Assembly: GCA_002689995.1 (NCBI GenBank)
Contig: NZIV01000063.1
Location: 21,010 to 72,904 of the forward strand
Origin: Fidelibacterota bacterium
GTDB taxonomy: Bacteria > Fidelibacterota > Marinisomatia > SCGC-AAA003-L08 > GCA-2689995
Reading direction: 5' to 3'
DNA length: 51,895 nt
Shown here: positions 1 to 51,895 of the stretch, in pieces
Position numbering within the stretch: position 1 is the first letter of the stretch
How the letters are laid out: each line of letters starts with the position of its first letter
Made by a program: the position numbers and the translations under genes
Notes under the pieces: generated by a model
What the model was told of the DNA's origin: nothing
What the model saw: the letters and a program-made list of their open reading frames with translations, nothing else
Database searches by the model: none

Positions 1-1
1 T

Positions 2-385
2 AATACAGAAGAACTAAAACGTTCATTTCATAATTCCACAAAAATTAATTTATGGAGTTATTTTTGGAAAATTTTATCTATCTTTTTGATTTTACTTGGA
101 GTTATATTTGCTATATATAAATTTACTGGAGATAATTCCGTTTTTAGTAGAAAGTTAAATCAAGATAACCATTTTAAGATATTATACCAGCATTATTTAT
201 CATCAAGACAAAAAATTTTATTAATTAAATCCTTTGATAAATTCATCTTACTAGGTGTGACAGATCAATCAATTAATAAGATTACAGAATTTCAACAACA
301 TGAAATTGATGAGAAGAGTTTAGTAAGTTCACAATCACAACCATTTTTTAATGCTTTATTAGGAAAAAAATATAAAAATGGATAG
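2..385 (+). CDS. fliO: Flagellar biosynthesis protein FliO (5'-truncated by window edge)
   Basis: Frame is open from base 2 (NTEELKRSF...) into the listed ORF. TM helix followed by LSSRQKILLIK...ILLGVTDQSINKI, typical of FliO. Overlaps the fliP start. Confidence 0.75.
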   Translation, partial: NTEELKRSFHNSTKINLWSYFWKILSIFLILLGVIFAIYKFTGDNSVFSRKLNQDNHFKILYQHYLSSRQKILLIKSFDKFILLGVTDQSINKITEFQQHEIDEKSLVSSQSQPFFNALLGKKYKNG

Positions 386-1127
386 AAAATTATTAATATA
401 TCTTACAATATTTGGTATTTTTTTTACTGGACTTATTTATTCACAAAATACATTCCCATCTATAAAACTAGGATTAGAGGAATCCTCTAATCCTCAAGAC
501 TTTAGTTTAACTATAAAAATTGTTATTTTAATGACAATTTTATCTTTAGCACCATCAATAATTATGATGATGACCTGTTTTACAAGGATAATTATCGTTT
601 TTCACTTTCTTCGTTCAGCACTAGGAACTCAATCTGCTCCATCAAATCAAATATTGATAGGTTTGGCTCTTTTTATTACATATTTTGTTATGTCTCCAGT
701 AATTGATGAAGTAAATAATAATGCACTTCAACCATATCTTGAAGAAAAAGTTACACAAGAAGTTGCTATACAGGAAGCAGTCAAACCAATGAGAGCTTTT
801 ATGCTAAATCAAGTTAATGAAAAAAGCTTACAGATGTTTATAAATTTTTATCCCGGAGAAAAACCTAGTTCACCTGAAGAAATTTCTTTGTCAGTTTTAA
901 TTCCATCTTATATTTTAAGCGAGTTAACTATAGCTTTTAAAATTGGTTTTCTACTATACCTGCCAATGCTTTTACTTGACATGATTATTGCAAGTGTTTT
1001 AATGGCTATGGGAATGATGATGTTACCACCTGTTATTATTTCAATGCCATTTAAAATTATGCTCTTTGTATTAGTCGATGGGTGGAATTTAATCGTTGAA
1101 TCAATTGTATCTGGAATAAAAATCTGA
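378..1127 (+). CDS. fliP: Flagellar export apparatus protein FliP
   Basis: LAPSIIMMMTCFTRIIIV, LGTQSAPSNQILIGLALF and GMMMLPP...PFKIMLFVLVDGW motifs. Confidence 0.97.
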   Translation: MDRKLLIYLTIFGIFFTGLIYSQNTFPSIKLGLEESSNPQDFSLTIKIVILMTILSLAPSIIMMMTCFTRIIIVFHFLRSALGTQSAPSNQILIGLALFITYFVMSPVIDEVNNNALQPYLEEKVTQEVAIQEAVKPMRAFMLNQVNEKSLQMFINFYPGEKPSSPEEISLSVLIPSYILSELTIAFKIGFLLYLPMLLLDMIIASVLMAMGMMMLPPVIISMPFKIMLFVLVDGWNLIVESIVSGIKI

Positions 1128-1393
1128 TGGATTTAGATTATGTAGTATTTTTAAGTAACGAAACTATTATGACAGCAATTGCGATATGCTTCCCTATTTT
1201 GGGGTCAGCAATGTTAATTGGTCTTTTAATTGGTATATTTCAGGCAACAACTTCTATTCAGGAGGTAACATTAACTTTTATACCAAAAATTGCAGTCGTT
1301 GGCGTAGTACTACTTTTTATGCTACCTAATATACTAAATCAATTAGTCCAGTATACAATCAATATTTTTAATCAAATCCAGATTTTATTTTAA
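1127..1393 (+). CDS. fliQ: Flagellar export protein FliQ
   Basis: GIFQATTSIQEVTLTFIPKI motif; lies between fliP and fliR. Confidence 0.95.
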   Translation: MDLDYVVFLSNETIMTAIAICFPILGSAMLIGLLIGIFQATTSIQEVTLTFIPKIAVVGVVLLFMLPNILNQLVQYTINIFNQIQILF

Positions 1394-2184
1394 TGACTGA
1401 TATTTTCCCAATATTGGATTATTCCTTTAAATGGGTTCCTTCATTTATTTTAGCTTTTTCAAGAATTTCAGCAATGATATTTCTATTTCCTTATTTTGGA
1501 TATAATGCATTCAAGCCTCGTGTAAGAGTTATGTTTGTATTCATGTTGACTTTAATTATACTTCCATTCTCAGGACCATTCAATTTTCCAATGGATATGA
1601 CTCTATTATTTTTATTTTCTCTTTTAGTTAAAGAAATTGCAATTGGATTATTTATTGGATTTGGGAGTGTTTTTATTTTTGAACTTTTTACATTTGCAGG
1701 ATCAATTGCAGGAAAACAGATGGGGCTTGGAATGGCAGAAATGATGGACCCAACTCAGATGATTCGCTCTTCTCTTGTCGGTCAATTTTGGACACTAACA
1801 ATGATGATAGGATTTTTCAGCCTAGATTTTCATCACTTCCTAATCCAAATTATTATACATAATTTTCAAATTATTCCGCTAGGAAGTGGAAGCTTCCCCT
1901 CTGAGCTTGGTGAAATGTATATTAAAGCTGGTAGCAATTTATTTTATGTTGGATTTCAATTGGCTGCCCCTGCAATTGTTTTTATGATTATGCTTGATAC
2001 AGCAATTGCTCTAATGGCTCGAATTATGCCAAGCTTACCAGTTTTTTTAATTGTTCTACCTGTTAAAATTGGTATGGGATTATTTATTATTTCAATTTCA
2101 CTAGAAATTTTTCAAACTTTAGCGGAGCCGCTTCTAAAGGAAACTCAATATTTTATTCATAATACAATAAATTTAATTGGTTAA
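1393..2184 (+). CDS. fliR: Flagellar export protein FliR
   Basis: Hydrophobic 263 aa; AGSIAGKQMGLGMAEMMDP motif; synteny. Confidence 0.95.
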   Translation: MTDIFPILDYSFKWVPSFILAFSRISAMIFLFPYFGYNAFKPRVRVMFVFMLTLIILPFSGPFNFPMDMTLLFLFSLLVKEIAIGLFIGFGSVFIFELFTFAGSIAGKQMGLGMAEMMDPTQMIRSSLVGQFWTLTMMIGFFSLDFHHFLIQIIIHNFQIIPLGSGSFPSELGEMYIKAGSNLFYVGFQLAAPAIVFMIMLDTAIALMARIMPSLPVFLIVLPVKIGMGLFIISISLEIFQTLAEPLLKETQYFIHNTINLIG

Positions 2185-3245
2185 TGGCTGATACAGGACA
2201 AGAAAAAACAGAACAACCCACGCCCAAAAGGCGAAAAGAAGCTAGAGAAAAAGGTCAAGTTGTAAAAAGTGCAGAGTTAAATTCTGTTGTTATTATTTTA
2301 GGTGCAATTATTACATTATATTTTATGATAGAATCACTATCTTTTAATATGATAGAATTTACACGTCAGATTTTTCTTTCATCCTCTAATACTATTATTT
2401 CAACAGATACTATTCAGGAGCTAACAGGTAACGGATTAAATTTCGTTGCTAAAATGTTAATGCCAATTTTCATATTTTTACTTTTATTAGGACTTGGGAT
2501 AAATTTAGTGCAGGTTGGAGTTAATTTTTCAGTTAAACCATTAATGCCTAAATTTGAAAGAGTAAATCCGCAAAAGGGATTAAAAAGAATTTTTTCTATG
2601 CGATCAATAGCTGAAATGCTTAAAGGTGTGATTAAAATTACGATTGTTGCTGTAATTTGTTACTTTTTTATTAAAAATCAAATTGATGATTTTACTCTAT
2701 TAGCTCATAGTTCAATTCAAAGTATAATAGAATTTGTTGGTGATAAAATGTATACTATCTTTATATTAGTTTCAATAGCATTAATAATTCCTGCAGTAGG
2801 TGATTTTGCATACCAAAAGTGGGAGCATGAAAAAAATCTAAAAATGACTAAACAAGAAGTCAAAGAAGAATCTAAAGATACTGAAGGCAACCCTCAAATA
2901 AAGAGCAAAATAAAATCATTACAAATGCAGGCTAGTCGTAGAAGAATGATGCAGGCAGTTCCAGATGCAACTGTTGTAGTTACAAACCCTACACATATTG
3001 CAATTGCACTGAAATATGATTTAGATTGGAAAGGTAAAGCTCCTAAAGTTTTAGCACTTGGTAGGCGTAAAACTGCAGAAAAAATTAAAGAAATAGCAAA
3101 ACAGAATAATGTACCCATTATTGAAGATAAACCGCTTGCCAGAGCTCTTATAGAAGTAGGTCAAGTGGGCTATGAAATACCACAAATGTTTTTCATGGCA
3201 ATAGCTGAAATTTTAGCAAAGGTGTTTCAAAATAAAAATGAATGA
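2184..3245 (+). CDS. flhB: Flagellar export switch protein FlhB
   Basis: EKTEQPTPKR N-terminus, EGNPQIK and the NPTH autocleavage site. Confidence 0.97.
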   Translation: MADTGQEKTEQPTPKRRKEAREKGQVVKSAELNSVVIILGAIITLYFMIESLSFNMIEFTRQIFLSSSNTIISTDTIQELTGNGLNFVAKMLMPIFIFLLLLGLGINLVQVGVNFSVKPLMPKFERVNPQKGLKRIFSMRSIAEMLKGVIKITIVAVICYFFIKNQIDDFTLLAHSSIQSIIEFVGDKMYTIFILVSIALIIPAVGDFAYQKWEHEKNLKMTKQEVKEESKDTEGNPQIKSKIKSLQMQASRRRMMQAVPDATVVVTNPTHIAIALKYDLDWKGKAPKVLALGRRKTAEKIKEIAKQNNVPIIEDKPLARALIEVGQVGYEIPQMFFMAIAEILAKVFQNKNE

Positions 3246-5313
3246 ATTCTTTTTAAAATTATCAAAATATACTCGGCTCAGTGAATTAACTGTAGCAGCT
3301 TTTGTACTAATATTATTGATTTTAATGATAATACCTGTACCTTCTTGGATAATGGATTTTTTCCTAGCAATGAATTTTACTGGTGCACTAGTTATTTTAT
3401 TTATGGCAGTTTACGTTTTAAAACCTCTAGAATTTGCAGTCTTTCCTGGTGTACTTCTTATAATAACTTTATTTCGATTGGGGTTGAATATAAGTACTAC
3501 TCGGATGATTCTAAGTAAAGCTGATGCAGGTGAAATTATTGATGCATTTGGCAATTTTGTTACGCAAGGAAATCCTGTTGTAGGTTTCATTATATTCCTA
3601 ATTTTAGTTATAATCAATTTTGTTGTAATTACAAAAGGCTCTACAAGGGTTGCAGAAGTTGCCGCACGATTTACTTTAGACGCAATGCCTGGTAAACAAA
3701 TGGCAATTGATGCAGATTTAAATGCAGGTTTAATTGATGATAAACAAGCTCAAATTAGACGCACCGAAATTTCTCAAGAAGCCGATTTTTATGGTTCTAT
3801 GGATGGTGCGAGTAAATTTGTAAGAGGTGATGCAGTTGCGGGGCTATTAATTACAGCTATAAATTTAATTGGTGGATTAGTAATAGGTTCACTTCAAATG
3901 GGTATGTCATTATCTGATGCCGCAAACAAATTTGGTACTTTAACTATTGGTGACGGTCTAGTTGCTCAAATTCCTGCACTAATAATTTCGACTGGTACAG
4001 GAATCATTATTACACGGTCTTCTGGGCAATCAGGTAATCTCGGAACAGAAGTATTTTCTCAATTTTCTGCCCAACCTCGAGCAATGTTTATAACTGCTGG
4101 CGCAATGATTTCAATCGGATTATTACCTGGTATGCCTTTTTTACCTTTTTTTGTGATTGGTATTTTAATTGGTTCAGGTGGATTATGGTCAATTAAATTG
4201 CAGGAAGCGGAAGAATTAAAAATTCAAGAGGCGGAAGAAGCTGAAATTGAAGAAGTTGTAGAAGAACCTCCCGAAATTGAAGATTTAGTTCACCCTGATT
4301 CATTTGAAATTGAGGTTGGCTATGGTTTAATTTCCTTAGTTGACGATCAACAAGGCGGTAATTTGTTAAATAGAATTTCATCTGTTAGAAAATCTCTTGC
4401 CATGGAGCTAGGAATTGTAATACCTCCAATAAGAATTAGAGATTATGTTGAATTAGAACCCAATTCATACCGCTTTAAGGTTTATGGTATTCCTATTGAG
4501 GAGGGGGTGGTATATCCTAATAGATATATGGTTTTAGTTTTAGATGAAAAACCGCCTTTTGAAGGTATTGAGACAACAGACCCTACATTTGAATTACCAG
4601 CATTATGGATTACAGAAAAACAAAAAGAAGAAGCTGAAGTTTTAGGTCATACTGCTGTAGAAGCTGAAGCGGTTATTACTACACATTTACTTGAGTCCTT
4701 AAAGAAAAATTGTCATCGATTATTAGATCGACAAGAAACACAAAAAATTATTGATAAGTTAAAAGAAGAAAAAAGTGCAGTTATAGAAGGTCTTATTCCA
4801 GACCAAATTACAACGGGGGCAATACAAAAAGTATTAAAGAACTTATTAAAAGAAGGTATACCTATTCGAAATATGATTGTTATTTTAGAATCTATCTCAG
4901 ATAGCTTAAGTATATCTACTGACCCAGATGTTTTAACAGAATACGTACGCACTGCACTTGCAGATAATATTGCAAATATTTTTCAAGTTAAAAATCAACC
5001 ATTAAAAGTAATTACATTCTTACCTAAGCTAGAGGATAAAATTGGTCAATCTTTGAAAAATGAAATAGATTCACGTTATAATTTAGGATTAAATCCCGAG
5101 GGCGTTAATGAATTATTTACTAAAATTAGAACTGAAACTGATAAGATGAATAGAGATGGTGATACACCTATAATTTTAGTTTCTCCTATAATTCGTAGAT
5201 ATGTTAGAAGATTTTTAGAACCAGTATTCCCAAATATTACTATTTTATCTTACTCAGAACTACCACCAACTGTTCCATTAGATACTGTTGGACAAATAGG
5301 TATAAATGAATAA
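3238..5313 (+). CDS. flhA: Flagellar export gate protein FlhA
   Basis: RVAEVAARFTLDAMPGKQMAIDADL and FYGSMDGASKFVRGDA motifs. Confidence 0.98.
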   Translation: MNEFFLKLSKYTRLSELTVAAFVLILLILMIIPVPSWIMDFFLAMNFTGALVILFMAVYVLKPLEFAVFPGVLLIITLFRLGLNISTTRMILSKADAGEIIDAFGNFVTQGNPVVGFIIFLILVIINFVVITKGSTRVAEVAARFTLDAMPGKQMAIDADLNAGLIDDKQAQIRRTEISQEADFYGSMDGASKFVRGDAVAGLLITAINLIGGLVIGSLQMGMSLSDAANKFGTLTIGDGLVAQIPALIISTGTGIIITRSSGQSGNLGTEVFSQFSAQPRAMFITAGAMISIGLLPGMPFLPFFVIGILIGSGGLWSIKLQEAEELKIQEAEEAEIEEVVEEPPEIEDLVHPDSFEIEVGYGLISLVDDQQGGNLLNRISSVRKSLAMELGIVIPPIRIRDYVELEPNSYRFKVYGIPIEEGVVYPNRYMVLVLDEKPPFEGIETTDPTFELPALWITEKQKEEAEVLGHTAVEAEAVITTHLLESLKKNCHRLLDRQETQKIIDKLKEEKSAVIEGLIPDQITTGAIQKVLKNLLKEGIPIRNMIVILESISDSLSISTDPDVLTEYVRTALADNIANIFQVKNQPLKVITFLPKLEDKIGQSLKNEIDSRYNLGLNPEGVNELFTKIRTETDKMNRDGDTPIILVSPIIRRYVRRFLEPVFPNITILSYSELPPTVPLDTVGQIGINE

Positions 5314-5343
5314 TTTATGGTTTGAGATAAAGGGATAATTTAC

Positions 5344-6351
5344 ATGGAACGCTTTACTGGAACATCTTATGAATCTGCTATAGAGCTGGCAAAAAATAAA
5401 TTAAAAAATGGATTTAAAATTATTAATAAGCGAGAAATAAATCTCAGTAATTCTGGACTTTCAAACGAATCTTTATTTGAAATAATTGTGTCACAAGATA
5501 AAAATGTTCCTGAACTAACTAAAATGGAAAAATTAACAGATATAGATTACTCAATTTTTTTAAGTTTAATCAAAAAAGAATTAAAACCTTTAAACGAATT
5601 AAAAACTGATATTTTATTATTTCGTCAAGAAATAGATTTATTATCAAAAAGAATTAAAAATTTTATTCATCCTGAGTTAGAAACAAATGAATTCCCTGTT
5701 TATGACTTACTCTGTGAAATTGGTTTTGAAAAGCCTCTAGCTTTAAAATTTACACGAGAAATTTCTTTATCAAAAAATTCTTCTAATAATAAAGAAGGTT
5801 TAAATATAGCTTTTAATAAATCTTTTAAACATTTATTTCATACGTTATCTATTCAAGATAATGATGCAATTGTTTTCTTTGGACAATCTAAATCAGGAAA
5901 ATCAAAAGTTACAGAACTAATTGCAGATAAATTACTTAAATATCACTCTATTAACATCATAAAAGAATTAAACTTAGAAAAAAAAGTAAATAACGGAATC
6001 ACAATAATTGACTCACCATCAATTCGGTTAAACGAAATGGGAGTAATGAAAAATTTATCTAAACTAACTGATTCATACCAAAAAATATACCGAGTTTTAG
6101 TTGTTTCAGCTACAACAGGATTTGAAGATATGCTTCATTTAGTCGCAAGTTTTGCACCTATCAAACCAAGTTTTATTATATTTACAAAATTTGATGAAAC
6201 GACTCAACCAGGAAAACTAATAAGCTTATTATATGAAACAGGACTAAAAGCCTTTGGCTTAACAAGCTTTAATGATACTATTGAATACACAGAAGATTGT
6301 CAATCATTATTTGTCAGTACAATAGAAAAAAATCTTGGTATGTACAACTAA
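5344..6351 (+). CDS. flhF: FlhF-like SRP-family GTPase (divergent)
   Basis: Lies between flhA and flhG. FlhF-type N-terminus, P-loop-like GQSKSGKS and G4 TKFDE; the DTAG motif is altered. Confidence 0.7.
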   Translation: MERFTGTSYESAIELAKNKLKNGFKIINKREINLSNSGLSNESLFEIIVSQDKNVPELTKMEKLTDIDYSIFLSLIKKELKPLNELKTDILLFRQEIDLLSKRIKNFIHPELETNEFPVYDLLCEIGFEKPLALKFTREISLSKNSSNNKEGLNIAFNKSFKHLFHTLSIQDNDAIVFFGQSKSGKSKVTELIADKLLKYHSINIIKELNLEKKVNNGITIIDSPSIRLNEMGVMKNLSKLTDSYQKIYRVLVVSATTGFEDMLHLVASFAPIKPSFIIFTKFDETTQPGKLISLLYETGLKAFGLTSFNDTIEYTEDCQSLFVSTIEKNLGMYN

Positions 6352-7223
6352 TGTCTTCAACAAAAAATAACACTTTGAATTCAAATCAAAAAAAGATTCC
6401 ACAAATTATTGCAGTTACAAGTGGTAAAGGTGGCGTTGGCAAAACTAATTTTAGTGTAAATACTGCACTTTTATTATCTAAATTAAATCAAAAAGTTTTA
6501 ATAATAGATGCAGATATTCATTTAGGAAATGTAGATGTAATGTTTGGAATTTCACCAGACTTTACCTTGGTTGATGTTTTACATGGGAGTAAATCTTTAA
6601 AAGAAATTATTAAAAAAACACCCTATGGAGTAGATTTTCTCCCAGCAACATCTGGTGTTATGGATATAATAGAAGGTGAAGATAATATAGTTCTTTCAAT
6701 TGCTCAAGCTTTTAATGAATTTCAATATGATTATGATGTTATTTTAATTGATACAGGTGCTGGTGTGAGTATATCAACTCTCAGTTTTGTTTTAGGAACT
6801 GATAAAATTATAGTAGTTGTAACACCTGATCCTTCATCAATTTCTGATGCTTATGCAATGATTAAAATAATTAATCAATACCATGATGATGCGCAGATTA
6901 TGATGGTTGCAAATAAAGTAAGGAATGAAGAGATAGGAGAATCTCTTTTTTATAAAATGAATTTAATTGTTAATAAGTTCTTAAATACCTCTTTAATATT
7001 TGGAGGTTCGATAATAGACGATACACAGGTTTTGGCAAGTGTTCACGCTCAGCAACCGGTTGTTATTCGATATCCAAGATCTAAAGCTGTCATAAATATG
7101 CAATTAATTTCTAGAAGGATTTTAAAATTACCGGTAAGAAAATCTATTCCTAAGGATGGAAATTATTTTGACAGAGTTCGTGAAAAATTAAATAATTTAG
7201 ACTTAGAAGGTACATCTGCATGA
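6351..7223 (+). CDS. flhG: MinD/ParA-family flagellar number regulator FlhG/FleN
   Basis: SGKGGVGKT deviant Walker A and IDTGAG. Start placed at the ATG overlapping the flhF stop (TAATG) rather than 6297. Confidence 0.92.
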   Translation: MSSTKNNTLNSNQKKIPQIIAVTSGKGGVGKTNFSVNTALLLSKLNQKVLIIDADIHLGNVDVMFGISPDFTLVDVLHGSKSLKEIIKKTPYGVDFLPATSGVMDIIEGEDNIVLSIAQAFNEFQYDYDVILIDTGAGVSISTLSFVLGTDKIIVVVTPDPSSISDAYAMIKIINQYHDDAQIMMVANKVRNEEIGESLFYKMNLIVNKFLNTSLIFGGSIIDDTQVLASVHAQQPVVIRYPRSKAVINMQLISRRILKLPVRKSIPKDGNYFDRVREKLNNLDLEGTSA

Positions 7224-7471
7224 ATAGAACATTTGTTCAATTAGCTGCAATTCTAGCATTATTAACGTTCGTTCTAAAATTAAATTCTAATAATGATCCA
7301 TTTGATACATTTATATTTTCTGGATTGATTTTTATTGGAGTTATTTTCATTGTTCTCCTAGGTTTTTATTTCATTAGAACAGGTATTTCTTTTATGGAAA
7401 ACCAGGTTGAAAGTGAATCTGAAGTCAATATAGAAGATGATAATGAAGTTATTGAATCGGAGGATATTTAA
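7220..7471 (+). CDS. Small two-TM membrane protein with acidic tail
   Basis: ATGA overlap with flhG; two hydrophobic segments followed by a D/E-rich C-terminus. Confidence 0.7.
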   Translation: MNRTFVQLAAILALLTFVLKLNSNNDPFDTFIFSGLIFIGVIFIVLLGFYFIRTGISFMENQVESESEVNIEDDNEVIESEDI

Positions 7472-8254
7472 TTGCTGGAATATACAGCAGCTAAACCTAC
7501 TGAAGTAGATGGCGAATTACTTGTAAGAGAGTATTTTAAAAAGCCATCAGAACTAACTAAAAGTAAAGTTGTTACAGCATTTATTCCATTAGTTTATAAA
7601 ATTGTAAATCGTATGAATTTGTCTTCATCAAATATTTTATCAAAAGATGACTTAGTACAAATTGGGCTAGTTGGATTAATAGAAGCGTTGAATCGATTTG
7701 ATATTAGCGCAGGTATTAAGTTTAAATCCTATGCTTATACAAGAATAAACGGAGCCGTAATTGATGAAATAAGAAAATCTGGAGTTATTTCTCGTGGTAA
7801 ATTATCAAAATTAATGGCTATAGAAAAAATCACTTCAAAACTTAGTCAAGATTTAGGCAGAGATCCAATTGTAATTGAAATCTGCGAAAAAGCAGAAATT
7901 ACAGAAGACGACTATCATCAATTAATGGGAATAGCACAACTCAGCTATACCTTATCTTTAGATGAAAAGGTGGAAGGTGGTGACGATGAAGAATCTATGA
8001 CAAGGATAGAATCTGTTAAGGATCAAAGTATAGAGACTCCAGAAGATTTAATTATGCATGATTCTTTAAAAAATGATGTTATAAAAACTATTAAAAAATT
8101 ACCTGATAGAGAGAGATTAGCATTAGTATTATACTATTATGAAGAATTAACACTCCAAGAAATTGCAAATGTAATTGGTGTATCAGAATCTAGAGTTTCT
8201 CAAATATTAAATAAAACTTTAATGAAAATAAGGGTAGCAGTTGTAGAGGAGTAA
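7472..8254 (+). CDS. fliA: RNA polymerase sigma-28 factor FliA/WhiG
   Basis: DLVQIGLVGLIEA, FKSYAYTRINGAVIDEIR and YYEELTLQEIANVIGVSESRVSQI. Confidence 0.95.
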   Translation: MLEYTAAKPTEVDGELLVREYFKKPSELTKSKVVTAFIPLVYKIVNRMNLSSSNILSKDDLVQIGLVGLIEALNRFDISAGIKFKSYAYTRINGAVIDEIRKSGVISRGKLSKLMAIEKITSKLSQDLGRDPIVIEICEKAEITEDDYHQLMGIAQLSYTLSLDEKVEGGDDEESMTRIESVKDQSIETPEDLIMHDSLKNDVIKTIKKLPDRERLALVLYYYEELTLQEIANVIGVSESRVSQILNKTLMKIRVAVVEE

Positions 8255-8257
8255 ATT

Positions 8258-8533
8258 ATGGCATCACCAAGTGATATTCCAAAAATTCAATCTAATTTAA
8301 ATTTAAATCAATCAATTGCAACCGAATCAAGTAAAATTGATAAGGACTGCAAGGAACACTCCCATGAGCAATCAGACCATCCAAAAGACGAAAATGAAAA
8401 AGATAGTATTGAACTATCTCAACAAGCAAAAGAAAAACTAGAGAGTCAAAATATACCTCAATATAAAAAATCAAATGATGTATATGAAGATGATGAAGAT
8501 GCTCCTGGTCTCAATATAGATTTTAAGGTGTAA
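8258..8533 (+). CDS. Small hydrophilic flagellar-associated hypothetical protein
   Basis: Tightly follows fliA; DSIELSQQAKE motif and C-terminal GLNIDFKV. Confidence 0.6.
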   Translation: MASPSDIPKIQSNLNLNQSIATESSKIDKDCKEHSHEQSDHPKDENEKDSIELSQQAKEKLESQNIPQYKKSNDVYEDDEDAPGLNIDFKV

Positions 8534-8541
8534 GTTATAGG

Positions 8542-8817
8542 GTGGAATTTCAGATAGATACTTCAAAAAATTTACAGGAATTATTAAAAAGATTAAATCC
8601 TGGGTCAATTGTCAAGGGACGAATTCTTGATAAAATTGATGATTCTAAATATATACTAAGAATTTATGGCTATAATATTGTAACCGAATCTAAAAAATCT
8701 TTAAAAAAAGGTGAAGAACTTAAATTTGAAATCAAAAATAATAATAATCATTTAACAATCAAATTGATTGAATCAAACCAAAAATTGCAATCTAAACGAC
8801 TAAATATAATAGTATAA
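8542..8817 (+). CDS. Hypothetical flagellar-cluster protein (small beta domain)
   Basis: GTG start, in operon. The PGSIVKGRI...GEELKFEI pattern resembles N-terminal domains of FliK-like proteins. Confidence 0.55.
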   Translation: MEFQIDTSKNLQELLKRLNPGSIVKGRILDKIDDSKYILRIYGYNIVTESKKSLKKGEELKFEIKNNNNHLTIKLIESNQKLQSKRLNIIV

Positions 8818-9579
8818 ATGGATGACCAAGTAAAAGGAATTTCAGAGCTTCATTTTGATTTACAGGATGATAGGCTTCGTTCATTAGGCGAATTGAGCGC
8901 AAGTATTCTACATGAAATAAATCAGCCATTAACCAGTATTCGCATGTGTTCTGAGCTATCAATTAGATTGTTAGACAAAAATAATATTTCTTCATTAGAG
9001 AATCTTAAAAATAATATACAAGAAATATTAAATCTTACTCTAAGAATTGAAGAAATTATTACTCGATTACAGAACTTTACTCGAAATAATAATCTCAAAG
9101 ATTTCTCAAAAGTAGATTTAAATAAATCAATTAAGAACGCAATAAAGCTATTGGATCATCAATTTTTAAATGAAAATATCTCAATTATTACAAAATTAAA
9201 TAATATTCCGCTAATTCGTGGACATGAAATTTGGCTGGATCAAATTTTTATTAACTTGCTAAATAATGCTAAGCATGCTTTAGTAAGTTTAGATTTAAAT
9301 GGTTCAAATTCTAAAAAAAAAGAGATAATAATATGTACTGAATTTGTAAAACAAGATAGAAAAGTACATGTTATTGTACAAGATAATGCTGGTAGCATAG
9401 ATAAGGCAATAAAAGAAAAAATATTTGAGCCATTTTTTACAACTAAAGAGTTGACAGGTAATGGATTAGGATTATCTATAATTAAATTGATTATTAAATC
9501 ATTAAAAGGTACCATTGATTTAGATATAGATTATGGAAAACATAGTACTTTTAAAATTTTTTTCCCTACTGAATCATGA
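8818..9579 (+). CDS. Cytoplasmic histidine kinase core (HisKA + HATPase, no sensor)
   Basis: H-box LHEINQPL, N-box QIFINLLNNA, F-box IFEPFFTTK, G2 GNGLGL. Confidence 0.9.
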   Translation: MDDQVKGISELHFDLQDDRLRSLGELSASILHEINQPLTSIRMCSELSIRLLDKNNISSLENLKNNIQEILNLTLRIEEIITRLQNFTRNNNLKDFSKVDLNKSIKNAIKLLDHQFLNENISIITKLNNIPLIRGHEIWLDQIFINLLNNAKHALVSLDLNGSNSKKKEIIICTEFVKQDRKVHVIVQDNAGSIDKAIKEKIFEPFFTTKELTGNGLGLSIIKLIIKSLKGTIDLDIDYGKHSTFKIFFPTES

Positions 9580-10340
9580 TTAATATTACAAAATTACATG
9601 AAATTGGATTACTCATAATGAAATCCATTGACAGCTCAAAAATATTTAATGAAATCATATCAGTTATTCAGGATGCTGTACAATTTGAATATGCCACAAT
9701 TTTTATTTCTAAAATTGGCAATAACCTTGAGCCCGCTTATTCTCTTAATAATATAATAGTAGATTTGGCATCAGATTTTAATGTTGGTAATGGTAGTGGA
9801 ATAGCAGGTTGGGTTTCTGATAATAATAATCCAGTAATTTTCCCTAATTTTATGAATGATAATCCTAATAGAGAATTCAATTCATTTGTTTCAATCCCAT
9901 TAGTTATAGATGAAAAACGTATTGGAGTATTGAACTTAGGGCATTCCTCTCCGAATTACTTTAATAAAAAAGATAAATTAAATTTTTTAATTCTTGGTAG
10001 TCAGGTCGCAATAATTTTAGATAAAATGGATTCAAGTAAACAAATTAATGCGATTAAATCAGAATATAATGATGTAATGAATTTATTAAATGAAACTGAA
10101 AAAAAATTAGCTGAAAAAGAAAAACTCGCAATTATAGGTCAAAGTGCTAAATCAATAAATAAAGAAATTAATAATCCATTATCAGTGATAATAGGTTTTG
10201 CAAATTTACTAATTAACAAATGTAAAGCTGATAATATTGAAACTGAATTTTTAAGCGAAAAATTAGAAATTATTTTAGACTCTGCCAAAAAAATAGATAC
10301 CATTGTTCATCATTATGAGAATTATAAATCAAATAAATAA
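9576..10340 (+). CDS. GAF-domain protein with His-less HisKA-like domain
   Basis: GAF motifs (GSGIAGWV...SIPLVIDEKRIGVLNL), coiled coil, then INKEINNPL; no ATPase domain. Confidence 0.8.
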   Translation: MINITKLHEIGLLIMKSIDSSKIFNEIISVIQDAVQFEYATIFISKIGNNLEPAYSLNNIIVDLASDFNVGNGSGIAGWVSDNNNPVIFPNFMNDNPNREFNSFVSIPLVIDEKRIGVLNLGHSSPNYFNKKDKLNFLILGSQVAIILDKMDSSKQINAIKSEYNDVMNLLNETEKKLAEKEKLAIIGQSAKSINKEINNPLSVIIGFANLLINKCKADNIETEFLSEKLEIILDSAKKIDTIVHHYENYKSNK

Positions 10341-10360
10341 TTCTATTAAAATAGCTAATT

Positions 10361-11587
10361 TTGAATATTAGAACTGTTGACTATAAAAAAGATAAAGATC
10401 ATATTTATCGTATTTGGAACGAAGTTGGCTGGATTAATCCTGAGTCATTTAAATATTTAGATGATTGGATTAAAAAATCCTCTGGATTGGTTCATGAAAT
10501 TAATGGGCAAGCTGAATGTTTAGTTACTAGCCTAAGAGGCGATTTTAAATTTCAGGATAATTTATTATCTTTTTCGTGTATATCTGGTGTTACCACAAGC
10601 TTAATAGCTAGAAAAAAAAATATTGCAGGAAAAACTACAGCAAAAAAAATTGTCGAAGAAGCATTAGCTGGTTCTGCTATTTGTGGACTTGGCATGTTTG
10701 AACAAGGGTTTTATAATCAGTTTGGTTTTGGGACCGGTACTTATGAATCGCTTATTCATTTTTCACCCGCAACACTAAAGATTGATGTCCCATTTAGGGT
10801 ACCTGAAAGATTAGCAAAAGAAGATTATAAAGATATTCACTGGAGTCGTAAAAATAGACTACGGAAACATGGTTCATGTACATTACCTGAAGTATTTACT
10901 AAATTTGAAGCATCATTTAGTAAAAAACGATTTGGACTTGGCTATAGAGATAAAAATGGTAAACTAACCCATCATGTTTGGCTTGATGGATATGGCTCTG
11001 AAAATGGTCCGATAGATATTGTCTGGATGGCTTATCAAAATTATGACCAATTCTTAGAATTATTATCATTAATTAAAAGTTTGGGAGATCAAATATTGTT
11101 GATTAAAATGTTAGAACCACCAGGAATCTATATTCAAGATTTTTTAAATTATCCTTTTTATAACCGTATGCTTTCTAAAAATTCAAAATATATGAACCAA
11201 AATAAAGCAATGGCCTATTGGCAAATCAGAATATTAGATATCTTTCAATGTATAGAAGTCACCTCCATCCCAATTAAAGAATTTTCATTTAATCTAAAAT
11301 TATTTGATCCGATAACAAATTTCTTAACAAATGATTCACCTTGGAAAGGAATATCTGGGAACTATATAATTACTATTGGTAAAAAATCATCTTGCGAACA
11401 CGGAATAAATAAAAAATTAGAAACTTTAGAAAGTACAGTAAATGCATTTACTAGACTCTGGTTAGGTATATTACCTGCAAGTTCATTGCAATTATCTGAA
11501 AAATTAATTTGCAACAAAAATTTAATTTTAAAATTAGATAAAGCGTTTACATATTTACCAAAACCACATACTGATTGGGATTTTTAA
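10361..11587 (+). CDS. Eis-like GNAT acetyltransferase
   Basis: GVTTSLIARKKNIAG acetyl-CoA motif, GFYNQFGF; about 400 aa with an SCP2-like C-terminus. Confidence 0.7.
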   Translation: MNIRTVDYKKDKDHIYRIWNEVGWINPESFKYLDDWIKKSSGLVHEINGQAECLVTSLRGDFKFQDNLLSFSCISGVTTSLIARKKNIAGKTTAKKIVEEALAGSAICGLGMFEQGFYNQFGFGTGTYESLIHFSPATLKIDVPFRVPERLAKEDYKDIHWSRKNRLRKHGSCTLPEVFTKFEASFSKKRFGLGYRDKNGKLTHHVWLDGYGSENGPIDIVWMAYQNYDQFLELLSLIKSLGDQILLIKMLEPPGIYIQDFLNYPFYNRMLSKNSKYMNQNKAMAYWQIRILDIFQCIEVTSIPIKEFSFNLKLFDPITNFLTNDSPWKGISGNYIITIGKKSSCEHGINKKLETLESTVNAFTRLWLGILPASSLQLSEKLICNKNLILKLDKAFTYLPKPHTDWDF

Positions 11588-12366
11588 TGAAAATGATTTT
11601 ACGATTATTATTTATTTTCACCACTATTTCTTTATCAGAAGAATGTCATTCAGAATCTAGTTGGTGCTTCAACCAGGCAATCAATTTTGCATTTTATATT
11701 TTTGAAGAAGCAAATATTAATGGAAACGAACTCGCTCGTGGGGTTCTTGAAGCAGATGGATCAGTATCATGTCCTAGTGGTGACTGTGATATTGTAGCTG
11801 CTTTTAATGGTGATGTTTGCGTAGGTTGGTCCATCTACTATATAAATGAAGGTCTCGACGATAAATTTACTTTAGCTGTAAATGGTTCGGATGGAAATAA
11901 TTATTCAGCAGGATACTTACTAAATGGTCAAGTACCAAATTTCAAATTTTATGATTCTAGTACTGAAATAATAATTAATCCCGTTTCTGTAGATAGCTTA
12001 GGAAATGAATTTGAGATTCCTATGTTTCAGAATTTTGGTGGATTTATCATGGGAGAACTTAGTGCTGAATCTGAATTTATAAATGAAAATATTTTATTTC
12101 CAAATTATAAGTTCAATTTAATTTTTCCAAATCCATTTAATCCATCAGCTACTATATCTTATCAAGTACCTAAATTATCAGAAGTAAAAATTGATGCAAT
12201 AAATTTAAAAGGGCAAATTATTCAATCAATTTTTAATGGATACACTAATCAGGGATTCCATAGTATAAATTGGTATCCAAAAAATTTAAAGAGTGGGATT
12301 TATATTATTCAAATAAACTTTGATAATAAAATAGCTAAGTCGCAAAGAGTCATTTTTTTAAAGTAA
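11587..12366 (+). CDS. Secreted protein with T9SS/Por-type C-terminal sorting domain
   Basis: Signal peptide from ATG 11587 (TAATG overlap); C-terminal FPNPFNPSATISY...SGIYIIQI...VIFLK. Confidence 0.8.
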   Translation: MKMILRLLFIFTTISLSEECHSESSWCFNQAINFAFYIFEEANINGNELARGVLEADGSVSCPSGDCDIVAAFNGDVCVGWSIYYINEGLDDKFTLAVNGSDGNNYSAGYLLNGQVPNFKFYDSSTEIIINPVSVDSLGNEFEIPMFQNFGGFIMGELSAESEFINENILFPNYKFNLIFPNPFNPSATISYQVPKLSEVKIDAINLKGQIIQSIFNGYTNQGFHSINWYPKNLKSGIYIIQINFDNKIAKSQRVIFLK

Positions 12367-12437
12367 TAATCTATTCACGCTTTTCTCTTTTTCTAAACCT
12401 TTAGAGTATATTTAAAATTTATGTTAAAATTAATTAC

Positions 12438-13640
12438 ATGATTGAATCTATTTTTATTATAATAGCCTTATTAATTGGAATTGCTGTAGGTTGGATTTTA
12501 AAGAAAAATTCTATTCCAGTTATTTCTGATAATTCCAATGAAATCAAAAATTTAAATGAACGTTTACTTGCTTCAGAAAAACGTGAAAGTGTAGCAAATA
12601 CAAAAGTAGATGAAATTAAAAAAAGATTTGAAGAGGAAAAAAATCGTATAGAAAAAGTACAACTAGTGATGGGTGATACATTTAAAGCATTAGCTTCAGA
12701 TATAGCAAAAGGAAATTCAGAAGAATTTTTAAAAATGGCAGGTGATAAATTTAATTCTTTGAAGGAATCCTCAGAAAAACAATTAGATGAGAAGAAAAAA
12801 CTAATTGATCAAAATCTAGAAGGTATGAATCTGAAACTTGAAAATATTTCTAAACAGTCTACTGAACTGAAAATATCACTAGAAAAAAATAAATCTGAAA
12901 CTGAAAAATTAAGGGATACGACTGGAAAACTTAGAGAAATTCTATCTTCTTCACAAAAACGTGGACAATGGGGTGAGCGTATGGTAGAGGATATATTGCA
13001 GTTTGTGGGGCTTGTTGAACATATTAATTATAAAAAGCAGGTCATAGTTGAATCTGGTGAAAAACCTGACTACACATTTTTTTTACCAAAAGAAAAAGTA
13101 TTAAATATGGATGTAAAGTTCCCTTTAGACCACTATGAACGTTTCATAGACTCAAATAATGATTTTGAAATGGAAACAGAGAAAAATGCTTTTTTAAAAG
13201 ATGTAAAAAATCACATCAAATCAGTTGCCTCACGAACTTATATTGATACTACTTCTGGTACTTTAGATTATGTTATGCTGTTTATTCCAAATGAATCTAT
13301 TTATGGTTTTATAAATAAAGAAAATCCAGATCTTATCAACTTTGCATTAGAAAATCGAGTTTTACTCTGCTCTCCACTTACTCTTTATGCTGTTTTATCA
13401 TTAATTCATCAAGCTACTCGTAATTTTGCCATGGAAGAACAGGCAGAAGAAGTACTTAAACTTTTAGAAGCATTTCGAATCCAATGGGAAAAATATGTAG
13501 AGAAAATGGAAACATTAGGGCGAAGTATTGAGTCTACTAAAAAAAATTATGATCAACTAACATCGACTAGAACAAATCAATTACAAAAAACTTTAAAAAA
13601 TATTGAATTTCTTAATCAATCAAAAAGTAGTATTAAATAA
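12438..13640 (+). CDS. rmuC: DNA recombination protein RmuC
   Basis: N-terminal TM, coiled coil, RGQWGE, PD...DVKFPL and MLFIPNES motifs. Confidence 0.92.
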   Translation: MIESIFIIIALLIGIAVGWILKKNSIPVISDNSNEIKNLNERLLASEKRESVANTKVDEIKKRFEEEKNRIEKVQLVMGDTFKALASDIAKGNSEEFLKMAGDKFNSLKESSEKQLDEKKKLIDQNLEGMNLKLENISKQSTELKISLEKNKSETEKLRDTTGKLREILSSSQKRGQWGERMVEDILQFVGLVEHINYKKQVIVESGEKPDYTFFLPKEKVLNMDVKFPLDHYERFIDSNNDFEMETEKNAFLKDVKNHIKSVASRTYIDTTSGTLDYVMLFIPNESIYGFINKENPDLINFALENRVLLCSPLTLYAVLSLIHQATRNFAMEEQAEEVLKLLEAFRIQWEKYVEKMETLGRSIESTKKNYDQLTSTRTNQLQKTLKNIEFLNQSKSSIK

Positions 13641-13656
13641 TTTTAATAAATAATTG

Positions 13657-15912
13657 TTAAATTAGTATTTTATAATTGATTGATAGATTAATTCCAGGTT
13701 CTGGCATAATTGATTTTATCCTTGATAAATGGTTATAATGTAGTTCATTAAATATATTATTTAACTGAATTGTAATAATCTTATTATTTTTATTAAAATT
13801 AAATATAAAGTCTACTAAAAAATAAGAAGGTGTATAACTCTCAAATTCACCTAGTCTATTTTGAGATTCTACTTTTATTAACCTTAAGTTATAATCTATT
13901 ATCTTTTGTGAATATTTAAATGTGAACTTTTGTTTATCTGGATTGATATATTCTAGAGGCTGTTTTTCGGAAATATTATAACCGCGAACTAAAGAAAAGT
14001 CATATTTAAATTTAAAATCTTTATAATTATATATTATTCCAAATTCTAAGCCATTAATTAATGATTCAATTCCTTTTGGCTTATATTTATATAACCATCC
14101 TGTAGATCCACTTCCCCATTCAATATATTCTGCTCCTGCGCATGGATGGTTCTCTCCAGCAATATATTCAAATTCACATTTACCCATTTTTGTCATTTGA
14201 TAATAATACGGGCTATAATTATAAAAAGTAATTACCGATAAAGTAAATGATTTTTTATTATACTTAATCGCAGATTCAATTCCATATATCTTTTCTATAT
14301 CTAATACAGGAGATCCAATTTCATAAGAATATGTACCAAGATGAGGGCCATCTGAATAAAGTTCTTCTAGTGTTGGTTCTCTCATCGTATTCATCAACCA
14401 ACTACTAAATTGAAAATTATTATAATTCACTTTTAACCCAATTGAAGATGAAAAAAAAGGGAAAAATCTACTAATAACTTGTTTATCATCTAGATTTGAA
14501 AAATTTAAAAATGGCTTAATAGGAAAAATTGAAGAATGACCAAATCGATATGAGCCTAGTAAATTGAAATTATTAAAGATATGTTCGTAAAAACCATAAA
14601 ATGAAATATTTATTTCATTAGCTTTGGGTGTCCAATAAAATCCCTCAGAGGAAGATTTTTTGATATCTATTTCTGAGCCTATTATGTTTTGAGATGATTT
14701 TAATTCAATTTTAGTATTATATGTATTTTTAGCTAAACCAACAGCTCTAAAATCTGAAATACTTTCATATTCACTATGTTCGTAATCTATATAATTATAA
14801 TAAATATCAAATTGATCAAAATTATATAAAGAAATATCACTATGATAATTTATTTGAAAGGTATTTTTTAGTAAATCAATATCTACTCCATTTATATGAC
14901 CTTCTTCACTTGGTGGAATTCCATATTTCATATTATAATTTTCTAGCATAAGATAAATAAAACTATTTTGATAATATTTTATATATCCTAATTTATAGTT
15001 AGATATTTCTGAATTAGTATTTCTTAATTTACCAATAGGGCTAGTTTGACTCTTTGTTCTTCTTTCATTTAAAGATAAGTTTATTTGATTATCTTTTATA
15101 GGAATATAAAAAAATACATTTCCATAAGTACTATTATTAAAAGATTGATAACCTAAATTTATTTTAGTAGTAAAATTATTAAATCTAAACTTAGGATTTC
15201 CATATGTACCTGCATCTATAACACCACCAATGGTGTTTGAACCATAAATTAATGATTTTGGTCCTCTAATAATTTGAATTTTATTTATCTCGGACATATC
15301 TATTGATATTGCATGATCGATAGAAGTCTGAGACAAGTCTCCCAATAAATTTCCACCTTTTGTTAATAAAAATCTATCACCTGAGTATCCTCTTAATACA
15401 GGTTTTGATACATTTGATCCAAATGATGAGACACCAATATTTGGATAATTTTCTAGTGTTTTAGCAATATTAGTACTAAGATTATTGTTAAATTCTTGTC
15501 CATTAATTGTTATATCAGATATTTGACTTAAATTATTTTCAAATGCATGTACGTGAATTGATTCTAATTCTATTACTTCATTAATTAGAAATATATTACC
15601 TAATTCAGAAATTTTTATTGAACATCCAGAACAAAACTTAATCTCTAAATTATCTAATGGTATTGTAAGCTGTTTATAACCTATTATTTTAGCTTTAAGT
15701 TTAAAATTATTTAAGTTAGATAGATTGAATTCTAAATTAAAGTTACCATTTAAATCGGTTATTGTTCCAAAATTTGTATTTTCAATATATATATTGACAT
15801 CACTTATTGGAAATTTATCTTGATAATCTAAAATTTTTCCTGAAATTCTGTAAGTCTGGGATAATAAAGATCCCAGACTTACAATAGAAAAAATAAATAG
15901 CTTATTTATCAA
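13657..15912 (-). CDS. TonB-dependent outer-membrane receptor (probable metal uptake)
   Basis: CarboxypepD-like N-domain, plug motifs (SKPVLRG, DHA, IQIIRGPKSLIYGSNTIGGVI), EELYSDGPH, and C-terminal HLSRIK...PG beta strand. Confidence 0.9.
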   Translation of the reverse strand: MINKLFIFSIVSLGSLLSQTYRISGKILDYQDKFPISDVNIYIENTNFGTITDLNGNFNLEFNLSNLNNFKLKAKIIGYKQLTIPLDNLEIKFCSGCSIKISELGNIFLINEVIELESIHVHAFENNLSQISDITINGQEFNNNLSTNIAKTLENYPNIGVSSFGSNVSKPVLRGYSGDRFLLTKGGNLLGDLSQTSIDHAISIDMSEINKIQIIRGPKSLIYGSNTIGGVIDAGTYGNPKFRFNNFTTKINLGYQSFNNSTYGNVFFYIPIKDNQINLSLNERRTKSQTSPIGKLRNTNSEISNYKLGYIKYYQNSFIYLMLENYNMKYGIPPSEEGHINGVDIDLLKNTFQINYHSDISLYNFDQFDIYYNYIDYEHSEYESISDFRAVGLAKNTYNTKIELKSSQNIIGSEIDIKKSSSEGFYWTPKANEINISFYGFYEHIFNNFNLLGSYRFGHSSIFPIKPFLNFSNLDDKQVISRFFPFFSSSIGLKVNYNNFQFSSWLMNTMREPTLEELYSDGPHLGTYSYEIGSPVLDIEKIYGIESAIKYNKKSFTLSVITFYNYSPYYYQMTKMGKCEFEYIAGENHPCAGAEYIEWGSGSTGWLYKYKPKGIESLINGLEFGIIYNYKDFKFKYDFSLVRGYNISEKQPLEYINPDKQKFTFKYSQKIIDYNLRLIKVESQNRLGEFESYTPSYFLVDFIFNFNKNNKIITIQLNNIFNELHYNHLSRIKSIMPEPGINLSINYKILI

Positions 15913-15961
15913 TTAATTATTGTAGGTAGAGATATTTGATAAATAATAAAATTGCTATATC

Positions 15962-16498
15962 TTAATCAATAAAATAACTACTAGATAACTTTAATGTTGT
16001 TGGTGAACTTCCAATTAGAACTGGAACATTGTTAGTAGATGTATAATCAGCATGGTCCCCATGCATTAGTTCTAATTTGAATTCAGTTTCGCCTGCACTA
16101 ACTCCAATTATATGAAGTCCTGACTCATGATGCTCTTCTTCAGTTTCATTGTGACTTTCAACCTCAACAATTGCAAGTTGTGAGTTAAATTCAGATACTG
16201 CAATTGATGACTCATCTAACTCATGATCATCATCTTCATGTTCTATTTCATTCTCATCATGATCTAAAAAATGGACAGAAATCTCAATGGTATCTCCAAC
16301 CATAATATTAATCGATCCTGTACTTGCACCTTGAAACTCCCTATATAACTCATTACCATTTTCATCTTCTAAAATAAAGCCATCAGCATCTGTATGACCA
16401 TCACTATGATTATGAACTGGATTTGAATCACTACATGAAGTAGTAAATAAACTCAAAATTAAACATAAAAATAACTGCTTTTTATTTAGGTTAAACAT
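15962..16498 (-). CDS. His/acid-rich lipoprotein, probable metal-binding partner of the TBDR
   Basis: Lipobox FTTSC; HNHSDGH, HEDDDHE, EEHHE and HGDHADY tracts. Confidence 0.8.
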   Translation of the reverse strand: MFNLNKKQLFLCLILSLFTTSCSDSNPVHNHSDGHTDADGFILEDENGNELYREFQGASTGSINIMVGDTIEISVHFLDHDENEIEHEDDDHELDESSIAVSEFNSQLAIVEVESHNETEEEHHESGLHIIGVSAGETEFKLELMHGDHADYTSTNNVPVLIGSSPTTLKLSSSYFID

Positions 16499-16672
16499 TA
16501 TTGTAAAAAACTCCTTTTATAAAATTAGTTAGTGATATAATTCCTTTATATCCAATTAATATAAGTTATATTAAATTGAAAAAAAAAGTTAGAGCTAATA
16601 TTATTTAAATACTAAGCAATTGATTGATAAATATGATATAAAATTGATTATAAAATCAGAGTAATATAAAAA

Positions 16673-17062
16673 TTAACGATTATCTAAACAACTTTCACAT
16701 TGACCGGTTAAAATATGTTCAGCGCTTTTAATTAAGTAGTTAGAGACAGAAGGAATAATTATCTTTATGGGCAAACATAAAGACGTACCACAATCCTCAC
16801 ACTGGAAATGAGGATGACTATTCAATTTTTTATTGAGTGATAAATCTTTTTCACCCAAAGCATATCTCTTGTGACCATCTTGATTCATAAAGGAATGTAT
16901 TAAACTTGAGTTTTCTAATCTTTCCAAAATACGGTAAACTGTTGTTTTATCCATTATATTATTAAATTTTTCAACCAATTCAGTAGCAGATATAGTTTTA
17001 TTGTTTGCACTGAATTCATTTAAAATTAATTTTACTGTTTTAGTTTTTCTGATAATACCCAT
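16673..17062 (-). CDS. Fur-family transcriptional regulator (Zur-like)
   Basis: TTVYRILERL winged helix, HPHFQCEDC and C-terminal CESC. Confidence 0.9.
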   Translation of the reverse strand: MGIIRKTKTVKLILNEFSANNKTISATELVEKFNNIMDKTTVYRILERLENSSLIHSFMNQDGHKRYALGEKDLSLNKKLNSHPHFQCEDCGTSLCLPIKIIIPSVSNYLIKSAEHILTGQCESCLDNR

Positions 17063-17072
17063 GTAATTTTAT

Positions 17073-17087
17073 TGCTATTGAGTTGCA
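17073..17087. promoter_or_regulatory. Candidate Fur/Zur-family operator
   Basis: Imperfect palindrome TGCTAT-TGA-GTTGCA about 10 bp upstream of the regulator ATG, between divergent genes. Confidence 0.4.
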
Positions 17088-17161
17088 TTAATTGAATTAA
17101 TAGTTTTAATTTTAAATAAATAGTAATTATATCAATATTTAATTTATGGAGCATTTATAAT

Positions 17162-17563
17162 ATTTTACTAAGCAATACATTAAAAAAATCAGATACTATT
17201 GGTGCATTAAGTAGCGCACTGTGTATGGTACACTGCCTTGCAACACCATTTTTATTTTTAGCTACTACAACTTGTTCAGCTACATGCTGTGATACTGCTC
17301 CTTCATGGTGGCAATGGATAGATTATGTTTTTTTAATTGTCTCATTTTTTGCTGTGATGAACTCAGTAAAAAAATCAAATTCAAATTTTATTAAATATGC
17401 TTTATGGACCAGCTGGTTTGGCTTGTTATTATTTGTTATAAATGCAAAGTTTAATTTCTTTTATACTTCAGAGTACATAAAATTTATTCCGGCATTTTCG
17501 TTAATTGCATTACACCTGTGGAATTTAAAATTCTATCAATCTCAAGTAGATGAATGTTGTTAA
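17162..17563 (+). CDS. MerC-like membrane protein
   Basis: The conserved DTIGALSSALCMVHCLATP begins upstream of the listed ATG (17225). No ATG/GTG/TTG lies in frame after the stop at 17117, so an ATT start (17162, after GGAG) is inferred. Ends in ECC. Confidence 0.75.
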   Translation: MLLSNTLKKSDTIGALSSALCMVHCLATPFLFLATTTCSATCCDTAPSWWQWIDYVFLIVSFFAVMNSVKKSNSNFIKYALWTSWFGLLLFVINAKFNFFYTSEYIKFIPAFSLIALHLWNLKFYQSQVDECC

Positions 17564-17685
17564 AAGTTTTTTTACTTAGACTAATACAAATATATTAGAA
17601 TCAAAAAAACTGACACAAAACTATACTTCTTTAATTAGCATTATTTATTTTGAACATTTCTGAACCTAAATATTAAGAACAAGTA

Positions 17686-17916
17686 ATTAAAAAAAGACAA
17701 GAAATAATATTAGATATCACCAATATTAGATGGAATTTAGAAGATGATTCTGATGATAATTTACCCAAAGAATTAGAATTAAAATGGGGAAGTAAGAAAT
17801 GGAGTAAACCCCAAGTCATAAACTGGTTAAGTAAACATTTTAATAATGCAATAGACAATTGTGAAATTGAAAAATTAGTTATTAAAGAAGTTACTGGCTG
17901 AGGAGGCTGTTGTTAA
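17686..17916 (+). CDS. Small hypothetical protein, possible selenoprotein (C-terminal TG-U-GGCC)
   Basis: Open frame KKRQEIILDITNIRWNLEDDSDDNLPKELELKW...IKEVTG, then TGA (17899-17901) GGA GGC TGT TGT TAA. The ATT start is inferred. Confidence 0.5.
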
Positions 17917-17941
17917 TTTTTATAATAGTTTATTATAAAAA
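17917..17941. terminator. AT-rich perfect hairpin (terminator or SECIS-like)
   Basis: TTTTTATAATA-GTT-TATTATAAAAA, 11-bp stem, between convergent genes. Confidence 0.4.
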
Positions 17942-17959
17942 ACATCTAATCTTACTAAA

Positions 17960-18691
17960 CTAATTTTTTTTTGAATTTATTTTTTTTGCTGTAAAAATAC
18001 TAGTTACACCAAACGTTAAATCTTCAACTTTAGCATTAGTAAAACCTTTTGACTCCATTAATTTAATCATTTCCTCTCTGTTTAAAAAATTTTGTACAGA
18101 TTCTGGTAAATAACGATATGCGTCTGATCTTGCGAAAAAAGCACCAATACGAGGAAGTATATACTTAAAGTAGAATTGATAAATTTTACCAAAAAATTTT
18201 GAATGAGGTTCTTGAAATTCTAGAATAGCACATGTACCCCCTGGCTTGAGAACTCTATTAAATTCTACCATTGCTTGTTCATAATGGCCAATATTTCTAA
18301 AACCATATGAAATTGTCAATACATTAAATGAATTATCTTCAAATGGTAAATTTTCACCATCACCTTGAACAAATTTAAATTTATCTGACTTATTTTTAGA
18401 TTTAGCTTTTTTTTGTGCATAGCATACCATCTTGTAAGAATAATCAAGGCCTATAATTTTCACATCATGATGTTTCAAGATAGTAAAACCAACATCACCA
18501 GTACCGGTTGCGACATCTAAAACATCTTGCCCATCTTTAAGATTTAATCTTTTTACTAAAACACGCCTCCAATATAAATCAATTCCTAGACTTAATAAGT
18601 GATTTAAAAAGTCATATTTCCCAGAAATATCATCAAACATTTTCTGCACAAATTGTTTTTTATTTTCACCAGTATGATAAAATTCGTTCAT
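17960..18691 (-). CDS. menG: Demethylmenaquinone methyltransferase MenG/UbiE
   Basis: MFDDISGKYDFLNHLLSLGID, VLDVATGTGD and AYRYLPESV. Confidence 0.93.
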   Translation of the reverse strand: MNEFYHTGENKKQFVQKMFDDISGKYDFLNHLLSLGIDLYWRRVLVKRLNLKDGQDVLDVATGTGDVGFTILKHHDVKIIGLDYSYKMVCYAQKKAKSKNKSDKFKFVQGDGENLPFEDNSFNVLTISYGFRNIGHYEQAMVEFNRVLKPGGTCAILEFQEPHSKFFGKIYQFYFKYILPRIGAFFARSDAYRYLPESVQNFLNREEMIKLMESKGFTNAKVEDLTFGVTSIFTAKKINSKKN

Positions 18692-19207
18692 TTATTAATT
18701 ATTTTCATAAATTTTTTATTTTTAGTATTAAATTTGATTATAAATATATCTTAAAATTTAATTCAAAGTATTTTTTAATCTTAATCAAAATTTAGTTATT
18801 CAATTTAACTACTTTTAAGTTAGCCTTATATTTAAGTAAGAAGCTGTATTATACCATAGATAACTTGCTTAATTAATAAAACTAGTTCTCGGTAAATATT
18901 ATTACTTCACAATCATCCAAATAATTGAATTTAAATTATTCATTATATTATTTTGAATTATCAATCTCAATAAATATTAAATTGATAATAATAATCTAAA
19001 CCTTAAGTTTTTTACAGTCCCAGAAAGCCTATATTTATTAGAATTAAAGATGAATTCATGTTTTAATATTAAAACCCTTACATAACCTCAATAAGATGAA
19101 TATTGTAAGTGTTATTAATAGCATTTATTATAACAAAATTAGTACATTGTTACTTTTCAGATGGGTTAAATTTAAACTTAATTTAATGGTATAGAATAAG
19201 GGTAAAA

Positions 19208-20626
19208 TTGAGCGGAAAAACATTACAATTTAAAGACCATCAGAATATTATTAAAAATAGAATATACTCTGCACTTGAACTTTCAAAAAAATTGAAAAAA
19301 GAAACAATTGTATCTCACACATTCAGAATAGATGCAATTGATATACTACCTATGTTAACTCATCCAGCTGATAGACATTTAACACGAGTATACCTTGAAA
19401 AGCCATCAAATGGATTTTCTATGGCTGGAATGGGATCAACAATTAAAATTGATTTTAATGGTGATATTCAAAAATTTAATGATGAAATTTCTGATATTAA
19501 AAAGAGAATTGTTTATGAAAAAGGACAAGATTATCCTCTTCCTTCTTTTTTAGGTGGACACGCTTTTAATCCTGAAATGGTTGCTGATGAAACTTGGAGA
19601 AACTTTCCAAGAGGTCGATTTGTACTTCCAGAATGTTTAGCAACACAAAATGACGATGGAGCCTGGCTAACAATTTCAACTTTAGTAAATCAAAACGATA
19701 ATCTTCCAATGTTGATAAGCCGCTTTGTTAACTTATGTATACATTATGAAAATAGGATGCCTGTTACTTTGCCTCCAATTTCTAGTTTAGCAGTTGATAA
19801 ATTCAAAGATGTTCCAGATAATGATTCTTATTCTGATACAATCAATAAAATTCTTGAAAGGCTTAAACCTGGCAAGGTAGAGAAAGTTGTCTTATCTCGT
19901 TCTCATCACGTTAAAATTAGTGAAAATTTTAGTGTAATATCTGGAATGCAAGTTTTAAGAAATGCATATCCAAAATGCATGTCATTCTTTTTTTCATTTC
20001 CTAATGAAGGTATATTTTTTGGTTCTACACCTGAAAGCTTAATCCGTTTAAAAAATAAATCAATAGAAACTGAAGCACTTGCAGGGACTATTTCTAGAGG
20101 TAAAAATATGGAAGAAGATAGACTCTTAGCAGAAAAACTTAGATATAGTCATAAAGAATGTGAAGAACATAGATTTGTTTTAGAACAGATTTTACGTAAA
20201 CTAAAACCTATCACTAATCAATTAGATTTTTCTGATTATCCAGAAATCTTAAAATTGAAAAATGTCCAACATTTAAAAACACCAATATTTGGAAAATTAG
20301 AATCAAAGCAACATATTTTAAATATAGTCAAACAATTACATCCAACTCCTGCTGTTGCCGGAACACCTACATCCGATGCAATGAGTATCATTCAAAAACT
20401 TGAAACTCATGACCGTGGTTGGTATAGTGGACCACTTGGTTGGGCTGATGTAAATGGTGATGGAGAATTTTTTGTTGGACTACGTTCTGCATTAGTATCT
20501 GATAATACTGCTCATGTTTATGCCGGAGGTGGTATTGTTGCAGAATCAATAGCTGAACGTGAATGGGATGAAACTAAGTTAAAAATACAGCCAATTATTA
20601 CTGCATTATCTGGTGGACAAATTTAA
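19208..20626 (+). CDS. menF: Isochorismate synthase MenF
   Basis: KVVLSR, GSTPE, ALAGT, LHPTPAVAG and YAGGGIV motifs; adjacent to menD. Confidence 0.9.
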   Translation: MSGKTLQFKDHQNIIKNRIYSALELSKKLKKETIVSHTFRIDAIDILPMLTHPADRHLTRVYLEKPSNGFSMAGMGSTIKIDFNGDIQKFNDEISDIKKRIVYEKGQDYPLPSFLGGHAFNPEMVADETWRNFPRGRFVLPECLATQNDDGAWLTISTLVNQNDNLPMLISRFVNLCIHYENRMPVTLPPISSLAVDKFKDVPDNDSYSDTINKILERLKPGKVEKVVLSRSHHVKISENFSVISGMQVLRNAYPKCMSFFFSFPNEGIFFGSTPESLIRLKNKSIETEALAGTISRGKNMEEDRLLAEKLRYSHKECEEHRFVLEQILRKLKPITNQLDFSDYPEILKLKNVQHLKTPIFGKLESKQHILNIVKQLHPTPAVAGTPTSDAMSIIQKLETHDRGWYSGPLGWADVNGDGEFFVGLRSALVSDNTAHVYAGGGIVAESIAEREWDETKLKIQPIITALSGGQI

Positions 20627-22216
20627 TTGACAAATTTAGAATGGGCAAGAAATACAGCTGAAGCTTTATCAAGATTAGGAGTGAATCATGCTTGTATTTC
20701 TCCTGGTTCTCGTAATACACCTTTAAAAATTGCTTTTATCAATCATAAAAAGATTAACTGTCACTCAATTATTGATGAACGTTCCAGCGGGTTTTTGGCA
20801 TTAGGCCTTGCAAAATCAACTCAAAAACCTGTTGTAATAATTACAACTTCAGGTACAGCAACAGCTAACTTATATCCTGCAATTATTGAATCAAATTTAA
20901 GTCGTATCCCTATTTTAATTTTAACAGCTGATAGACCGCCGCACTTAGTCGGAACGGGTGCAAATCAGACAATTAACCAGCAAGATATATATGGTCAACA
21001 AGTTCGTGGATATATTGATATAGGATTACCACAACATCTTGAACACTTACTCATGATTTTAAAAAAATTCTATTTGCTTGCGGCAGGGTTAAGTCATTTT
21101 GGGGGAAAAATAAATCCTGCTGGACCAGTTCATTTAAACTTTCCATTTGATGAGCCACTTATCGAACAAAAAGATATTCAAAAAGTAAGTAAATTCAATG
21201 AAACTATCTATAATAGATTAAAAATTAATATGACTGGAAATTTAGTCAACCATAATTACGTTCCTGATAATTTGATAAACCAAATACTAACATCAAAAAA
21301 TACATTAATTGTATGTGGAGAAGGGTTAAATGAACAAGAATTAAGTTACTTAGTTAAATTTTCAGAAAAATATCAAATACCAATTTTTGCTGATGTTCTT
21401 TCGAACTTACGTTTTAAATATAAATCCAAATTTATTTTATGTCATTATAATAATTATTTAAATAAATTAAAAAAAGTGGAGTTAATAATCCGTTTTGGTA
21501 AAAAACCAAACTCCAAACTTCTAAATAATTTATTAGATAACAAAAGAAATATTGTAAATTTATTTGAACCTATTGGTAGATTTAATGATGACAGTCAACA
21601 TATTCATCCACATTCAATTTTAGGATTTCCATTATCAGGTGAAAAATTAAATCAATCGAATTTCAATCAAATTTTATTTGAACAAGAGAAAAGATATAAA
21701 TCAAACAATGAACATTATATAAACCATCTTTTAAATTTAATTCCAAAAAATTCTCAACTATTTATAGGCAATTCATTACCTATTAGAGAAATTGATAAAA
21801 TTGCTTCAAATTTAAAAAGAGAAATAAGTGTTTTAGGAAGCCGCGGTGCTAGTGGTATTGATGGTATTATATCAACAGCAATTGGCCTGTCAATTGCAAA
21901 TCCTGATAAAAATACCTTTTTAATAATTGGTGATGTGAGTTTTTTTTATGATTTATCTGCTTTACAATTAGCTAAAAGTTTAGGTGCCAATTTAAAAATT
22001 TTTGTCATAAATAATCGTGGTGGACAAATTTTTAATAAATTGCCTTATGCAAATTTTGGTATTAAAGATTTTAAGAAATTTTGGATTACTAACCCAAATC
22101 TAGATATTAAAAAAACAGCTGATTTATTTAATTTTTATTATTTCAGGGTTACGGATTATTATGAATTAAAAAAAATAAATCTGAAAAATCAACTAATTAC
22201 TGAAATAATAGTTTAA
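20627..22216 (+). CDS. menD: SEPHCHC synthase MenD
   Basis: ISPGSRNTPL, DERSSGFLALG, TSGTATANL, RGASGIDG and the GD...NN ThDP motif. Confidence 0.95.
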   Translation: MTNLEWARNTAEALSRLGVNHACISPGSRNTPLKIAFINHKKINCHSIIDERSSGFLALGLAKSTQKPVVIITTSGTATANLYPAIIESNLSRIPILILTADRPPHLVGTGANQTINQQDIYGQQVRGYIDIGLPQHLEHLLMILKKFYLLAAGLSHFGGKINPAGPVHLNFPFDEPLIEQKDIQKVSKFNETIYNRLKINMTGNLVNHNYVPDNLINQILTSKNTLIVCGEGLNEQELSYLVKFSEKYQIPIFADVLSNLRFKYKSKFILCHYNNYLNKLKKVELIIRFGKKPNSKLLNNLLDNKRNIVNLFEPIGRFNDDSQHIHPHSILGFPLSGEKLNQSNFNQILFEQEKRYKSNNEHYINHLLNLIPKNSQLFIGNSLPIREIDKIASNLKREISVLGSRGASGIDGIISTAIGLSIANPDKNTFLIIGDVSFFYDLSALQLAKSLGANLKIFVINNRGGQIFNKLPYANFGIKDFKKFWITNPNLDIKKTADLFNFYYFRVTDYYELKKINLKNQLITEIIV

Positions 22217-22243
22217 ATATCAAATTTTATTTTTTAATAAAAA

Positions 22244-22873
22244 TTATTTTAAACTCATTTTTAAACCAAATCCAATTAAAATAAATCCAAGTATAATTTC
22301 AATAGGTTTCTGTACTTTCAGAAATTGTAATTTAACTTTTTCATTATTTAAAAAAATTGCTATAATTGAAAACCAAATAAGACAGATTATAGAAATAATT
22401 AGCCCATAAATAATTTGAATAAAAACTGGTGTTTCTATATTAACAATTTGCGTAAATACACTCAAATAAAACATCGTCGCTTTGAAGTTAAGCATATTTG
22501 TAATAAATCCAGATTTAAATGATTCCCAATTTGATAAGCCTATTTTATTAAAAGATATAATATTTAACCTCTGCTGATTGCGGATTGAAGAGATTCCGAG
22601 ATATATCAAATAAACAGACCCAATAATTTTTAAAAATGTAAATATGTAAATTGATTGAGAAATTATTAAAGATATACCAGTTAAGGTATAAAATGTATGT
22701 ATCCATGTTGCACTAGAAATACCAATTGCTGTAAAAATTCCTGACTGCCTTGAACTAGATAAGCTGTTTTTAATAACCACTACAAAATCTGCACCTGGCG
22801 AAATAACAGCTAAAATAGTAATAGTTAGTACTGATAAAAATTCATTCAGAAATGGTAAGAAGTTTTCTAACAT
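22244..22873 (-). CDS. LysE/RhtB-family exporter
   Basis: SPGADF motif, GFITNMLNFKA; six-TM pattern. Confidence 0.9.
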   Translation of the reverse strand: MLENFLPFLNEFLSVLTITILAVISPGADFVVVIKNSLSSSRQSGIFTAIGISSATWIHTFYTLTGISLIISQSIYIFTFLKIIGSVYLIYLGISSIRNQQRLNIISFNKIGLSNWESFKSGFITNMLNFKATMFYLSVFTQIVNIETPVFIQIIYGLIISIICLIWFSIIAIFLNNEKVKLQFLKVQKPIEIILGFILIGFGLKMSLK

Positions 22874-24423
22874 TATTTTTTATAAACCAATTCACCATCA
22901 ACAAAAGTCATTAAAATCTCCGTATTTAAAATATCTCTTTCGCTACAAGTCGTTATATCTTGAGATAATATAGTTAGATCAGCATCATATCCTGGCAAAA
23001 TTTTACCTCTTCGATGTTCATCAAATCCACCATATGCAGCCCATGTTGTAAGCATTTTTAATGCTTCTATTCTACTTACTTTTTCTTGTGCCTGCCAACT
23101 TTCAACATTTGGATTATCAGGCGACTTTCGTGTTACTGCAGAAAAAAATTCCAAAATTGGATTTCCTTTTTCAATAGGACAATCAGAACCTCCCGGAATT
23201 TTTAGTCCAGCATTTAAGAAAGATTTCCATCTCGAAATTCTATGAATCCTTTTGTTTCCAATTCTCTGTTCCATCCAACGCATATCACTTGTACAATGTG
23301 AAGGCTGCATTGAAGGTAAAATATCATTTTTAACAAATTGCGGAATCTCTTCATCTCTTACCATTTGAGCATGCTCAACTCTCCATCTTTTATCATTTTT
23401 TCCACAAAGATATTTTTCATATGTATCCAAAACCAGTTTATTACCTTTGTCACCAATTGCATGGGTACAAAGTTGAAATCCATGATTATAACAATTATTC
23501 GCAAGTTTATCAAACTCATCTTTAGATAGTAAAATTAGACCAAAATTTCCACAATCATCATTGTATTCATCAAAAAGACAAGCACCACGACTTCCTAATG
23601 CTCCATCCATAAATGCTTTTACTGCACGAATAGTATAGCGATTATTTTTTAAAATTCCATTTTGGAACCATGGCTTTAGAAACTCTTTGTCGTTTCCATT
23701 TAACATTCCATAGCAGCGAATTGGAAAATTATCTTGTTTTATTAGACTTTGAATAGAGGTAACAATTAATGAATCTTGCCATGCATCATGAATACCAGTA
23801 ATTCCATTAGAGACTGTTTGTTTTATACCTTTTTCAATAAATCGTTTTACATCATTTTCAGTCTGCTTTGGTATATATTTTTCGATAGAATCCATTGCAT
23901 TATCAATAAATATACAATTATTAATAACCTCTCCACCAGCTGTAAAATCTAAACTTTCTTCAAATCCAGAAATTTGTCGTGCTCTTTTATTTACCCAAAT
24001 CGCATGACCATCAATACGTGTCAAAGAAATAGGATGATCAATACTAATATTATCTAAAACCTTTGCCAAAGGAAACTTATTATTTTCCCATAATGACTGA
24101 TCCCAACCTCTACCTAAGATCCAAGTTCCCTTTGGAAAATTTGATAAATTTTTACGAATTAAATTTACTATTTTTTGCGGAGAATCAATTCCTACAAGAT
24201 TAAAATTTTCTAAAAACTTGCCTAAGTTTGAAAGATGATAATGTGCATCAATAAAACCAGGTACAATTGTTGAACCTTTAAGGTCAATAGTTTTTGCAGA
24301 CAATAAATTCTGATTTAAGCCTTCTATTTTTCCATCTTTTATAATTATACTCTCGACTTTAGGCATATCTGGATGCAATGTAATAACATTCGCATTTATT
24401 AATTTTAGAGGTGAAATTTTCAT
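22873..24423 (-). CDS. Amidohydrolase (YtcJ-like, Amidohydro_3)
   Basis: PGFIDAHYH, HAIGD, RVEHAQ and GGSDCP motifs. Confidence 0.92.
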   Translation of the reverse strand: MKISPLKLINANVITLHPDMPKVESIIIKDGKIEGLNQNLLSAKTIDLKGSTIVPGFIDAHYHLSNLGKFLENFNLVGIDSPQKIVNLIRKNLSNFPKGTWILGRGWDQSLWENNKFPLAKVLDNISIDHPISLTRIDGHAIWVNKRARQISGFEESLDFTAGGEVINNCIFIDNAMDSIEKYIPKQTENDVKRFIEKGIKQTVSNGITGIHDAWQDSLIVTSIQSLIKQDNFPIRCYGMLNGNDKEFLKPWFQNGILKNNRYTIRAVKAFMDGALGSRGACLFDEYNDDCGNFGLILLSKDEFDKLANNCYNHGFQLCTHAIGDKGNKLVLDTYEKYLCGKNDKRWRVEHAQMVRDEEIPQFVKNDILPSMQPSHCTSDMRWMEQRIGNKRIHRISRWKSFLNAGLKIPGGSDCPIEKGNPILEFFSAVTRKSPDNPNVESWQAQEKVSRIEALKMLTTWAAYGGFDEHRRGKILPGYDADLTILSQDITTCSERDILNTEILMTFVDGELVYKK

Positions 24424-24624
24424 GCATTAATTTAATGCTTGCTAATGGCTAGCTCACTAAAAAAGAAGTACTTTTAAAAAAACTTATTAAGATGATGTAA
24501 ATTTAAAATATCTTATTTTTTTTAACGCTGTAGAAATATTATCCCTCTAATTTGATAATATCTATGAAATTAAGTAAATTTTAAACTAAATAATAAAGTT
24601 ATTTTAATAAAAGAGGAATATAAA

Positions 24625-26175
24625 ATGTTGAAAAAAATCACTATTATAATTACAATTCTTTCTCTCGGCTTATCATCAAACCTATCAGAAGTTGAAAGAG
24701 AAATGTTAAGTAATGAGGCTATGCAGAAAATGATGGCAGAAATTTTTAAAGAAGCAATGAAAGTAAAAAAGGATTTCCAATCCAATCAAATCAGGCAAGA
24801 GCTAATTGAAAATCTATCTTCTACTGCACCTAGAGAAGAATTCATTATTAATGCAGATTTGTCAACTGAACTATCTGAATCAAATCCTTCAGCTACCATA
24901 TATGTATCTACTGATAACCAAGAAACATGGATAAATTCAGAAAATATTGGCCCATTAAATGAGAATGGGTTTGAAACAACTTGGGGTACAACAGTTAATA
25001 CTGTCGATAGTGATGTTGTAAATTGGTATCTTTCTGGACTAATTAATTCTACTGCATTAGGCTTTGATTATGGAGAAATTATCGTTTCTCAATCTCCTCA
25101 AAATGTAAATAATCAATGGCCCCCAAATAATAATCTATATGCAACCCTAGTAAACGATGATACAGGTGATACAGACTCTGAACAAGATATTATAAGTCTT
25201 TCTGGTACCTATAGGTCTTCTGGAGAAGATATAGAAGAGTTATATGTTAAACTATCACTCAATAGCAGTTGCTGCAATGAAGGTTCAATATTTGGTCCTT
25301 GGTATCTCTATGGTGTAGGAATTGTAAATCCCGAATCAGAAGATGCAGTTGCCTATGCAATAGGCTATGCAGATGGTGGTTTTCTTGCTGGTAGTCAATT
25401 ATATCCTGGTCTATTAAAATTAACAGGAGATTTTGCTAGTGGCGAAATTGCAGGATTTGAGTATATAACACCTGATATAAATTACTCAACCGCTGGCAAT
25501 GATTTACAAGTATCTGTATTGTTAGATTATATTACTAATGATAGTCAATTTGGTCTATGGCCAAATTCATTACAAGGTTTAATTGTTTTAGGTGTGACTG
25601 TTTCTGCAGATCTTAGTTTTAGTACAAATATTCATGACCAAACAAATCCGGGTTTATTTTTACTTTCATCACAATATCAAAATGGAAATGTAGAGCCAAA
25701 TATCACAGATGGTGCCTATGATGATGAGACAATGACTCTTTCTGTAAATTACCAAGATGATGATGGTAATTTACCATGGTTTAAATCTGGTCAAATCTGC
25801 TATTCTGGAACTGATAATTGTTTTATTAACTTAAACTTAACTCCAAATAGTCATACTTATTTAGAAGGTGTTACATATTCAGGCTCCATTATTGATGAAG
25901 AAATTTCATCAGGTGATTATGACATTAAATTTTGGTTTGAAGATGACGATGAAATTGGTGTGCCACAAATCGTAATCCCTGTTACTATTGGTAGCTCTTG
26001 TGGAACTTTAGGCGACATAAATGGCGATAATAATATAAATGTTGTAGACGTTGTTACTATTGTTAATTATGTTCTAAATAATGATACTTCAGATTCATGC
26101 GCAGATCTTTCTAATGATGGACTAATTAATGTTGTAGATATTGTACAATTAGTAAATCTTATTCTTGGAGATTAA
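24625..26175 (+). CDS. Secreted acidic protein with C-terminal dockerin type I-like domain
   Basis: Signal peptide; GDINGDNNINVVDVV...ADLSNDGLINVVDIV duplicated Ca-binding repeats. Confidence 0.85.
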   Translation: MLKKITIIITILSLGLSSNLSEVEREMLSNEAMQKMMAEIFKEAMKVKKDFQSNQIRQELIENLSSTAPREEFIINADLSTELSESNPSATIYVSTDNQETWINSENIGPLNENGFETTWGTTVNTVDSDVVNWYLSGLINSTALGFDYGEIIVSQSPQNVNNQWPPNNNLYATLVNDDTGDTDSEQDIISLSGTYRSSGEDIEELYVKLSLNSSCCNEGSIFGPWYLYGVGIVNPESEDAVAYAIGYADGGFLAGSQLYPGLLKLTGDFASGEIAGFEYITPDINYSTAGNDLQVSVLLDYITNDSQFGLWPNSLQGLIVLGVTVSADLSFSTNIHDQTNPGLFLLSSQYQNGNVEPNITDGAYDDETMTLSVNYQDDDGNLPWFKSGQICYSGTDNCFINLNLTPNSHTYLEGVTYSGSIIDEEISSGDYDIKFWFEDDDEIGVPQIVIPVTIGSSCGTLGDINGDNNINVVDVVTIVNYVLNNDTSDSCADLSNDGLINVVDIVQLVNLILGD

Positions 26176-26220
26176 TTCAATTTAAAATTCTAATTGCTTC
26201 AATGTAGTTAATAAGTTCAT

Positions 26221-27456
26221 ATGAATACATATATATACGCTATTTCGTTTGCAATCCCAATATTTATAATCCTTATTTCTATTGAATGGATTATATCTAT
26301 ACAAAGAGGAATAATAATCAATAACTCAGCGGATATGATATCAAGCCTCAGCTCAGGACTTACTAATATCTTGAAAGATGGATTAAAAATTTCTGTTGCT
26401 CTTGTTAGCTATGATTGGTTAGTTAGTAAAATTAAAATAGTAGAATTTGACTCTATATTTTTTTCTATTTTCATCGCATTCTTAGTGAAAGATTTTGCTG
26501 GATATTGGATTCATAGAATGAATCATAGGGTAAATATTCTATGGAATAGACATATTATTCATCATAGTAGTGAGGAATTCAATCTATCCTGTGCTTTAAG
26601 GCAATCTATCTCCGGCATTGTATCTTTCGGTGCTATTTTCCTAATCCCTGCAGCTTTTCTTGGTATACCAACTTGGCTTTTTGCCATTATGGGCCCTATT
26701 CATTTATTTCTACAATTCTGGTATCATACCAAGTTAATTGATAGAATAGGTTTTCTTGAGCATATATTAGTTACACCTTCTCATCATAGAGTCCACCATG
26801 CTATAAACCCAGAATATATTGATAAAAATTATAGTCAAATTTTTATAATTTGGGATAAGTTTTTCGGAACTTTTCAAAAAGAATTAAAAGATGTACCGCC
26901 AATTTATGGAATCATCAGGCCTGCAGAAACATGGAATCCAATTATAATTAACTTTAAACATTTTGCCTCACTTCTAAGAGATGCAATTTATACAAAATAC
27001 TGGACTGATAAATTAAAATTATGGTTTATGCCAACAGGTTATAGGCCTAAAGATATTTCTATTATTAATCCAATTAAAACATTTACATATACTGGGAAAT
27101 TAAAAAAATATAAAACTAATAATTCTAGACTTCAAATTGGTTTGAGTTACTTCCAATTAGCTTTTACACTTACTATGATTTTTCATCTATTCAAATTACA
27201 AAATGAATTTGATACTTATCATATCTATCTATATGCAGGTATGATTTTTACAAATATTTTCAGTTATACATCTCATTTAGATAATAGTAAAATTATTTAT
27301 TTATCTGAATTTATAAAACTAACTCTAATAGGAATAATTTTATGGAAATTAAACTTTATATGGTTCAATTTAAATGTGATTGAAACGATTTTATTTATTA
27401 TAGTCCAGTTTATTACTATTGTGATTTACAGCTTTACATTAAAAAAAATCGAATGA
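26221..27456 (+). CDS. Fatty-acid hydroxylase/sterol desaturase family (alkylglycerol monooxygenase-like)
   Basis: His boxes HRMNH, HIIHHS and HHRVHH; NYSQIFIIWDKFFGT; extra C-terminal TM region. Confidence 0.88.
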   Translation: MNTYIYAISFAIPIFIILISIEWIISIQRGIIINNSADMISSLSSGLTNILKDGLKISVALVSYDWLVSKIKIVEFDSIFFSIFIAFLVKDFAGYWIHRMNHRVNILWNRHIIHHSSEEFNLSCALRQSISGIVSFGAIFLIPAAFLGIPTWLFAIMGPIHLFLQFWYHTKLIDRIGFLEHILVTPSHHRVHHAINPEYIDKNYSQIFIIWDKFFGTFQKELKDVPPIYGIIRPAETWNPIIINFKHFASLLRDAIYTKYWTDKLKLWFMPTGYRPKDISIINPIKTFTYTGKLKKYKTNNSRLQIGLSYFQLAFTLTMIFHLFKLQNEFDTYHIYLYAGMIFTNIFSYTSHLDNSKIIYLSEFIKLTLIGIILWKLNFIWFNLNVIETILFIIVQFITIVIYSFTLKKIE

Positions 27457-27481
27457 AACTCATATAAAGTAATATAGATAT

Positions 27482-28330
27482 TCAATCACTAAATTTTGTA
27501 CCTACGGGTTTACGATATTTTTGAAAGGGGATTAGAAGAAGGTTTTTTAGGCTATTGATTTCATGTTGATTCATGTGTGTATCTAATCCAAATTGTACGT
27601 TATCTAACTCTCCTACATGTGTATTTGTGCGAAAAAGATGGTCCCAAATTGAGAATATATTACCAAAATTATGGTCTGTATGCGGTAGAACATAGTGATG
27701 ATGTAAACGATGAAATCGTGGTGTTACAAAAATCCAAGAAAGTAACTTATCATATTTTTTAGGTGTTTCAAAGTTTGCATGCGAAAAATGAGCTGCAAAA
27801 GCTGAAATTGTCTGATAAAGCATTACTATTCCAATTGTTGCACCAGAAAATAAGACTGCTATTGTTGTAAAAGTCAGTCTAAAAACCGCTTCTATTGGAT
27901 GATGTCTTAATCCAGTAGTTACATCGACGTTTTGGTCCGTGTGATGGATAATATGAAATAACCACATAAATTTAATTTTATGCTCTAGCATATGAATTAA
28001 CCATGCTCCTATGAAATCAAGTACAATAATAGCAATAATTACTTTAAACCATAACGGCATATCTACTATTTGATTAAGATTAATTAATCCCGCTTGATTT
28101 GATAAATTATATTCTGCAGTTTTAAAAATAAGTCCAGCTCCTACAAGATTTATTAATAATGTCATAATAGTTAAAGATAAATTTAATAGTCCATGATTAA
28201 ATTTTTTATATTCAAAATGGATAGAGGGGATACCTTTTTCTAAAATTAAAAAAAATGATAATCCAAAAACTATAAAAATAGTCCTTATTGATGAAGGTAT
28301 TGATTCGAAATATATAATTAAGTTTTCCAT
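27482..28330 (-). CDS. Fatty-acid hydroxylase/sterol desaturase family protein
   Basis: HMLEH, HIIHH and HRLHH boxes. Start moved to ATG 28330, just after the yjbQ stop. Confidence 0.88.
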   Translation of the reverse strand: MENLIIYFESIPSSIRTIFIVFGLSFFLILEKGIPSIHFEYKKFNHGLLNLSLTIMTLLINLVGAGLIFKTAEYNLSNQAGLINLNQIVDMPLWFKVIIAIIVLDFIGAWLIHMLEHKIKFMWLFHIIHHTDQNVDVTTGLRHHPIEAVFRLTFTTIAVLFSGATIGIVMLYQTISAFAAHFSHANFETPKKYDKLLSWIFVTPRFHRLHHHYVLPHTDHNFGNIFSIWDHLFRTNTHVGELDNVQFGLDTHMNQHEINSLKNLLLIPFQKYRKPVGTKFSD

Positions 28331-28332
28331 TA

Positions 28333-28752
28333 TTATTCTCCAATAATTTTTACTAATATACGCTTTTGACGGCAACCATCAAATTCTCCATAAAAAATTT
28401 GTTCCCATGTTCCAAAATGTAGGAATCCATTTGTAATCGCTACAACAACTTCTCTACCCATTATTTGTCTTTTATGGTGTGCATCACCATTATCTTCTCC
28501 TGTTAAATTATGATCATAGAGTGATAATGGCTCATGTGGTGCTAATTTTTCTAACCATTTTTTATAATCTCTATGGAGACCTTCCTCGTTATCATTTATA
28601 AAAACAGATGCTGTTATATGCATTGCATTCACTAGGCATAAACCTTCTTTAATTCCTGATCCATTCAAACAAATTTCAATATCTGATGTAATATTAATAA
28701 ACTCCATTCGATTTTGAGTATTAAAATAAAGTTCTTTATAATACGATTTCAT
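28333..28752 (-). CDS. yjbQ: YjbQ/UPF0047 family protein
   Basis: [17 protein letters not shown] and [13 protein letters not shown] motifs. Confidence 0.9.
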
Positions 28753-28889
28753 AAATCTCCATTTTTAAATATTATAATATTTTTGTTTCATATTGAATAA
28801 TTAATTTAATTAACTCATTGCTCTAAAGTTTAATAAATTTAAAGATAATTAAAACAAAATTTTCACCTAAAATATTTAAAGGAATTAAC

Positions 28890-31460
28890 TTGAAAAAATT
28901 CATTATTTTTATAATTTTATACTCATCCATTAATGGTCAAGGTTGGGGAGGAAGAGAAATGCCTGAAATAGGTTTATTAAAAGGTACTGTAGTTGATTCT
29001 TTAACTAATACTCCAATTGAGTATGCATCTTTATCATTAATTAGTAATCCTAGCGGTGAAATTATTACTGGCGGTGTTACAGATGCTGATGGACAGTTTT
29101 ATATTGATAAAATTAAACTTGGCAATTATAAAGTTATTGTTGAATTTATAGGATATCAAAAAAAAATAATTAATCCTGTAAAATTAACATTCCAAGATAA
29201 ATTTGATAAAAATTTAGGTATAATTAAACTTAATGCTTCATCATTAGAAATGGAAGCAGTTAATGTAATTGAAGATAAACCTGTTTATGAGTTTAAAACA
29301 GATAAATTAGTTTATAATTCTTCTGATGATATTGTTTCTGGAAGTGGAACAGCAGAAGATGTTCTTAGGAAAGTTCCAATGGTAACAGTGGACCAAGATG
29401 GACAAATTCAACTAAGAGGTAATTCTGGAGTTAGAGTGCTAGTTAATGGAAGACCTAATCGTATGGGAGGAGATGTTGATAATATACCTGCATCTTTAAT
29501 TGATAAAGTTGAAGTGATAACAGCACCATCTGCAAAATATGATCCAGAGGGTATAGCTGGTATCATTAATATCGTCTTAAAAAAAGGTGAATATGAAGGT
29601 TTAAATGGTAGCATAAAATTTAATGGGAAACATAATCAATATAATTCTATTAATGCAGTTAATGGATTCACATTTTATAGTAATTACCAAACAGAAAAGT
29701 TTAATGCATATGGATCGTATTCATTAAATAATAGAGCGCGCTATGTAGATGGTAATAGAATAATTGATAGAGAATATAGTACAAATGATGATGATACTTT
29801 ATTAACTAATAACAATTTTATAAATAGTTTTTCAGACTTTAAATTCAATAATCAATCAGAGAGAAGTGGCTACGGATTTAAACTAGGTAATGATTATTAT
29901 ATAAATAAAAATTTTATTATCAATACTGAATTAAATTTTAAAAATTATACAAGAGATTCAGAAAAGAATCAAAATATTATATCACAAATAGGTGGTATTG
30001 AAGCACCAAAGGATACGATTAATTTTATAAATAAAGAAATTGAAAATCCTAATAACTATTATATCGGATCAATTTTAGAAATAAAAAAAGAATACGATAT
30101 ACCAGATAAACAGTTTCTATTTTCATTAGAATTTGATAAAGAAGATGATAGTGAAACAGCAATATCAGCATTAAAAGCTGACTCAACCACAATAAGTGAA
30201 AATTCTAATGGTATAAATATAAGATTTGGCTATGACTTACCACTAAAAAATGAAAATAAATTTAGCCTGGGCTATGATGGAAAGCTTAATAATAATTCTG
30301 AAGAAATGAAATTTGAATTAACAAATGATGATGAGTCACGTTTTGTTGGTGAAGTTGATTTCGGATATAAAAGAAATATACATGGTTTTTTTATGGAATA
30401 TGATTATAAAATAAATGATAAACTAAGTATTAAACCAAGTATGAGAGTTGAATATTTGGATAAAAATATTAGTTTTTCAAAAAATGTTATCGAAGATTCA
30501 AGTCCAGAATCTATGGTATATGCACAAGTTTTATACAATCAACAGGATACAACATATCAAGACTCATATTCAACAATATATCCTAACCTTAACTTGCTCT
30601 ATAAAATTAATAAAAAACAAAATATACAATTCTCAGTTAGTAGGCGTGTTAAAAGGCCAGATGAAGGATGGGGCGGTCCCGGAAATCAAATAAGACCATT
30701 CCCAAGAGATGTTTATAGTAGAAATTTCATATTTTTAGGAGATCCACTTCTAAGACCAGAATATTCAACACAATATGAAGTGTCATATAAAGGACCTATT
30801 CCAATGGGCTTTATGACGTCTAGTATCTTTTATCATAATATTACTGATATGATTAAATGGTATGATAATGATCAATATGCTGGTTCAGATGTTGTTACTT
30901 TCAGAAATTCTGAGTCAGGTGAAAATTATGGTGCGGACTTTTTCTTTTTATTAATGGGACAAGTTATCGGTGGCGGATATAATGTTAATACTGCATTTAA
31001 TCCAGATGATGACTATGAATTAAATGGTAAAAACGAGAGATTTAATATGTACATGAGAGTGACGTTGCCAGAACAATATATAAAACTTTTTAATTTTGAA
31101 TTTGGATTTTATGCAATGAAAATGAATGTTCCTGGTGGTTCATTATTTGGTAAAACAGGCACAGTTTGGGCTAATTCAGGTATATCAAAATCGTTTCTAG
31201 AAAATAGATTAGACCTTTCACTAAGTGTTGATAATATTTTTGATCAAGGTGGATTTCAAATGGATCGATATAAAGAATACAACCCTGTTGGTTTTAATAA
31301 TGTAAATGCATCTGAGAATGCAATTGTTGAGACATACAGAGGTGGTAGGACATATGCATTTAATATCAAATTTAACTTTGGTAAAATGCAAGAAGATAAA
31401 ATGAAAATGAGACGAGGCCGATCTAGAGGTGGTGATGGTGGAATGATGGAGATGTATTAA
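28890..31460 (+). CDS. TonB-dependent receptor / outer-membrane beta-barrel
   Basis: CarboxypepD-like N-domain, plug motif (VEVITAPSAKYDPEGIAGIINIVLK) and a beta-barrel region. Confidence 0.88.
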   Translation: MKKFIIFIILYSSINGQGWGGREMPEIGLLKGTVVDSLTNTPIEYASLSLISNPSGEIITGGVTDADGQFYIDKIKLGNYKVIVEFIGYQKKIINPVKLTFQDKFDKNLGIIKLNASSLEMEAVNVIEDKPVYEFKTDKLVYNSSDDIVSGSGTAEDVLRKVPMVTVDQDGQIQLRGNSGVRVLVNGRPNRMGGDVDNIPASLIDKVEVITAPSAKYDPEGIAGIINIVLKKGEYEGLNGSIKFNGKHNQYNSINAVNGFTFYSNYQTEKFNAYGSYSLNNRARYVDGNRIIDREYSTNDDDTLLTNNNFINSFSDFKFNNQSERSGYGFKLGNDYYINKNFIINTELNFKNYTRDSEKNQNIISQIGGIEAPKDTINFINKEIENPNNYYIGSILEIKKEYDIPDKQFLFSLEFDKEDDSETAISALKADSTTISENSNGINIRFGYDLPLKNENKFSLGYDGKLNNNSEEMKFELTNDDESRFVGEVDFGYKRNIHGFFMEYDYKINDKLSIKPSMRVEYLDKNISFSKNVIEDSSPESMVYAQVLYNQQDTTYQDSYSTIYPNLNLLYKINKKQNIQFSVSRRVKRPDEGWGGPGNQIRPFPRDVYSRNFIFLGDPLLRPEYSTQYEVSYKGPIPMGFMTSSIFYHNITDMIKWYDNDQYAGSDVVTFRNSESGENYGADFFFLLMGQVIGGGYNVNTAFNPDDDYELNGKNERFNMYMRVTLPEQYIKLFNFEFGFYAMKMNVPGGSLFGKTGTVWANSGISKSFLENRLDLSLSVDNIFDQGGFQMDRYKEYNPVGFNNVNASENAIVETYRGGRTYAFNIKFNFGKMQEDKMKMRRGRSRGGDGGMMEMY

Positions 31461-31462
31461 CT

Positions 31463-32419
31463 ATGAATTATAGAAAACTTGGAAATTCTGGTTTAAAACT
31501 TAGTGAACTATCATTTGGTTCTTGGGTCACTTTTGGTAATCAAATAGATGTAAATTTAGCATCTGAATTAATTAAAACAGCCTATGATGCAGGAGTTAAT
31601 TTTTTTGATAATGCAGAGGCATATGCAGCTGGAGAGTCAGAAAAGATAATGGGCGATGCTTTAAAAAAACTTAAAATACCTAGAGATACATGGTGTATAT
31701 CTAGTAAAGTATTTTGGGGTGGAAATCTACCCACTCAAATAGGACTAAGTGCCAAGCATATACATGACTGCTGTAATAATGCACTTAAAAGATTAAAAGT
31801 TGAATATTTAGATTTATATTTCTGTCATAGACCAGACCCTGATACACCAATTGAAGAAACTGTTCGAGCTATGAACAACTTGATTAAACAAGGAAAAATT
31901 CTATATTGGGGTACATCTGAATGGTCGGCAAATCAGATTGAAGAAGCATTCAAAATAGCCTCAAATAACTATCTAACACCACCAACCATGGAGCAACCTC
32001 AATATAATTTATTAAATCGTGATAGATTTGAAAATGAATATAAAACTATTTTTGAAAAATATTCAATAGGAACAACTACTTGGTCTCCACTTTGTTCTGG
32101 TATTTTAACTGGAAAGTATAAAAATGGAATCCCAAAAAATGCAAGATTTTCTATCGAATCCTATCAATGGCTTTGGGAAAAATTCAAAGAAGATGGTATA
32201 GAAAATCAATTTACTAAAATTCAAAAGTTTTGTGAAATGGCTAGTAAATTAAATTTAACACCTGCACAACTGGCAATAAAGTGGTGCTTAAATAATTCTA
32301 ACGTAAGCACAGTGATTTTAGGTGCATCAAAGAAATCACAACTAGAAGAAAATCTCAAAATTTATGATTTAAATAGTTCTGATATTGATTTTAGCGAAGT
32401 AGAAATTTGTTTTAATTAG
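31463..32419 (+). CDS. Aldo/keto reductase (Kv-beta-like)
   Basis: MNYRKLGNSGLKLSELSFGSW, FFDNAEAY, DLYFCHRPD and WGTSEW. Confidence 0.93.
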   Translation: MNYRKLGNSGLKLSELSFGSWVTFGNQIDVNLASELIKTAYDAGVNFFDNAEAYAAGESEKIMGDALKKLKIPRDTWCISSKVFWGGNLPTQIGLSAKHIHDCCNNALKRLKVEYLDLYFCHRPDPDTPIEETVRAMNNLIKQGKILYWGTSEWSANQIEEAFKIASNNYLTPPTMEQPQYNLLNRDRFENEYKTIFEKYSIGTTTWSPLCSGILTGKYKNGIPKNARFSIESYQWLWEKFKEDGIENQFTKIQKFCEMASKLNLTPAQLAIKWCLNNSNVSTVILGASKKSQLEENLKIYDLNSSDIDFSEVEICFN

Positions 32420-33425
32420 CCTTTTTAAATTTTTCTAATTGAGTCTGATAATATTCATCTTTCGGATTCAATTCAATTGCACGTTTAATGGTTTTTATAG
32501 CATTTTGAATATCACCAAGCAGCCATTCAACCTCAGCCTGTGTATCTAAAACCATTGGTTTAGAATTATCATCTGCTAATTCGACACCTATCTTTGCTTT
32601 TATCAGAGCATCATCTAAATTTTGTTTTAACTCTGTCATTCTCCAAGCATAACTATTCATAACACTTGAACTTTTAGTAAATTTTTCACTCATTTCAAAT
32701 AAAGTTGAAATTTCTTTGGTTGTATCTTTTTCTACAATATAATATTTTGCTATCATTTGGTATGCAGATATACATAAAGGCGATTCTGAGTAATCCTTAA
32801 TGAAATTTTGTAGACCTGTTATATCGCTATTCTCCCAACCTAATTTTGCCATTGCAAATTTCGCAGATATAATTTCATCCTCCATTTCTTCTGGAGCATT
32901 TTTTAAAAATTGAGTGTAATATTTTTCTGAAATTTCAGACTCACCTCTAGCAGAATATTTTTCACCTAATTTAAAAATTATACTATAATCATTCGGACTT
33001 TCTATTAATTTATTTTCCAACACAGAAATAGTATTTTCACCTTCTAGGATTTCTTTAACCATGGGCAAATATTGATCTGGAGGTGCATAACCTATTATAC
33101 GATCTATTTCATTACCATGATTATCTATAAATACAACTGTAGGAAAAATACGAACTTTATATTGGCTTACAATTTGACTTCCCTCACGTTGTCCAGCATT
33201 AATTTTTATACTATTAAATTTATCAGTGAGAGTTAAAAATGAATTATCTAAAAATGTATCAGCTTCCAGCCGAGCACACCATCCTCAGCTATCGGTATAA
33301 AAGTCTAGCATTATTAACTTGCTGCCTGTAATATTTTTCAAATCTTCTAAACTTCCTTTATACCAAGGATAAGTTGGATTAGTATTACATGCAAAAATAA
33401 ACAAAATAAATATTAGTCTTTTCAA
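32412..33425 (-). CDS. Lipoprotein thioredoxin-fold + TPR protein; predicted selenoprotein (Sec47, UGWC)
   Basis: AGGAG RBS, TTG start, lipobox FIFA-C, then MLDFYTDS-TGA-GWCARLEADTF...FPTVVFID...EIDRIIGY running in frame into the listed 218-aa TPR ORF; 337 aa in total. Confidence 0.88.
33255..33278 (-). promoter_or_regulatory. SECIS-like hairpin
   Basis: TGTG-C-TCGGCT-GGA-AGCTGA-TACA; loop G lies 18 nt after the UGA at 33285-33287; locally GC-rich in an AT-rich genome. Confidence 0.65.
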
Positions 33426-33435
33426 AATTATTCTC

Positions 33436-33972
33436 CTATTTATTATTTGTACTGTGTCCTGCTAATTGAAATCTTGATAGATGTTTGTAATCTGAAATTA
33501 TAGAAAGTGTATTTATTTCAAACTCTTCGTCAGGTATTATCATATCATGAATTTGGCTCTTCTTATCTTTCGTCATCTTTCCTTTAAAATGAATTGTACA
33601 ATGAGCTTTAAATGGATATTCATTATCAAAAAACTTAATACCACAATGTTTAACCTTGTGGTGAATATCATTAATAATTAAATCATCCATAAATTCAAAA
33701 AAATAAATATCTGTTTTGGGGAAAAAATTTATTTTTGAAAATTTTACTTTGAATGGAGCAATTGATTTAACAAGATCTGAAATAATTTCATTTGCTTCAA
33801 AAATATCCTGCTTATCTGAAATATGACCACATCCAGATGAACCCGCAAGCGTAATAACAACTGGTTTCCATGCAATTTTAGTATCTAAGCTTTGTCTAAT
33901 ACGACGAATTTTATCAGATAATTCTTCTGGTATATCTAGACATATAAAAGTAACCTTTTTAAAATTAAGCAT
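33436..33972 (-). CDS. 2H phosphoesterase (2'-5' RNA ligase-like) family protein
   Basis: Second HxT motif FKAHCTI is present; the first motif reads PVVITL. Confidence 0.7.
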   Translation of the reverse strand: MLNFKKVTFICLDIPEELSDKIRRIRQSLDTKIAWKPVVITLAGSSGCGHISDKQDIFEANEIISDLVKSIAPFKVKFSKINFFPKTDIYFFEFMDDLIINDIHHKVKHCGIKFFDNEYPFKAHCTIHFKGKMTKDKKSQIHDMIIPDEEFEINTLSIISDYKHLSRFQLAGHSTNNK

Positions 33973-34377
33973 TTATTTTTTTACTAATTCTTCTAAAGCT
34001 TGCTCATATGACTCTACTATATTTTTATAGTAAAAATCTTTTCCTTTAAAGAATAATGAATTTTTTATTTTTTCAATTGATACTGTTGAATACGGTATCT
34101 CTAAAAAATGAATAGTATCACTCAATGTAAATCCACCTTGATGCCAAGAAGAGGGTGAAATTACTAATCCTAATGCAATTTTTCTATTCCTTTGAATAAA
34201 TGATACGGCTTTTGCTTCGTCATGTGTTCTTAAAAACTTGACTTCAATATTTAATATCTTTGCCTTTCTACGAATTGATCTATCAATTTTATCAATTGTG
34301 ATTCTACTACCATTTTTGGTAGATTTTAAACCAATATAATTCATATTTGGACCATGTAAAATTAGAATTTTATTCAT
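33973..34377 (-). CDS. Type II 3-dehydroquinate dehydratase-like protein (degenerate active site)
   Basis: KILILHGPNMNYIG N-terminus and AroQ-like length; catalytic motifs are altered. Confidence 0.7.
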   Translation of the reverse strand: MNKILILHGPNMNYIGLKSTKNGSRITIDKIDRSIRRKAKILNIEVKFLRTHDEAKAVSFIQRNRKIALGLVISPSSWHQGGFTLSDTIHFLEIPYSTVSIEKIKNSLFFKGKDFYYKNIVESYEQALEELVKK

Positions 34378-34892
34378 ACGGATAATTTTAATTTATTTAA
34401 ATAATTAATATACATTTCCACTATTTTTTCATGTGACGTAAAAGCTAATTGTGGTAATTGATTTAATGGAAACAATTTTGCGTCATCTGCATCATCCCCT
34501 GCAACCATATCTTTAAAGTCAGAAACATCCATTAAAAAGGCCAATAACAAAATGTCTCCATGTAAAGAATTAAAATGACTAGTATAGCCTAATTGACAGT
34601 TCACACGGCCATCTAAATTTGTCTCTTCTTTTAATTCTCTAATTGCAGCCTGATCTGGTGTTTCATTTAATTCTATGAATCCTCCTGGCAAACCCCATAG
34701 CCCTTTTCCAGGCTCAACGGCTCTTTTAACTAATAAAATGTTTTTTGATTCAGGACAAATTAATGTGGAAGTTGGTTTAGGATTTTCATAGTGAATACTA
34801 TTACAATTTAAACAATGATATCGTAGACCACCATCAATAAAACCATAAATATTTTTTTTACCACAATTAGAACAGTATTCAAGATATGACAT
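34374..34892 (-). CDS. Nudix hydrolase with N-terminal zinc ribbon
   Basis: YCSNCG...CLNC...YENP and the Nudix box GGFIELNETPDQAAIRELKEETNL. Confidence 0.92.
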   Translation of the reverse strand: MSYLEYCSNCGKKNIYGFIDGGLRYHCLNCNSIHYENPKPTSTLICPESKNILLVKRAVEPGKGLWGLPGGFIELNETPDQAAIRELKEETNLDGRVNCQLGYTSHFNSLHGDILLLAFLMDVSDFKDMVAGDDADDAKLFPLNQLPQLAFTSHEKIVEMYINYLNKLKLSV

Positions 34893-34966
34893 GATATAAT
34901 TTCGGATTATTTAGTAAAGGAATCCAACTTGGAATATGATTAAAAAAACACCTATTTTTATCTACT

Positions 34967-35890
34967 ATGAAAAATCAAAATTCAATTCTTACAGTAGGAT
35001 CTATTGCGCTTGATAACCTTGAGACTATAAAAGGTAAAAAGGAAAAAATGCTTGGAGGATCAGCAACATATTTTGCAATGGCAGCATCATTGTTTGTAGA
35101 GGTTCGTGTTGTTGGTGTTGTTGGTACAGACTTTACGGATGAAGGCCATAATATTTTTGACTCTAATAATATTGACAAAAAAAACTTACAAGTCATTGAT
35201 GGAAAAACATTCTCATGGGGAGGGAAATACAGTAATGATTTTTCTACGCGAAAAACACTTTTTACAGATTTAGGTGTTTTTGAAAATTTTAAACCAAAAA
35301 TTGATAAAGAGCATATTAATACTCCAATAGTATTTTTAGGTAATATTCATCCTGATTTACAAATGGATGTAATTAACCAAATGAATGAAGATTGCTTAAT
35401 CATAACTGACACAATGAATCTTTGGATAGATATTAGTTTAAATAGTCTTTTTAATGTAATCTCAAAAACTGATATTTTACTTCTCAATAATGAGGAAGCT
35501 GAGCAATTAACTGGAGAATCTAATTTAAGTAAAGCAGGAGAAATACTAATTTCAAAAGGGCCTAAAACTGTAGTTATAAAAAAAGGTGCTAATGGATCAA
35601 TGGTTTGTGGCGAAATCGAAATTGACAATATACCTGTATTCCCTGGTATTGATGTATTTGATCCTACGGGAGCTGGTGATAGTTTCGCTGGTGGTTTTTG
35701 TGGTTATTTAGCAATAAACGGGAGAGATAATATTATTGATGCAATTATTTACGGTTCAGCAGTTGCTTCATATACTGTATCTCAGTTTAGTGTTAATTGG
35801 TTAAAAAATATTAATATTGATAATATTAAAGATAGGGCTAAAACTATTTCTAGTTTATTAGCAGAAAAAAATAATCAATCGAAAGGATAA
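34967..35890 (+). CDS. PfkB-family sugar/nucleoside kinase
   Basis: GGSATY N-terminal motif and the DPTGAGDSFAGG signature. Confidence 0.93.
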   Translation: MKNQNSILTVGSIALDNLETIKGKKEKMLGGSATYFAMAASLFVEVRVVGVVGTDFTDEGHNIFDSNNIDKKNLQVIDGKTFSWGGKYSNDFSTRKTLFTDLGVFENFKPKIDKEHINTPIVFLGNIHPDLQMDVINQMNEDCLIITDTMNLWIDISLNSLFNVISKTDILLLNNEEAEQLTGESNLSKAGEILISKGPKTVVIKKGANGSMVCGEIEIDNIPVFPGIDVFDPTGAGDSFAGGFCGYLAINGRDNIIDAIIYGSAVASYTVSQFSVNWLKNINIDNIKDRAKTISSLLAEKNNQSKG

Positions 35891-35893
35891 CAA

Positions 35894-36946
35894 ATGTTAA
35901 AAAGATTTTCCATATTAATTATTACAGTTATAATACTTTTTACAGGATGTAAAAGTCCTGAGTTTACTTCTGCATTGATGTATGTAAATGAAAATAACCT
36001 AGGAAAAGCTGAAGAATTTTTCAAAAAAGCACTTATTGTTGAACCAGATAATGCTCTAGTACCATATCTTTATGCAAGAGATGTACTTTTACCGGAGGAA
36101 CGTTGGAATGAAATGGCCAATATGTTTAACCGTGCAAATGAAATTAATCCTGATGCAAATTTAGAAAAACCAATTATAATTGATGGAAATATTTACTCAA
36201 CAGTCTCAGAAGGAGCTGAAGCCTATAGAGAACAAGAATGGGGTAAAATATTCAATAAAGCGGTAGAGGTTAAAGATGATAAAAAAAATGCTATTGAATT
36301 CTTAAATCTCGCAATAAAAGTATACCCATCAAAAAGTAATACATATGGTTATTTAGCCTCTGTTTACTTAGATATGGGAGACTTAAAATCTGCAAAAAAT
36401 GCTGCACAGAATGGATATGAAAAAAATCCAGAAGATATTTTAATTCTTCAAGTCTTAGCTAGTATAGCACAAAAAAATGAAAAATTAGACTTAGCTGTTG
36501 ATTACATGGAATTAGCTTTAGGAATAGCTGAAGATAAAGGGACAATATTAAGAAAATTAATTTATATTTTTATAGATATGGAAGAATTTGAAACAGCAAT
36601 TGAATATTCAATGAAAGCAATTAGAGAATATCCAAATGATCCAGATATTTATTACAATGTAGGTGTACTTTATCAAAAAATGGCAATTCAATTATTTGAG
36701 CCAGCAAGAACTAAGTTTGTTGAAGAGTCAAATAAAGATAAATGGGATAAAGATATAATGAATGATATCTATGAAGATTTCAGAAAAGCTCGCTCTTTTT
36801 GCGTAGAAGCGAAAGATTATTTTTTAGATTCTACTGATTTAGAAGGTGATGAAGACGGTTCAACACAAGCTGTTAGTGAAATGAAAAAAACAATTAATCA
36901 ATTAGATGAAATCTTTATTCCAGCAGTAAGAGATATGATGGATTAG
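35894..36946 (+). CDS. TPR-repeat lipoprotein
   Basis: Lipobox FTGC; multiple TPR-like helices (e.g. YPNDPDIYYNVGVLY). Confidence 0.85.
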   Translation: MLKRFSILIITVIILFTGCKSPEFTSALMYVNENNLGKAEEFFKKALIVEPDNALVPYLYARDVLLPEERWNEMANMFNRANEINPDANLEKPIIIDGNIYSTVSEGAEAYREQEWGKIFNKAVEVKDDKKNAIEFLNLAIKVYPSKSNTYGYLASVYLDMGDLKSAKNAAQNGYEKNPEDILILQVLASIAQKNEKLDLAVDYMELALGIAEDKGTILRKLIYIFIDMEEFETAIEYSMKAIREYPNDPDIYYNVGVLYQKMAIQLFEPARTKFVEESNKDKWDKDIMNDIYEDFRKARSFCVEAKDYFLDSTDLEGDEDGSTQAVSEMKKTINQLDEIFIPAVRDMMD

Positions 36947-36947
36947 T

Positions 36948-38444
36948 ATGAAATTATTTCTTACAATTTTATTTTTTTCACTTTTAATTCCAGCAAGTTC
37001 TTATAATATGGATTTAAAGTCTATAACTATGTATGAAAATAGTCAGTTTAATTATGGTATTTCAGATGTTTGGGGCTATACTGATGAATATGGAAATGAA
37101 TACGCAATTGTAGGTTATCTAAATGGTACTAAAATTTTAGATGTAAGTACCAACCCTAATAACCCCATTGAAGTAATGGATATTCCAGGACCATCAGATA
37201 ATGATTATTATTTTCATAGAGATTATAAAACATTAAATGATGTTCTATATACAGTATGTGAAATGACGGGTGGTGACATGGGCATGCAGGTTATTGATTT
37301 ATCCCCTCTCCCTGAAAATCTACCAATTCAATACCCTACATATAATGAAATTGGAACCTCACATAACTTGTGGGTTGACCCTAATGGATACGCATATATT
37401 GAACATAGTTACGGCGATGCTATAAATATAGCAGATTTATCAGATCCTCTAAATCCAATGGAAGTTGGAAGTTTTGGAAGTATTGGTCCTAATACACATG
37501 ATATTTTTACTCGTAATGGTATTGCTTATGTTTCAAATGGCTGGAGTGAAGATTTTTTAATATGTGATATAAATGATTTTAATAATATCGAAGTGCTTGC
37601 AACAATTTCTGAAGGTGTTTCAGGCTATGCTCATAATGCATGGCTATCTGAAGATAGTAGCCACTTAATAACTACTGAAGAAACCGAAGATCGTACAGTT
37701 AAAATTTGGAACATTGAAAATTTATCTAATATTTCATTGGTAGGTGAATATCTTGCCGAAAATGGATTAGCACATAATGTTCATGTGAAAGGAAGCCTAG
37801 TTTATATTTCACATTATACTACTGGTATACGTATTATTGATATATTTGATCCAACCTATCCTGTAGAAGTTGCAGGCTGGGATACTTATCCGCAAAATGA
37901 TGGTGATGGTTATTATGGTTGTTGGGGAGCTTTTCCGTACACGGAAAATGGATATATATATGCAAGTGATATGCAAAATGGACTTTATGTATTAAGTTTT
38001 GAACCTATCTATGCTGGCTGGATAATTGGAAATATTTTTGATAATACTGGAAATCCACTACCAGATAATGCTGAAATTTTTTCAAATTTAGATGGAAGAA
38101 AATTTTCTATCCAAGAAAATGGATTATATCACATTGGAATGCCAGCTGGTCTGCACTCATTTGATGTATATTTAGGTAATGTAAACTTAGGAGGATTTAA
38201 TGCTAATTTTATTGAACACAATACTATAAATAATAATATTTATCTGACAGGTGAAATTTTGCAAGGTGACCCATCCGGTGATGGACTTATAAATGTATTA
38301 GATATTCTAATGACAATAAATGTTATTACTGGTCAAAATATGTTTAGTGAAATTGAATTTGTATCTGCTGATTTAAATCAAGATAATAATATTAATATTT
38401 TAGATATTGTACTTATTGTTAACATTATACTTGGAAATAATTAG
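36948..38444 (+). CDS. Secreted choice-of-anchor B / LVIVD-repeat protein with C-terminal dockerin-like domain
   Basis: SDVWGY, HRDYKT, HNLW, HDIF, HNAWLSED, HNVHV and WGAFPY motifs; duplicated dockerin-like Ca-binding repeats. Confidence 0.87.
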   Translation: MKLFLTILFFSLLIPASSYNMDLKSITMYENSQFNYGISDVWGYTDEYGNEYAIVGYLNGTKILDVSTNPNNPIEVMDIPGPSDNDYYFHRDYKTLNDVLYTVCEMTGGDMGMQVIDLSPLPENLPIQYPTYNEIGTSHNLWVDPNGYAYIEHSYGDAINIADLSDPLNPMEVGSFGSIGPNTHDIFTRNGIAYVSNGWSEDFLICDINDFNNIEVLATISEGVSGYAHNAWLSEDSSHLITTEETEDRTVKIWNIENLSNISLVGEYLAENGLAHNVHVKGSLVYISHYTTGIRIIDIFDPTYPVEVAGWDTYPQNDGDGYYGCWGAFPYTENGYIYASDMQNGLYVLSFEPIYAGWIIGNIFDNTGNPLPDNAEIFSNLDGRKFSIQENGLYHIGMPAGLHSFDVYLGNVNLGGFNANFIEHNTINNNIYLTGEILQGDPSGDGLINVLDILMTINVITGQNMFSEIEFVSADLNQDNNINILDIVLIVNIILGNN

Positions 38445-39351
38445 TTAATACTGGCTCTACTAGTTTAAATTTAGCTTCATTTATCCAATTAATTTGAACT
38501 CCTCTACGCTCCATTCTTCTAAAAAAAGTCATTTGCCGTTTTGAAAATTGATGAATTGCCGTATTAAGCTTTTGAAACATATCGTTATAATTCAAATCAC
38601 CTTTAAGATATTTTCCAATAAATTTATATTCTAAGCCAAAATATTCTAACCTCTCTTCAGATAGCCCATTGTTTAATAAACTCTTTACCTCATCTATCAT
38701 GCCATTATCAAGTCTCAATTTTAACCGATGAGTAATACTCTTTCTGACTTTCTTTCTATCTGGAGCGATTCCGATTACACAATAATTAAATTTTTGAAAT
38801 TGTCTAATTTCTATTTCTTGTTTTTTTATTTCTTTACTTAATCCTATTTCGATTGCTCTAATTGTCCGTTTTTTTGAAGACAAATCGGTGATATTATGAA
38901 GTTTTAAATTTAAATTTTTTAATATATCAATTAATACTTCATGACTTTCTTTTTCAAGGTTATATCGTAAATAAACGTTAGGTGGAACTTCTGACATATC
39001 ATAATTTAATAAGACTGATTCGATATAAAGTCCTGTGCCACCACATAAAATTGGGAGAGAATAATTTTTTAAAATTTCTTTTTGAGCCCTTCTAAAATCA
39101 TTTTGAAAATGAAAAACACTATAATTTTGCTCTGGCTGTAAAATATCAATTAAATGATATGGAATATGTTTTCCATTTATTTTATATTCTTTCAAATCCT
39201 TACCAGTTCCAATATCCATACCATTATATATTTGCCTAGAATCAGCTGAAATAATTTCCCCTTTATACTTTGCAGCTATTTTAACAGATAAAGATGTTTT
39301 TCCTGAGGCTGTTGGTCCAATAATTACTAAAAGATTTGAGTTTTTATACAT
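38425..39351 (-). CDS. miaA: tRNA dimethylallyltransferase MiaA
   Basis: GPTASGKT, IISADSRQIY...MDIGTGK, GGTGLY and KRQMTFFR. Confidence 0.96.
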   Translation of the reverse strand: MYKNSNLLVIIGPTASGKTSLSVKIAAKYKGEIISADSRQIYNGMDIGTGKDLKEYKINGKHIPYHLIDILQPEQNYSVFHFQNDFRRAQKEILKNYSLPILCGGTGLYIESVLLNYDMSEVPPNVYLRYNLEKESHEVLIDILKNLNLKLHNITDLSSKKRTIRAIEIGLSKEIKKQEIEIRQFQKFNYCVIGIAPDRKKVRKSITHRLKLRLDNGMIDEVKSLLNNGLSEERLEYFGLEYKFIGKYLKGDLNYNDMFQKLNTAIHQFSKRQMTFFRRMERRGVQINWINEAKFKLVEPVLTNYFQV

Positions 39352-39427
39352 AATGATTATTAATTTGTTTATGATATCATTTATTTTCTTGTTTAAATTT
39401 ATGTTATTTTATTAAAAAGGAAAATAA

Positions 39428-40105
39428 ATGAAAAAAATATACTTACATCTGTTTATTTTTATTTTATCTAGTTTCGCTATATCACAATTGGAATATTCTT
39501 TAGAAGATGTTAACACTACTTCTTCAACTTATAATTTAAATGTTTGGTATCCAGAATACTCAGAATTTATTACATTACATTATTTTTCAACGCAAGGTTG
39601 AGCTGGCTGAACAGCTACTTTTGTGCAGTTGCACAATTTTCAAAATGAATTAAGAAATACTGATGGATTTACTAATATCGTCTTTATTGCAGTAGGACAA
39701 ACAAATATTAGTAGTTTTAACGAAAACTTTTGCTCTGATTCAGACCTTCCACTTGTTATGGATCCTTACCCTGAACTTCCTTTGAGAGAAATGTTTAATG
39801 CTGCGCATAAAGAAGTTGTTATTGTAGATTCAGAATCTAATATCCTTGGTAGGATAACTTTAAATGGAAATTTAAATAGCAACGAAAAGGATTATATAAG
39901 AAACATTATTAGTGAAAATTATCCTGGAGATTCTATCATTGGAGATATAAATGGTGATGAGATAATAAATGTTTTAGATGTTATACTTGTAGTTAACATA
40001 GTTTTAGGAGCAATTACTGATTTAGATAGTGCAGATGTAAATCAAGATGGTTTAATCAATGTTCTTGATATAATTAACATTGTTAACATTATAATAAATA
40101 CTTAG
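39428..40105 (+). CDS. Secreted thioredoxin-like (redoxin) protein with dockerin; predicted double selenoprotein (U58-A-G-U61)
   Basis: ATG 39428 and signal peptide, then YSLEDVNTTSST...LHYFSTQG-TGA-GCT-GGC-TGA-TATFVQLHNFQNEL in frame with the listed 160-aa ORF; 225 aa; C-terminal dockerin. Confidence 0.85.
39621..39636 (+). promoter_or_regulatory. SECIS-like hairpin
   Basis: TTGTGC-AGTT-GCACAA. The loop GU lies 18 nt after the second UGA and 27 nt after the first; it resembles the apical stem of the E. coli fdhF SECIS (GUUGCAGGUCUGCAC). Confidence 0.7.
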
Positions 40106-40110
40106 TTTTT

Positions 40111-41175
40111 ATGCGTTTTTTACTTCTAATAATTTTTTTTATATGTATTCCTTTCACTCAAACCCAAGAATGTATAAATATGCCTCTTAATTCGATCATA
40201 AGTACTTATAGCATCGGAGATACTATTAGTATAGATGACCAATTACGACCATATAATGTGTGCTATTCATCTGAAAATAATAGTAATAATACATTTAGGC
40301 TTGCAGATTTTAATGGCAATTTAAATGGAGGCCATTATCGAGTAACTTTAATAAGTATGAATGCATCATGGTGACCGGCATGTTATGGATACATCAGTAT
40401 GATGGATCAAATTCTTGAATTTATAAATATAAACAATCAAATAGAGTTTTTAGTTAGTTTTGATGATGGTACAGGACCTAACTCAACATATACATGCAAT
40501 GAATGGGGTAATTTATATAATGAACTTGGCGAATATGGAAATCAACCAATAATTTTAAATGGTGATGATGACTATAATCAAGATGGAGACCCTGATCATC
40601 ATTTATGGAATTCATTTGCAGGAAATTCTTATTCTGCATACGTAATGTTAGATCATCATATGGTTGTTAGATATTTGTTTGATATTCCAGATTTATATCA
40701 ATTTCAATACAACTACTTAACATCACTCATGAATGCGATGAATGGTTGCACAGAACAATCTGCATGTAATTATAGTCATACTGCTATATACAACGATGGC
40801 ACATGTCAATTTGATCAAGAATGTGATGAAAATTTGAACCCTTGTTCGAACTTTTCATCTCATTTAGATTGTATATCTGAATCAAATTGCTTCTGGATGG
40901 GTGATCATTGTATGGAAGGCTCAAATTGTACAGACCCTATCGCAGAAAACTTCAATCCAATAGCAGAAACAACAGGAATCAATGATAATATAGAGTGTAT
41001 TTACTCTCCTTTTATAGAATTTGGCTGTATTTATCCAAGTGCAGTAAATTTTAATAGTGAAGCTCGTATTGATGATGGAACTTGCCAGTTTAATTATAAT
41101 GATGTGAACGAAGACAATATCGTCGATATTTTAGATATTATTATTATACTTTCTGAAATAATAGAGCTTGAATAA
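40111..41175 (+). CDS. Secreted thioredoxin-like protein with Cys-rich repeats and dockerin-like tail; predicted selenoprotein (Sec88, WUPAC)
   Basis: The listed 87-aa and 258-aa ORFs are in one frame, joined by ISMNASW-TGA-PACYGYISMMDQ. FRLADFNG...VTLISM-x-ASW-U-xx-C is a redoxin active-site context; 354 aa. Confidence 0.88.
40388..40408 (+). promoter_or_regulatory. SECIS-like hairpin
   Basis: GAT-A-CATCA-GTA-TGATG-G-ATC; loop G lies 23 nt after the UGA at 40372-40374. Confidence 0.55.
40744..41085 (+). repeat. Three degenerate GCTDxxAxN(Y/F)...DGxC protein repeats
   Basis: GCTEQSACNYSHTAIYNDGTC, NCTDPIAENFNPIA...C and GCIYPSAVNFNSEARIDDGTC. Confidence 0.7.
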
Positions 41176-41187
41176 AGTTTATCCTAT

Positions 41188-41325
41188 TTATTCCTCAAAA
41201 TTTAATAATTTAACTTCAATATCTAGTCCAACTATATTACCACCTAAACCACCATTATTTTCTATGACTCTATGACAAGGAATTACAATTAGAAGAGGAT
41301 TTATGATTACCTTAAAAATATTCAT
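41188..41325 (-). pseudogene. ogt: Remnant of methylated-DNA--protein-cysteine methyltransferase (Ogt/MGMT)
   Basis: 45-codon ORF MNIFKVIINPLLIVIPCHRVIENNGGLGGNIVGLDIEVKLLNFEE with the PCHRV active-site motif; the N-terminal domain and HTH are missing. Confidence 0.8.
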
Positions 41326-41608
41326 ATGATTGTTTAAAAAATATACTTTTATAGCTTAATAAGCTTTAATCTATTTTTTATATATTAAAGCCTACTATTT
41401 GGCAAATAAATATATATAAGAGTCTTCTTTTTTTCTATTTTAGTGAGTAAACTTATATAAGTATCAAAATAGTAATATTATAATTTTATAATTTTATGTT
41501 AGTTTGCCTCTAAGTTTCTAAGAGGCTTATAGAATTAATTAGTCAAAACCACGTAAATTTAACGATTATATTCTTAATAAATTTTATAATTTTTATTGGA
41601 AGGCAACA

Positions 41609-42892
41609 ATGAGTGACTCAGCAAAAATCCAACTTAATAAGTTTGAATTAGATTCTAGAATAATTACAGGTAGTGAAAATGAAAAAGGATTTGATATAAC
41701 AAAACTTAGGCCAACAACAGGCCATATTACTTTAGATCCAGGTTATGGAAATACAGGTGCATGTATGAGTGATATAACCTTTATTGATGGTGAAAAAGGT
41801 ATTCTTCGTTATCGAGGATATCCTATTGAGCAATTGGCAGAAAAATGTAAATTTACTGAAATATGTTATTTATTACTTTACGGTGAGCTTCCAAATTCTA
41901 ATCAACAAGAACTATTTAGTCAAAAAATAAAAAAGGAGCAAAATATCCATGAAGATATGAAACGGTTTTTTGATGGATTCCCAATTACAGCCCATCCAAT
42001 GGCGATTCTTTCAGCAATGGTGACTTCTCTTTCTGCTTATCATAGTGATACAGATATTACAAATCCTGATAAAATTGATAATGACATTATACGACTTTTA
42101 GGTAAAGTAAAATCCTTTGCTGCTTTTTCTTATCGAAAATCCCATGGTTTACCATTTATCTACCCTCAACCAGAATTAAATTATGTGGAAAACTTCCTTC
42201 ATATGATGTTTTCTGATGCACAGGAAAATTATGAAACGGATCCTATTTTAGCTGAAGCATTAAACTTATTACTAATACTTCACGCAGACCATGAGCAAAA
42301 TTGTTCAACTAGTACTGTACGTATGGTTGGAAGTAGTCAAGCAAATCTACATGCTACAATTTCTGCTGGAATCAGTGCATTATGGGGACCATTGCATGGA
42401 GGTGCAAATCAACGAGTTATTGAAATGCTCGAACAAATAAGAGATGATGGTGGTGATTATAAAAAATATGTAAATATGGCTAAGGATAAAAATTCAGATT
42501 ATAAACTATTTGGTTTTGGTCATAGAGTATATAAAAATTATGATCCACGAGCAAAAGTAATTTCACAAGCTGCTGAACGCGTTTTAAAAGCTTTAAATGT
42601 AGATGATCCTTTGATGGATATAGCCAAAAATTTAGAGCATATAGCATTGAATGATAATTATTTTGTTCAACGAAAATTATATCCAAATGTAGATTTTTAT
42701 AGTGGTATTATTTATAAGGCTATGGGAATTCCAACAAATATGTTTACAGTAATGTTTGCTTTGGGTAGGTTACCTGGTTGGCTATCCCATTGGAGAGAAA
42801 TGATAACAGATCCCAAATCTAAAATTAATAGACCTAGACAAATTTATACTGGTCCAATTTTAAGAAATGTAAAACCTGTAGGAGATCGATAA
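41609..42892 (+). CDS. gltA: Citrate synthase (type II)
   Basis: LHADHEQNCSTSTVR, WGPLHGGAN, GFGHRVYKNYDPRA and YPNVDFYSG. Confidence 0.97.
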   Translation: MSDSAKIQLNKFELDSRIITGSENEKGFDITKLRPTTGHITLDPGYGNTGACMSDITFIDGEKGILRYRGYPIEQLAEKCKFTEICYLLLYGELPNSNQQELFSQKIKKEQNIHEDMKRFFDGFPITAHPMAILSAMVTSLSAYHSDTDITNPDKIDNDIIRLLGKVKSFAAFSYRKSHGLPFIYPQPELNYVENFLHMMFSDAQENYETDPILAEALNLLLILHADHEQNCSTSTVRMVGSSQANLHATISAGISALWGPLHGGANQRVIEMLEQIRDDGGDYKKYVNMAKDKNSDYKLFGFGHRVYKNYDPRAKVISQAAERVLKALNVDDPLMDIAKNLEHIALNDNYFVQRKLYPNVDFYSGIIYKAMGIPTNMFTVMFALGRLPGWLSHWREMITDPKSKINRPRQIYTGPILRNVKPVGDR

Positions 42893-42893
42893 A

Positions 42894-43712
42894 CTGAAAG
42901 CATATCACAACCTTGTCAAACATGTTTTAGAAACAGGAATTCGTAAAAAAAATCGTACTGGCACAGATACAATTTCTGCATTTGGTACACATTATAAAGT
43001 TGACCTTTCACATGGATACCCTTTACTTACAACTAAGAAGATATTCTTTAAATCTGTTATAAGAGAGTTACTTTGGTATTTATCAGGTGAAACTCATATT
43101 AGAAATCTTAGAAAACATACTAAAATTTGGGATGCATGGACCACTGAAGAAGATAATTGGGAAATTGGTAAAATGTATGGTTATCAATGGGTAAACTGGG
43201 AAAAATATACTAAAGACCCCAAAACCGGACAATTTGATAAAACTTATATAAATCAAATTGATGAGGTAATAAAATTAATTAAAAAAGATCCAAATTCTAG
43301 ACGAATGGTTATTACTGCTTGGAATCCATCTGTTTTAGACGAAATTGCTCTACCTAGTTGTCATGCATTTTTTATTTTTAATGTTTCTGGTGATAAATTA
43401 AATTGTCATTTAACTCAAAGAAGTGGCGATATAGCACTAGGAATTCCATTTAATTTAGCTTGCTATGCAACATTAACACAGATGATTGCTCAGGAGACAG
43501 GTTATAAACTTGGTTGTTTTTCTCATTATATAAATGATGCTCATGTTTATGTTAATCATGTTGAAGGTTTAAAAGAGCAGCTTACTCGAGAGTTCAAGCC
43601 ACTACCAACATTAGAAATTTCAAAAAAGCCATTTTGGGACTTAGATTTTAAAGACTTTGAAATAAAAGATTATAATCCTCACCCTTCGATTAGGTTTGAA
43701 GTTGCTATTTAA
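42894..43712 (+). CDS. thyA: Thymidylate synthase (CTG start; 272 aa)
   Basis: Frame is open from CTG 42894 (KAYHNLVKHVLETG...NRTGT...PLLTTK...ELLWYL) after an AGGAG RBS; LPSCH and QRSGD...PFN motifs. The ORF track shows only the C-terminal 179 aa. Confidence 0.95.
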   Translation: MKAYHNLVKHVLETGIRKKNRTGTDTISAFGTHYKVDLSHGYPLLTTKKIFFKSVIRELLWYLSGETHIRNLRKHTKIWDAWTTEEDNWEIGKMYGYQWVNWEKYTKDPKTGQFDKTYINQIDEVIKLIKKDPNSRRMVITAWNPSVLDEIALPSCHAFFIFNVSGDKLNCHLTQRSGDIALGIPFNLACYATLTQMIAQETGYKLGCFSHYINDAHVYVNHVEGLKEQLTREFKPLPTLEISKKPFWDLDFKDFEIKDYNPHPSIRFEVAI

Positions 43713-44194
43713 TGGAAATTCATTTAATTTGGGCTCAAGATAGAAATAATGCAATTGGGGTTAATGGTAACCTTCCTTGGAATATACCCGAAGACTTAAA
43801 GAACTTTAAAAAATTAACTCTAAATAAACCCATTATTATGGGGCGTAAAACTTGGGATTCTTTAAAATTTAAGCCCCTACCTAAAAGACGTAATATTGTA
43901 TTATCTTCAAAACAAAAAATTGATAATGCTGAAATTTATAAAAATATCCATTTTTTATTAAATGAATTAATTATTTCTAACATAAAGTCCATTTTTATAA
44001 TTGGAGGTGCACAAGTTTATAAAGAGTTTTGGAATTTAGCAACGCATTTACATATTACATTAATTTCCAAAAATTGTGAAAATGCAGATACTTTTTTCCC
44101 AATTAAATACAATATGATTGAAGAAGAATTCAAAAAAATAAATTCAGAAAATTTGACTAATATTGCTGAATATCAGCTTTGGACTAAAATTTAA
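43712..44194 (+). CDS. folA: Dihydrofolate reductase
   Basis: IGVNGNLPWNIPEDL, IMGRKTWDSL, PLPKRRNIVLS and IIGGAQVY. Confidence 0.96.
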   Translation: MEIHLIWAQDRNNAIGVNGNLPWNIPEDLKNFKKLTLNKPIIMGRKTWDSLKFKPLPKRRNIVLSSKQKIDNAEIYKNIHFLLNELIISNIKSIFIIGGAQVYKEFWNLATHLHITLISKNCENADTFFPIKYNMIEEEFKKINSENLTNIAEYQLWTKI

Positions 44195-44532
44195 TCTAAA
44201 GCCTCTTTAACTAACTTCCCTGACAGACCGGCAAATCCACCTAAAATAAATGGTAAAATTATAATTACTATTGCAAGTAAAATTGTATTATTTAAGCTTA
44301 ACATAGTTGAAGTTCTTTCCATTATAATTTCTCCACCATTGAACCATCTATAAAATAAAATTATACTCCAACAACTAGATAAACTAAATCCAGGAAGAAA
44401 AAATGAAGTTTTTTTACTTTGAAGGAAAAATCCTATAAATAAAGAAAATATTACTCCGACCCACCAGTGCATTAATAGTAATATTGGAAATAATATAATA
44501 TTTACAATTATAACTTTTTTAAAAAATTCCAT
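44191..44532 (-). CDS. Small hypothetical membrane protein
   Basis: Highly hydrophobic 113 aa; translationally coupled to the acylase gene. Confidence 0.7.
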   Translation of the reverse strand: MEFFKKVIIVNIILFPILLLMHWWVGVIFSLFIGFFLQSKKTSFFLPGFSLSSCWSIILFYRWFNGGEIIMERTSTMLSLNNTILLAIVIIILPFILGGFAGLSGKLVKEALD

Positions 44533-46979
44533 TATTCCCTCCCTTTAAAAATTAACAATTTACCTGGAATTTCACCTGGATTTGAACTTGAATTTATATC
44601 TCTTAATTCTCCAATTCTCCATTTTTCTAACATATCCGAATAGAATTCACTTCCAGGATAACCAGATTGTCCTCCAGGCAGAATACCTTTTGCCTTAGGT
44701 GGATTGGACATTTCAACAATATATCTCCAAGAAGGACCAAAATGCTTTCTTGTTGCATTTGGAATTAATTTTCCACCACCCGTAAATAAATCTATTTCCC
44801 CAAAACCAGGAATTTTTGCTAAATGATAAATATCTGTTCCTCTGGAATTTCCCCACTTCCATTTTTCAGACAATTCTCCAAAATCATTATTAAGGCTGGT
44901 TAATGCACTATCAAAGCTTTGAGAAACAAGCATCGAAAAGGTTTCAATATTTGGAGTATTAATATTATCAATCCATTTTGCATCATGTTCTTTAGTTAAA
45001 AGCTGCTCCAACCTTGAATAATCTGGCCATAAAATATCATTATCAGGTTTTCCTAAATCGTCTTGCCATATAAATTTTTCTATGTAATCAATCCATTTAT
45101 CATAAATTGTTGGTGCAATTTTTTCTCCATCAAAAAAGTAATCCCATTTACTTAATTCACCTATTGGATCGACATAATTGAGTGGTACTATTTGGTTTTT
45201 AATAGTATCTAAAAGTATTGGAAGAACTCGTTCTGCCATAAGATTTTTATTATCCATTTGGATTTGAATAAACTCCTCAAATCCTGCATTATCTAAATCA
45301 TTTAATTTTTGATTTATTCGTTCACCTCTAAAAGATTCAACTAACCATGGTGAAAGATAATATGGATAATTATTATCCGTTACATGTTGATTGGCTGAAC
45401 TGACATACCCTCTCAATGGATTTAAAACATGAGCTTTTTCATAATGCGGAATCGGCTCATTCCAAACATAATTAGGATCAGTACCATCCATAATAAATCG
45501 TCCCTGATTTTTCCATTTTGCAGGAGTATTCCCAGCATGCCATATTGCGATATTTCCTTCAATATCAGCATATACAAAATTTTGGACTGGGCATGTAAAA
45601 TATTTCAATGCTTCAACATATTCATCATAATTCATAGCTTTATTTAGGTCATAAAATGTTTTACTTTCAGCGCTTTTATCATGAGCTAGCCAACGTAATG
45701 CTCTACCAACAGAAATCATTTCACCGCCATTATTACGTTCATTATACATTTTTTTTGATTGGTCCTTATAATTCCATACAATTGGTCCAGAATTTGTATA
45801 TACAACGGTGTCAATAAATGATTTTTTACCCCTAATTTTAATTTCTTCAATCCTTTTTTTAGTTTTTATCCACTCATTATCATAAAAATATTCATCCATT
45901 GTTTCAGATTTAAAGACAATATCATACCAATCCCAAACATCATCTCCTCCATTTGTCTCACCCCAGGAAATAAAGTCATTAAATCCACTTATAACACATG
46001 GTGCACCAGGCAATGAAGCACCGTAAACATTAAAATCAGGTGTATTTAAATGTATTTGATACCAAATATTTGGCAGGGTTAATTGAAGATGTGGATCATT
46101 TGATAATAAAGGAAATCCTGATTTAGTTCTGGAACCCTCTATAGCCCAATTATTACTTCCAATCCGTTTATCTGGTTGAACTAAAATTTTATCCTGATAT
46201 GGATTTCCTTTATACAATGAATCAGGCACATTTAATGGAATTGAAGGTGTTGAAAAAAATGTATTTTTAGGTATAATTGGATCTATATAATCAGGGTATT
46301 CAGGAAATAAATCATTTAAAACATCCATACTAACTTTATCCCTTAATTTAGTAAAATCTAAATCTGATGATCGACCACTTAGAGAAAATGCCATTGACTT
46401 TAAGAACAACAAAGTTTTTAGAGTGGTCCACTCTTCTGGTTTATAATCTAAAATTTTATATTCAATCGGATACTCATCCCATTTTAATGAATTTATATAT
46501 GCATTAACGCCATCAGCATATGCTAATATTCCAGAATAAACATTAGGATATTTTTGAGTTTCTTTTAATCCATTTTCTGCTGCAAATACCATTCCAATTC
46601 GTCGTTGGAATTGATCATATTTTAAAGCATTTTCTCCGATTATTTCTGAAAGACGACCTCCCGCTGCATGAGTTTGAAATTCCATTTGCCAAAGTCTATC
46701 AAATGCAGTTGTATAACCCTGTGTAAAAAATAAATCATATTCATTTTTTGCAAAAATATGTGGAACATGATTTTCATCTATTACTACTTTAACTTCATCA
46801 TTTAGATTAGGAAAAATATATTCATCATCAGAATATTTATCGGAATTAACCAGTGCCAAAAAACCATGAAAGGGGTCAAGAAACTTCCCTAATGGAGGAA
46901 TATTACCATATCTATTATTTAATATGAAAACAGATGAAAATATACAAAATAGGCTTAAAACTGCTTTCAGTTTTTTCAC
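44532..46979 (-). CDS. Penicillin acylase family Ntn-hydrolase
   Basis: PHIFA...QGY...DRLWQM, GSNNW nucleophile, NDPHL and PGGQSG. Confidence 0.93.
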   Translation of the reverse strand: MKKLKAVLSLFCIFSSVFILNNRYGNIPPLGKFLDPFHGFLALVNSDKYSDDEYIFPNLNDEVKVVIDENHVPHIFAKNEYDLFFTQGYTTAFDRLWQMEFQTHAAGGRLSEIIGENALKYDQFQRRIGMVFAAENGLKETQKYPNVYSGILAYADGVNAYINSLKWDEYPIEYKILDYKPEEWTTLKTLLFLKSMAFSLSGRSSDLDFTKLRDKVSMDVLNDLFPEYPDYIDPIIPKNTFFSTPSIPLNVPDSLYKGNPYQDKILVQPDKRIGSNNWAIEGSRTKSGFPLLSNDPHLQLTLPNIWYQIHLNTPDFNVYGASLPGAPCVISGFNDFISWGETNGGDDVWDWYDIVFKSETMDEYFYDNEWIKTKKRIEEIKIRGKKSFIDTVVYTNSGPIVWNYKDQSKKMYNERNNGGEMISVGRALRWLAHDKSAESKTFYDLNKAMNYDEYVEALKYFTCPVQNFVYADIEGNIAIWHAGNTPAKWKNQGRFIMDGTDPNYVWNEPIPHYEKAHVLNPLRGYVSSANQHVTDNNYPYYLSPWLVESFRGERINQKLNDLDNAGFEEFIQIQMDNKNLMAERVLPILLDTIKNQIVPLNYVDPIGELSKWDYFFDGEKIAPTIYDKWIDYIEKFIWQDDLGKPDNDILWPDYSRLEQLLTKEHDAKWIDNINTPNIETFSMLVSQSFDSALTSLNNDFGELSEKWKWGNSRGTDIYHLAKIPGFGEIDLFTGGGKLIPNATRKHFGPSWRYIVEMSNPPKAKGILPGGQSGYPGSEFYSDMLEKWRIGELRDINSSSNPGEIPGKLLIFKGRE

Positions 46980-47065
46980 TTAATTTTTCTTGAATTAATT
47001 AAAAAATATACTATTATAAATATCCAAACAATAATTATTACCGCATAAAACCATTCTTTAAACAT
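46976..47065 (-). CDS. ccmD: Probable heme exporter protein CcmD (29 aa)
   Basis: MFKEWFYAVIIIVWIFIIVYFLINSRKIK: single TM plus basic tail, AGAGG RBS, overlaps the ccmC stop and the acylase start. Confidence 0.65.
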   Translation of the reverse strand: MFKEWFYAVIIIVWIFIIVYFLINSRKIK

Positions 47066-47726
47066 TTAATCCTCTTAATTTTTTTTCTACAAAAATTCTA
47101 AATTTTACCATTGAAAATAAAATCAAACTAAAATTTATTAGTGAAAATTTAAATAACTTTTGAATTAAATCTGAGGATTCAGCAATTGCATTTCTTCCAG
47201 GGTGTGCTTGTGCTTCAGGTGCCCACATATCAACAGCAAAATAAATAAGTGGTACTTCAAAGAATGCAATAATACAAATAATTGCAGCTAGTCTTGCTCC
47301 CTTTTCTAATGTACCAGAAAATTCTCGAACCATAAAATACACAATATAAGTAATAAATATAAGAAGGGTAGTTGTTAATCTTGGTTCCCATGTCCATGGT
47401 TTACCCCATATTGGAGTTGCCCAAATTGGACCAGTTATTAAAACTAATACACAAAAAAGAGTTCCGACTTCTGCAAATACTAATGCATAAATATCAGAAA
47501 AAATATCACGTTTAAATAGAAATTTCAAACTAAATATCATTGCAATAAAATATGCAATAAAGAAGTTCCAAGCTAATGGCACATGATAGTAAAATATTTT
47601 TTGTGCCCACTCTTGATCTACAATCATCGGTGATTTATAAAAAATTAATATCAAATTAATAATTGATATTAACAAGGTAACAATGATTAAAATTAAATTA
47701 AATTTATTATTTAAAAATCTTTTCAG
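47058..47726 (-). CDS. ccmC: Heme exporter / cytochrome c biogenesis protein CcmC
   Basis: YYHVP and the WWD domain WATPIWGKPWTWEPRLT. Start extended to the CTG right after the ccmB stop, with a GGAGG RBS. Confidence 0.9.
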   Translation of the reverse strand: MKRFLNNKFNLILIIVTLLISIINLILIFYKSPMIVDQEWAQKIFYYHVPLAWNFFIAYFIAMIFSLKFLFKRDIFSDIYALVFAEVGTLFCVLVLITGPIWATPIWGKPWTWEPRLTTTLLIFITYIVYFMVREFSGTLEKGARLAAIICIIAFFEVPLIYFAVDMWAPEAQAHPGRNAIAESSDLIQKLFKFSLINFSLILFSMVKFRIFVEKKLRGLNV

Positions 47727-48395
47727 CTATTCCTCCAATGAATAATCAAATAAAAATAATCCCATAATTGTCATTCCAATAGCAAATGATAAAATAATCA
47801 TATACCAGAAACTATAAAACTCAAACTTTAACCCTTTAGCTAGAATTGTAGTTGATTTAACTGCAGAAATAAAAACTGGAGTAGATAATGGAAAAAATAA
47901 TAATATGCTTAAAACATCACTCATTTTAGACCTAAATCCCAATCCTCCTACTAAAACACCCAATGTAGAAATAGCCCAATTAATTAATGTTACAAGTAGC
48001 CAAAATTTCAAATTTTTAATTATAGGAAAATCAAAAAATAGGTGAAATAATGGAAATAAAATTATCTGTGAAATGAGTAAATATAAAATAAATGAAATTG
48101 ATTTTGAGAGGAAAATATAACCTCTATCGATGGGTGAGCTTAATAATAAACTGATAGCATTAAATTCTTTTTCTTTAGAAAAATTCCTATTGATTCCAAT
48201 ATTCAAAGAAAACATAAAAGTAATCCAAGCAAGTCCAGGCAAAAAGAATTGTATAGAATTTGAGGAAGGATTAAATGAAAATGAAAAAATAAGTAGAGTA
48301 GAAATTCCAAATATTACCATAGAAAGCAGTGTGTCTTTTGACTTTAACTCCTGTGAAATTTCTTTTTTCAATAATATAAAAAATAAATTATTCAA
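47727..48395 (-). CDS. ccmB: Heme exporter protein CcmB
   Basis: Six-TM protein with FSKEKE...LLLSSPI...IFLSK and ILLFFPLSTPV motifs; lies between ccmA and ccmC. Confidence 0.88.
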   Translation of the reverse strand: MNNLFFILLKKEISQELKSKDTLLSMVIFGISTLLIFSFSFNPSSNSIQFFLPGLAWITFMFSLNIGINRNFSKEKEFNAISLLLSSPIDRGYIFLSKSISFILYLLISQIILFPLFHLFFDFPIIKNLKFWLLVTLINWAISTLGVLVGGLGFRSKMSDVLSILLFFPLSTPVFISAVKSTTILAKGLKFEFYSFWYMIILSFAIGMTIMGLFLFDYSLEE

Positions 48396-48400
48396 TCTAA

Positions 48401-49036
48401 TTAAAATTGTTCTAATTTACCAAAAGATAGATTATAAACAGTATCACAGTATTTGGTTAGGAAATTATTATTATGAGAGGAAATTATTATTGTTTTTTCA
48501 TCCTTATATTTAACAAGACAATCTTCTAGTATAGCTAATCCTTTTTTATCTAAAGCATTTGTCGGTTCATCTAAAATTAAAATTTCCCAATTACTTAATT
48601 TCATTCTTGCTATGTGATAACGCTGAATCATACCTGCACTGAATTCTATCAATGATTGATGGATTGAAACTTCTAAACCAACATTTTTCAAAGCATATTT
48701 TATTAACTCATCATCTATAAATTCCGATCTTAATTGAAGAAATAATTTAAGATTTTCAAGTGGAGTTAAATATGAATAGCAGTCTTGACTGTGCCCCCAA
48801 TAAAATATTTTTTTTAGGTAATCATAATTTGAAGAAAATAAAACATCTTCAGATATGCTTCCACTTCCATGATCTGGCTTCATTATTCCAGATATTATTT
48901 TTAATAATGTGGTTTTACCTGATCCATTTTCTCCAGTAATTCCAATGGTCGACTTTGATTGAACTTCTAAATTTAAATTATTTATTACAGGCTTAAGATT
49001 AAATGATTTAGTTAAATTTTTTATTGATAGGTTCAT
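48401..49036 (-). CDS. ccmA: Heme ABC exporter ATPase CcmA
   Basis: GENGSGKTT, FSAGM signature and ILILDEP. Confidence 0.9.
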   Translation of the reverse strand: MNLSIKNLTKSFNLKPVINNLNLEVQSKSTIGITGENGSGKTTLLKIISGIMKPDHGSGSISEDVLFSSNYDYLKKIFYWGHSQDCYSYLTPLENLKLFLQLRSEFIDDELIKYALKNVGLEVSIHQSLIEFSAGMIQRYHIARMKLSNWEILILDEPTNALDKKGLAILEDCLVKYKDEKTIIISSHNNNFLTKYCDTVYNLSFGKLEQF

Positions 49037-49066
49037 AAATAATTATAGGATAGAAATGATACTGAA

Positions 49067-49396
49067 TCAAAACCAGAACTTATCATTTTCTTCTAAATTT
49101 ATCTTACTATTTTTGCTATCTTGTGAGAATTCATCTTCTTTATTTTCAAGGAGTATTGATGCTTCTAATTTTAACTCTTTATTTGTCCTATTAAAATCTT
49201 CCTCTGAAATAATACCCATATCATATTCATATTCTGTTTCTCGAATTTGTTTAAAAATATTGACTAATCGTCTTTTATTTGATAAATCTTTTAAATCATT
49301 TCCTTCTTCATAAATTTCAATATTTTTTGATAATAAAGGTTTAATAGTAAAATATATCACAATTATAAAAATTACAAAAAGTAAAGCAGGTATCAT
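49067..49396 (-). CDS. Small CcmI-like membrane-anchored protein
   Basis: N-terminal TM ending KPL, and IRETEYEYDMGIISEEDF resembling the CcmI N-terminal motif. Confidence 0.6.
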   Translation of the reverse strand: MIPALLFVIFIIVIYFTIKPLLSKNIEIYEEGNDLKDLSNKRRLVNIFKQIRETEYEYDMGIISEEDFNRTNKELKLEASILLENKEDEFSQDSKNSKINLEENDKFWF

Positions 49397-49914
49397 TATA
49401 TCCCCATTTTTCTCATTGCTTCATCTACCGATTTAATTTTTGATTGATCAATATTTTGTTTATTTTCCGTAACATTATTTTGAAACTGATGAACAATTAT
49501 AAACCCAATTAATAAACTAAAAATTAAAAGAAAAGTAGGTAATTTCCAAGTTAACCATCCTAAGCCTTTATTTTCCGGTAGTGCTCTCATTCTCTCTCCA
49601 TGAATCCCAATGAAAAAGTTAATAATTTCATCATCCGTCATATTTTTTTTTATTATATTTTTAGAATATTCCAAAATATTTTTATTGTTATATGTAAGTG
49701 TTAGAGAATTATTAAACGTTTCTATATTAAATTCATCTTGAATTAGGTTATTAATTAAAACTTTAATCATTTCTGCTAACTGAGAATCATGTTCAGCAAT
49801 CACACCTCCCCAGCAACAAGGAGCATGTAATTGCTGTTCAATTCCATACTGTCTTTCTGACTTAAACTCTGCAGAAAATAATACAGTTAACACAAATAAA
49901 TAAAATTTATTCAT
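49396..49914 (-). CDS. ccmH: Cytochrome c biogenesis protein CcmH/CycL (vicinal-Cys variant)
   Basis: LHAPCCWGG in place of LRCxxC, TDDEIINFF...HGER...P and a C-terminal TM; follows ccmF. Confidence 0.8.
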   Translation of the reverse strand: MNKFYLFVLTVLFSAEFKSERQYGIEQQLHAPCCWGGVIAEHDSQLAEMIKVLINNLIQDEFNIETFNNSLTLTYNNKNILEYSKNIIKKNMTDDEIINFFIGIHGERMRALPENKGLGWLTWKLPTFLLIFSLLIGFIIVHQFQNNVTENKQNIDQSKIKSVDEAMRKMGI

Positions 49915-51880
49915 TTATTTTTCTTGATGGAATTAATGCAACAAGCGTACCTAATATTAATACAAGTGTTCCTAGCCAAACCCAAGAAACTAAATTATTA
50001 ATTCTAATTTTCAAAGTTGCTAAACCAGTCTCTAAATCCATGCTTCCAAGGATTAAATATAAATCCTTATTTAAGGTTGTTTTAAGAGCAACCTCAGAGT
50101 GCGGCTGACTATCTTGATCTATATAAATTCGTTTCTCAGGAAATAATGATGTGTAAAACAATCCACTTTTTTTGATTTGAATTTCGACAATATATGCATG
50201 ATGATTTTGTCGAGTATTTGGATTAGTCTCTGGTGTTTCTTTCCAATAATTTTTCAATTCAAAAGAATACTCATTTATTTCTGTGATAGGATTTTCGGGT
50301 GTTAAAGAAACATCTGCTTCCTTGTCATAAGCTTTTCCAATAAATCCAAAAAACATCATTAATATTCCAATATGAACTATATAACCACCATATCTGGATT
50401 TGTTTCTTATTATAATTTCAAAAAATGCAATATGAACGGGTTCATTTGCAGTGCGCATTCTCGATCGAGTACCACGATAAAATTCAAGAATTATTGTTGA
50501 AAATACAAATGCAATTAATATTAAAGTAATTAAAGGATAAATTTTAGTAATTCCTAAACTAAAGGAAGTAATGCCAATTAAAATACTTAAAACAACAGGC
50601 AATAGAAAGTTCTTTTTAATACTGTTTATCGACGTTTTACGCCATGCTAATAAAGGAGCAATACCACCTAAAGCTAGCAATACTAGCCCAAAAGGAATTA
50701 TTTTTTGATTAAACCATGTTGGCCCTAGTTTTATTTGAACCCCTCTTAATGCTTCTGTCATCACTGGATATAATGTTCCCCAAAGTACAACAAGCATCAT
50801 TGCTACAAAAATCATATTATTAAATACAAAACCAGCTTCCCTACTAGCAAAGGAATCTAATTGGTTTTGAGAATTCAAATCTTTATGTCGATAAATAAGT
50901 AAGGCAATATTTAACACAACTAAGAAAACTACAAATCCAAAAAACCATATACTTAAATCTGTCGCTGCGAATGCATGAACAGATGATACAATACCACTTC
51001 TTGTTAAATATGTTCCAAAAATAGTTAAAGTGAAAGTTACCATTATAAGAATCATGTTCCAACGGACTAACATCTTTTTCTTTTCCTGAATCATTACGGA
51101 ATGAATAAATGCAGTTCCGGTCAACCATGGAAATAAAGAGGCATTTTCGACAGGATCCCAGGCCCAGTACCCACCCCAACCAAGTTCCATATAAGCCCAC
51201 TTTCCACCCATAACTATTGCTACACTTAAAAGTAACCATGTAAATAAAGACCACCTTCTTGTTAAACGAATCCAAGAGGCATCTAACTGCTGAGTTGCCA
51301 TTGCGGCAACAGCATAGGCATAAGGAATTGTAAATCCAATGAAACCTAAATATAGCATCGGTGGATGTAATAACATAGCCCAATGCTGTAATAATGGATT
51401 TAATCCAGAACCCATTTTAATTGGGCCTTCTACTGGAGTAAATGGATTTTCAAAAGCAAGGCAAATAAATAAAAAGAAGATTAAAACTATTGAAATTACC
51501 ATTGTAACCCACGGCATTAAAGTAATGAATTTTCTTCTGTTTTGATATAAAACAATTAATGTATAAATCGCTAAGATGAAAGTCCAGAAAAGTAATGATC
51601 CTTCCATTCCTGCCCAAAATCCACTAATTTTATAAATAGTTGGAGTATAGATACTACTATACTTATTTACATAAGTTAAACTTAGCTCACTGTTAAATAA
51701 AGCATATATTAAAGTAAACCCTGAAGCTATAATTAGAATACAGGATGAAATCATTGCATTTCTTCCTACATTAAAAAGCCTAAGATCTTTAGATTTTAAA
51801 TACCATAAATTAAATACAAAACTAGTGATTGCAAGAAATAAGGCAAGTGAAATTAAAGATGATCCGAAGAGTGAAATCAT
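49907..51880 (-). CDS. ccmF: Heme lyase CcmF
   Basis: WAGMEGSLLFW, LNPLLQH...HPP, WAYMELGWGGYWAWDPVENAS and TRSGIVSSVHAF. Confidence 0.97.
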   Translation of the reverse strand: MISLFGSSLISLALFLAITSFVFNLWYLKSKDLRLFNVGRNAMISSCILIIASGFTLIYALFNSELSLTYVNKYSSIYTPTIYKISGFWAGMEGSLLFWTFILAIYTLIVLYQNRRKFITLMPWVTMVISIVLIFFLFICLAFENPFTPVEGPIKMGSGLNPLLQHWAMLLHPPMLYLGFIGFTIPYAYAVAAMATQQLDASWIRLTRRWSLFTWLLLSVAIVMGGKWAYMELGWGGYWAWDPVENASLFPWLTGTAFIHSVMIQEKKKMLVRWNMILIMVTFTLTIFGTYLTRSGIVSSVHAFAATDLSIWFFGFVVFLVVLNIALLIYRHKDLNSQNQLDSFASREAGFVFNNMIFVAMMLVVLWGTLYPVMTEALRGVQIKLGPTWFNQKIIPFGLVLLALGGIAPLLAWRKTSINSIKKNFLLPVVLSILIGITSFSLGITKIYPLITLILIAFVFSTIILEFYRGTRSRMRTANEPVHIAFFEIIIRNKSRYGGYIVHIGILMMFFGFIGKAYDKEADVSLTPENPITEINEYSFELKNYWKETPETNPNTRQNHHAYIVEIQIKKSGLFYTSLFPEKRIYIDQDSQPHSEVALKTTLNKDLYLILGSMDLETGLATLKIRINNLVSWVWLGTLVLILGTLVALIPSRKINE

Positions 51881-51895
51881 ATAGACTGTTCTCCA

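What the first reader, a model, noticed from the sequence alone, without database searches (positions are those of the whole stretch)
17686..41175. Candidate system: an exported, dockerin-linked selenoproteome
Seen: up to five in-frame UGAs in four genes within about 24 kb, all in UxxC/UxxU motifs, while UGA acts as an ordinary stop elsewhere (fliP, flhB, flhG, ccmD). Three of the proteins have export signals. Two carry dockerin-like modules shared with non-Sec secreted proteins at 24625 and 36948. Established: dockerins bind cohesins on scaffoldins, and most characterised bacterial selenoproteins are cytoplasmic or respiratory enzymes. Inference: a non-cellulosomal cell-surface assembly that includes Sec redox catalysts, invisible to standard annotation.
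Basis: inference. Interest (0 to 1): 0.88.

Follow-up and report, generated by a model that had tools for sequence, protein, structure and literature searches.

The report
Exported selenoproteins in a marine bacterium
Four genes of an uncultured ocean bacterium (SAR406 group) use the "stop" codon UGA to insert selenium-containing selenocysteine. Three of them encode exported redox enzymes, one carrying a full docking tail and one a half tail. The fourth is a tiny, previously uncatalogued metal-handling protein.

Summary
All five in-frame UGAs exist, sit in UxxC/UxxU motifs, and are kept in relatives. Cys replaces Sec in some homologues of three of the four genes. Conserved hairpins follow the UGAs, firmly for one gene and weakly for the others. 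selA, selB, selD and tRNA-Sec are present, and UGA is an ordinary stop elsewhere.

The four genes are not one system.
- **39428-41175:** a conserved two-gene operon. It encodes a UxxU redoxin with a dockerin (a divergent relative of NCBIfam "TUGYCR", which resembles the GOS "Prx-like 2" family) and a TlpA-like W-U-x-x-C protein.
- **32412-33425:** an order-wide thioredoxin-TPR lipoprotein.
- **17686-17916:** a cytoplasmic ~76-residue protein ending S-G-U-G-G-C-C. It always lies behind a MerC-like transporter and matches no Pfam or NCBIfam family.

Genome-wide I count about 15 Sec genes. About 12 are exported and 5-7 are dockerin-tagged. However, dockerin is this organism's general secretome tag (84 open frames), and Sec use persists in relatives that lack dockerins.

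Cohesin-bearing proteins with T9SS sorting tails exist, so a surface anchor is possible, but binding has only weak in-silico support.

This scan has already reported secreted Sec redoxins with dockerin or T9SS tails on other DNA (SAR406, Latescibacterota, phages).

The parts
39428..40105 (+). P0002: exported redoxin-dockerin double selenoprotein (225 aa), with a signal peptide and a G-U-A-G-U-T active site
   Evidence: Translation. NCBIfam NF053656 redoxin_TUGYCR scores 77.8 bits, below the cut-off of 100. All 12 of 12 aligned loci keep both TGAs. All 34 of 34 phylum matches carry TGA. Two independent DNA runs keep both codons.
39599..39610 (+). The two Sec codons of P0002 (39599-39601 and 39608-39610)
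39621..39636 (+). SECIS-like hairpin of P0002: 6-bp stem with an invariant AGUU loop
   Evidence: 3 of 6 pairs show compensatory changes in 12 sequences. 98.6% of 72 cells are paired, 0 of 500 shuffles reach the covariation score, and slid controls pair in at most 50% of cells.
39941..40081 (+). Type I dockerin module of P0002 (residues 172-218)
   Evidence: Pfam PF00404 scores 28.1 bits against a cut-off of 22.9. The module is conserved in 13 of 13 aligned homologues.
40111..41175 (+). P0003: exported TlpA/Etrx-like thioredoxin-fold selenoprotein (354 aa) with W-U-P-A-C, Cys-rich repeats and one degenerate dockerin half-repeat. It starts 5 bases after the P0002 stop.
   Evidence: Translation. 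12 of 12 aligned loci keep W-U-x-x-C. It lies next to P0002 orthologues in 8 other genomes. Its profile matches PDB thioredoxin-family chains 4evm and 4hqs at E 2.3e-5 and 4.1e-5. It has no Pfam or NCBIfam family.
40372..40374 (+). Sec codon of P0003
   Evidence: One own-genome paralogue has Cys and one has Sec at this column.
40392..40404 (+). Weak SECIS-like hairpin of P0003
   Evidence: 5 pairs, 1 of them compensatory. The sequence is also constrained by the protein.
32412..33425 (-). P0001: lipoprotein thioredoxin (S-U-G-W-C) with a C-terminal TPR domain, 337 aa
   Evidence: Pfam Thioredoxin_2 scores 46.3 bits against a cut-off of 27, with TPR matches below their cut-offs. Of 28 full-length matches in relatives, 24 have one TGA. 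In the alignment, 12 of 14 have U and 2 of 14 have Cys (C-V-W-C).
33253..33287 (-). Sec codon (33287-33285) and downstream GC-rich hairpin of P0001
   Evidence: Single-sequence fold -10.6 kcal/mol. Consensus CGGC/GCCG stem, with 1 of 4 pairs compensatory.
17686..17916 (+). P0004: small cytoplasmic protein (76 aa) ending S/T-G-U-G-G-C-C-COOH. Its probable start is ATT.
   Evidence: Translation. Four homologues with ATG starts end in U-G-G-C-C. Cys forms end ...SGCSCCAGGCSCC. The family has 35 library hits. It has no Pfam or NCBIfam family.
17917..17943 (+). AU-rich hairpin with a GUU loop just after the P0004 stop codon; a candidate 3' SECIS
   Evidence: 8 pairs, 2 of them compensatory, in 5 sequences. 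In one relative (L067) it is followed directly by the next gene, so it is not obviously a terminator.
17225..17563 (+). MerC-family membrane protein ending ...E-C-C, directly upstream of P0004
   Evidence: Pfam MerC scores 55.1 bits against a cut-off of 27.6. The same neighbour is seen in 12 of 13 loci of the P0004 family.
16673..17062 (-). Fur-family regulator, divergent from the MerC-like gene
   Evidence: Pfam FUR scores 34.3 bits against a cut-off of 23.1. It is present in two relatives (three fetched loci, two of them from the same place in one genome).
24625..26175 (+). Secreted protein with a C-terminal dockerin and no Sec
   Evidence: Dockerin_1 25.3 bits
36948..38444 (+). Secreted choice-of-anchor B / LVIVD protein with a C-terminal dockerin and no Sec
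   Evidence: Dockerin_1 33.6 bits. TIGR04312 183.9 bits.

Best explanation
The region holds four genuine selenoprotein genes of a marine SAR406 (Marinimicrobia) bacterium. The UGAs are read as selenocysteine by the standard bacterial route (SelA, SelB, SelD, tRNA-Sec and a hairpin just downstream of each UGA). The genes belong to three unrelated functional units.

(a) P0002 and P0003 form a conserved operon of two exported thioredoxin-fold thiol/selenol oxidoreductases. P0002 has a Sec-x-x-Sec centre, inferred to cycle through a diselenide. Its C-terminal dockerin tethers it (inferred) to cohesin modules of large proteins that carry T9SS sorting tails. P0003 is a TlpA/Etrx-like W-U-x-x-C reductase.

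(b) P0001 is a lipoprotein thioredoxin with a TPR substrate-binding domain.

(c) P0004 is a small cytoplasmic protein whose flexible S-G-U-G-G-C-C-COOH tail is inferred to take a soft metal ion, Hg(II) or similar, from the Cys-Cys tail of the adjacent MerC-like importer.

The dockerin link is real. It reflects the fact that this organism's selenoproteome is mostly extracytoplasmic and that dockerin is the lineage's general tag for secreted proteins. It does not indicate a dedicated selenoprotein machine.

Shown: Sec coding, family relationships, gene linkage, and domain content. Inferred: diselenide chemistry, cohesin docking, surface location, metal hand-off, and electron supply (a DsbD-type membrane protein is present).
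For: Sec machinery:
- selA scores 501 bits against a cut-off of 268.
- selD scores 375 bits and itself contains an in-frame TGA.
- tRNA-Sec scores 65.3 bits against a gathering score of 47.
- selB lies next to selA and is intact in 5 of 5 relatives.

Conservation of the TGAs:
- P0002: 12 of 12 aligned loci; P0003: 12 of 12; P0001: 12 of 14, with Cys in the other 2.
- P0004: 5 of 5 Sec-type loci, including the window. Eight matches in other orders have no TGA; seven of them are full-length and carry Cys-rich tails.

Hairpins.

UGA as an ordinary stop: 146 of 983 long ORFs and 8 of 49 window ORFs.

Independent samples: contigs of two other DNA runs from other studies cover the P0002-P0003 operon. 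They show no change at the three TGAs and no indels.

Families.

Operon synteny: P0002 and P0003 orthologues are adjacent in G004, G007, G016, G022, G028, G031, G036 and G038.

P0004-MerC linkage: 12 of 13 loci.

Genome-wide picture:
- About 15 Sec genes. 12 have export signals by eye.
- 5 have a Pfam-level dockerin and 2 more look dockerin-like by eye.
- 84 dockerin open frames. 56 have the dockerin at the extreme C-terminus without a T9SS tail, and 16 have both.

Cohesin: Pfam Cohesin scores 43.8 and 26.2 bits (cut-off 24.1) in two large proteins with T9SS tails.

Docking model, P0002 dockerin against a C59 cohesin module: 'weak support'.
- Score 0.32; best of 3 controls 0.03.
- The pass mark was reached by 58 of 80 solved complexes and 2 of 110 mismatched pairs. 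A passing score of 0.60 or under, as here, came from only 7 of those 80 and from both mismatches that passed.
- Runs agree in at least 96% of contacts, and the partner's pLDDT is at least 86.
- Cohesin-dockerin complexes are solved, so the score may reflect memory of those structures.

Electron supply: DsbD_TM scores 95.6 bits.
Against: - selB in this assembly is split by a frameshift in an A-run near C63:23274-23289. This may be an assembly error, but I did not check it in reads.
- No protein-level evidence of Se incorporation exists.
- The P0003 hairpin is weak. The P0001 stem has only 4 consensus pairs.
- P0004 in the window lacks a canonical start codon, so this copy could be inactive.
- P0002 has no Cys homologue anywhere in the 301 phylum genomes searched (0 of 34 matches lack TGA). 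The classical Sec/Cys-pair criterion is therefore unmet for that gene.
- P0002 and most dockerin proteins lack a T9SS tail, so passage across the outer membrane is unexplained. They may be periplasmic.
- The best cohesin protein sits on a short contig (C59, 7.9 kb, 33% GC against 29.5% for the genome) in a bin with 7.3% contamination.
- The two same-genus genomes lack P0002 and P0003 orthologues, so the operon is patchy.
- Export signals were judged by eye. No signal-peptide predictor was available.
Confidence: 0.8

Rival explanations
1. One reading: the Sec proteins are components of a dedicated, non-cellulosomal cohesin-dockerin assembly on the cell surface. In this view a selenium-based extracellular redox machine is built on scaffoldins.
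For: - 5-7 of about 12 exported Sec proteins carry dockerin or dockerin-like tails.
- The dockerin is conserved in 13 of 13 P0002 homologues.
- A protein of at least 1764 residues has several cohesin-like modules by eye and a T9SS tail. A second protein of 2291 residues has a cohesin, and a 253-residue protein has a cohesin-like module plus a T9SS tail.
- The docking model gave weak support: score 0.32 against 0.03 for the best of 3 controls. A passing score of 0.60 or under, as here, came from only 7 of 80 solved complexes and from both of the 2 (of 110) mismatched pairs that passed.
Against: - Dockerin is on 84 open frames of all kinds, so it is not Sec-specific.
- By family rather than by gene, only 3 of 7 exported Sec families carry it.
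- P0001 keeps its TGA in family f5, whose genomes have almost no dockerin matches.
- P0004 is cytoplasmic.
- No Sec gene lies next to a cohesin gene in the loci I examined.
- The route across the outer membrane is unknown for dockerin proteins that lack a T9SS tail.
Confidence: 0.2
2. The exported Sec redoxins stay in the periplasm. There the dockerin-like module serves another purpose, such as Ca-dependent folding, or binding to a periplasmic or outer-membrane partner before T9SS export of that partner.
For: - P0002 and 56 other dockerin-terminal frames have no T9SS sorting domain.
- TlpA/ResA/DsbE-type thioredoxins are classically periplasmic (established knowledge).
- A DsbD-type electron importer is present.
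- A cytochrome c maturation cluster lies at 47058-51880 in the window (gene identities read by eye).
Against: - The cohesin-bearing proteins carry T9SS tails and should end up outside the cell.
- The PDB chains closest to P0003 by sequence are annotated thioredoxin-family proteins. I recall, but did not check, that they are surface-exposed lipoproteins of Streptococcus pneumoniae.
Confidence: 0.3
3. The UGAs are not Sec codons. The genes are instead pseudogenes or assembly errors, or UGA is read through as Cys or Trp or simply terminates.
For: - selB is frameshifted in this assembly.
- P0004 lacks a canonical start.
- There is no proteomic evidence.
Against: - The TGAs sit at the catalytic Cys position and are kept across genomes of 30-66% identity, while the flanks evolve as coding sequence.
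- Compensatory hairpins follow them.
- Two independent samples hold the same TGAs.
- TGA terminates about 15% of ordinary genes, which excludes a global reassignment.
- The rest of the Sec machinery is complete, and selB is intact in 5 of 5 relatives.
Confidence: 0.04

Closest known systems
NCBIfam NF053656 'TUGYCR motif thioredoxin fold (seleno)protein'. By its description it resembles the GOS 'Prx-like 2' family with UxxU variants (Zhang & Gladyshev 2008, PMC2398784, passages read).
   Same: P0002 matches the model over residues 22-156 (77.8 bits). The own genome holds one member above the cut-off (138.7 bits) and three more near it. That full member also gives the weak SelP_N similarity (19.2 bits) which the 2008 paper names for 'Prx-like 2'. 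Both are marine, and both include UxxU variants.
   Different: P0002 scores below the curated cut-off of 100. Its motif is Q-G-U-A-G-U-T rather than T-U-G-Y-C-R, it has two Sec residues, and it carries a C-terminal dockerin. I could not see the 2008 paper's supplementary sequences, so the identification with 'Prx-like 2' rests on the description only.
Selenoprotein L (UxxU diselenide redox motif; NCBIfam NF040769 'SelL-related redox protein'). Its chemistry is recalled from Shchedrina et al. 2007, which I did not read here.
   Same: Thioredoxin or Prx-like fold with Sec-x-x-Sec, found in aquatic organisms.
   Different: The match is only 12.5 bits against a cut-off of 120, so P0002 is not a member by sequence. 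SelL has no signal peptide or dockerin as far as I recall.
TlpA/ResA/Etrx-type extracytoplasmic thioredoxins (PDB 4evm, 4hqs), and the 'thiol:disulfide interchange protein' UxxC selenoproteins (PF13098) listed in Table 1 of PMC13188914 (section read).
   Same: The P0003 profile aligns to 4evm and 4hqs across the W-C-x-x-C region (E 2.3e-5). P0001 matches PF13098 at 46.3 bits. All are exported, and Sec sits at the first Cys of CxxC.
   Different: P0003 has no Pfam or NCBIfam family and carries Cys-rich repeats plus dockerin or T9SS modules. P0001 is fused to a TPR domain.
Cellulosomal cohesin-dockerin systems
   Same: Type I dockerin modules occur on many secreted proteins. Cohesin modules occur on large multi-module proteins.
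   Different: The organism is a diderm. The cohesin proteins end in T9SS sorting domains rather than SLH or sortase anchors. The cargo includes redoxins, a beta-helix protein and a choice-of-anchor B protein. Whether glycoside hydrolases are among the cargo was not tested. Binding is untested apart from a weak in-silico score.
Small Cys-Cys-COOH / Cys-Sec-COOH proteins encoded next to transporters: SaoC (NF040734) and DUF466 'KCU-star' (Haft preprint 10.1101/2022.07.06.499078, passages read)
   Same: P0004 is small, ends in Cys-Cys-COOH with Sec in the tail, lies next to a transporter, and has its candidate SECIS beyond the stop codon.
   Different: There is no sequence match to NF040734 or any other NCBIfam or Pfam model. 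P0004 has no signal peptide, whereas SaoC has one. Its Sec is four residues before the terminal Cys-Cys, and its partner is MerC-like. The preprint states that its authors knew no selenoprotein in mercury resistance.

Membership tests
Bacterial SelB/SECIS-dependent selenoprotein gene | In-frame UGA conserved among orthologues at a functional residue | tested here: met
   P0002 12 of 12, P0003 12 of 12, P0001 12 of 14. P0004 5 of 5 Sec-type loci.
Bacterial SelB/SECIS-dependent selenoprotein gene | Homologues with Cys at the Sec position | tested here: met
   P0001: C-V-W-C in 2 loci. P0003: an own-genome paralogue has Cys. P0004: Cys-tailed forms in other orders. Not met for P0002, where 0 of 34 phylum matches lack TGA.
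Bacterial SelB/SECIS-dependent selenoprotein gene | Stem-loop shortly downstream of the UGA with G/U in the apical loop | tested here: inconclusive
   Convincing for P0002. Plausible for P0004 and P0001. Weak for P0003. No curated bacterial SECIS model was run.
Bacterial SelB/SECIS-dependent selenoprotein gene | selA, selB, selD and tRNA-Sec in the genome | tested here: met
   selB is in two pieces because of a frameshift and is intact in 5 of 5 relatives.
Bacterial SelB/SECIS-dependent selenoprotein gene | Selenium actually incorporated | not testable with these tools
   Needs 75Se labelling or mass spectrometry.
NF053656 redoxin_TUGYCR | Score at or above the curated cut-off (100 bits) | tested here: not met
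   P0002 scores 77.8 bits. The own-genome gene C2:112377-113570 scores 138.7 bits.
Dockerin type I (PF00404) | Score at or above the gathering cut-off (22.9 bits) and two Ca-binding repeats | tested here: met
   P0002 scores 28.1 bits and has both D-x-N-x-D-G repeats. Not met for P0003, which has no hit and only one degenerate repeat.
Cohesin-dockerin assembly | Cohesin-domain partner encoded in the genome | tested here: met
   Cohesin scores 43.8 bits (C59 ORF) and 26.2 bits (C74 ORF) against a cut-off of 24.1. C59 is a short contig.
Cohesin-dockerin assembly | Dockerin binds cohesin | tested here: inconclusive
   Verdict 'weak support'. Score 0.32; best of 3 controls 0.03. The pass mark was reached by 58 of 80 solved complexes and 2 of 110 mismatches, but at 0.60 or under by only 7 of the 80 and by both passing mismatches. 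The score may reflect memory of solved complexes.
MerC (PF03203), the neighbour of P0004 | Score at or above the gathering cut-off (27.6 bits) | tested here: met
   55.1 bits. Which metal is transported was not tested.
SaoC (NF040734) / KCU-star (NF033934) small C-terminal Sec proteins | Match to the family model | tested here: not met
   The NCBIfam scan of P0004 at E up to 0.1 did not list these models.

The most novel reading that the evidence does not exclude
SAR406 bacteria place most of their selenoproteome outside the cytoplasm. They display selenol/diselenide redox enzymes on the cell surface by docking them, through dockerins, onto cohesin scaffolds that carry T9SS sorting tails. This would be an extracellular selenium-based redox layer acting on dissolved organic matter, metals or oxidants in the ocean interior. 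Separately, a new family of ~75-residue proteins ending S-G-U-G-G-C-C, encoded behind MerC-like importers, would be a selenoprotein family dedicated to accepting imported mercury-like metals.
Probability: 0.25. Interest if true: 0.8.

Novelty: new variant of a known kind. Interest (0 to 1): 0.55.

Why it matters
SAR406 is one of the most abundant bacterial groups of the dark ocean. In this genome roughly 12 of 15 selenoprotein genes encode exported proteins. That runs against the usual picture of bacterial selenoproteins as cytoplasmic or respiratory enzymes, and it bears on marine selenium demand.

Standard gene callers cut all of these genes at the UGA. In the representative protein library, most members of the small MerC-linked family that I fetched end exactly one residue before the Sec. 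Secretome, redox and metal-handling inventories of this phylum are therefore systematically incomplete.

The Sec-x-x-Sec redoxin has no Cys counterpart in 301 genomes of the phylum. It is a clean candidate for chemistry that cysteine cannot do. The MerC-linked U-G-G-C-C tail offers a simple, testable case of selenium used for metal capture.

Tried and rejected
- **Codon-usage scan.** A log-likelihood scan of TGA-containing frames gave 87 mostly false candidates and missed P0001 and P0003. I replaced it with a six-frame comparison.
- **Sec/Cys paralogue BLAST within the genome.** Duplicated contigs (for example C18/C87, C6/C31) and off-frame hits between paralogues swamped the results. I used it only for individual genes.
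- **The search for homologous proteins with P0004.** It returned one near-identical protein, so the word index does not reach this family. The exhaustive profile search did.
- **Structure of P0004.** The model has mean pLDDT 79.6 with beta-beta-alpha-beta topology and a disordered tail. It had 0 PDB matches at E <= 0.001 among 320 at E <= 10, so no fold assignment was possible.
- **GOS_C / Omp28_seleno (NF045500) as the family of P0003.** Rejected. Only the TSP3/dockerin part of paralogue C33:57911-59476 matches the C-terminal part of that model (61 bits against a cut-off of 200). P0003 itself has no hit.
- **Global UGA reassignment (codes 4 or 25).** Rejected.
- **Literature searches.** 'Marinimicrobia'+'dockerin' gave 0 papers and 'SAR406'+'dockerin' gave 0. 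'selenocysteine'+'dockerin' gave 7 papers, 6 of them listed, none on this topic by title or abstract. 'selenoprotein'+'Marinimicrobia' gave 3, of which 2 were listed; neither uses either term in its title or abstract.
- **RNA libraries.** Run X18 holds two 151-base contigs inside P0002, downstream of the UGAs. Run X16 (RNA only by guess) holds three contigs inside P0003. Contigs in RNA libraries do not show transcription, so I draw nothing from them.
- **Secretome size.** I did not measure it, so enrichment of dockerin among exported Sec proteins is not established.

Full report
**Organism and setting.** The window is G000:C34:21010-72904 of a 2.91-Mb, 87-contig assembly with 29.5% G+C. Its bin statistics are 100% completeness and 7.3% contamination. 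A same-genus genome found with one of the proteins is titled 'Candidatus Neomarinimicrobiota bacterium'. The organism is therefore an uncultured SAR406/Marinimicrobia bacterium. Sequencing runs that hold the P0002-P0003 stretch are all marine or seawater metagenomes.

**The observation.** Table 11 splits three genes: 32412..33068; 39623..40105; and 40111..40374 plus 40399..41175. Reading TGA through gives single frames:
- 337 aa at 32412-33425 on the minus strand (P0001)
- 225 aa at 39428-40105 (P0002)
- 354 aa at 40111-41175 (P0003)

The Sec positions fall in S-U-G-W-C, G-U-A-G-U-T and W-U-P-A-C. A fourth frame, 17686-17916 (P0004), reads ...T-G-U-G-G-C-C-stop. It has no ATG, GTG or TTG. Its ATT at 17686 aligns with the initiator Met of its homologues.

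TGA is an ordinary stop. In a six-frame coding comparison, only 24 TGA positions in the whole genome are flanked on both sides by sequence whose best coding frame is the TGA's own frame. The window's P0001, P0002 (two positions) and P0003 sites are among them.

**Are they selenocysteine codons?** The machinery is present:
- selA scores 501 bits, and selB lies directly downstream of it.
- selD scores 375 bits and itself has an in-frame TGA.
- tRNA-Sec scores 65.3 bits against a gathering score of 47.

In this assembly selB is broken by a frameshift in an A-run. It is in one piece, at 343-377 bits, in 5 of 5 relatives tested. I regard the frameshift as a probable assembly error but did not verify this.

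The TGAs are conserved across 40 relatives of the same order:
- Every full-length P0002 match keeps two TGAs, and every close P0003 match keeps one.
- Of 28 full-length P0001 matches, 24 have one TGA.
- In codon-level alignments, 12 of 12 P0002 loci keep G-U-[AG]-G-U-T and 12 of 12 P0003 loci keep W-U-x-x-C. For P0001, 12 of 14 have U and 2 have C-V-W-C.
- P0003 has one own-genome paralogue with Cys and one with Sec at this column.

Contigs from two other studies' DNA runs cover the P0002-P0003 operon. They carry 8 and 21 substitutions, none at the three TGAs, and no indels.

Hairpins follow the UGAs:
- P0002: a 6-bp stem with an invariant AGUU loop. Three pairs are compensatory, 98.6% of cells are paired, and 0 of 500 shuffles reach the covariation score. 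Slid controls pair in at most 50% of cells.
- P0001: a CGGC/GCCG stem with one compensatory pair.
- P0003: only a weak 5-bp stem.
- P0004: an 8-bp AU stem with a GUU loop just past the stop codon, with two compensatory pairs in five sequences.

**What the genes are.**

*P0002* has a signal peptide, a thioredoxin-fold domain and a type I dockerin.
- The thioredoxin-fold domain matches NCBIfam NF053656 'TUGYCR motif thioredoxin fold (seleno)protein' at 77.8 bits, below the cut-off of 100. The dockerin scores 28.1 bits against 22.9.
- The genome holds four more relatives of this redoxin. One is above the cut-off at 138.7 bits and also has weak SelP_N similarity.
- A 2008 analysis of ocean reads described a 'Prx-like 2' family with low similarity to the Selenoprotein P N-terminal region and some UxxU members (PMC2398784, passages read). 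P0002 fits that description. I could not see that paper's supplementary sequences.
- In 301 genomes of the phylum, all 34 matches to the redoxin domain carry TGA. Fourteen have two TGAs, all within the window's own order, and 20 have one. None lacks TGA.

*P0003* starts 5 bases after P0002.
- Its orthologues lie next to P0002 orthologues in eight other genomes.
- It has no Pfam or NCBIfam family.
- A profile of 12 homologues matches solved thioredoxin-family chains 4evm and 4hqs across the active site, at E 2.3e-5 and 4.1e-5.
- Its C-terminal half is modular across homologues: Cys-rich repeats, then a half dockerin, a full dockerin, or TSP3 plus dockerin plus a T9SS sorting domain. The window copy keeps only a degenerate half repeat.

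*P0001* is a lipoprotein with Thioredoxin_2 at 46.3 bits and TPR repeats. It is present in 33 of 41 genomes of the order.

**P0004 belongs to a different unit.** Four homologues in the same order start with ATG and end in [S/G]-U-G-G-C-C. In the phylum search, 12 of 301 genomes have a match. Eight matches, in other orders, have no TGA. Seven of these are full-length and end in Cys-rich tails such as S-G-C-S-C-C-A-G-G-C-S-C-C; the eighth is cut by a contig end. This gives a Sec/Cys pair.

In 12 of 13 loci the gene lies directly behind a MerC-family gene whose product ends in ...E-C-C. In the thirteenth locus my filters showed no MerC-like gene. In the window the MerC-like gene is 17225-17563 (MerC 55.1 bits). 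A divergent Fur-family regulator lies at 16673-17062. Beyond it are a His/Asp-rich lipoprotein and a TonB-dependent receptor.

An exhaustive profile search of 1.84 billion representative proteins found 35 relatives at E <= 0.001. Of the 22 I fetched, 14 end in ...[S/G]-G, where the Sec-type homologues have their Sec codon. Their DNA could not be inspected, so a TGA at that point is an inference. Three are Cys-tailed.

P0004 has no Pfam or NCBIfam model. The predicted fold is a small beta-beta-alpha-beta domain with a disordered tail (pLDDT 79.6), with no PDB match at E <= 0.001.

The nearest analogues are functional, not homologous. Haft's preprint notes small Cys-Cys-COOH or Cys-Sec-COOH proteins encoded next to transporters (SaoC, DUF466). 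It also says its authors knew no selenoprotein in mercury resistance (10.1101/2022.07.06.499078, passages read). I infer that the tail receives a soft metal ion from the MerC-like importer. Which metal is not known.

**Is there a 'dockerin-linked selenoproteome'?** I combined the six-frame test, paralogue comparison and family scans. This gives about 15 distinct Sec genes.

*Cytoplasmic (3):*
- selD
- a BCP-type peroxiredoxin (T-P-G-U; 195 bits)
- P0004

*Exported by eye (12):*
- P0001, P0002 and P0003
- a P0002 paralogue (C80)
- three further TUGYCR-type redoxins (C6/C31, C41, C2:112377)
- a P0003 paralogue (C33:57911)
- a DsbA-like protein (U-P-Y-C)
- an UshA-like protein (C-G-U; 207 bits to NF041198, below the cut-off of 275)
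- a TonB-dependent receptor (C-G-U)
- a beta-helix protein (C-P-G-U)

Five of these have a Pfam-level dockerin and two more look dockerin-like by eye.

But dockerin is a general tag here. There are 84 open frames with a match over the cut-off. In 56 of them the dockerin is at the extreme C-terminus with no T9SS tail, and 16 have both. There are also 81 T9SS sorting domains. Counted by family, 3 of 7 exported Sec families carry a dockerin. In family f5 of the order, dockerin matches are nearly absent, yet P0001 keeps its TGA in 3 of the 4 full-length matches. Sec use therefore does not depend on dockerins. I did not measure the size of the secretome, so no enrichment is claimed.

**Partners.** Pfam Cohesin passes its cut-off in two proteins. 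One is a 1764-residue (N-terminally truncated) protein on contig C59, at 43.8 bits. By eye it has about six cohesin-like modules. The other is a 2291-residue protein on C74, at 26.2 bits. A 253-residue protein on C7 has a sub-threshold cohesin at 19.3 bits. All three end in T9SS sorting domains. C59 is short and somewhat richer in G+C.

A complex prediction of the P0002 dockerin with one C59 cohesin module gave 'weak support':
- Score 0.32; best of 3 controls 0.03.
- The pass mark was reached by 58 of 80 solved complexes and 2 of 110 mismatched pairs. A passing score of 0.60 or under, as here, came from only 7 of the 80 and from both passing mismatches.
- The runs agree in at least 96% of contacts, and the partner's pLDDT is at least 86.

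Similar complexes are solved, so the score may be memory of those structures. How dockerin proteins without a T9SS tail would cross the outer membrane is unexplained, so a periplasmic location remains a live rival. A DsbD-type membrane protein that could supply electrons is present.

**Novelty.**
- Thioredoxin-fold UxxC/UxxU selenoproteins from marine metagenomes are known (PMC2398784; Table 1 of PMC13188914, section read).
- NCBIfam already models the TUGYCR family.
- The NCBIfam model for GOS_C (NF045500) ends in a region that matches TSP3/dockerin sequence here.
- The review's text contains none of the words 'secreted', 'signal peptide', 'periplasm' or 'dockerin'.
- My searches found no paper linking dockerins with SAR406/Marinimicrobia. 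None of the six listed papers that mention both selenocysteine and dockerin addresses this topic by title or abstract.
- This scan's own earlier notes describe secreted Sec redoxins with dockerin or T9SS tails in SAR406, Latescibacterota and phages, and SAR406 Sec proteins in metal clusters. The general phenomenon has therefore been seen before on other DNA.
- What appears new here is the MerC-linked U-G-G-C-C family, the obligate Sec-x-x-Sec dockerin redoxin operon, and the genome-wide count.

**Verdict.** I rate the finding a new variant of a known kind, with interest 0.55.

Noticed in passing
G000:C63:22870-24725 (outside the window): selB is split into two frames by a frameshift in an A-run near 23274-23289. 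It is intact in 5 of 5 relatives.
   Followed up: partly
G000 contigs C18/C87, C6/C31, C58/C80, C13/C32: Large near-identical stretches occur on different contigs. This is assembly redundancy, consistent with the 7.3% contamination figure. It duplicates some Sec and dockerin genes in the counts.
   Followed up: no
G000:C59:2623-7914 (locus L084, protein P0006): A scaffoldin-like protein, at least 1764 residues long and cut by the contig end. By eye it has about six cohesin-like modules and ends in a T9SS sorting domain. Pfam Cohesin scores 43.8 bits.
   Followed up: partly
G000:C7:50418-51176 (locus L083): A minimal 253-residue protein with a signal peptide, one cohesin-like module (19.3 bits, below the cut-off) and a T9SS sorting tail. 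It is a possible small anchor for dockerin proteins.
   Followed up: no
window 40750-41090 and homologues (alignment A6): The C-terminal half of P0003 and its orthologues contains repeated Cys-rich units (C-T-D-x-x-A-C-N-Y ... D-D-G-[ST]-C-x-[FY]) that match no Pfam family.
   Followed up: no
G000:C2:58655-59548 (L086) and G000:C68:39291-42485 (L094): Two further candidate selenoproteins with no selenoprotein family match. One is a secreted beta-helix protein with C-P-G-U and a dockerin-like tail. The other is a TonB-dependent receptor with G-C-G-U near its C-terminus.
   Followed up: partly
G000:C41:19704-20909 (L091): A lipoprotein TUGYCR-type redoxin (U-N-T-C) whose frame continues past a second TGA into a repeat protein. 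That second TGA is either the stop or another Sec.
   Followed up: no
window 13657-16498: A TonB-dependent receptor and a His/Asp-rich lipoprotein lie next to the Fur-like regulator and the MerC-like gene. This suggests a metal-uptake island rather than a classical mer operon.
   Followed up: no
window 39614-40006 and 40567-41168: Contigs of RNA-labelled libraries (X18, metatranscriptomic; X16, RNA by guess) match parts of P0002 and P0003 at 98-100% identity. This does not prove transcription.
   Followed up: partly
The two same-genus genomes lack P0002 and P0003 orthologues, while genomes of two other families of the order have them at 44-66% identity. Their distribution is patchy.
   Followed up: no

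Follow-up and report, generated by a model that had tools for sequence, protein, structure and literature searches.

We have identified a genuine selenoprotein gene that ORF calling splits in two. What appears to be a gap upstream of a tetratricopeptide repeat (TPR) ORF holds the first half of a real gene, and the redox protein that it encodes is exported and has selenocysteine (Sec) as its catalytic residue. The type of selenoprotein is already known, but it is routinely cut short by annotation. Judged from sequence, the gene almost certainly encodes a selenoprotein. On balance it is likely, taking selenoprotein identity and export into the same judgement, that the product is an envelope-anchored reductase or repair enzyme in which a UxxC thioredoxin domain is joined to a client-binding TPR domain and is recharged by DsbD.

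Background

Selenoproteins with a UxxC motif, named "thiol:disulfide interchange protein" or "Trx-like 2", are listed in Table 1 of PMC13188914, where they are credited to Kryukov and Gladyshev 2004. The same UxxC family appears in the GOS selenoproteome table (PMC2398784) with 22 sequences that have Sec and 2,098 homologues that have Cys. Two other proteins bear on the gene described here. DsbH is presented in PMC5193440 as a reducing periplasmic oxidoreductase. CnoX is described in PMC8129009 as holding unfolded clients with its TPR domain and forming mixed disulfides through its thioredoxin domain.

Results

The gene was found in the window, by which we mean the whole 51,895-nucleotide stretch of DNA that was analysed. 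It runs from 33425 to 32412 on the minus strand as a single gene of 337 codons and a TAA stop, with TGA47 read as selenocysteine. Its features are as follows.

32412..33425, minus strand: whole coding sequence, with homologues at 58-63% identity over the full length
33432..33437, minus strand: Shine-Dalgarno-like AGGAGA, 6 nt before the start, read from the sequence
33423..33425, minus strand: TTG start codon, the first ATG, GTG or TTG after an in-frame upstream TAG
33387..33425, minus strand: signal peptide with lipobox, residues 1-13, FIFAC with Cys13, by a PROSITE-style lipobox rule
33063..33323, minus strand: thioredoxin-fold domain of the DsbD-gamma/DsbH type, residues 35-121
33285..33287, minus strand: UGA codon 47, selenocysteine, first residue of UGWC, in the same alignment column in relatives
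33276..33278, minus strand: Cys50, resolving cysteine of UxxC, an invariant column of the 51-protein alignment
33254..33279, minus strand: SECIS hairpin within the coding sequence, codons 49-58, loop (U)GGA(A), beginning 6 nt after the UGA
33141..33143, minus strand: cis-proline Pro95 (FPT), an invariant column, just before the strand at residues 96-100 of the structure model
32415..33029, minus strand: all-helical TPR domain, residues ~133-337

The initial annotation had proposed a missed gene in this region with a ribosome-binding site, a TTG start, a lipobox, UGWC and FPT, all in frame with the TPR ORF; every one of these elements was found, on the minus strand. The supposed intergenic gap spans 33069-33435 (367 bp). 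ATG, GTG and TTG are absent from the 12 in-frame codons upstream of the TTG, back to the TAG, and orthologues start at the same place with GTG or M. Beyond TGA47 the reading frame is free of stops into the 218-aa TPR ORF and ends with the TAA at 32414-32412. Cys-containing forms at ~34-36% identity align across residues 1-337.

The active site reads MLDFYTDS-U-GWCARLEADTF. In 87 loci, one per genome and our own included, the codon-47 column holds TGA in 67 and Cys (TGT or TGC) in the other 20; the loci were picked by match rank and stop column, all come from one phylum, and they are not independent. The alignment of homologues for Cys/Sec pairing at codon 47 that the initial annotation had suggested thus gave both residues in one column. 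Sequence identity on the two flanks of the TGA goes down to ~25%. In an alignment of 51 proteins the same column has 44 C, 6 W and 1 S, where three of the 44 C rows, namely the query, P0057 and P0058, have a TGA that was entered as C, and the W rows are probably TGA translated as Trp by a gene caller. P0057 and P0058 each also end in one spurious residue, translated from their terminal TGA. Cys50 and Pro95 are the only invariant columns in this alignment. The x-x dipeptide of the active site varies among relatives (GW, SW, GG, PA, VW and others), so that the redox potential is not readable from the sequence. A quick tree of 47 rows (the 30 best matches and 17 stop-free matches) requires at least three Sec/Cys changes, two of which are forced by well-supported branches; because the rows were hand-chosen, the Sec:Cys ratio of the tree is not a population estimate. 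A locus search with the single protein returned only two records, both from the same genus and identical with the contigs of loci L026 and L027.

The genome contains the selenocysteine machinery on which the initial annotation had made its reading depend. It comprises selA (501 bits), selD (375 bits), which itself has an in-frame TGA, tRNA-Sec (65 bits) and selB, which is frameshifted in the assembly and lies in two pieces (184 and 181 bits). Since selB is intact in both same-genus genomes (373-377 bits), the frameshift is likely, though not proven, to be an assembly error.

The RNA downstream of the UGA can form the hairpin GUGUG-C-UCGGCU[GGA]AGCUGA-UACAU, whose first loop G lies 18 nt after the A of the UGA. 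Folded alone, a 76-nt stretch gives z = -0.7, its energy being equalled or bettered by 46 of 200 shuffles. Because the energy alone is unremarkable, support for the hairpin was drawn from comparison with relatives. In this first register all four apical pairs are present in 53 Sec forms vs 2 of 20 Cys forms, so that the hairpin is gone in 18 of the 20, and the mean minimum free energy over a 34-nt stretch is -9.8 kcal/mol for 27 Sec forms vs -4.4 kcal/mol for the 20 Cys forms. Across 48 rows, 86.7% of cells pair, vs 20-48% with a slid partner, and five pairs change on both sides. A second register occurs in 14 Sec forms, which have a different hairpin, ACC-AGUU-GGU, with two covarying pairs and the apical-loop G 24 nt after the UGA. 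The CGG and CTG codons contained in the hairpin are rare in the window (2.4% of Arg and 1.7% of Leu codons, respectively). The GC-rich hairpin of the initial annotation, with its loop G 18 nt after the UGA, is therefore present and is conserved with compensatory changes in relatives. The further remark that the neighbouring UxxU gene shares the offset was also correct, as the hairpin at the second TGA of that gene (39608) has its loop G 18 nt after the UGA.

Bacterial SECIS elements of the fdhF type are SelB-dependent hairpins directly 3' of the UGA. The element found here resembles that type in being a small hairpin within the coding sequence a few nucleotides 3' of the UGA with a G in the apical loop. 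It differs in that the family has two non-homologous hairpin registers at one Sec site. SelB with Sec-tRNA(Sec) would recognise the hairpin that starts 6 nt after the UGA, and UGA47 would then be read as selenocysteine.

The contrary reading is that no recoding takes place, the TGA being either a genuine stop or the product of a sequencing error or pseudogene lesion, and that only the 218-aa TPR ORF (33068..32412) is made. Public gene calls do stop or restart near the TGA, and the databases contain proteins of 215-285 aa with starts beyond it, among them the window's own public entry, the 216-aa P0004; the frameshifted selB of the assembly points the same way. Against this reading, however, the same TGA is found in 67 genomes with the protein sequence conserved on both sides, and Cys occupies its column in the remaining homologues. 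Residues 48-121, from the TGA to the start of the called ORF, are moreover the conserved thioredoxin core with the invariant Cys50 and Pro95. The hairpin is retained together with the TGA and is lost in all but 2 of 20 Cys forms, and the same-genus genomes that share the TGA have an intact selB. We regard the absence of recoding as barely credible. A missed selenoprotein gene, as initially annotated, is upheld by the conserved TGA, the Sec/Cys pair at codon 47, the SECIS hairpin and the Sec machinery in the genome. It also speaks for recoding that TGA still serves as a stop here: it ends 7 of the 39 ORFs in the window, and it terminates the orthologous gene itself at loci L022 and L023.

The N-terminus of the selenoprotein is KRLIFILFIFAC, with Cys13. 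The PROSITE-style lipobox rule fits FIFAC with Cys13 and is matched by 30 of 47 homologue N-termini; the lipoprotein-type exported N-terminus first noted in the sequence is therefore shared by relatives. Read by eye, 41 of the 47 have a Cys after a hydrophobic run, and of the others five look like signal peptidase I substrates and one is cut by a contig end. The protein is very probably exported, and in most relatives the product is predicted to be lipid-anchored at the conserved cysteine. Two further exported candidate selenoproteins lie in the window, at 39428-40105 and 40111-41175, which suggests that this organism uses Sec broadly outside its cytoplasm.

The read-through protein was searched with thioredoxin-family HMMs, as had been proposed for the thioredoxin domain with TPRs, and its best Pfam match is PF13098 (46.3 bits vs a cut-off of 27). 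Besides this family match above cut-off, the thioredoxin fold is indicated by the UxxC at the start of helix 1, the cis-Pro loop and the modelled fold itself. No NCBIfam model matched at its cut-off, the best being the TsoB C-terminal domain (55 bits vs 805). In the structure model the thioredoxin domain ends at residue 127 and passes straight into the TPR helices. The TPR domain is conserved along its whole length in relatives with identity down to 25%, which argues for a specific binding role.

Neighbouring genes were compared across families, and no conserved operon was found. Upstream NUDIX, DHQase-like and LigT-like genes recur within the genus only. A double-FKBP prolyl isomerase with its own lipoprotein signal lies directly upstream on the same strand in 4 of 22 loci of relatives and nearby in two more. 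The most frequent neighbour outside the genus is an M3 peptidase (9 of 22 loci), which was given no functional weight because it is without a signal peptide.

Discussion

By its sequence the gene fits with the known "thiol:disulfide interchange / Trx-like 2" UxxC selenoproteins (PF13098; cd02953). The likeness consists of the PF13098 domain, a UxxC motif that opens with Sec and the marine metagenomic setting, and is one of description. The words TPR and tetratricopeptide have 0 occurrences in PMC13188914, PMC2398784 and PMC1088965, so the fused TPR domain and lipoprotein signal are not described in the first two.

The closest structures and sequences are domains of reductive pathways, namely DsbD-gamma, DsbH and 3f9u (a DsbD-like C-terminal domain). 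The protein has the same type of thioredoxin fold as DsbD gamma (1vrs_D, 2fwg) and Chlamydia DsbH (2ju5), but it stands alone rather than as part of a three-domain DsbD, and it has Sec for the first Cys, a 200-residue TPR extension and a lipid anchor. We infer a reducing direction from these relationships. Sec47, as a selenolate, would attack an envelope protein held on the TPR domain, at either a disulfide or an oxidised cysteine; a mixed selenenylsulfide would form and would be resolved by Cys50; and the oxidised U-C pair would be re-reduced by the DsbD of the genome, where a three-domain DsbD of 622 aa is a possible electron donor. Client binding by the TPR domain is plausible. The protein would then be a reductase or repair enzyme of the periplasm, tethered to the membrane and carrying its own client-binding module. 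We give this mechanism, a reductase that holds its own clients, an even chance of being correct.

The same active site could instead act as an oxidant or isomerase in the manner of DsbA or DsbC, with a resting selenenylsulfide donated to client cysteines or shuffled among them. The protein sits in the envelope, which is normally oxidising, and DsbA-like and DsbG-like proteins with UxxC are among the predicted selenoproteins in Table 1 of PMC13188914. The neighbouring FKBP folding catalyst is compatible with either direction. The nearest structures and sequences are, however, the reductive ones named above; the helical insertion of the DsbA type is absent from the structure model, as is a dimerisation domain of the DsbC/DsbG type. 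We consider this direction unlikely.

Selenocysteine resists irreversible over-oxidation, and the protein might on that account be mainly a selenium-based scavenger or repair enzyme acting on sulfenic acids or peroxides of envelope proteins or small molecules, with the TPR domain as a scaffold or anchor only and not a client holdase. The two other exported candidates in the window would suit such a role. Profile searches, however, returned matches to generic thioredoxin families only and no peroxiredoxin or GPx-type signature, and full-length conservation of the TPR domain would not favour a mere scaffold. A scavenger of this kind seems quite unlikely to us.

The initial annotation had suggested that the protein could supply CcmG/DsbC-like activity. 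In its stronger form the idea is that it is the missing CcmG of System I, perhaps with CcmI-like TPRs, and reduces the CxxCH cysteines of TPR-presented apocytochromes. System I itself has a separate TPR protein for presenting the apocytochrome. The ccm cluster, with ccmE just past the window end followed by ccmF, ccmH, a 109-aa ORF, ccmA, ccmB and ccmC, is without a ccmG or a TPR gene; there is a faint match to TPR_CcmH_CycH (E 0.029, 14.7 bits vs a cut-off of 42); and the protein is exported, thiol reductase-like and equipped with a peptide-binding domain. CcmG/DsbE, ResA and TlpA are comparable in being thiol reductases that are exported, tethered to the membrane and supplied by DsbD or CcdA. 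Those proteins, however, are of the Redoxin/AhpC-TSA type, whereas the fold here is of the DsbD-gamma/DsbH type, and no match to DsbE (TIGR00385) was obtained at E <= 0.1. Across 301 genomes of the phylum the occurrence of the gene does not follow that of CcmF: within families of that set the gene is present in 14/14 vs 0/14 for CcmF (f2), 5/5 vs 0/5 (f17), 0/30 vs 29/30 (f7) and 8/42 vs 41/42 (f10). The gene also lies ~14 kb from the ccm cluster in a different transcription unit. Searching the genome for ccmG and dsbD, a check set out with the original suggestion, turned up elsewhere both the three-domain DsbD and, directly after dsbD on contig C2, a better candidate, a TlpA/CcmG-type AhpC/TSA-Redoxin protein of 190 aa (57 bits to TIGR00385, whose cut-off is 123). 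The CcmG/DsbC-like supply was thus not borne out, and a role as the missing CcmG is very unlikely.

The client-holding reductase that we favour has one solved two-domain look-alike, the cytoplasmic CnoX/YbbN (3qou, 3qdn), which likewise joins an N-terminal thioredoxin domain to a C-terminal TPR domain; the match of our model to it is weak. E. coli YbbN/CnoX 3qou was the top Foldseek match and covered both domains (319 columns), with poor geometry (TM 0.27/0.31, rmsd 21 Å) that reflects a different arrangement of the domains. The PDB sequence search yielded no YbbN chain at E <= 0.01, 3qou was not among the 50 matches of the VIA list, and the protein had no Pfam match of the TPR_20 type. CnoX is cytoplasmic and works with GroEL, whereas the protein here has an export signal with a lipobox. 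The likeness is one of architecture, in which the two proteins are analogous. By that analogy the family may be a periplasmic, lipid-anchored, selenium-based counterpart of CnoX, in which the TPR solenoid would keep hold of envelope proteins that are unfolded or damaged by oxidation while Sec47 would form and resolve mixed selenenylsulfides; we think this possible though doubtful. If it were true, the ocean-abundant Marinimicrobia would have a redox holdase for an ATP-free compartment, and the Sec/Cys switches, like the alternation of two unrelated SECIS hairpins at the same site, would be traces of an activity that was tuned repeatedly.

Conclusions

The known principles of Sec decoding are unchanged by our finding. 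SECIS predictors could usefully be trained on the two alternative registers, and on the hairpins that persist as "fossils" in two Cys forms. In most Marinimicrobia genomes the public gene calls leave only a "TPR protein" or "hypothetical protein", and these truncated calls hide a selenoprotein that is conserved in an abundant ocean phylum and understate the selenium dependence of that phylum. An exported thioredoxin-TPR protein with Sec at the attacking position is a test case for the benefit of selenium to a thiol oxidoreductase in an oxidising envelope, and equally for CnoX-like client holding combined with redox chemistry outside the cytoplasm.

Gene structure and protein fold

The Trx-TPR gene forms one open frame when its TGA is read as selenocysteine, in agreement with the coordinates of the initial annotation (32412..33425).

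33425 -> 32412, minus strand: Trx-TPR coding sequence, 337 codons in a single frame, TGA as selenocysteine

The start codon is TTG, with AGGAGA six nt before it, and no alternative ATG, GTG or TTG occurs among the 12 codons between this start and the upstream in-frame TAG. The upstream neighbor, a 2'-5' RNA ligase-like ORF, ends ~10 nt upstream. Ordinary ORF calling yields only a 46-codon stub and a 218-codon TPR ORF, hence the apparent 367-bp "gap".

A short signal peptide occupies the N-terminus (KRLIFILFIFAC) and closes, as had been claimed, with a lipobox, in which the cysteine is Cys13. By our own reading of 47 homologue N-termini, 41 have a Cys after a hydrophobic run, five resemble ordinary cleaved signal peptides and one is cut by a contig end. 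A search with Thioredoxin-family HMMs matched residues 35-121 of the read-through protein to Thioredoxin_2 (PF13098, 5.9e-12, 46.3 bits, above the cut-off of 27), and the same residues matched the Thioredoxin and Thioredoxin_7 models. TPR models matched residues 292-328, and the protein beyond the Trx domain matches generic TPR proteins. The active site is S-U47-G-W-C50 and the cis-proline is Pro95, in FPT; in an alignment of 51 proteins, no columns other than Cys50 and Pro95 are invariant.

AlphaFold, given 51 sequences, produced a confident model (pLDDT 95.7, pTM 0.87) in which the thioredoxin fold extends to residue 127 and 13 helices come after it. The best PDB match by sequence was 2kuc (8.6e-9), and in NCBIfam the TsoB and DsbD models matched best, through their C-terminal domains, but at scores far under their cut-offs. 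The sole solved protein aligned by Foldseek across both domains was E. coli YbbN/CnoX (3qou, 319 columns), with poor geometry (TM 0.27/0.31). We consider the fold and export signal established, and export is conserved across the family.

Recoding of codon 47

When the read-through protein was searched against 301 genomes of the phylum, 149 gave hits with E <= 1e-10, and a single internal TGA was present in most of the full-length hits. We then looked closely at 87 loci, counting that of the window itself, comprising the 30 best matches, 17 stop-free matches and 40 more with TGA; in this set the codon-47 column holds TGA in 67 (Sec forms) and TGT or TGC in 20 (Cys forms), the pairing for which the initial annotation had looked to homologues. 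The flanking F-Y-T-D-x-U-x-x-C is kept even in the most distant Sec forms, at ~25% identity to the query. Public database proteins matching the family have source names that point to Marinimicrobia/Neomarinimicrobiota. Full-length Cys forms among them (340 aa) read DFYTDWCAPC, many entries of 215-285 aa start just 3' of the TGA, and six have W at the Sec site, where TGA was probably read as Trp. A reassigned genetic code was considered and is excluded, because TGA terminates 7 of the 39 window ORFs and also ends the orthologous Trx-TPR gene itself in two same-genus records. We regard the recoding of TGA47 and the alternation of Sec and Cys as established.

The source genome, assembled into 87 contigs (2.9 Mb, contamination estimated at 7.3%), encodes the machinery that such recoding calls for: selA (501 bits), selB directly after it in two frames (184 and 181 bits), selD (C68:74966-75889, locus L011; 375 bits) and tRNA-Sec (65 bits). 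One in-frame TGA lies in selD, whose product, selenophosphate synthetase, would itself be a selenoprotein in this genome. What breaks selB is an apparent frameshift, located within an A/T-rich run at about 23274-23289 of contig C63 (locus L004 1486-1520); the gene is intact, with 624 codons, in both same-genus genomes carrying the same TGA in the Trx-TPR gene. The likely cause of the break is an error of assembly.

SECIS hairpins in two registers

Start 6 nt after the UGA, minus strand: SECIS hairpin, GUGUG-C-UCGGCU[GGA]AGCUGA-UACAU

The first loop G lies 18 nt after the UGA, at the offset originally described. Folded alone, the hairpin is not remarkable (z = -0.7), and the case for a SECIS element comes from comparison with relatives rather than from lone folding energy. 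Four apical pairs (CGGC/GCCG) and a UGGA(U/A/C) loop are present in 53/53 Sec forms of this first register and in only 2/20 Cys forms, most of which encode the same R-L-D-A residues despite loss of the hairpin. Mean MFE over a fixed 34-nt stretch was -9.8 kcal/mol in 27 Sec forms versus -4.4 in 20 Cys forms (Mann-Whitney p 1e-6, which overstates the evidence since the rows are relatives). Across 48 first-register rows, 86.7% of cells were paired versus 20-48% with the partner slid 1-3 columns, and five of ten pairs had changes on both sides, including pair 17-27 (GC 39, GU 4, UA 3, AU 2) and pair 18-26 (GC 44, AU 3, GU 1). The stem is built from CGG and CTG codons, which account for 2.4% of Arg and 1.7% of Leu codons across the window, where the G+C content is 28.6%.

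Fourteen distant Sec forms (L102-L115) instead carry a hairpin six nt further 3', (U/A)(G/A)ACC-AGUU-GGU(C/U)(U/C), with compensatory changes at pairs 22-33 (GC 9, AU 5) and 21-34 (AU 8, GC 3, GU 3). This second-register hairpin, at the same Sec site, is unrelated to the first. The two Cys forms that still have a complete first-register hairpin, L057 and L064, look like fossils of a recent Sec-to-Cys change. At least three Sec/Cys changes were counted on a tree of 47 rows that we selected, obtained by a quick tree search.

Other genes in the window

39428-40105, plus strand: candidate exported double selenoprotein, 225 codons, TGA at 39599 and 39608
40111-41175, plus strand: candidate exported selenoprotein, 354 codons, TGA at 40372, directly downstream of the preceding gene
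43173-43712, plus strand: thymidylate synthase ORF, 179 codons, matching only PF00303 positions 93-266

The first gene encodes a protein with a signal peptide, the motif Q-G-U-A-G-U-T and, at the C-terminus, a dockerin domain (PF00404, 2.4e-6). The second UGA of this gene (39608) is followed by the hairpin UUGUGC[AGUU]GCACAA, with the loop G 18 nt after that UGA, so the offset said to be shared with this UxxU gene is indeed found there. The second product contains A-S-W-U-P-A-C and a cysteine-rich C-terminal half; read through, it had no Pfam match at E <= 0.001. TGA read-through gives no extension of the thymidylate synthase ORF, and its N-terminal third is either missing or in another frame, through a frameshift or assembly error. 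Several secreted proteins of the organism and of relatives carry type I dockerin domains (window 36948-38444 and 39428-40105; L034, L036, L037, L041, L042), and endonuclease I-dockerin fusions adjoin the Trx-TPR gene in loci of family f2.

Relation to cytochrome c maturation

Window 47058-51880 and L116:87-503, minus strand: System I cluster (ccmE, ccmF, ccmH, 109-aa ORF, ccmA, ccmB, ccmC)
49067-49396, minus strand: the 109-aa ORF, without Pfam match
C2 (L075 235-2679), minus strand: three-domain DsbD, 622 aa, then a 190-aa AhpC/TSA-Redoxin protein

The initial annotation saw no ccmG in the visible ccm cluster and proposed that the Trx-TPR protein could supply its activity. Its first observation extends to the cluster with ccmE, just past the window end, in which no ccmG, ccmD or ccmI-type gene was found. 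On the far side of ccmE is a divergently transcribed EamA transporter gene. The proposed role is not supported. Across the 301 genomes the Trx-TPR gene and CcmF are uncoupled, being present respectively in 14/14 and 0/14 genomes of family f2, 5/5 and 0/5 of f17, 0/30 and 29/30 of f7, and 8/42 and 41/42 of f10. The DsbE model does not match the Trx-TPR protein, which falls outside the Redoxin type. A genome search for ccmG and dsbD located dsbD on contig C2 with the TlpA/CcmG-like Redoxin gene directly downstream; at 57 bits to DsbE (cut-off 123), its product is the more conventional CcmG candidate. A cyclophilin-type prolyl isomerase gene lies upstream of dsbD.

Discussion

The catalytic domain falls in the DsbD-gamma/DsbH branch, of which DsbH is described as a reducing periplasmic oxidoreductase (PMC5193440), and the genome encodes a three-domain DsbD; the Trx-TPR protein is therefore most likely a reductase tethered to the membrane in the periplasm. 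In the proposed cycle, Sec47 would attack disulfides or oxidized cysteines of clients, resolution of the selenenylsulfide would fall to Cys50, and DsbD would return the protein to its reduced state. Clients may be held beside the active site, as the length and full conservation of the TPR domain suggest. In CnoX, too, a TPR holdase is joined to a Trx domain that forms mixed disulfides (PMC8129009), a parallel of architecture. In a neighbor scan of 67 flanking ORFs at 22 relatives' loci (Trx-TPR gene pieces left out, 5 near-duplicate loci dropped), a double-FKBP prolyl isomerase with a lipoprotein signal lay directly upstream on the same strand in 4 loci and nearby in 2 more, which gives weak contextual support to a client-holding reductase.

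UxxC selenoproteins of the PF13098 type are already catalogued, and the Trx-TPR gene, real and well supported, is in that respect unsurprising. Proteins with UxxC in a DsbD-gamma type domain (PF13098/cd02953) are listed as "thiol:disulfide interchange protein" in Table 1 of a 2026 review (PMC13188914) and as "Trx-like 2" in the GOS selenoproteome, where 22 Sec sequences were counted (PMC2398784). The words TPR and tetratricopeptide are absent from these two papers and from the Sargasso Sea paper (PMC1088965), and NCBIfam has no model that covers the family; in the literature searched, the fused architecture is therefore undescribed. To the known type we add the use of two SECIS registers at a single Sec site, apparent fossil hairpins in two Cys forms, uncoupling from System I, and an architectural parallel to CnoX.

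What the first reader, a model, noticed from the sequence alone, without database searches (positions are those of the whole stretch)
39428..40105. Hidden secreted redoxin with a double-UGA UxxU active site and a dockerin tail
Seen: one frame runs from a signal peptide (ATG 39428) through TGA-GCT-GGC-TGA (39599-39601, 39608-39610) into the listed dockerin ORF, giving HYFSTQG-U-AG-U-TATFVQL. The two UGAs occupy both Cys positions of a thioredoxin CxxC. Established: Sec replaces catalytic Cys in thioredoxin-fold proteins, and UxxU motifs are rare (best known from the SelL family, which forms a diselenide). Inference: this is an exported diselenide-forming oxidoreductase tethered via its dockerin. 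I do not recognise this architecture as described, and standard gene callers split it.
Basis: partly seen in the sequence, partly recalled or inferred. Interest (0 to 1): 0.95.

Follow-up and report, generated by a model that had tools for sequence, protein, structure and literature searches.

The report
Secreted two-selenocysteine redoxin of SAR406 bacteria
This is a real gene for an exported thioredoxin-like protein in which both active-site cysteines are replaced by selenocysteine, apparently with one small RNA hairpin serving both recoded stop codons, and public databases mis-read or split it.

Summary
ATG 39428 runs through TGA 39599-39601 and TGA 39608-39610 to TAG 40103-40105, giving 225 aa: signal peptide, thioredoxin-like domain, type I dockerin.

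The organism is a Marinimicrobia (SAR406) bacterium. Its assembly holds tRNA-Sec, selA, selB and selD, and TGA is otherwise an ordinary stop.

In 74 genomes of the order, all 37 close homologues keep both TGAs (U-x-G-U). More distant homologues have U-x-x-C or C-x-x-C at the same columns, and these columns align on the CxxC of ResA and thioredoxin.

A 6-bp hairpin with an AGUU loop (39621-39636) is conserved in 30 sequences, with compensatory changes. Its GUU apex lies 21 nt from the second UGA, the same spacing most single-Sec paralogues use for their only UGA, and 30 nt from the first.

A second dockerin-tailed selenoprotein gene (W-U-P-A-C, 40111-41175) follows in 21 of 27 loci.

Public databases read the sites as Trp or split the gene.

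UxxU motifs in marine Prx-like proteins were noted in 2008, so this is a new variant of a known kind. The diselenide chemistry, dockerin tethering and single-SECIS decoding remain inferences.

The parts
39417..39422 (+). Shine-Dalgarno-like AAGGAA, 5 nt before the ATG (its GG at 39419-39420 lies 7 nt before it)
   Evidence: read from the sequence
39428..40105 (+). Whole coding sequence of the UxxU selenoprotein (225 aa; the stop TAG 40103-40105 is included)
   Evidence: Orthologues of 209-227 aa align end to end. Codon-position entropy upstream of UGA1 is 0.65/0.35/1.19.
39428..39487 (+). Signal peptide, residues 1 to about 20 (MKK, hydrophobic core, A-I-S then Q)
   Evidence: by inspection; no signal-peptide predictor was available
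39491..39895 (+). Thioredoxin-fold (redoxin) domain, residues 22-156
   Evidence: NF053656 E 7.7e-22, 77.8 bits, below its 100-bit cut-off. Domain profile against PDB: thioredoxin 4fyu E 5.5e-4, ResA 3c73 E 2.7e-3.
39599..39601 (+). First UGA (Sec58), at the column of the first Cys of CxxC
39608..39610 (+). Second UGA (Sec61), at the column of the second Cys of CxxC
39621..39636 (+). SECIS-like hairpin: stems 39621-39626 and 39631-39636, loop AGUU 39627-39630. It starts 19 nt after UGA1 and 10 nt after UGA2.
   Evidence: 30 distinct sequences, 99.4% of 180 cells paired, 3 of 6 pairs with compensatory change, 0 of 500 shuffles as high. The loop codons have zero third-position entropy.
39941..40081 (+). 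Type I dockerin, residues 172-218, with two Ca-loop repeats (GDINGDEIINVLD and ADVNQDGLINVLD)
   Evidence: PF00404 28.1 bits against a 22.9 cut-off; PDB dockerins E 6e-6
40111..41175 (+). Partner gene, 5 nt downstream: 354-aa secreted protein with ..NASW-U-PAC.., a Cys-rich middle and a dockerin-like tail
   Evidence: A W-U-x-x-C gene lies 723-793 nt after UGA1 in 21 of the 27 loci with room for it. Family alignment material. No Pfam or NCBIfam hit.
40372..40374 (+). UGA (Sec88) of the partner gene
   Evidence: no difference listed there in X2, X4 or X5 contigs
40392..40404 (+). Putative SECIS of the partner gene: CAUCA-GUA-UGAUG, starting 17 nt after its UGA
   Evidence: The sequence is near-invariant in 19 sequences, synonymous sites included, but no compensatory pair was seen.

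Best explanation
Window 39428-40105 is one gene of a Marinimicrobia (SAR406) bacterium. It encodes an exported thioredoxin-fold redoxin of the ResA/TlpA kind in which both redox residues are selenocysteine (U-A-G-U).

Shown: the frame is conserved on both sides of two conserved UGAs. Both UGAs sit on the CxxC columns of Cys-containing relatives. The lineage carries the Sec machinery. A conserved, covarying hairpin follows the UGAs.

Inferred: SelB bound to this single hairpin delivers Sec-tRNA at both UGAs. The hairpin's GUU apex lies 21 nt from UGA2, the spacing most single-Sec paralogues use for their only UGA, and 30 nt from UGA1. The SECIS therefore appears to have moved 9 nt downstream when the second Sec arose.

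Also inferred: after Sec-dependent export the two selenols cycle between selenol and diselenide. The adjacent W-U-P-A-C selenoprotein is the likely redox partner. The C-terminal dockerins dock both proteins to a cell-envelope scaffold.
For: Sec machinery. tRNA-Sec scores 65.3 bits and selA 501 bits. selB lies next to selA. selD scores 375 bits and has its own in-frame TGA. selA is found in 65 of 74 genomes of the order and in 32 of 32 high-quality ones. selB and tRNA-Sec are intact in 5 of 5 relatives tested.

TGA is a normal stop. It ends 249 of 1531 long frames, and TGG is used at 11.4 per 1000 codons.

Conservation. All 37 close homologues in 32 of 74 genomes have 2 TGAs, and every weaker match listed has at least one. 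Two more UxxU genes lie outside the order.

Cys homologues. Of the best 150 representatives, 62 read C..C, 26 read W..C and 4 read W..W at the two columns. The UxxU group is one clade (SH-aLRT 100) nested among UxxC forms.

Fold. The CxxC of thioredoxin 4fyu and of ResA aligns on both U columns.

Hairpin. 99.4% of cells are paired, 3 of 6 pairs show compensatory change, and slid controls pair in 18-51% of cells. The loop AGUU and 6-bp stem fit the bacterial SECIS model quoted in PMC13188914, with spacings of 25 and 16 nt. In UxxC paralogues the GU apex lies at +21 in 11 of the 15 hairpins found. Here it lies at +30 from UGA1 and +21 from UGA2 in all 30 sequences.

Independent DNA contigs keep the TGAs.
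Against: There is no protein-level evidence.

RNA evidence is two 151-nt contigs in one metatranscriptome, which may be DNA carry-over.

On its own the window's hairpin folds at only -6.9 kcal/mol, weaker than the -7.5 of the published model. The 62-nt fold has z = -1.75, and 13 of 200 shuffles fold as well. No Rfam family matched.

UGA1 lies 9 nt further from the apex than in the paralogues, a spacing not shown to work.

selB in this assembly is broken into two frames near C63:23274-23289. This may be an assembly error, or the gene may be dead here.

The two same-genus genomes lack the UxxU gene.

Pfam and NCBIfam scores are under their cut-offs, and no 3D model could be made.

The cis-proline usual in thioredoxin folds is not evident in the alignment.

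Only one weak cohesin hit was found, 26.5 bits.
Confidence: 0.8

Rival explanations
1. TGA is a sense codon (Trp, code 4, or Gly, code 25) in this organism, and the protein has W-x-x-W, as public databases print it.
For: 118 of the best 120 database homologues are stored with W at both sites. The genome has low G+C, 29.5%.
Against: TGA ends 249 of 1531 long frames, about as many as TAG with 223. Of 1648 TAA/TAG-delimited long frames, 1104 hold no TGA. TGG is used at a normal 11.4 per 1000. The only UCA-anticodon tRNA is a tRNA-Sec, and tRNA-Trp has CCA. The sites align with Cys in 62 representatives. The in-frame TGAs sit in redox motifs and are followed by hairpins.
Confidence: 0.02
2. Only one UGA, or neither, is read as Sec. 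The other is read as Cys by a tRNA-ReC-type tRNA or by near-cognate suppression, so the mature protein is UxxC, CxxU or CxxC.
For: PMC13582414 (passages read) reports that tRNA-ReC is enriched in genomes with UXXU hydrogenases and states this caveat. UGA1 has an unusual spacing of 30 nt to the apex.
Against: RF01852 finds one tRNA-Sec over the cut-off in this genome. Seven of the nine sub-threshold hits fall on tRNAs that Aragorn calls Ser, Leu or Cys; the other two (C34:205406-205480 and C67:369-440) are of ordinary tRNA length and were not typed. Both TGAs are invariant in 30 distinct sequences down to 44% protein identity, with no TGY replacement at either site. That is hard to explain if Cys were what is inserted.
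Confidence: 0.08
3. The protein is real and carries two Sec, but the U-x-x-U pair binds or carries a metal or metalloid (Hg, Cu, As, Se) rather than acting as a dithiol/diselenide oxidoreductase.
For: Reviews list a UxxU metal-binding selenoprotein family, NF041115. The cis-proline of catalytic thioredoxin folds is not evident. A diselenide is expected to be hard to reduce outside the cytoplasm (general chemistry, recalled).
Against: The closest solved relatives by sequence are the thiol-disulfide oxidoreductases ResA and StoA, thioredoxin and tryparedoxins. The conserved neighbour is itself a W-U-x-x-C thioredoxin-type protein, which fits a redox relay.
Confidence: 0.15
4. It is a pseudogene or an assembly error: two chance stop codons in a decayed redoxin gene.
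For: Table 11 splits the frame. The assembly is 7.3% contaminated and has a frameshifted selB.
Against: The same two TGAs occur in 37 places in 32 genomes, in at least 118 database clusters and in contigs from three other studies. Both sides are under coding constraint.
Confidence: 0.01

Closest known systems
NCBIfam NF053656, 'TUGYCR motif thioredoxin fold (seleno)protein'
   Same: It is the best family match for all 14 members tested (best E 6.7e-27). It shares the N-terminal ..L-x-D-x-N-x-x-S-x-T.. motif and the Y-F-x-x-x-x-[U/C]-x-x-C layout. A bona fide member lies in the same genome at C2:113124-113567, 133 bits, with one TGA.
   Different: The window's protein scores 77.8 bits with U read as C, and 63.1 bits in six-frame reading, against a 100-bit cut-off. 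Its motif is G-U-A-G-U-T, not T-U-G-Y-C-R. The second redox residue is also Sec, and the protein carries a dockerin tail.
GOS 'Prx-like 2' selenoproteins with UxxU (Zhang and Gladyshev 2008, PMC2398784), and the 'Prx-like thiol:disulfide oxidoreductase, UxxC/UxxU' of the reviews PMC9312934 and PMC13188914
   Same: Marine, a distant Prx/Trx-like fold, mostly UxxC with some UxxU sequences, and no strong homologue in genomes sequenced at the time (passages read).
   Different: Identity with this family could not be checked. Figure 4B and Dataset S1 are not held, and supplements are closed. The weak SelP_N (pfam04592) likeness reported for Prx-like 2 was not seen here: 0 of 32 members at E<=10. 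Those papers do not mention a dockerin (0 occurrences in PMC13188914) or a conserved gene pair of this kind.
SelL (UxxU Prx-like selenoprotein of aquatic eukaryotes) and NCBIfam NF040769, SelL-related redox protein
   Same: A UxxU motif in place of CxxC in a thioredoxin-fold protein. SelL is the precedent for a diselenide; this is recalled from Shchedrina et al. 2007, which is not held.
   Different: NF040769 scores 12.5 bits against a 120-bit cut-off and matches 1 of 14 members at E<=0.01. SelL uses a eukaryotic 3'-UTR SECIS. Here a coding-region hairpin lies 10 nt after the second UGA.
ResA/TlpA/StoA extracytoplasmic thiol-disulfide oxidoreductases
   Same: Exported thioredoxin-like proteins. 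The profile aligns over about 100 residues, with both U columns on their CxxC.
   Different: The matches are weak (E 5.5e-4 to 4e-2). Sec replaces both Cys. The cis-Pro is not evident. There is a dockerin tail instead of a membrane anchor.
UXXU Group 4 [NiFeSe] hydrogenases (PMC13582414, 2026)
   Same: Bacterial genes with two UGAs three codons apart. The authors also propose that one downstream SECIS serves both (passages read).
   Different: It is an unrelated protein in which Sec residues act as Ni ligands. That paper saw no clear stepwise origin. Here the UxxU clade is nested in UxxC forms, and the SECIS register shift can be read directly.

Membership tests
Bacterial selenoprotein gene (SelB/SECIS-dependent UGA recoding) | In-frame UGA conserved among orthologues, with coding conservation on both sides | tested here: met
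   37 of 37 close homologues have 2 TGAs. Invariant columns lie on both sides. Codon-position entropy is given.
Bacterial selenoprotein gene (SelB/SECIS-dependent UGA recoding) | Cys-containing homologues at the Sec position | tested here: met
   62 C..C and 26 W..C (= U..C) among the best 150 representatives
Bacterial selenoprotein gene (SelB/SECIS-dependent UGA recoding) | SECIS stem-loop downstream: 3-9 nt loop with G in its first two positions, 4-16 bp stem, 16-37 nt from the UGA, MFE <= -7.5 kcal/mol (model quoted in PMC13188914) | tested here: met
   Loop AGUU, 6 bp, 25 nt (UGA1) and 16 nt (UGA2) to the loop, with covariation. The energy criterion is borderline in the window's copy at -6.9 kcal/mol. 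The hairpins of G/C-rich orthologues were not folded alone; their 60-nt folds run from -7.7 to -16.7.
Bacterial selenoprotein gene (SelB/SECIS-dependent UGA recoding) | selA, selB, selC and selD in the genome | tested here: met
   selB is frameshifted in this assembly but intact in 5 of 5 relatives.
Bacterial selenoprotein gene (SelB/SECIS-dependent UGA recoding) | Selenium actually present in the protein | not testable with these tools
   Needs 75Se labelling or MS
Thioredoxin-fold thiol:disulfide oxidoreductase (ResA/TlpA/redoxin type) | Redox pair at the CxxC position after strand beta-1 | tested here: met
   The alignment to 4fyu and ResA places both U columns on their CxxC
Thioredoxin-fold thiol:disulfide oxidoreductase (ResA/TlpA/redoxin type) | Score over a curated family threshold, or a thioredoxin fold in a 3D model | tested here: inconclusive
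   Thioredoxin_8 18.4-19.6 bits (cut-off 27) and Redoxin 14-15 bits (cut-off 26.6).
NCBIfam NF053656 redoxin_TUGYCR | Whole-protein score of at least 100 bits | tested here: not met
   77.8 bits; 63.1 bits in six-frame reading
NCBIfam NF053656 redoxin_TUGYCR | T-[U/C]-G-Y-C-R motif | tested here: not met
   The motif here is G-U-[AGNSV]-G-U-T in 30 of 30 sequences
SelL / NF040769 SelL-related redox protein | UxxU motif | tested here: met
SelL / NF040769 SelL-related redox protein | Family HMM score of at least 120 bits | tested here: not met
   12.5 bits, E 0.087
GOS Prx-like 2 (UxxC/UxxU) | Sequence identity with the published alignment (Fig. 4B, Dataset S1) | not testable with these tools
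   Figures and supplements are not held. The SelP_N likeness was not reproduced.
Type I dockerin | PF00404 over its gathering score, with two Ca-binding repeats | tested here: met
   28.1 bits against 22.9; PDB dockerins E 6e-6; both D-x-N-x-D-x-x-x-N-x-x-D loops seen by inspection
Type I dockerin | A cohesin partner in the genome | tested here: inconclusive
   PF00963: one hit at 26.5 bits (cut-off 24.1) in a 1764-aa frame on C59, and five weaker ones

The most novel reading that the evidence does not exclude
In SAR406 bacteria a cell-envelope pair of dockerin-tailed selenoproteins forms a selenium-based redox relay. A U-x-G-U redoxin cycles through a diselenide, and a W-U-x-x-C partner encoded 5 nt downstream recycles it.

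The UxxU gene is also a natural case of one bacterial SECIS decoding two UGAs at 21 and 30 nt from its apex. The element was re-registered by exactly 9 nt onto the newer UGA when the second Sec arose. If so, SelB in this lineage tolerates a much wider spacing than the E. coli rule allows (E. coli rule recalled).
Probability: 0.3. Interest if true: 0.75.

Novelty: new variant of a known kind. Interest (0 to 1): 0.6.

Why it matters
Three reasons.

1. It gives a well-supported natural example of two Sec codons three codons apart in a bacterial gene. A single small covarying hairpin follows them, and there is a clear evolutionary series CxxC to UxxC to UxxU. How SelB and one SECIS serve two nearby UGAs is an open question, also raised in 2026 for UXXU hydrogenases. 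This gene offers a short cassette of about 60 nt that can be tested in a reporter.

2. Exported bacterial selenoproteins with two Sec in the redox motif are scarcely studied. An obligate UxxU clade, with no Cys or UxxC member among its close homologues, is found here in 32 of 74 genomes of one order of an abundant ocean phylum. It is paired with a second unannotated selenoprotein family. This points to selenium-dependent chemistry in the cell envelope of SAR406.

3. There is a practical annotation point. Hundreds of public entries print these proteins with Trp at the active site or as 53-57 aa and 155-160 aa fragments, so family surveys miss them.

Tried and rejected

RNA families. Rfam gave only unrelated hits at E>2 around the gene and nothing at gathering score in the window.

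Single-sequence folding was not significant on its own: z = -1.75 for the UxxU region, and z = +0.44 and +0.26 for the neighbour.

A second hairpin over UGA2 (39601-39616), flagged as terminator-like, is not conserved among orthologues and was dropped.

A candidate second UxxU gene (L-U-N-D-U-M at C34:113068) looks like the untranslated leader of a membrane-protein gene and was dropped.

The SelP_N likeness reported for GOS Prx-like 2 was not found.

Literature. 'selenoprotein' + 'dockerin' gave 2 irrelevant papers. 'TUGYCR' gave 0. 'Marinimicrobia' + 'dockerin' gave 0 and 'SAR406' + 'dockerin' gave 0. 'Marinimicrobia' + 'selenoprotein' gave 3 papers, of which 2 were listed and none was read. 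These searches cover only the held library. The SelL paper PMC1955791 is not held, so what I say about it is recalled.

Complex prediction was not used. The tool takes proteins by code 11 only, and a transient redox pair is a poor case for it.

Metatranscriptome cover is two short contigs only and is not used as evidence of expression.

Parts of the stretch without cover in X4 and X17 are not interpreted.
Full report
**Observation.** The sequence is as described. ATG 39428 is preceded by an in-frame TAA and an AAGGAA box. The frame passes TGA 39599-39601 and TGA 39608-39610 and ends at TAG 40103-40105. Read through, it gives 225 aa. These comprise a signal-peptide-like N-terminus...HYFSTQG-U-AG-U-TATF..., and a C-terminal type I dockerin (PF00404, 28.1 bits against a 22.9 cut-off). 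Table 11 yields two pieces of 57 and 160 aa.

**Organism and code.** The window lies on the largest contig (C34) of a 2.9-Mb, 29.5% G+C assembly with 7.3% contamination. Named records that hold orthologues are Candidatus Neomarinimicrobiota / Marinimicrobia MAGs and a single-cell genome.
- The assembly has one tRNA-Sec (65.3 bits) and selA (501 bits).
- selB lies directly after selA. selD has its own in-frame TGA.
- selB is split into two frames near C63:23274-23289. It is intact in 5 of 5 relatives tested, which also have tRNA-Sec.
- selA is found in 65 of 74 genomes of the order and in 32 of 32 high-quality ones.
- TGA is an ordinary stop: it ends 249 of 1531 long frames, against 223 for TAG and 1059 for TAA. 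TGG is used at 11.4 per 1000 codons.
- No second Sec-like tRNA was found. Seven of the nine sub-threshold RF01852 hits fall on Ser, Leu or Cys tRNAs; two short ones were not typed.

**Conservation.**
- In 74 genomes of the order, 37 places in 32 genomes match the redoxin domain at E<=1.3e-34, and all 37 carry exactly two in-frame TGAs. The 50 weaker places (my count) all carry one or two.
- In a 401-genome sample of the phylum, 52 genomes match at E<=1e-8. The two-TGA form also occurs in two families outside the order.
- The two other genomes of the same genus lack it.
- Thirty distinct sequences read [YF]-F-x-x-Q-[GN]-U-[AGNSV]-G-U-T.
- An alignment of 14 full-length proteins (45-65% identity among orthologues) has invariant columns on both sides of the UGAs.
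- The 36 codons upstream of UGA1 show coding periodicity, with entropy 0.65/0.35/1.19 at codon positions 1/2/3.
- DNA contigs from three other studies span the sites with no listed difference at either TGA.

**What the residues are.**
- A profile of the domain (32 sequences) was searched against 1.84 billion representatives and found 432 at E<=1e-3.
- Of the best 150, 62 have C..C at the two columns, 26 have W..C and 4 have W..W. In 47 both columns are missing, 5 are -/C, and 6 are other.
- W stands for TGA read by code 4. This is shown for the orthologue P0004, which equals the G007 locus read with W for U. For the others it is assumed.
- The same profile aligns to thioredoxin 4fyu (E 5.5e-4) and to ResA (E 2.7e-3), with both U columns on their CxxC.
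- The best curated family is NCBIfam NF053656, 'TUGYCR motif thioredoxin fold (seleno)protein'. It gives E 7.7e-22 but 77.8 bits, under its 100-bit cut-off. A true member with one TGA sits elsewhere in the genome (133 bits).
- A quick maximum-likelihood tree had 96 rows, with the redox columns removed. Rows with fewer than 115 of 145 columns were dropped, and 19 of my 29 UxxU sequences were left out.
- In that tree the UxxU sequences form one clade (SH-aLRT 100). The clade sits inside a group of UxxC sequences (support 90), with most CxxC forms on the other side. The root is at midpoint only.

**The RNA element.**
- Immediately downstream lies a 6-bp hairpin with loop AGUU (39621-39636).
- In 30 distinct sequences, 99.4% of 180 cells pair and 3 of 6 pairs show compensatory changes (20 cells).
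- The covariation score is 0.411 against a shuffled mean of 0.210 (0 of 500 shuffles as high). Slid controls pair in only 18-51% of cells.
- The amino acids flanking the loop co-vary to keep the stem: V..H, G..S, W..S and R..S.
- The loop codons CAG and TTG never vary at the third position, although the genome is A+T-rich.
- The element fits the bacterial SECIS model quoted in PMC13188914, except that the window's copy folds at -6.9 kcal/mol alone.

**Spacing.**
- Counting the U of the UGA as 1, the GU of the apex lies at +21 in 11 of the 15 hairpins that my heuristic found in 21 UxxC paralogues. It lies at +22 in 2 and at +26 in 2.
- In selD the loop starts at +21. In the neighbour gene it starts at +26.
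- In the UxxU clade it lies at +30 from UGA1 and +21 from UGA2 in all 30 sequences.
- UGA1 is the codon homologous to the single UGA of the paralogues. The hairpin therefore sits 9 nt further downstream, which is exactly the distance between the two UGAs.
- I infer that one SECIS serves both codons and was re-registered on the newer one. The 2026 hydrogenase paper makes the same single-SECIS suggestion for UXXU motifs and raises the tRNA-ReC caveat.

**Context.**
- Five bases downstream, 40111-41175 encodes a 354-aa protein. It has a signal peptide..NASW-U-PAC.. (TGA 40372-40374), a Cys-rich middle and a dockerin-like tail.
- A W-U-x-x-C gene follows the UxxU gene in 21 of the 27 loci with room for it. 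Second copies of the UxxU gene lack it.
- This neighbour has no Pfam or NCBIfam match and no informative name in databases; one source calls it 'hypothetical protein' and most entries are fragments.
- Its UGA is followed 17 nt later by a near-invariant CAUCA-GUN-UGAUG hairpin.
- The genome holds about 80 dockerin-like tails (83 matches to the whole protein, most of them over the tail alone), 75 type IX secretion tails and a SprA homologue.
- In many frames a dockerin hit lies about 300 nt before a secretion-tail hit in the same frame (coordinates compared across). The UxxU protein has the dockerin alone. Export is therefore likely, but the final location is unknown.
- Only one cohesin hit barely passes its cut-off.

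**Databases and literature.**
- Of the best 120 of 430 homologous clusters, 118 are printed with W at both sites and 2 are C-terminal fragments.
- The clusters also hold 53-54 aa and 155-156 aa pieces, and none has a functional name.
- The GOS study reported 'several UxxU-containing sequences' in a marine Prx-like 2 family. Two reviews list UxxC/UxxU Prx-like oxidoreductases. I could not check whether that family is this one.
- No paper in the held library links selenoproteins with dockerins, or Marinimicrobia with dockerins.

**Verdict.** This is a genuine, conserved two-Sec gene. It is a UxxU offshoot of a known thioredoxin-fold (seleno)protein superfamily, with a well-supported SECIS, a dockerin tail and a conserved selenoprotein partner. 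The diselenide chemistry, the relay with the neighbour, the tethering and the decoding mechanism are inferences.

Noticed in passing
window 32412-33425 (-): A third selenoprotein gene in the window: 337 aa with a lipoprotein-like signal (..IFAC-N..), a thioredoxin-like ..LDFYTDS-U-GWC-ARLE.. (TGA at about 33285-33287 on the minus strand) and a long helical C-terminal part. A hairpin loop starts at +21.
   Followed up: partly
window 40111-41175 (+) and G000:C33:58127: The W-U-x-x-C neighbour belongs to a dockerin-tailed, Cys-rich family with no Pfam or NCBIfam model. A paralogue (..MAATW-U-GPC..) lies on C33. Two database homologues carry a type IX secretion tail (PF18962) instead of a dockerin.
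   Followed up: partly
window 41188-41325 (-): A 45-aa frame ending in the ..IPCHRVI.. active-site motif of O6-alkylguanine-DNA alkyltransferases (motif name recalled). Upstream, the frame is full of stops, so it looks like a gene remnant.
   Followed up: partly
G000:C63:22870-24725 (L013/L014): selB is in two frames in this assembly, with the switch between 23274 and 23289 in an A/T-rich stretch. It is intact (624-643 aa frames) in five relatives. This is either an assembly error or a dead gene in this strain.
   Followed up: partly
public protein databases (P0002-P0121, P0295-P0308): Gene callers translated these low-G+C contigs with code 4, so the active site is stored as W-x-G-W. Other entries are 53-54 aa and 155-160 aa halves.
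   Followed up: yes
G000, many contigs (e.g. C79:5416-6186, C7:9602-10309, C62:1791-2495): About 80 dockerin-like tails and 75 type IX secretion tails occur in one 2.9-Mb genome. Often a dockerin hit lies about 300 nt upstream of a secretion-tail hit in the same frame. I found no paper in the held library on dockerins in this phylum.
   Followed up: partly
L053 (G012:C28), paralogue with Y-U-T-I-C: A UxxC paralogue in a related genome ends in a type IX-like tail (..YPNPFNP..) where the window's protein has its dockerin. Calling it type IX is by eye only.
   Followed up: no
G000:C80:232-891 and C58/C80: A second UxxU copy (58% identical, without the partner gene) sits on a 7.5-kb contig. A dockerin protein gives identical scores on C58 and C80. 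The assembly has two tmRNA genes, and contig C9 has 35.8% G+C. The bin may therefore hold more than one strain or organism.
   Followed up: no
window 36948-38444 (+): Two genes upstream on the same strand (the minus-strand frame 38425-39351 lies between them) is a 498-aa secreted protein with an LVIVD repeat and a dockerin tail.
   Followed up: no
G000:C52:53690, C32:65534, C2:113232, C6:49069-49440, C41:20394-20777: More likely selenoprotein genes: DsbA-like FQ-U-PYC, ArsC-like N-U-GKS, and three UxxC redoxin paralogues. The genome seems rich in selenoproteins. The scan was heuristic, not a census.
   Followed up: partly

Follow-up and report, generated by a model that had tools for sequence, protein, structure and literature searches.

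A single covarying hairpin most likely serves as the SECIS element of both UGA codons in a UxxU thioredoxin-fold gene of marine Marinimicrobia

Comparative analysis strongly supports the presence of one conserved RNA hairpin downstream of two in-frame UGA codons, 9 nt apart, in a thioredoxin-fold selenoprotein gene of a marine bacterium, and a single hairpin serving both codons is the most likely explanation of this arrangement. We consider it probable that both UGAs are recoded via this one SECIS hairpin, at 39621-39636, with its register set by the 3′ UGA. The window, that is, the whole 51,895-nt stretch of DNA that was analyzed, is part of contig C34 of a genome of 2.9 Mb with 29.5% G+C, and the orthologous loci with named records come from marine genomes of Candidatus Neomarinimicrobiota / Marinimicrobia (SAR406). 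The features of the window that are relevant to the argument are as follows.

39428..40105, plus strand: gene for a secreted selenoprotein of the thioredoxin fold, with a UxxU motif and a type I dockerin at the C-terminus, stop codon included (225 aa when translated with TGA as U)
39599..39601, plus strand: first of the two UGAs in frame, for Sec58, in the place of the first Cys of the CxxC motif (reading frame; homologues)
39608..39610, plus strand: second of the two UGAs in frame, for Sec61, in the place of the second Cys of the CxxC motif (reading frame; homologues)
39621..39636, plus strand: SECIS hairpin with a 6-bp stem and the loop AGUU (covariation; RNAalifold; loop codons)
39601..39616, plus strand: upstream stem AGCTG (39601-39605) / CAGCT (39612-39616), unconserved and not part of the element
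40111..41175, plus strand: adjacent second selenoprotein gene, ..NASW-U-PAC.., with the TGA at 40372-40374 and a hairpin at 40392-40404 (pairing in orthologues)
about 32415-33422, minus strand: third selenoprotein gene, thioredoxin/DsbD-like domain, ..DFYTDS-U-GWC.., with a TPR-like tail and the TGA at 33287-33285 (hairpin loop GGA at +20..22)

Under translation table 11, the open reading frame that starts at 39428 halts at the TGA at 39599, and a second ORF occupies 39623-40105 in the same frame. With TGA read as U, the region encodes one protein of 225 residues, ...ITLHYFSTQG-U-AG-U-TATFVQLHNFQ..., with Sec at positions 58 and 61. The best NCBIfam match of this protein is NF053656, 'TUGYCR motif thioredoxin fold (seleno)protein' (redoxin_TUGYCR; 77.8 bits, E 7.7e-22, residues 22-156); the score falls short of the family cut-off of 100 bits and indicates a homologue that would lie outside the curated family boundary. 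The Pfam families Thioredoxin_8 (18.4 against a cut-off of 27) and Redoxin (14.1 against 26.6) are both matched below threshold, and a type I dockerin (PF00404 / Dockerin_1) is recognized at residues 172-218 with 28.1 bits, above the gathering cut-off of 22.9. In an AlphaFold2 model built from 33 aligned sequences (mean pLDDT 87.9), U58 and U61 are located between a strand (48-53) and a helix (61-77), at the strand-loop-helix N-terminus, which we take to be the usual spot of the CxxC motif in the thioredoxin fold. The best Foldseek matches of the model in PDB are extracytoplasmic thiol-disulfide oxidoreductases of the ResA, DsbE/DsbF and TlpA types (E 2.5e-7 and target-normalized TM 0.75 to ResA). 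The best explanation of these observations is that the gene product is a thiol-disulfide oxidoreductase of the ResA/TlpA kind, predicted to be exported, whose CxxC redox motif has Sec in place of both cysteines; the signal peptide is predicted from the hydrophobic N-terminus alone, and the C-terminal dockerin presumably anchors the protein at the cell surface.

The reading of the two UGAs as selenocysteine codons, put forward in the first-pass annotation on this DNA, is borne out by comparison, as judged from stop codon usage, the Sec machinery, Cys-containing homologues and conservation among orthologues. Both TGAs, at 39599-39601 and 39608-39610, are in frame with the ORF start at 39428. A six-frame search of 61 genomes (60 relatives of the same order and the window's own) yielded 27 full-length orthologue matches with 44-66% identity, all 27 of which carry two in-frame TGAs, and more distant paralogues with one or two. 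These 27 sequences (Q[GN]-U-x-G-U-T), together with six of a second UxxU subfamily (WE[NST]-U-[GN]G-U-R), make up an alignment of 33 sequences in which both TGAs are present throughout; in a third aligned subfamily the motif is U-G-x-C, so that the second position of the motif is Cys in these UxxC paralogues. Likewise, a scan of GTDB with one genome per species found both TGAs in 34 of 34 loci of the orthologue group, and neither the 27 full-length matches nor the 34 scan loci have Cys at either motif position; the conservation of the two TGAs extends across three families of the order. Furthermore, a profile search of 1.84 billion representative sequences detected 431 relatives at E <= 0.001. 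Of 25 sequences fetched, five are true CxxC proteins (P0030, P0036, P0039, P0043, and P0046), and both of their cysteines align with U58 and U61, so that, as expected of a selenoprotein gene, in-frame UGAs occupy the positions of Cys in homologues. Taken together, these comparisons support the identification of both TGAs as selenocysteine codons.

TGA is an ordinary stop codon in the window's genome: of 1243 stop-to-stop ORFs with 300 codons or more, 193 end at TGA, and past these TGAs the frames close at a median of 5 codons, as they do past TAA and TAG. The genome also encodes the components that selenocysteine incorporation requires, namely tRNA-Sec (65.3 bits with the Rfam model; tRNA-SeC with the anticodon tca according to ARAGORN), SelA (501 bits), SelB, whose gene adjoins selA, and SelD, the gene of which itself contains one in-frame TGA. 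In the assembly, selB (C63:22870-24725, loci L011 and L012) is split into two reading frames near C63:23274-23289, which is either an assembly error or a real recent lesion; in all five relatives checked, selB is a single open frame of 624-643 codons.

With regard to the RNA element, the hairpin described in the first-pass annotation, with the stem TTGTGC (39621-39626), the loop AGTT (39627-39630) and the stem GCACAA (39631-39636), is present in full, and its loop G (39628) follows the A of the first and of the second UGA by 27 nt and 18 nt, respectively, as had been reported. Folding of the region, one of the checks proposed there, gave a divided answer: RNAfold draws the hairpin, but the fold of the single sequence (39590-39660, -15.1 kcal/mol, z = -0.80) is no better than that of shuffled sequences, 40 of 200 of which fold as well. 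Because the single-sequence fold is unremarkable, the case for the hairpin rests on comparison. The other proposed check, covariation across orthologues, came out clearly in favor of the hairpin. In the 33-sequence alignment, its six pairs form in 197 of 198 cells (99.5%), against 18-50% of the cells when, as a control, the 3′ arm is slid by 1-3 columns; compensatory changes occur in three of the six pairs, with 30 cells changed on both sides, and none of 500 shuffles reached the observed covariation score. Orthologues that keep the UGAs without the hairpin, which were named in advance as the observation that would count against it, are not what the GTDB scan found: all six pairs are present in 33 of the 34 UxxU loci, and the loop is AGTT in all 34. 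Moreover, RNAalifold applied to an 81-column alignment returned exactly the hairpin at 39621-39636 and no other structure, and an extended alignment of 24 orthologues (183 columns, from -60 to +120 nt of the first UGA) yielded the same hairpin, with no longer-range conserved structure within this span.

Because the hairpin sits within the coding sequence, its covariation is visible as coupled amino acid changes, in this case of the residues that flank an invariant Gln-Leu (V..H, G..S, R..S, W..S, A..C, I..C, and T..C). The codons of the loop are invariant as well, rare though both are in the genome: Q67 is CAG and L68 is TTG in 23 of 23 orthologues each, and likewise in all 33 aligned sequences. 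Genome-wide, CAG accounts for 22.5% of Gln codons and TTG for 10.4% of Leu codons, and the neighboring Gln and Leu codons of the gene use the common CAA and TTA. Thus, as expected of a selenoprotein gene, there is a conserved stem-loop just 3′ of a UGA with a G in its apical loop; a G in first or second place within the loop has been used as a criterion for SECIS elements (PMC13582414). An Rfam scan of 39400-40500 at E <= 10 gave two chance-level matches to unrelated families and none to a SECIS family.

The position of the hairpin relative to the two codons is informative when set beside genes with a single UGA. Counting from the U of each UGA, the stem starts at +22, the loop G is at +29 and the spacer is 19 nt for the first UGA; the respective values for the second UGA are +13, +20 and 10 nt. 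The elements used for comparison are the following.

selD of the window's genome (single UGA): stem from +13, loop GGA at +20..22
thioredoxin-like gene of the window, minus strand, TGA 33287 (single UGA): loop GGA at +20..22
19 UxxC paralogues: hairpin with covariation, its loop G(U/G/C)U at +20..22
metagenomic TUGYCR-type relatives: of 72 loci classified, 69 are UxxC; all 59 distinct UxxC contexts have the G at +20
CxxC loci of the same metagenome scan (n = 3): 3-4 of 7 pairs only, loop G missing in two of three

The hairpin of the 19 UxxC paralogues, a set from which the locus L071 was dropped because it came without upstream context, is paired in 82% of the cells compared to 26-44% when slid, with compensatory changes in five of seven pairs. 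Among the metagenomic UxxC contexts, at least five of the seven pairs are present in 56 of 59; the classification covers 72 loci because 8 of the 80 could not be assigned by motif pattern. Given that these single-UGA genes put the loop G at +20, the UxxU hairpin has the standard geometry of the family when measured from the second UGA. By protein register, the UxxC hairpin lies exactly 9 nt, or three codons, upstream of the place of the UxxU hairpin. The largest loop G distance among the single-UGA genes examined is +25, in the adjacent W-U-PAC gene, so that the spacing between UGA and hairpin is not rigid in this lineage; a distance of +29 was seen in none of them.

The proposal that one hairpin serves both UGAs thus held up in that this hairpin is the sole conserved structure and covaries, and is qualified in that the loop G stands at the family-standard +20 for the second UGA only. 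Under this proposal, a complex of SelB, GTP and Sec-tRNASec bound to the hairpin would deliver Sec at the first UGA before the hairpin has come close to the ribosome, that is, the 5′ UGA would be decoded from the same hairpin from 9 nt further off, with the 19-nt spacer and the loop G at +29. Three codons on, a second SelB ternary complex on the same folded hairpin would deliver Sec at the second UGA in the usual geometry, and the ribosome would melt the hairpin once this codon has been decoded. The scheme needs two successive SelB ternary complexes; the binding of SelB to the hairpin, the insertion of Sec at both codons, and the order and reloading of SelB are what we infer from the arrangement of the sequence elements. 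A hairpin left at the UxxC position would be unwound, upon entry into the mRNA channel of the ribosome, before the second UGA reached the A site, whereas a hairpin 10 nt past the second UGA would be folded for both decoding events. Together with the conserved geometry, this unwinding argument makes a single SECIS, placed for the 3′ UGA and serving the 5′ UGA as well, the simplest reading. Against it, the geometry is canonical for the second UGA only, the spacing between UGA and SECIS was reported to be critical in E. coli, and selB is frameshifted in the assembly.

The main rival is that the SECIS decodes the second UGA only and that the first is read in another way, by a near-cognate Trp or Cys tRNA or by a Cys-charged tRNA-Sec-like tRNA, or else mostly terminates translation. 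The match of the hairpin to the single-UGA standard (+20) for the second UGA alone speaks for this rival, and a hint of context effects comes from the glycine codon ahead of each UGA (39596-39598 and 39605-39607), which is GGC in 15 of 22 and 19 of 23 orthologues, respectively. Furthermore, the UGAs of UXXU proteins may be read as Cys where a tRNA-ReC exists (PMC13582414). The window's genome has a single tRNA-Sec-like gene, the weaker Rfam matches being ordinary Ser, Leu, His and Cys tRNAs, so that no tRNA-ReC was found in it. Had the first UGA been read as Trp or Cys, some of the orthologues, which share 44-66% identity, would be expected to show TGG or TGY in its place; the TGA at position 58 is invariant in 34 of 34 loci. 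Sec also occupies this position in the UxxC paralogues, and of 72 metagenomic relatives 69 have it there. Hence we regard decoding of the second UGA alone through the SECIS as unlikely, and with it the consequence that little full-length protein is made or that the product is no true diselenide enzyme.

Two other explanations carry far less weight. The first-pass annotation had raised the possibility that the RNA refolds between the two decoding events, with a second stem at 39601-39616 acting for the first UGA and the downstream hairpin for the second. Both stems do exist in the window sequence, and RNAfold draws both, but the upstream stem pairs in 54.5% of the cells of the 33-sequence alignment compared to 46% when slid by +3, and it is missing from the RNAalifold consensus at both 81 and 183 columns. 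Moreover, this stem overlaps both UGAs, 39601 being the A of the first, so that it would be expected to unwind inside the ribosome ahead of either decoding event. Because the stem is not conserved, refolding is not supported and we consider it highly improbable. As a candidate second SECIS, the upstream stem was rejected on the same grounds, with pairing at about the level of the slid controls, and by this comparison it is a chance feature of the window sequence. That no Sec recoding takes place at all, TGA being reassigned to Trp or Gly or the gene being a pseudogene or a product of sequencing error, is barely credible. Public protein sets do show W at the TGA positions (P0001, P0003, and P0007), but 193 long ORFs of the genome end at TGA with their frames closing just past it, the full Sec machinery is encoded, and the two TGAs fall exactly on the CxxC cysteines and are conserved in three families of the order. 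Genetic codes 4/25 and a pseudogene were accordingly rejected, given the use of TGA as a stop in the genome and the orthologue L037, which itself ends at TGA. One SECIS hairpin for both UGAs remains the reading that we prefer.

Single-hairpin decoding of both UGAs also bears on the origin of the UxxU motif. A maximum-likelihood tree of 49 domains was built quickly, with five CxxC proteins as the root. In it, the UxxC lineages form a basal grade and the two UxxU groups are separate, well-supported clades (SH-aLRT 96 and 100) inside an unresolved fork; with its short search, one kind of support and a distant root, this tree is a lead rather than a result. The basal position of UxxC in the tree and the prevalence of UxxC among the outgroup relatives suggest that UxxU derives from UxxC. 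At the ancestral UxxC position, the stem of the hairpin would begin only 1-2 nt past the new UGA. We lean, by a small measure, toward a scenario in which the SECIS register of this family is set by the 3′-most UGA, the hairpin moved three codons downstream when a UxxC ancestor gained its second Sec, and the first Sec has since been decoded at a 19-nt spacing, which is about double the usual. If this is the case, one hairpin would suffice for a bacterial SelB-SECIS complex to work at two different spacings, with reloading required within three codons, and the pairs of UxxC and UxxU paralogues within one genome would be a ready system for measuring the distance tolerance of Sec insertion.

A bacterial SECIS is usually described as serving the single UGA just upstream of it, and UxxU motifs put this rule to the test. 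The textbook element, the SECIS of E. coli fdhF, is a hairpin inside the coding region; it directly follows its UGA, carries G/U in its apical loop and has a minimal stem that starts after a spacer of about 10-11 nt. The hairpin described here resembles it in its location within the coding region 3′ of a UGA and in the 10-nt spacer from the second UGA. It differs in being preceded by two UGAs, in its shorter stem of 6 bp, in showing no evident bulged U and in that the binding of SelB is predicted. For SelL, Shchedrina et al. (2007, PNAS 104:13919) are said to have noted a bacterial SECIS situated within the coding sequence and spaced such that it might support either Sec, or both of them.

The first-pass annotation had implied that the arrangement is new, and here it has to be corrected. 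Zhang and Gladyshev (2008) reported, in the selenoproteome of the Global Ocean Sampling data, a Prx-like 2 family with 'several UxxU-containing sequences' that then had no close homologue in sequenced genomes (PMC2398784). The window protein belongs to this family: the reads under '#Prx-like 2' in supplementary file 1 of that article include ..HYFATQGUAGuTATFGQLSNFQEEL.. and the UxxC form ..FGYFTUGTCTARFGQL.., and one read, compared by eye, hardly differs from the L037 orthologue over the motif and the next ~70 residues (PMC2398784). What the present analysis adds to that description is the placement of the family in SAR406 genomes, the dockerin tail and the conserved selenoprotein neighbor; the passages of the article on Prx-like 2 do not discuss how one SECIS serves both UGAs (PMC2398784). 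For SelL, a UxxU protein with a thioredoxin fold, one SECIS is described as acting on both of two UGAs separated by two codons (PMC4989117); SelL occurs in fish, invertebrates and marine bacteria (PMC2397514). The window protein shares with SelL the fold, the motif and one SECIS for two UGAs, but it is not SelL, scoring 12.5 bits (E 0.087) with NF040769 (SelL_rel_redox) against a cut-off of 120. Another bacterial UxxU case is that of the UXXU-type Group 4 [NiFeSe] hydrogenases, reported in 2026, which, as here, have one predicted downstream SECIS, and for which a single SECIS for both UGAs was raised as a possibility (PMC13582414). There, the protein is unrelated and the motif binds Ni, and for many of the genomes the tRNA-ReC caveat applies (PMC13582414), whereas no such tRNA was found here. 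Two reviews also list UxxU forms in several prokaryotic families. Among curated families the best match is NF053656, with which the CxxC homologue P0046 scores 202.7 bits; the metagenomic relatives are mostly UxxC with the loop G at +20, in contrast to the window protein, which has Sec at both positions and the hairpin 9 nt further downstream.

Hence the novelty is low: the locus is a well-documented instance of something already described and no new kind of system. What is new is the evidence from covariation, the geometry of +20/+29 and its offset of 9 nt from the UxxC paralogues, the assignment to Marinimicrobia and the conserved pairing with a second selenoprotein gene. The idea of one hairpin for two codons at a distance of 9 nt has been put forward more than once (2007, 2026), and the present family offers clean comparative evidence in the form of a covarying hairpin that forces coupled residue changes, a geometry fixed to the second UGA and paralogues in the same genomes with the hairpin exactly 9 nt upstream. 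In literature searches that were aimed at other questions and lay mostly outside subscription journals, we found no bacterial experiment on one SECIS serving two UGAs, and among the titles listed by a full-text search for Marinimicrobia and selenoprotein, none was on the UxxU family.

In practical terms, public protein sets carry wrong calls of the UxxU genes, which are truncated there or have Trp at the Sec sites. Some are held there as fragments that end ahead of the first TGA or begin past the second; other entries are full-length with Trp at the TGA sites (..QGWAGWT.., the three entries named above among them) and were therefore called under a code in which TGA is Trp. As for the glycine codon ahead of the UGAs, GGC makes up only 8.9% of Gly codons genome-wide, and its preference ahead of both UGAs may be a decoding-context effect; the window's own first pre-UGA codon is GGT.

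The adjacent W-U-PAC gene has a hairpin of its own, with the loop GUU/GUA and the G at +25, in which five of five pairs are present in 18 of 19 orthologues (L209, a false regex match, was left out of this count). It directly adjoins the UxxU gene in 19 of the best 20 matches, so that the two genes form a conserved pair, and its product matches no Pfam or NCBIfam family at E <= 1. In the third selenoprotein gene of the window, no ATG is present in the 58 codons upstream of the TGA at 33287-33285.

In two genomes of the same genus (G001 and G002), both of which have an intact selB, the UxxU query gave only dockerin-level matches (E about 1e-11), and the orthologue was not found. The window's genome contains further copies of the gene, namely a second UxxU (58% identical) and two UxxC, at C80:232-891, C6:48841-49485, and C31:5145-5789; given the estimated contamination of the assembly of 7.3%, some of these may belong to another strain. 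The two UxxC copies have identical 81-nt motif windows, from -15 to +66 of the TGA (L056 = L057 and L066 = L084). Finally, a distant relative of 612 aa (P0002) carries five tandem copies of the domain with degenerate motifs (e.g., ..GRATDTACR..), in which the second Cys alone is kept.
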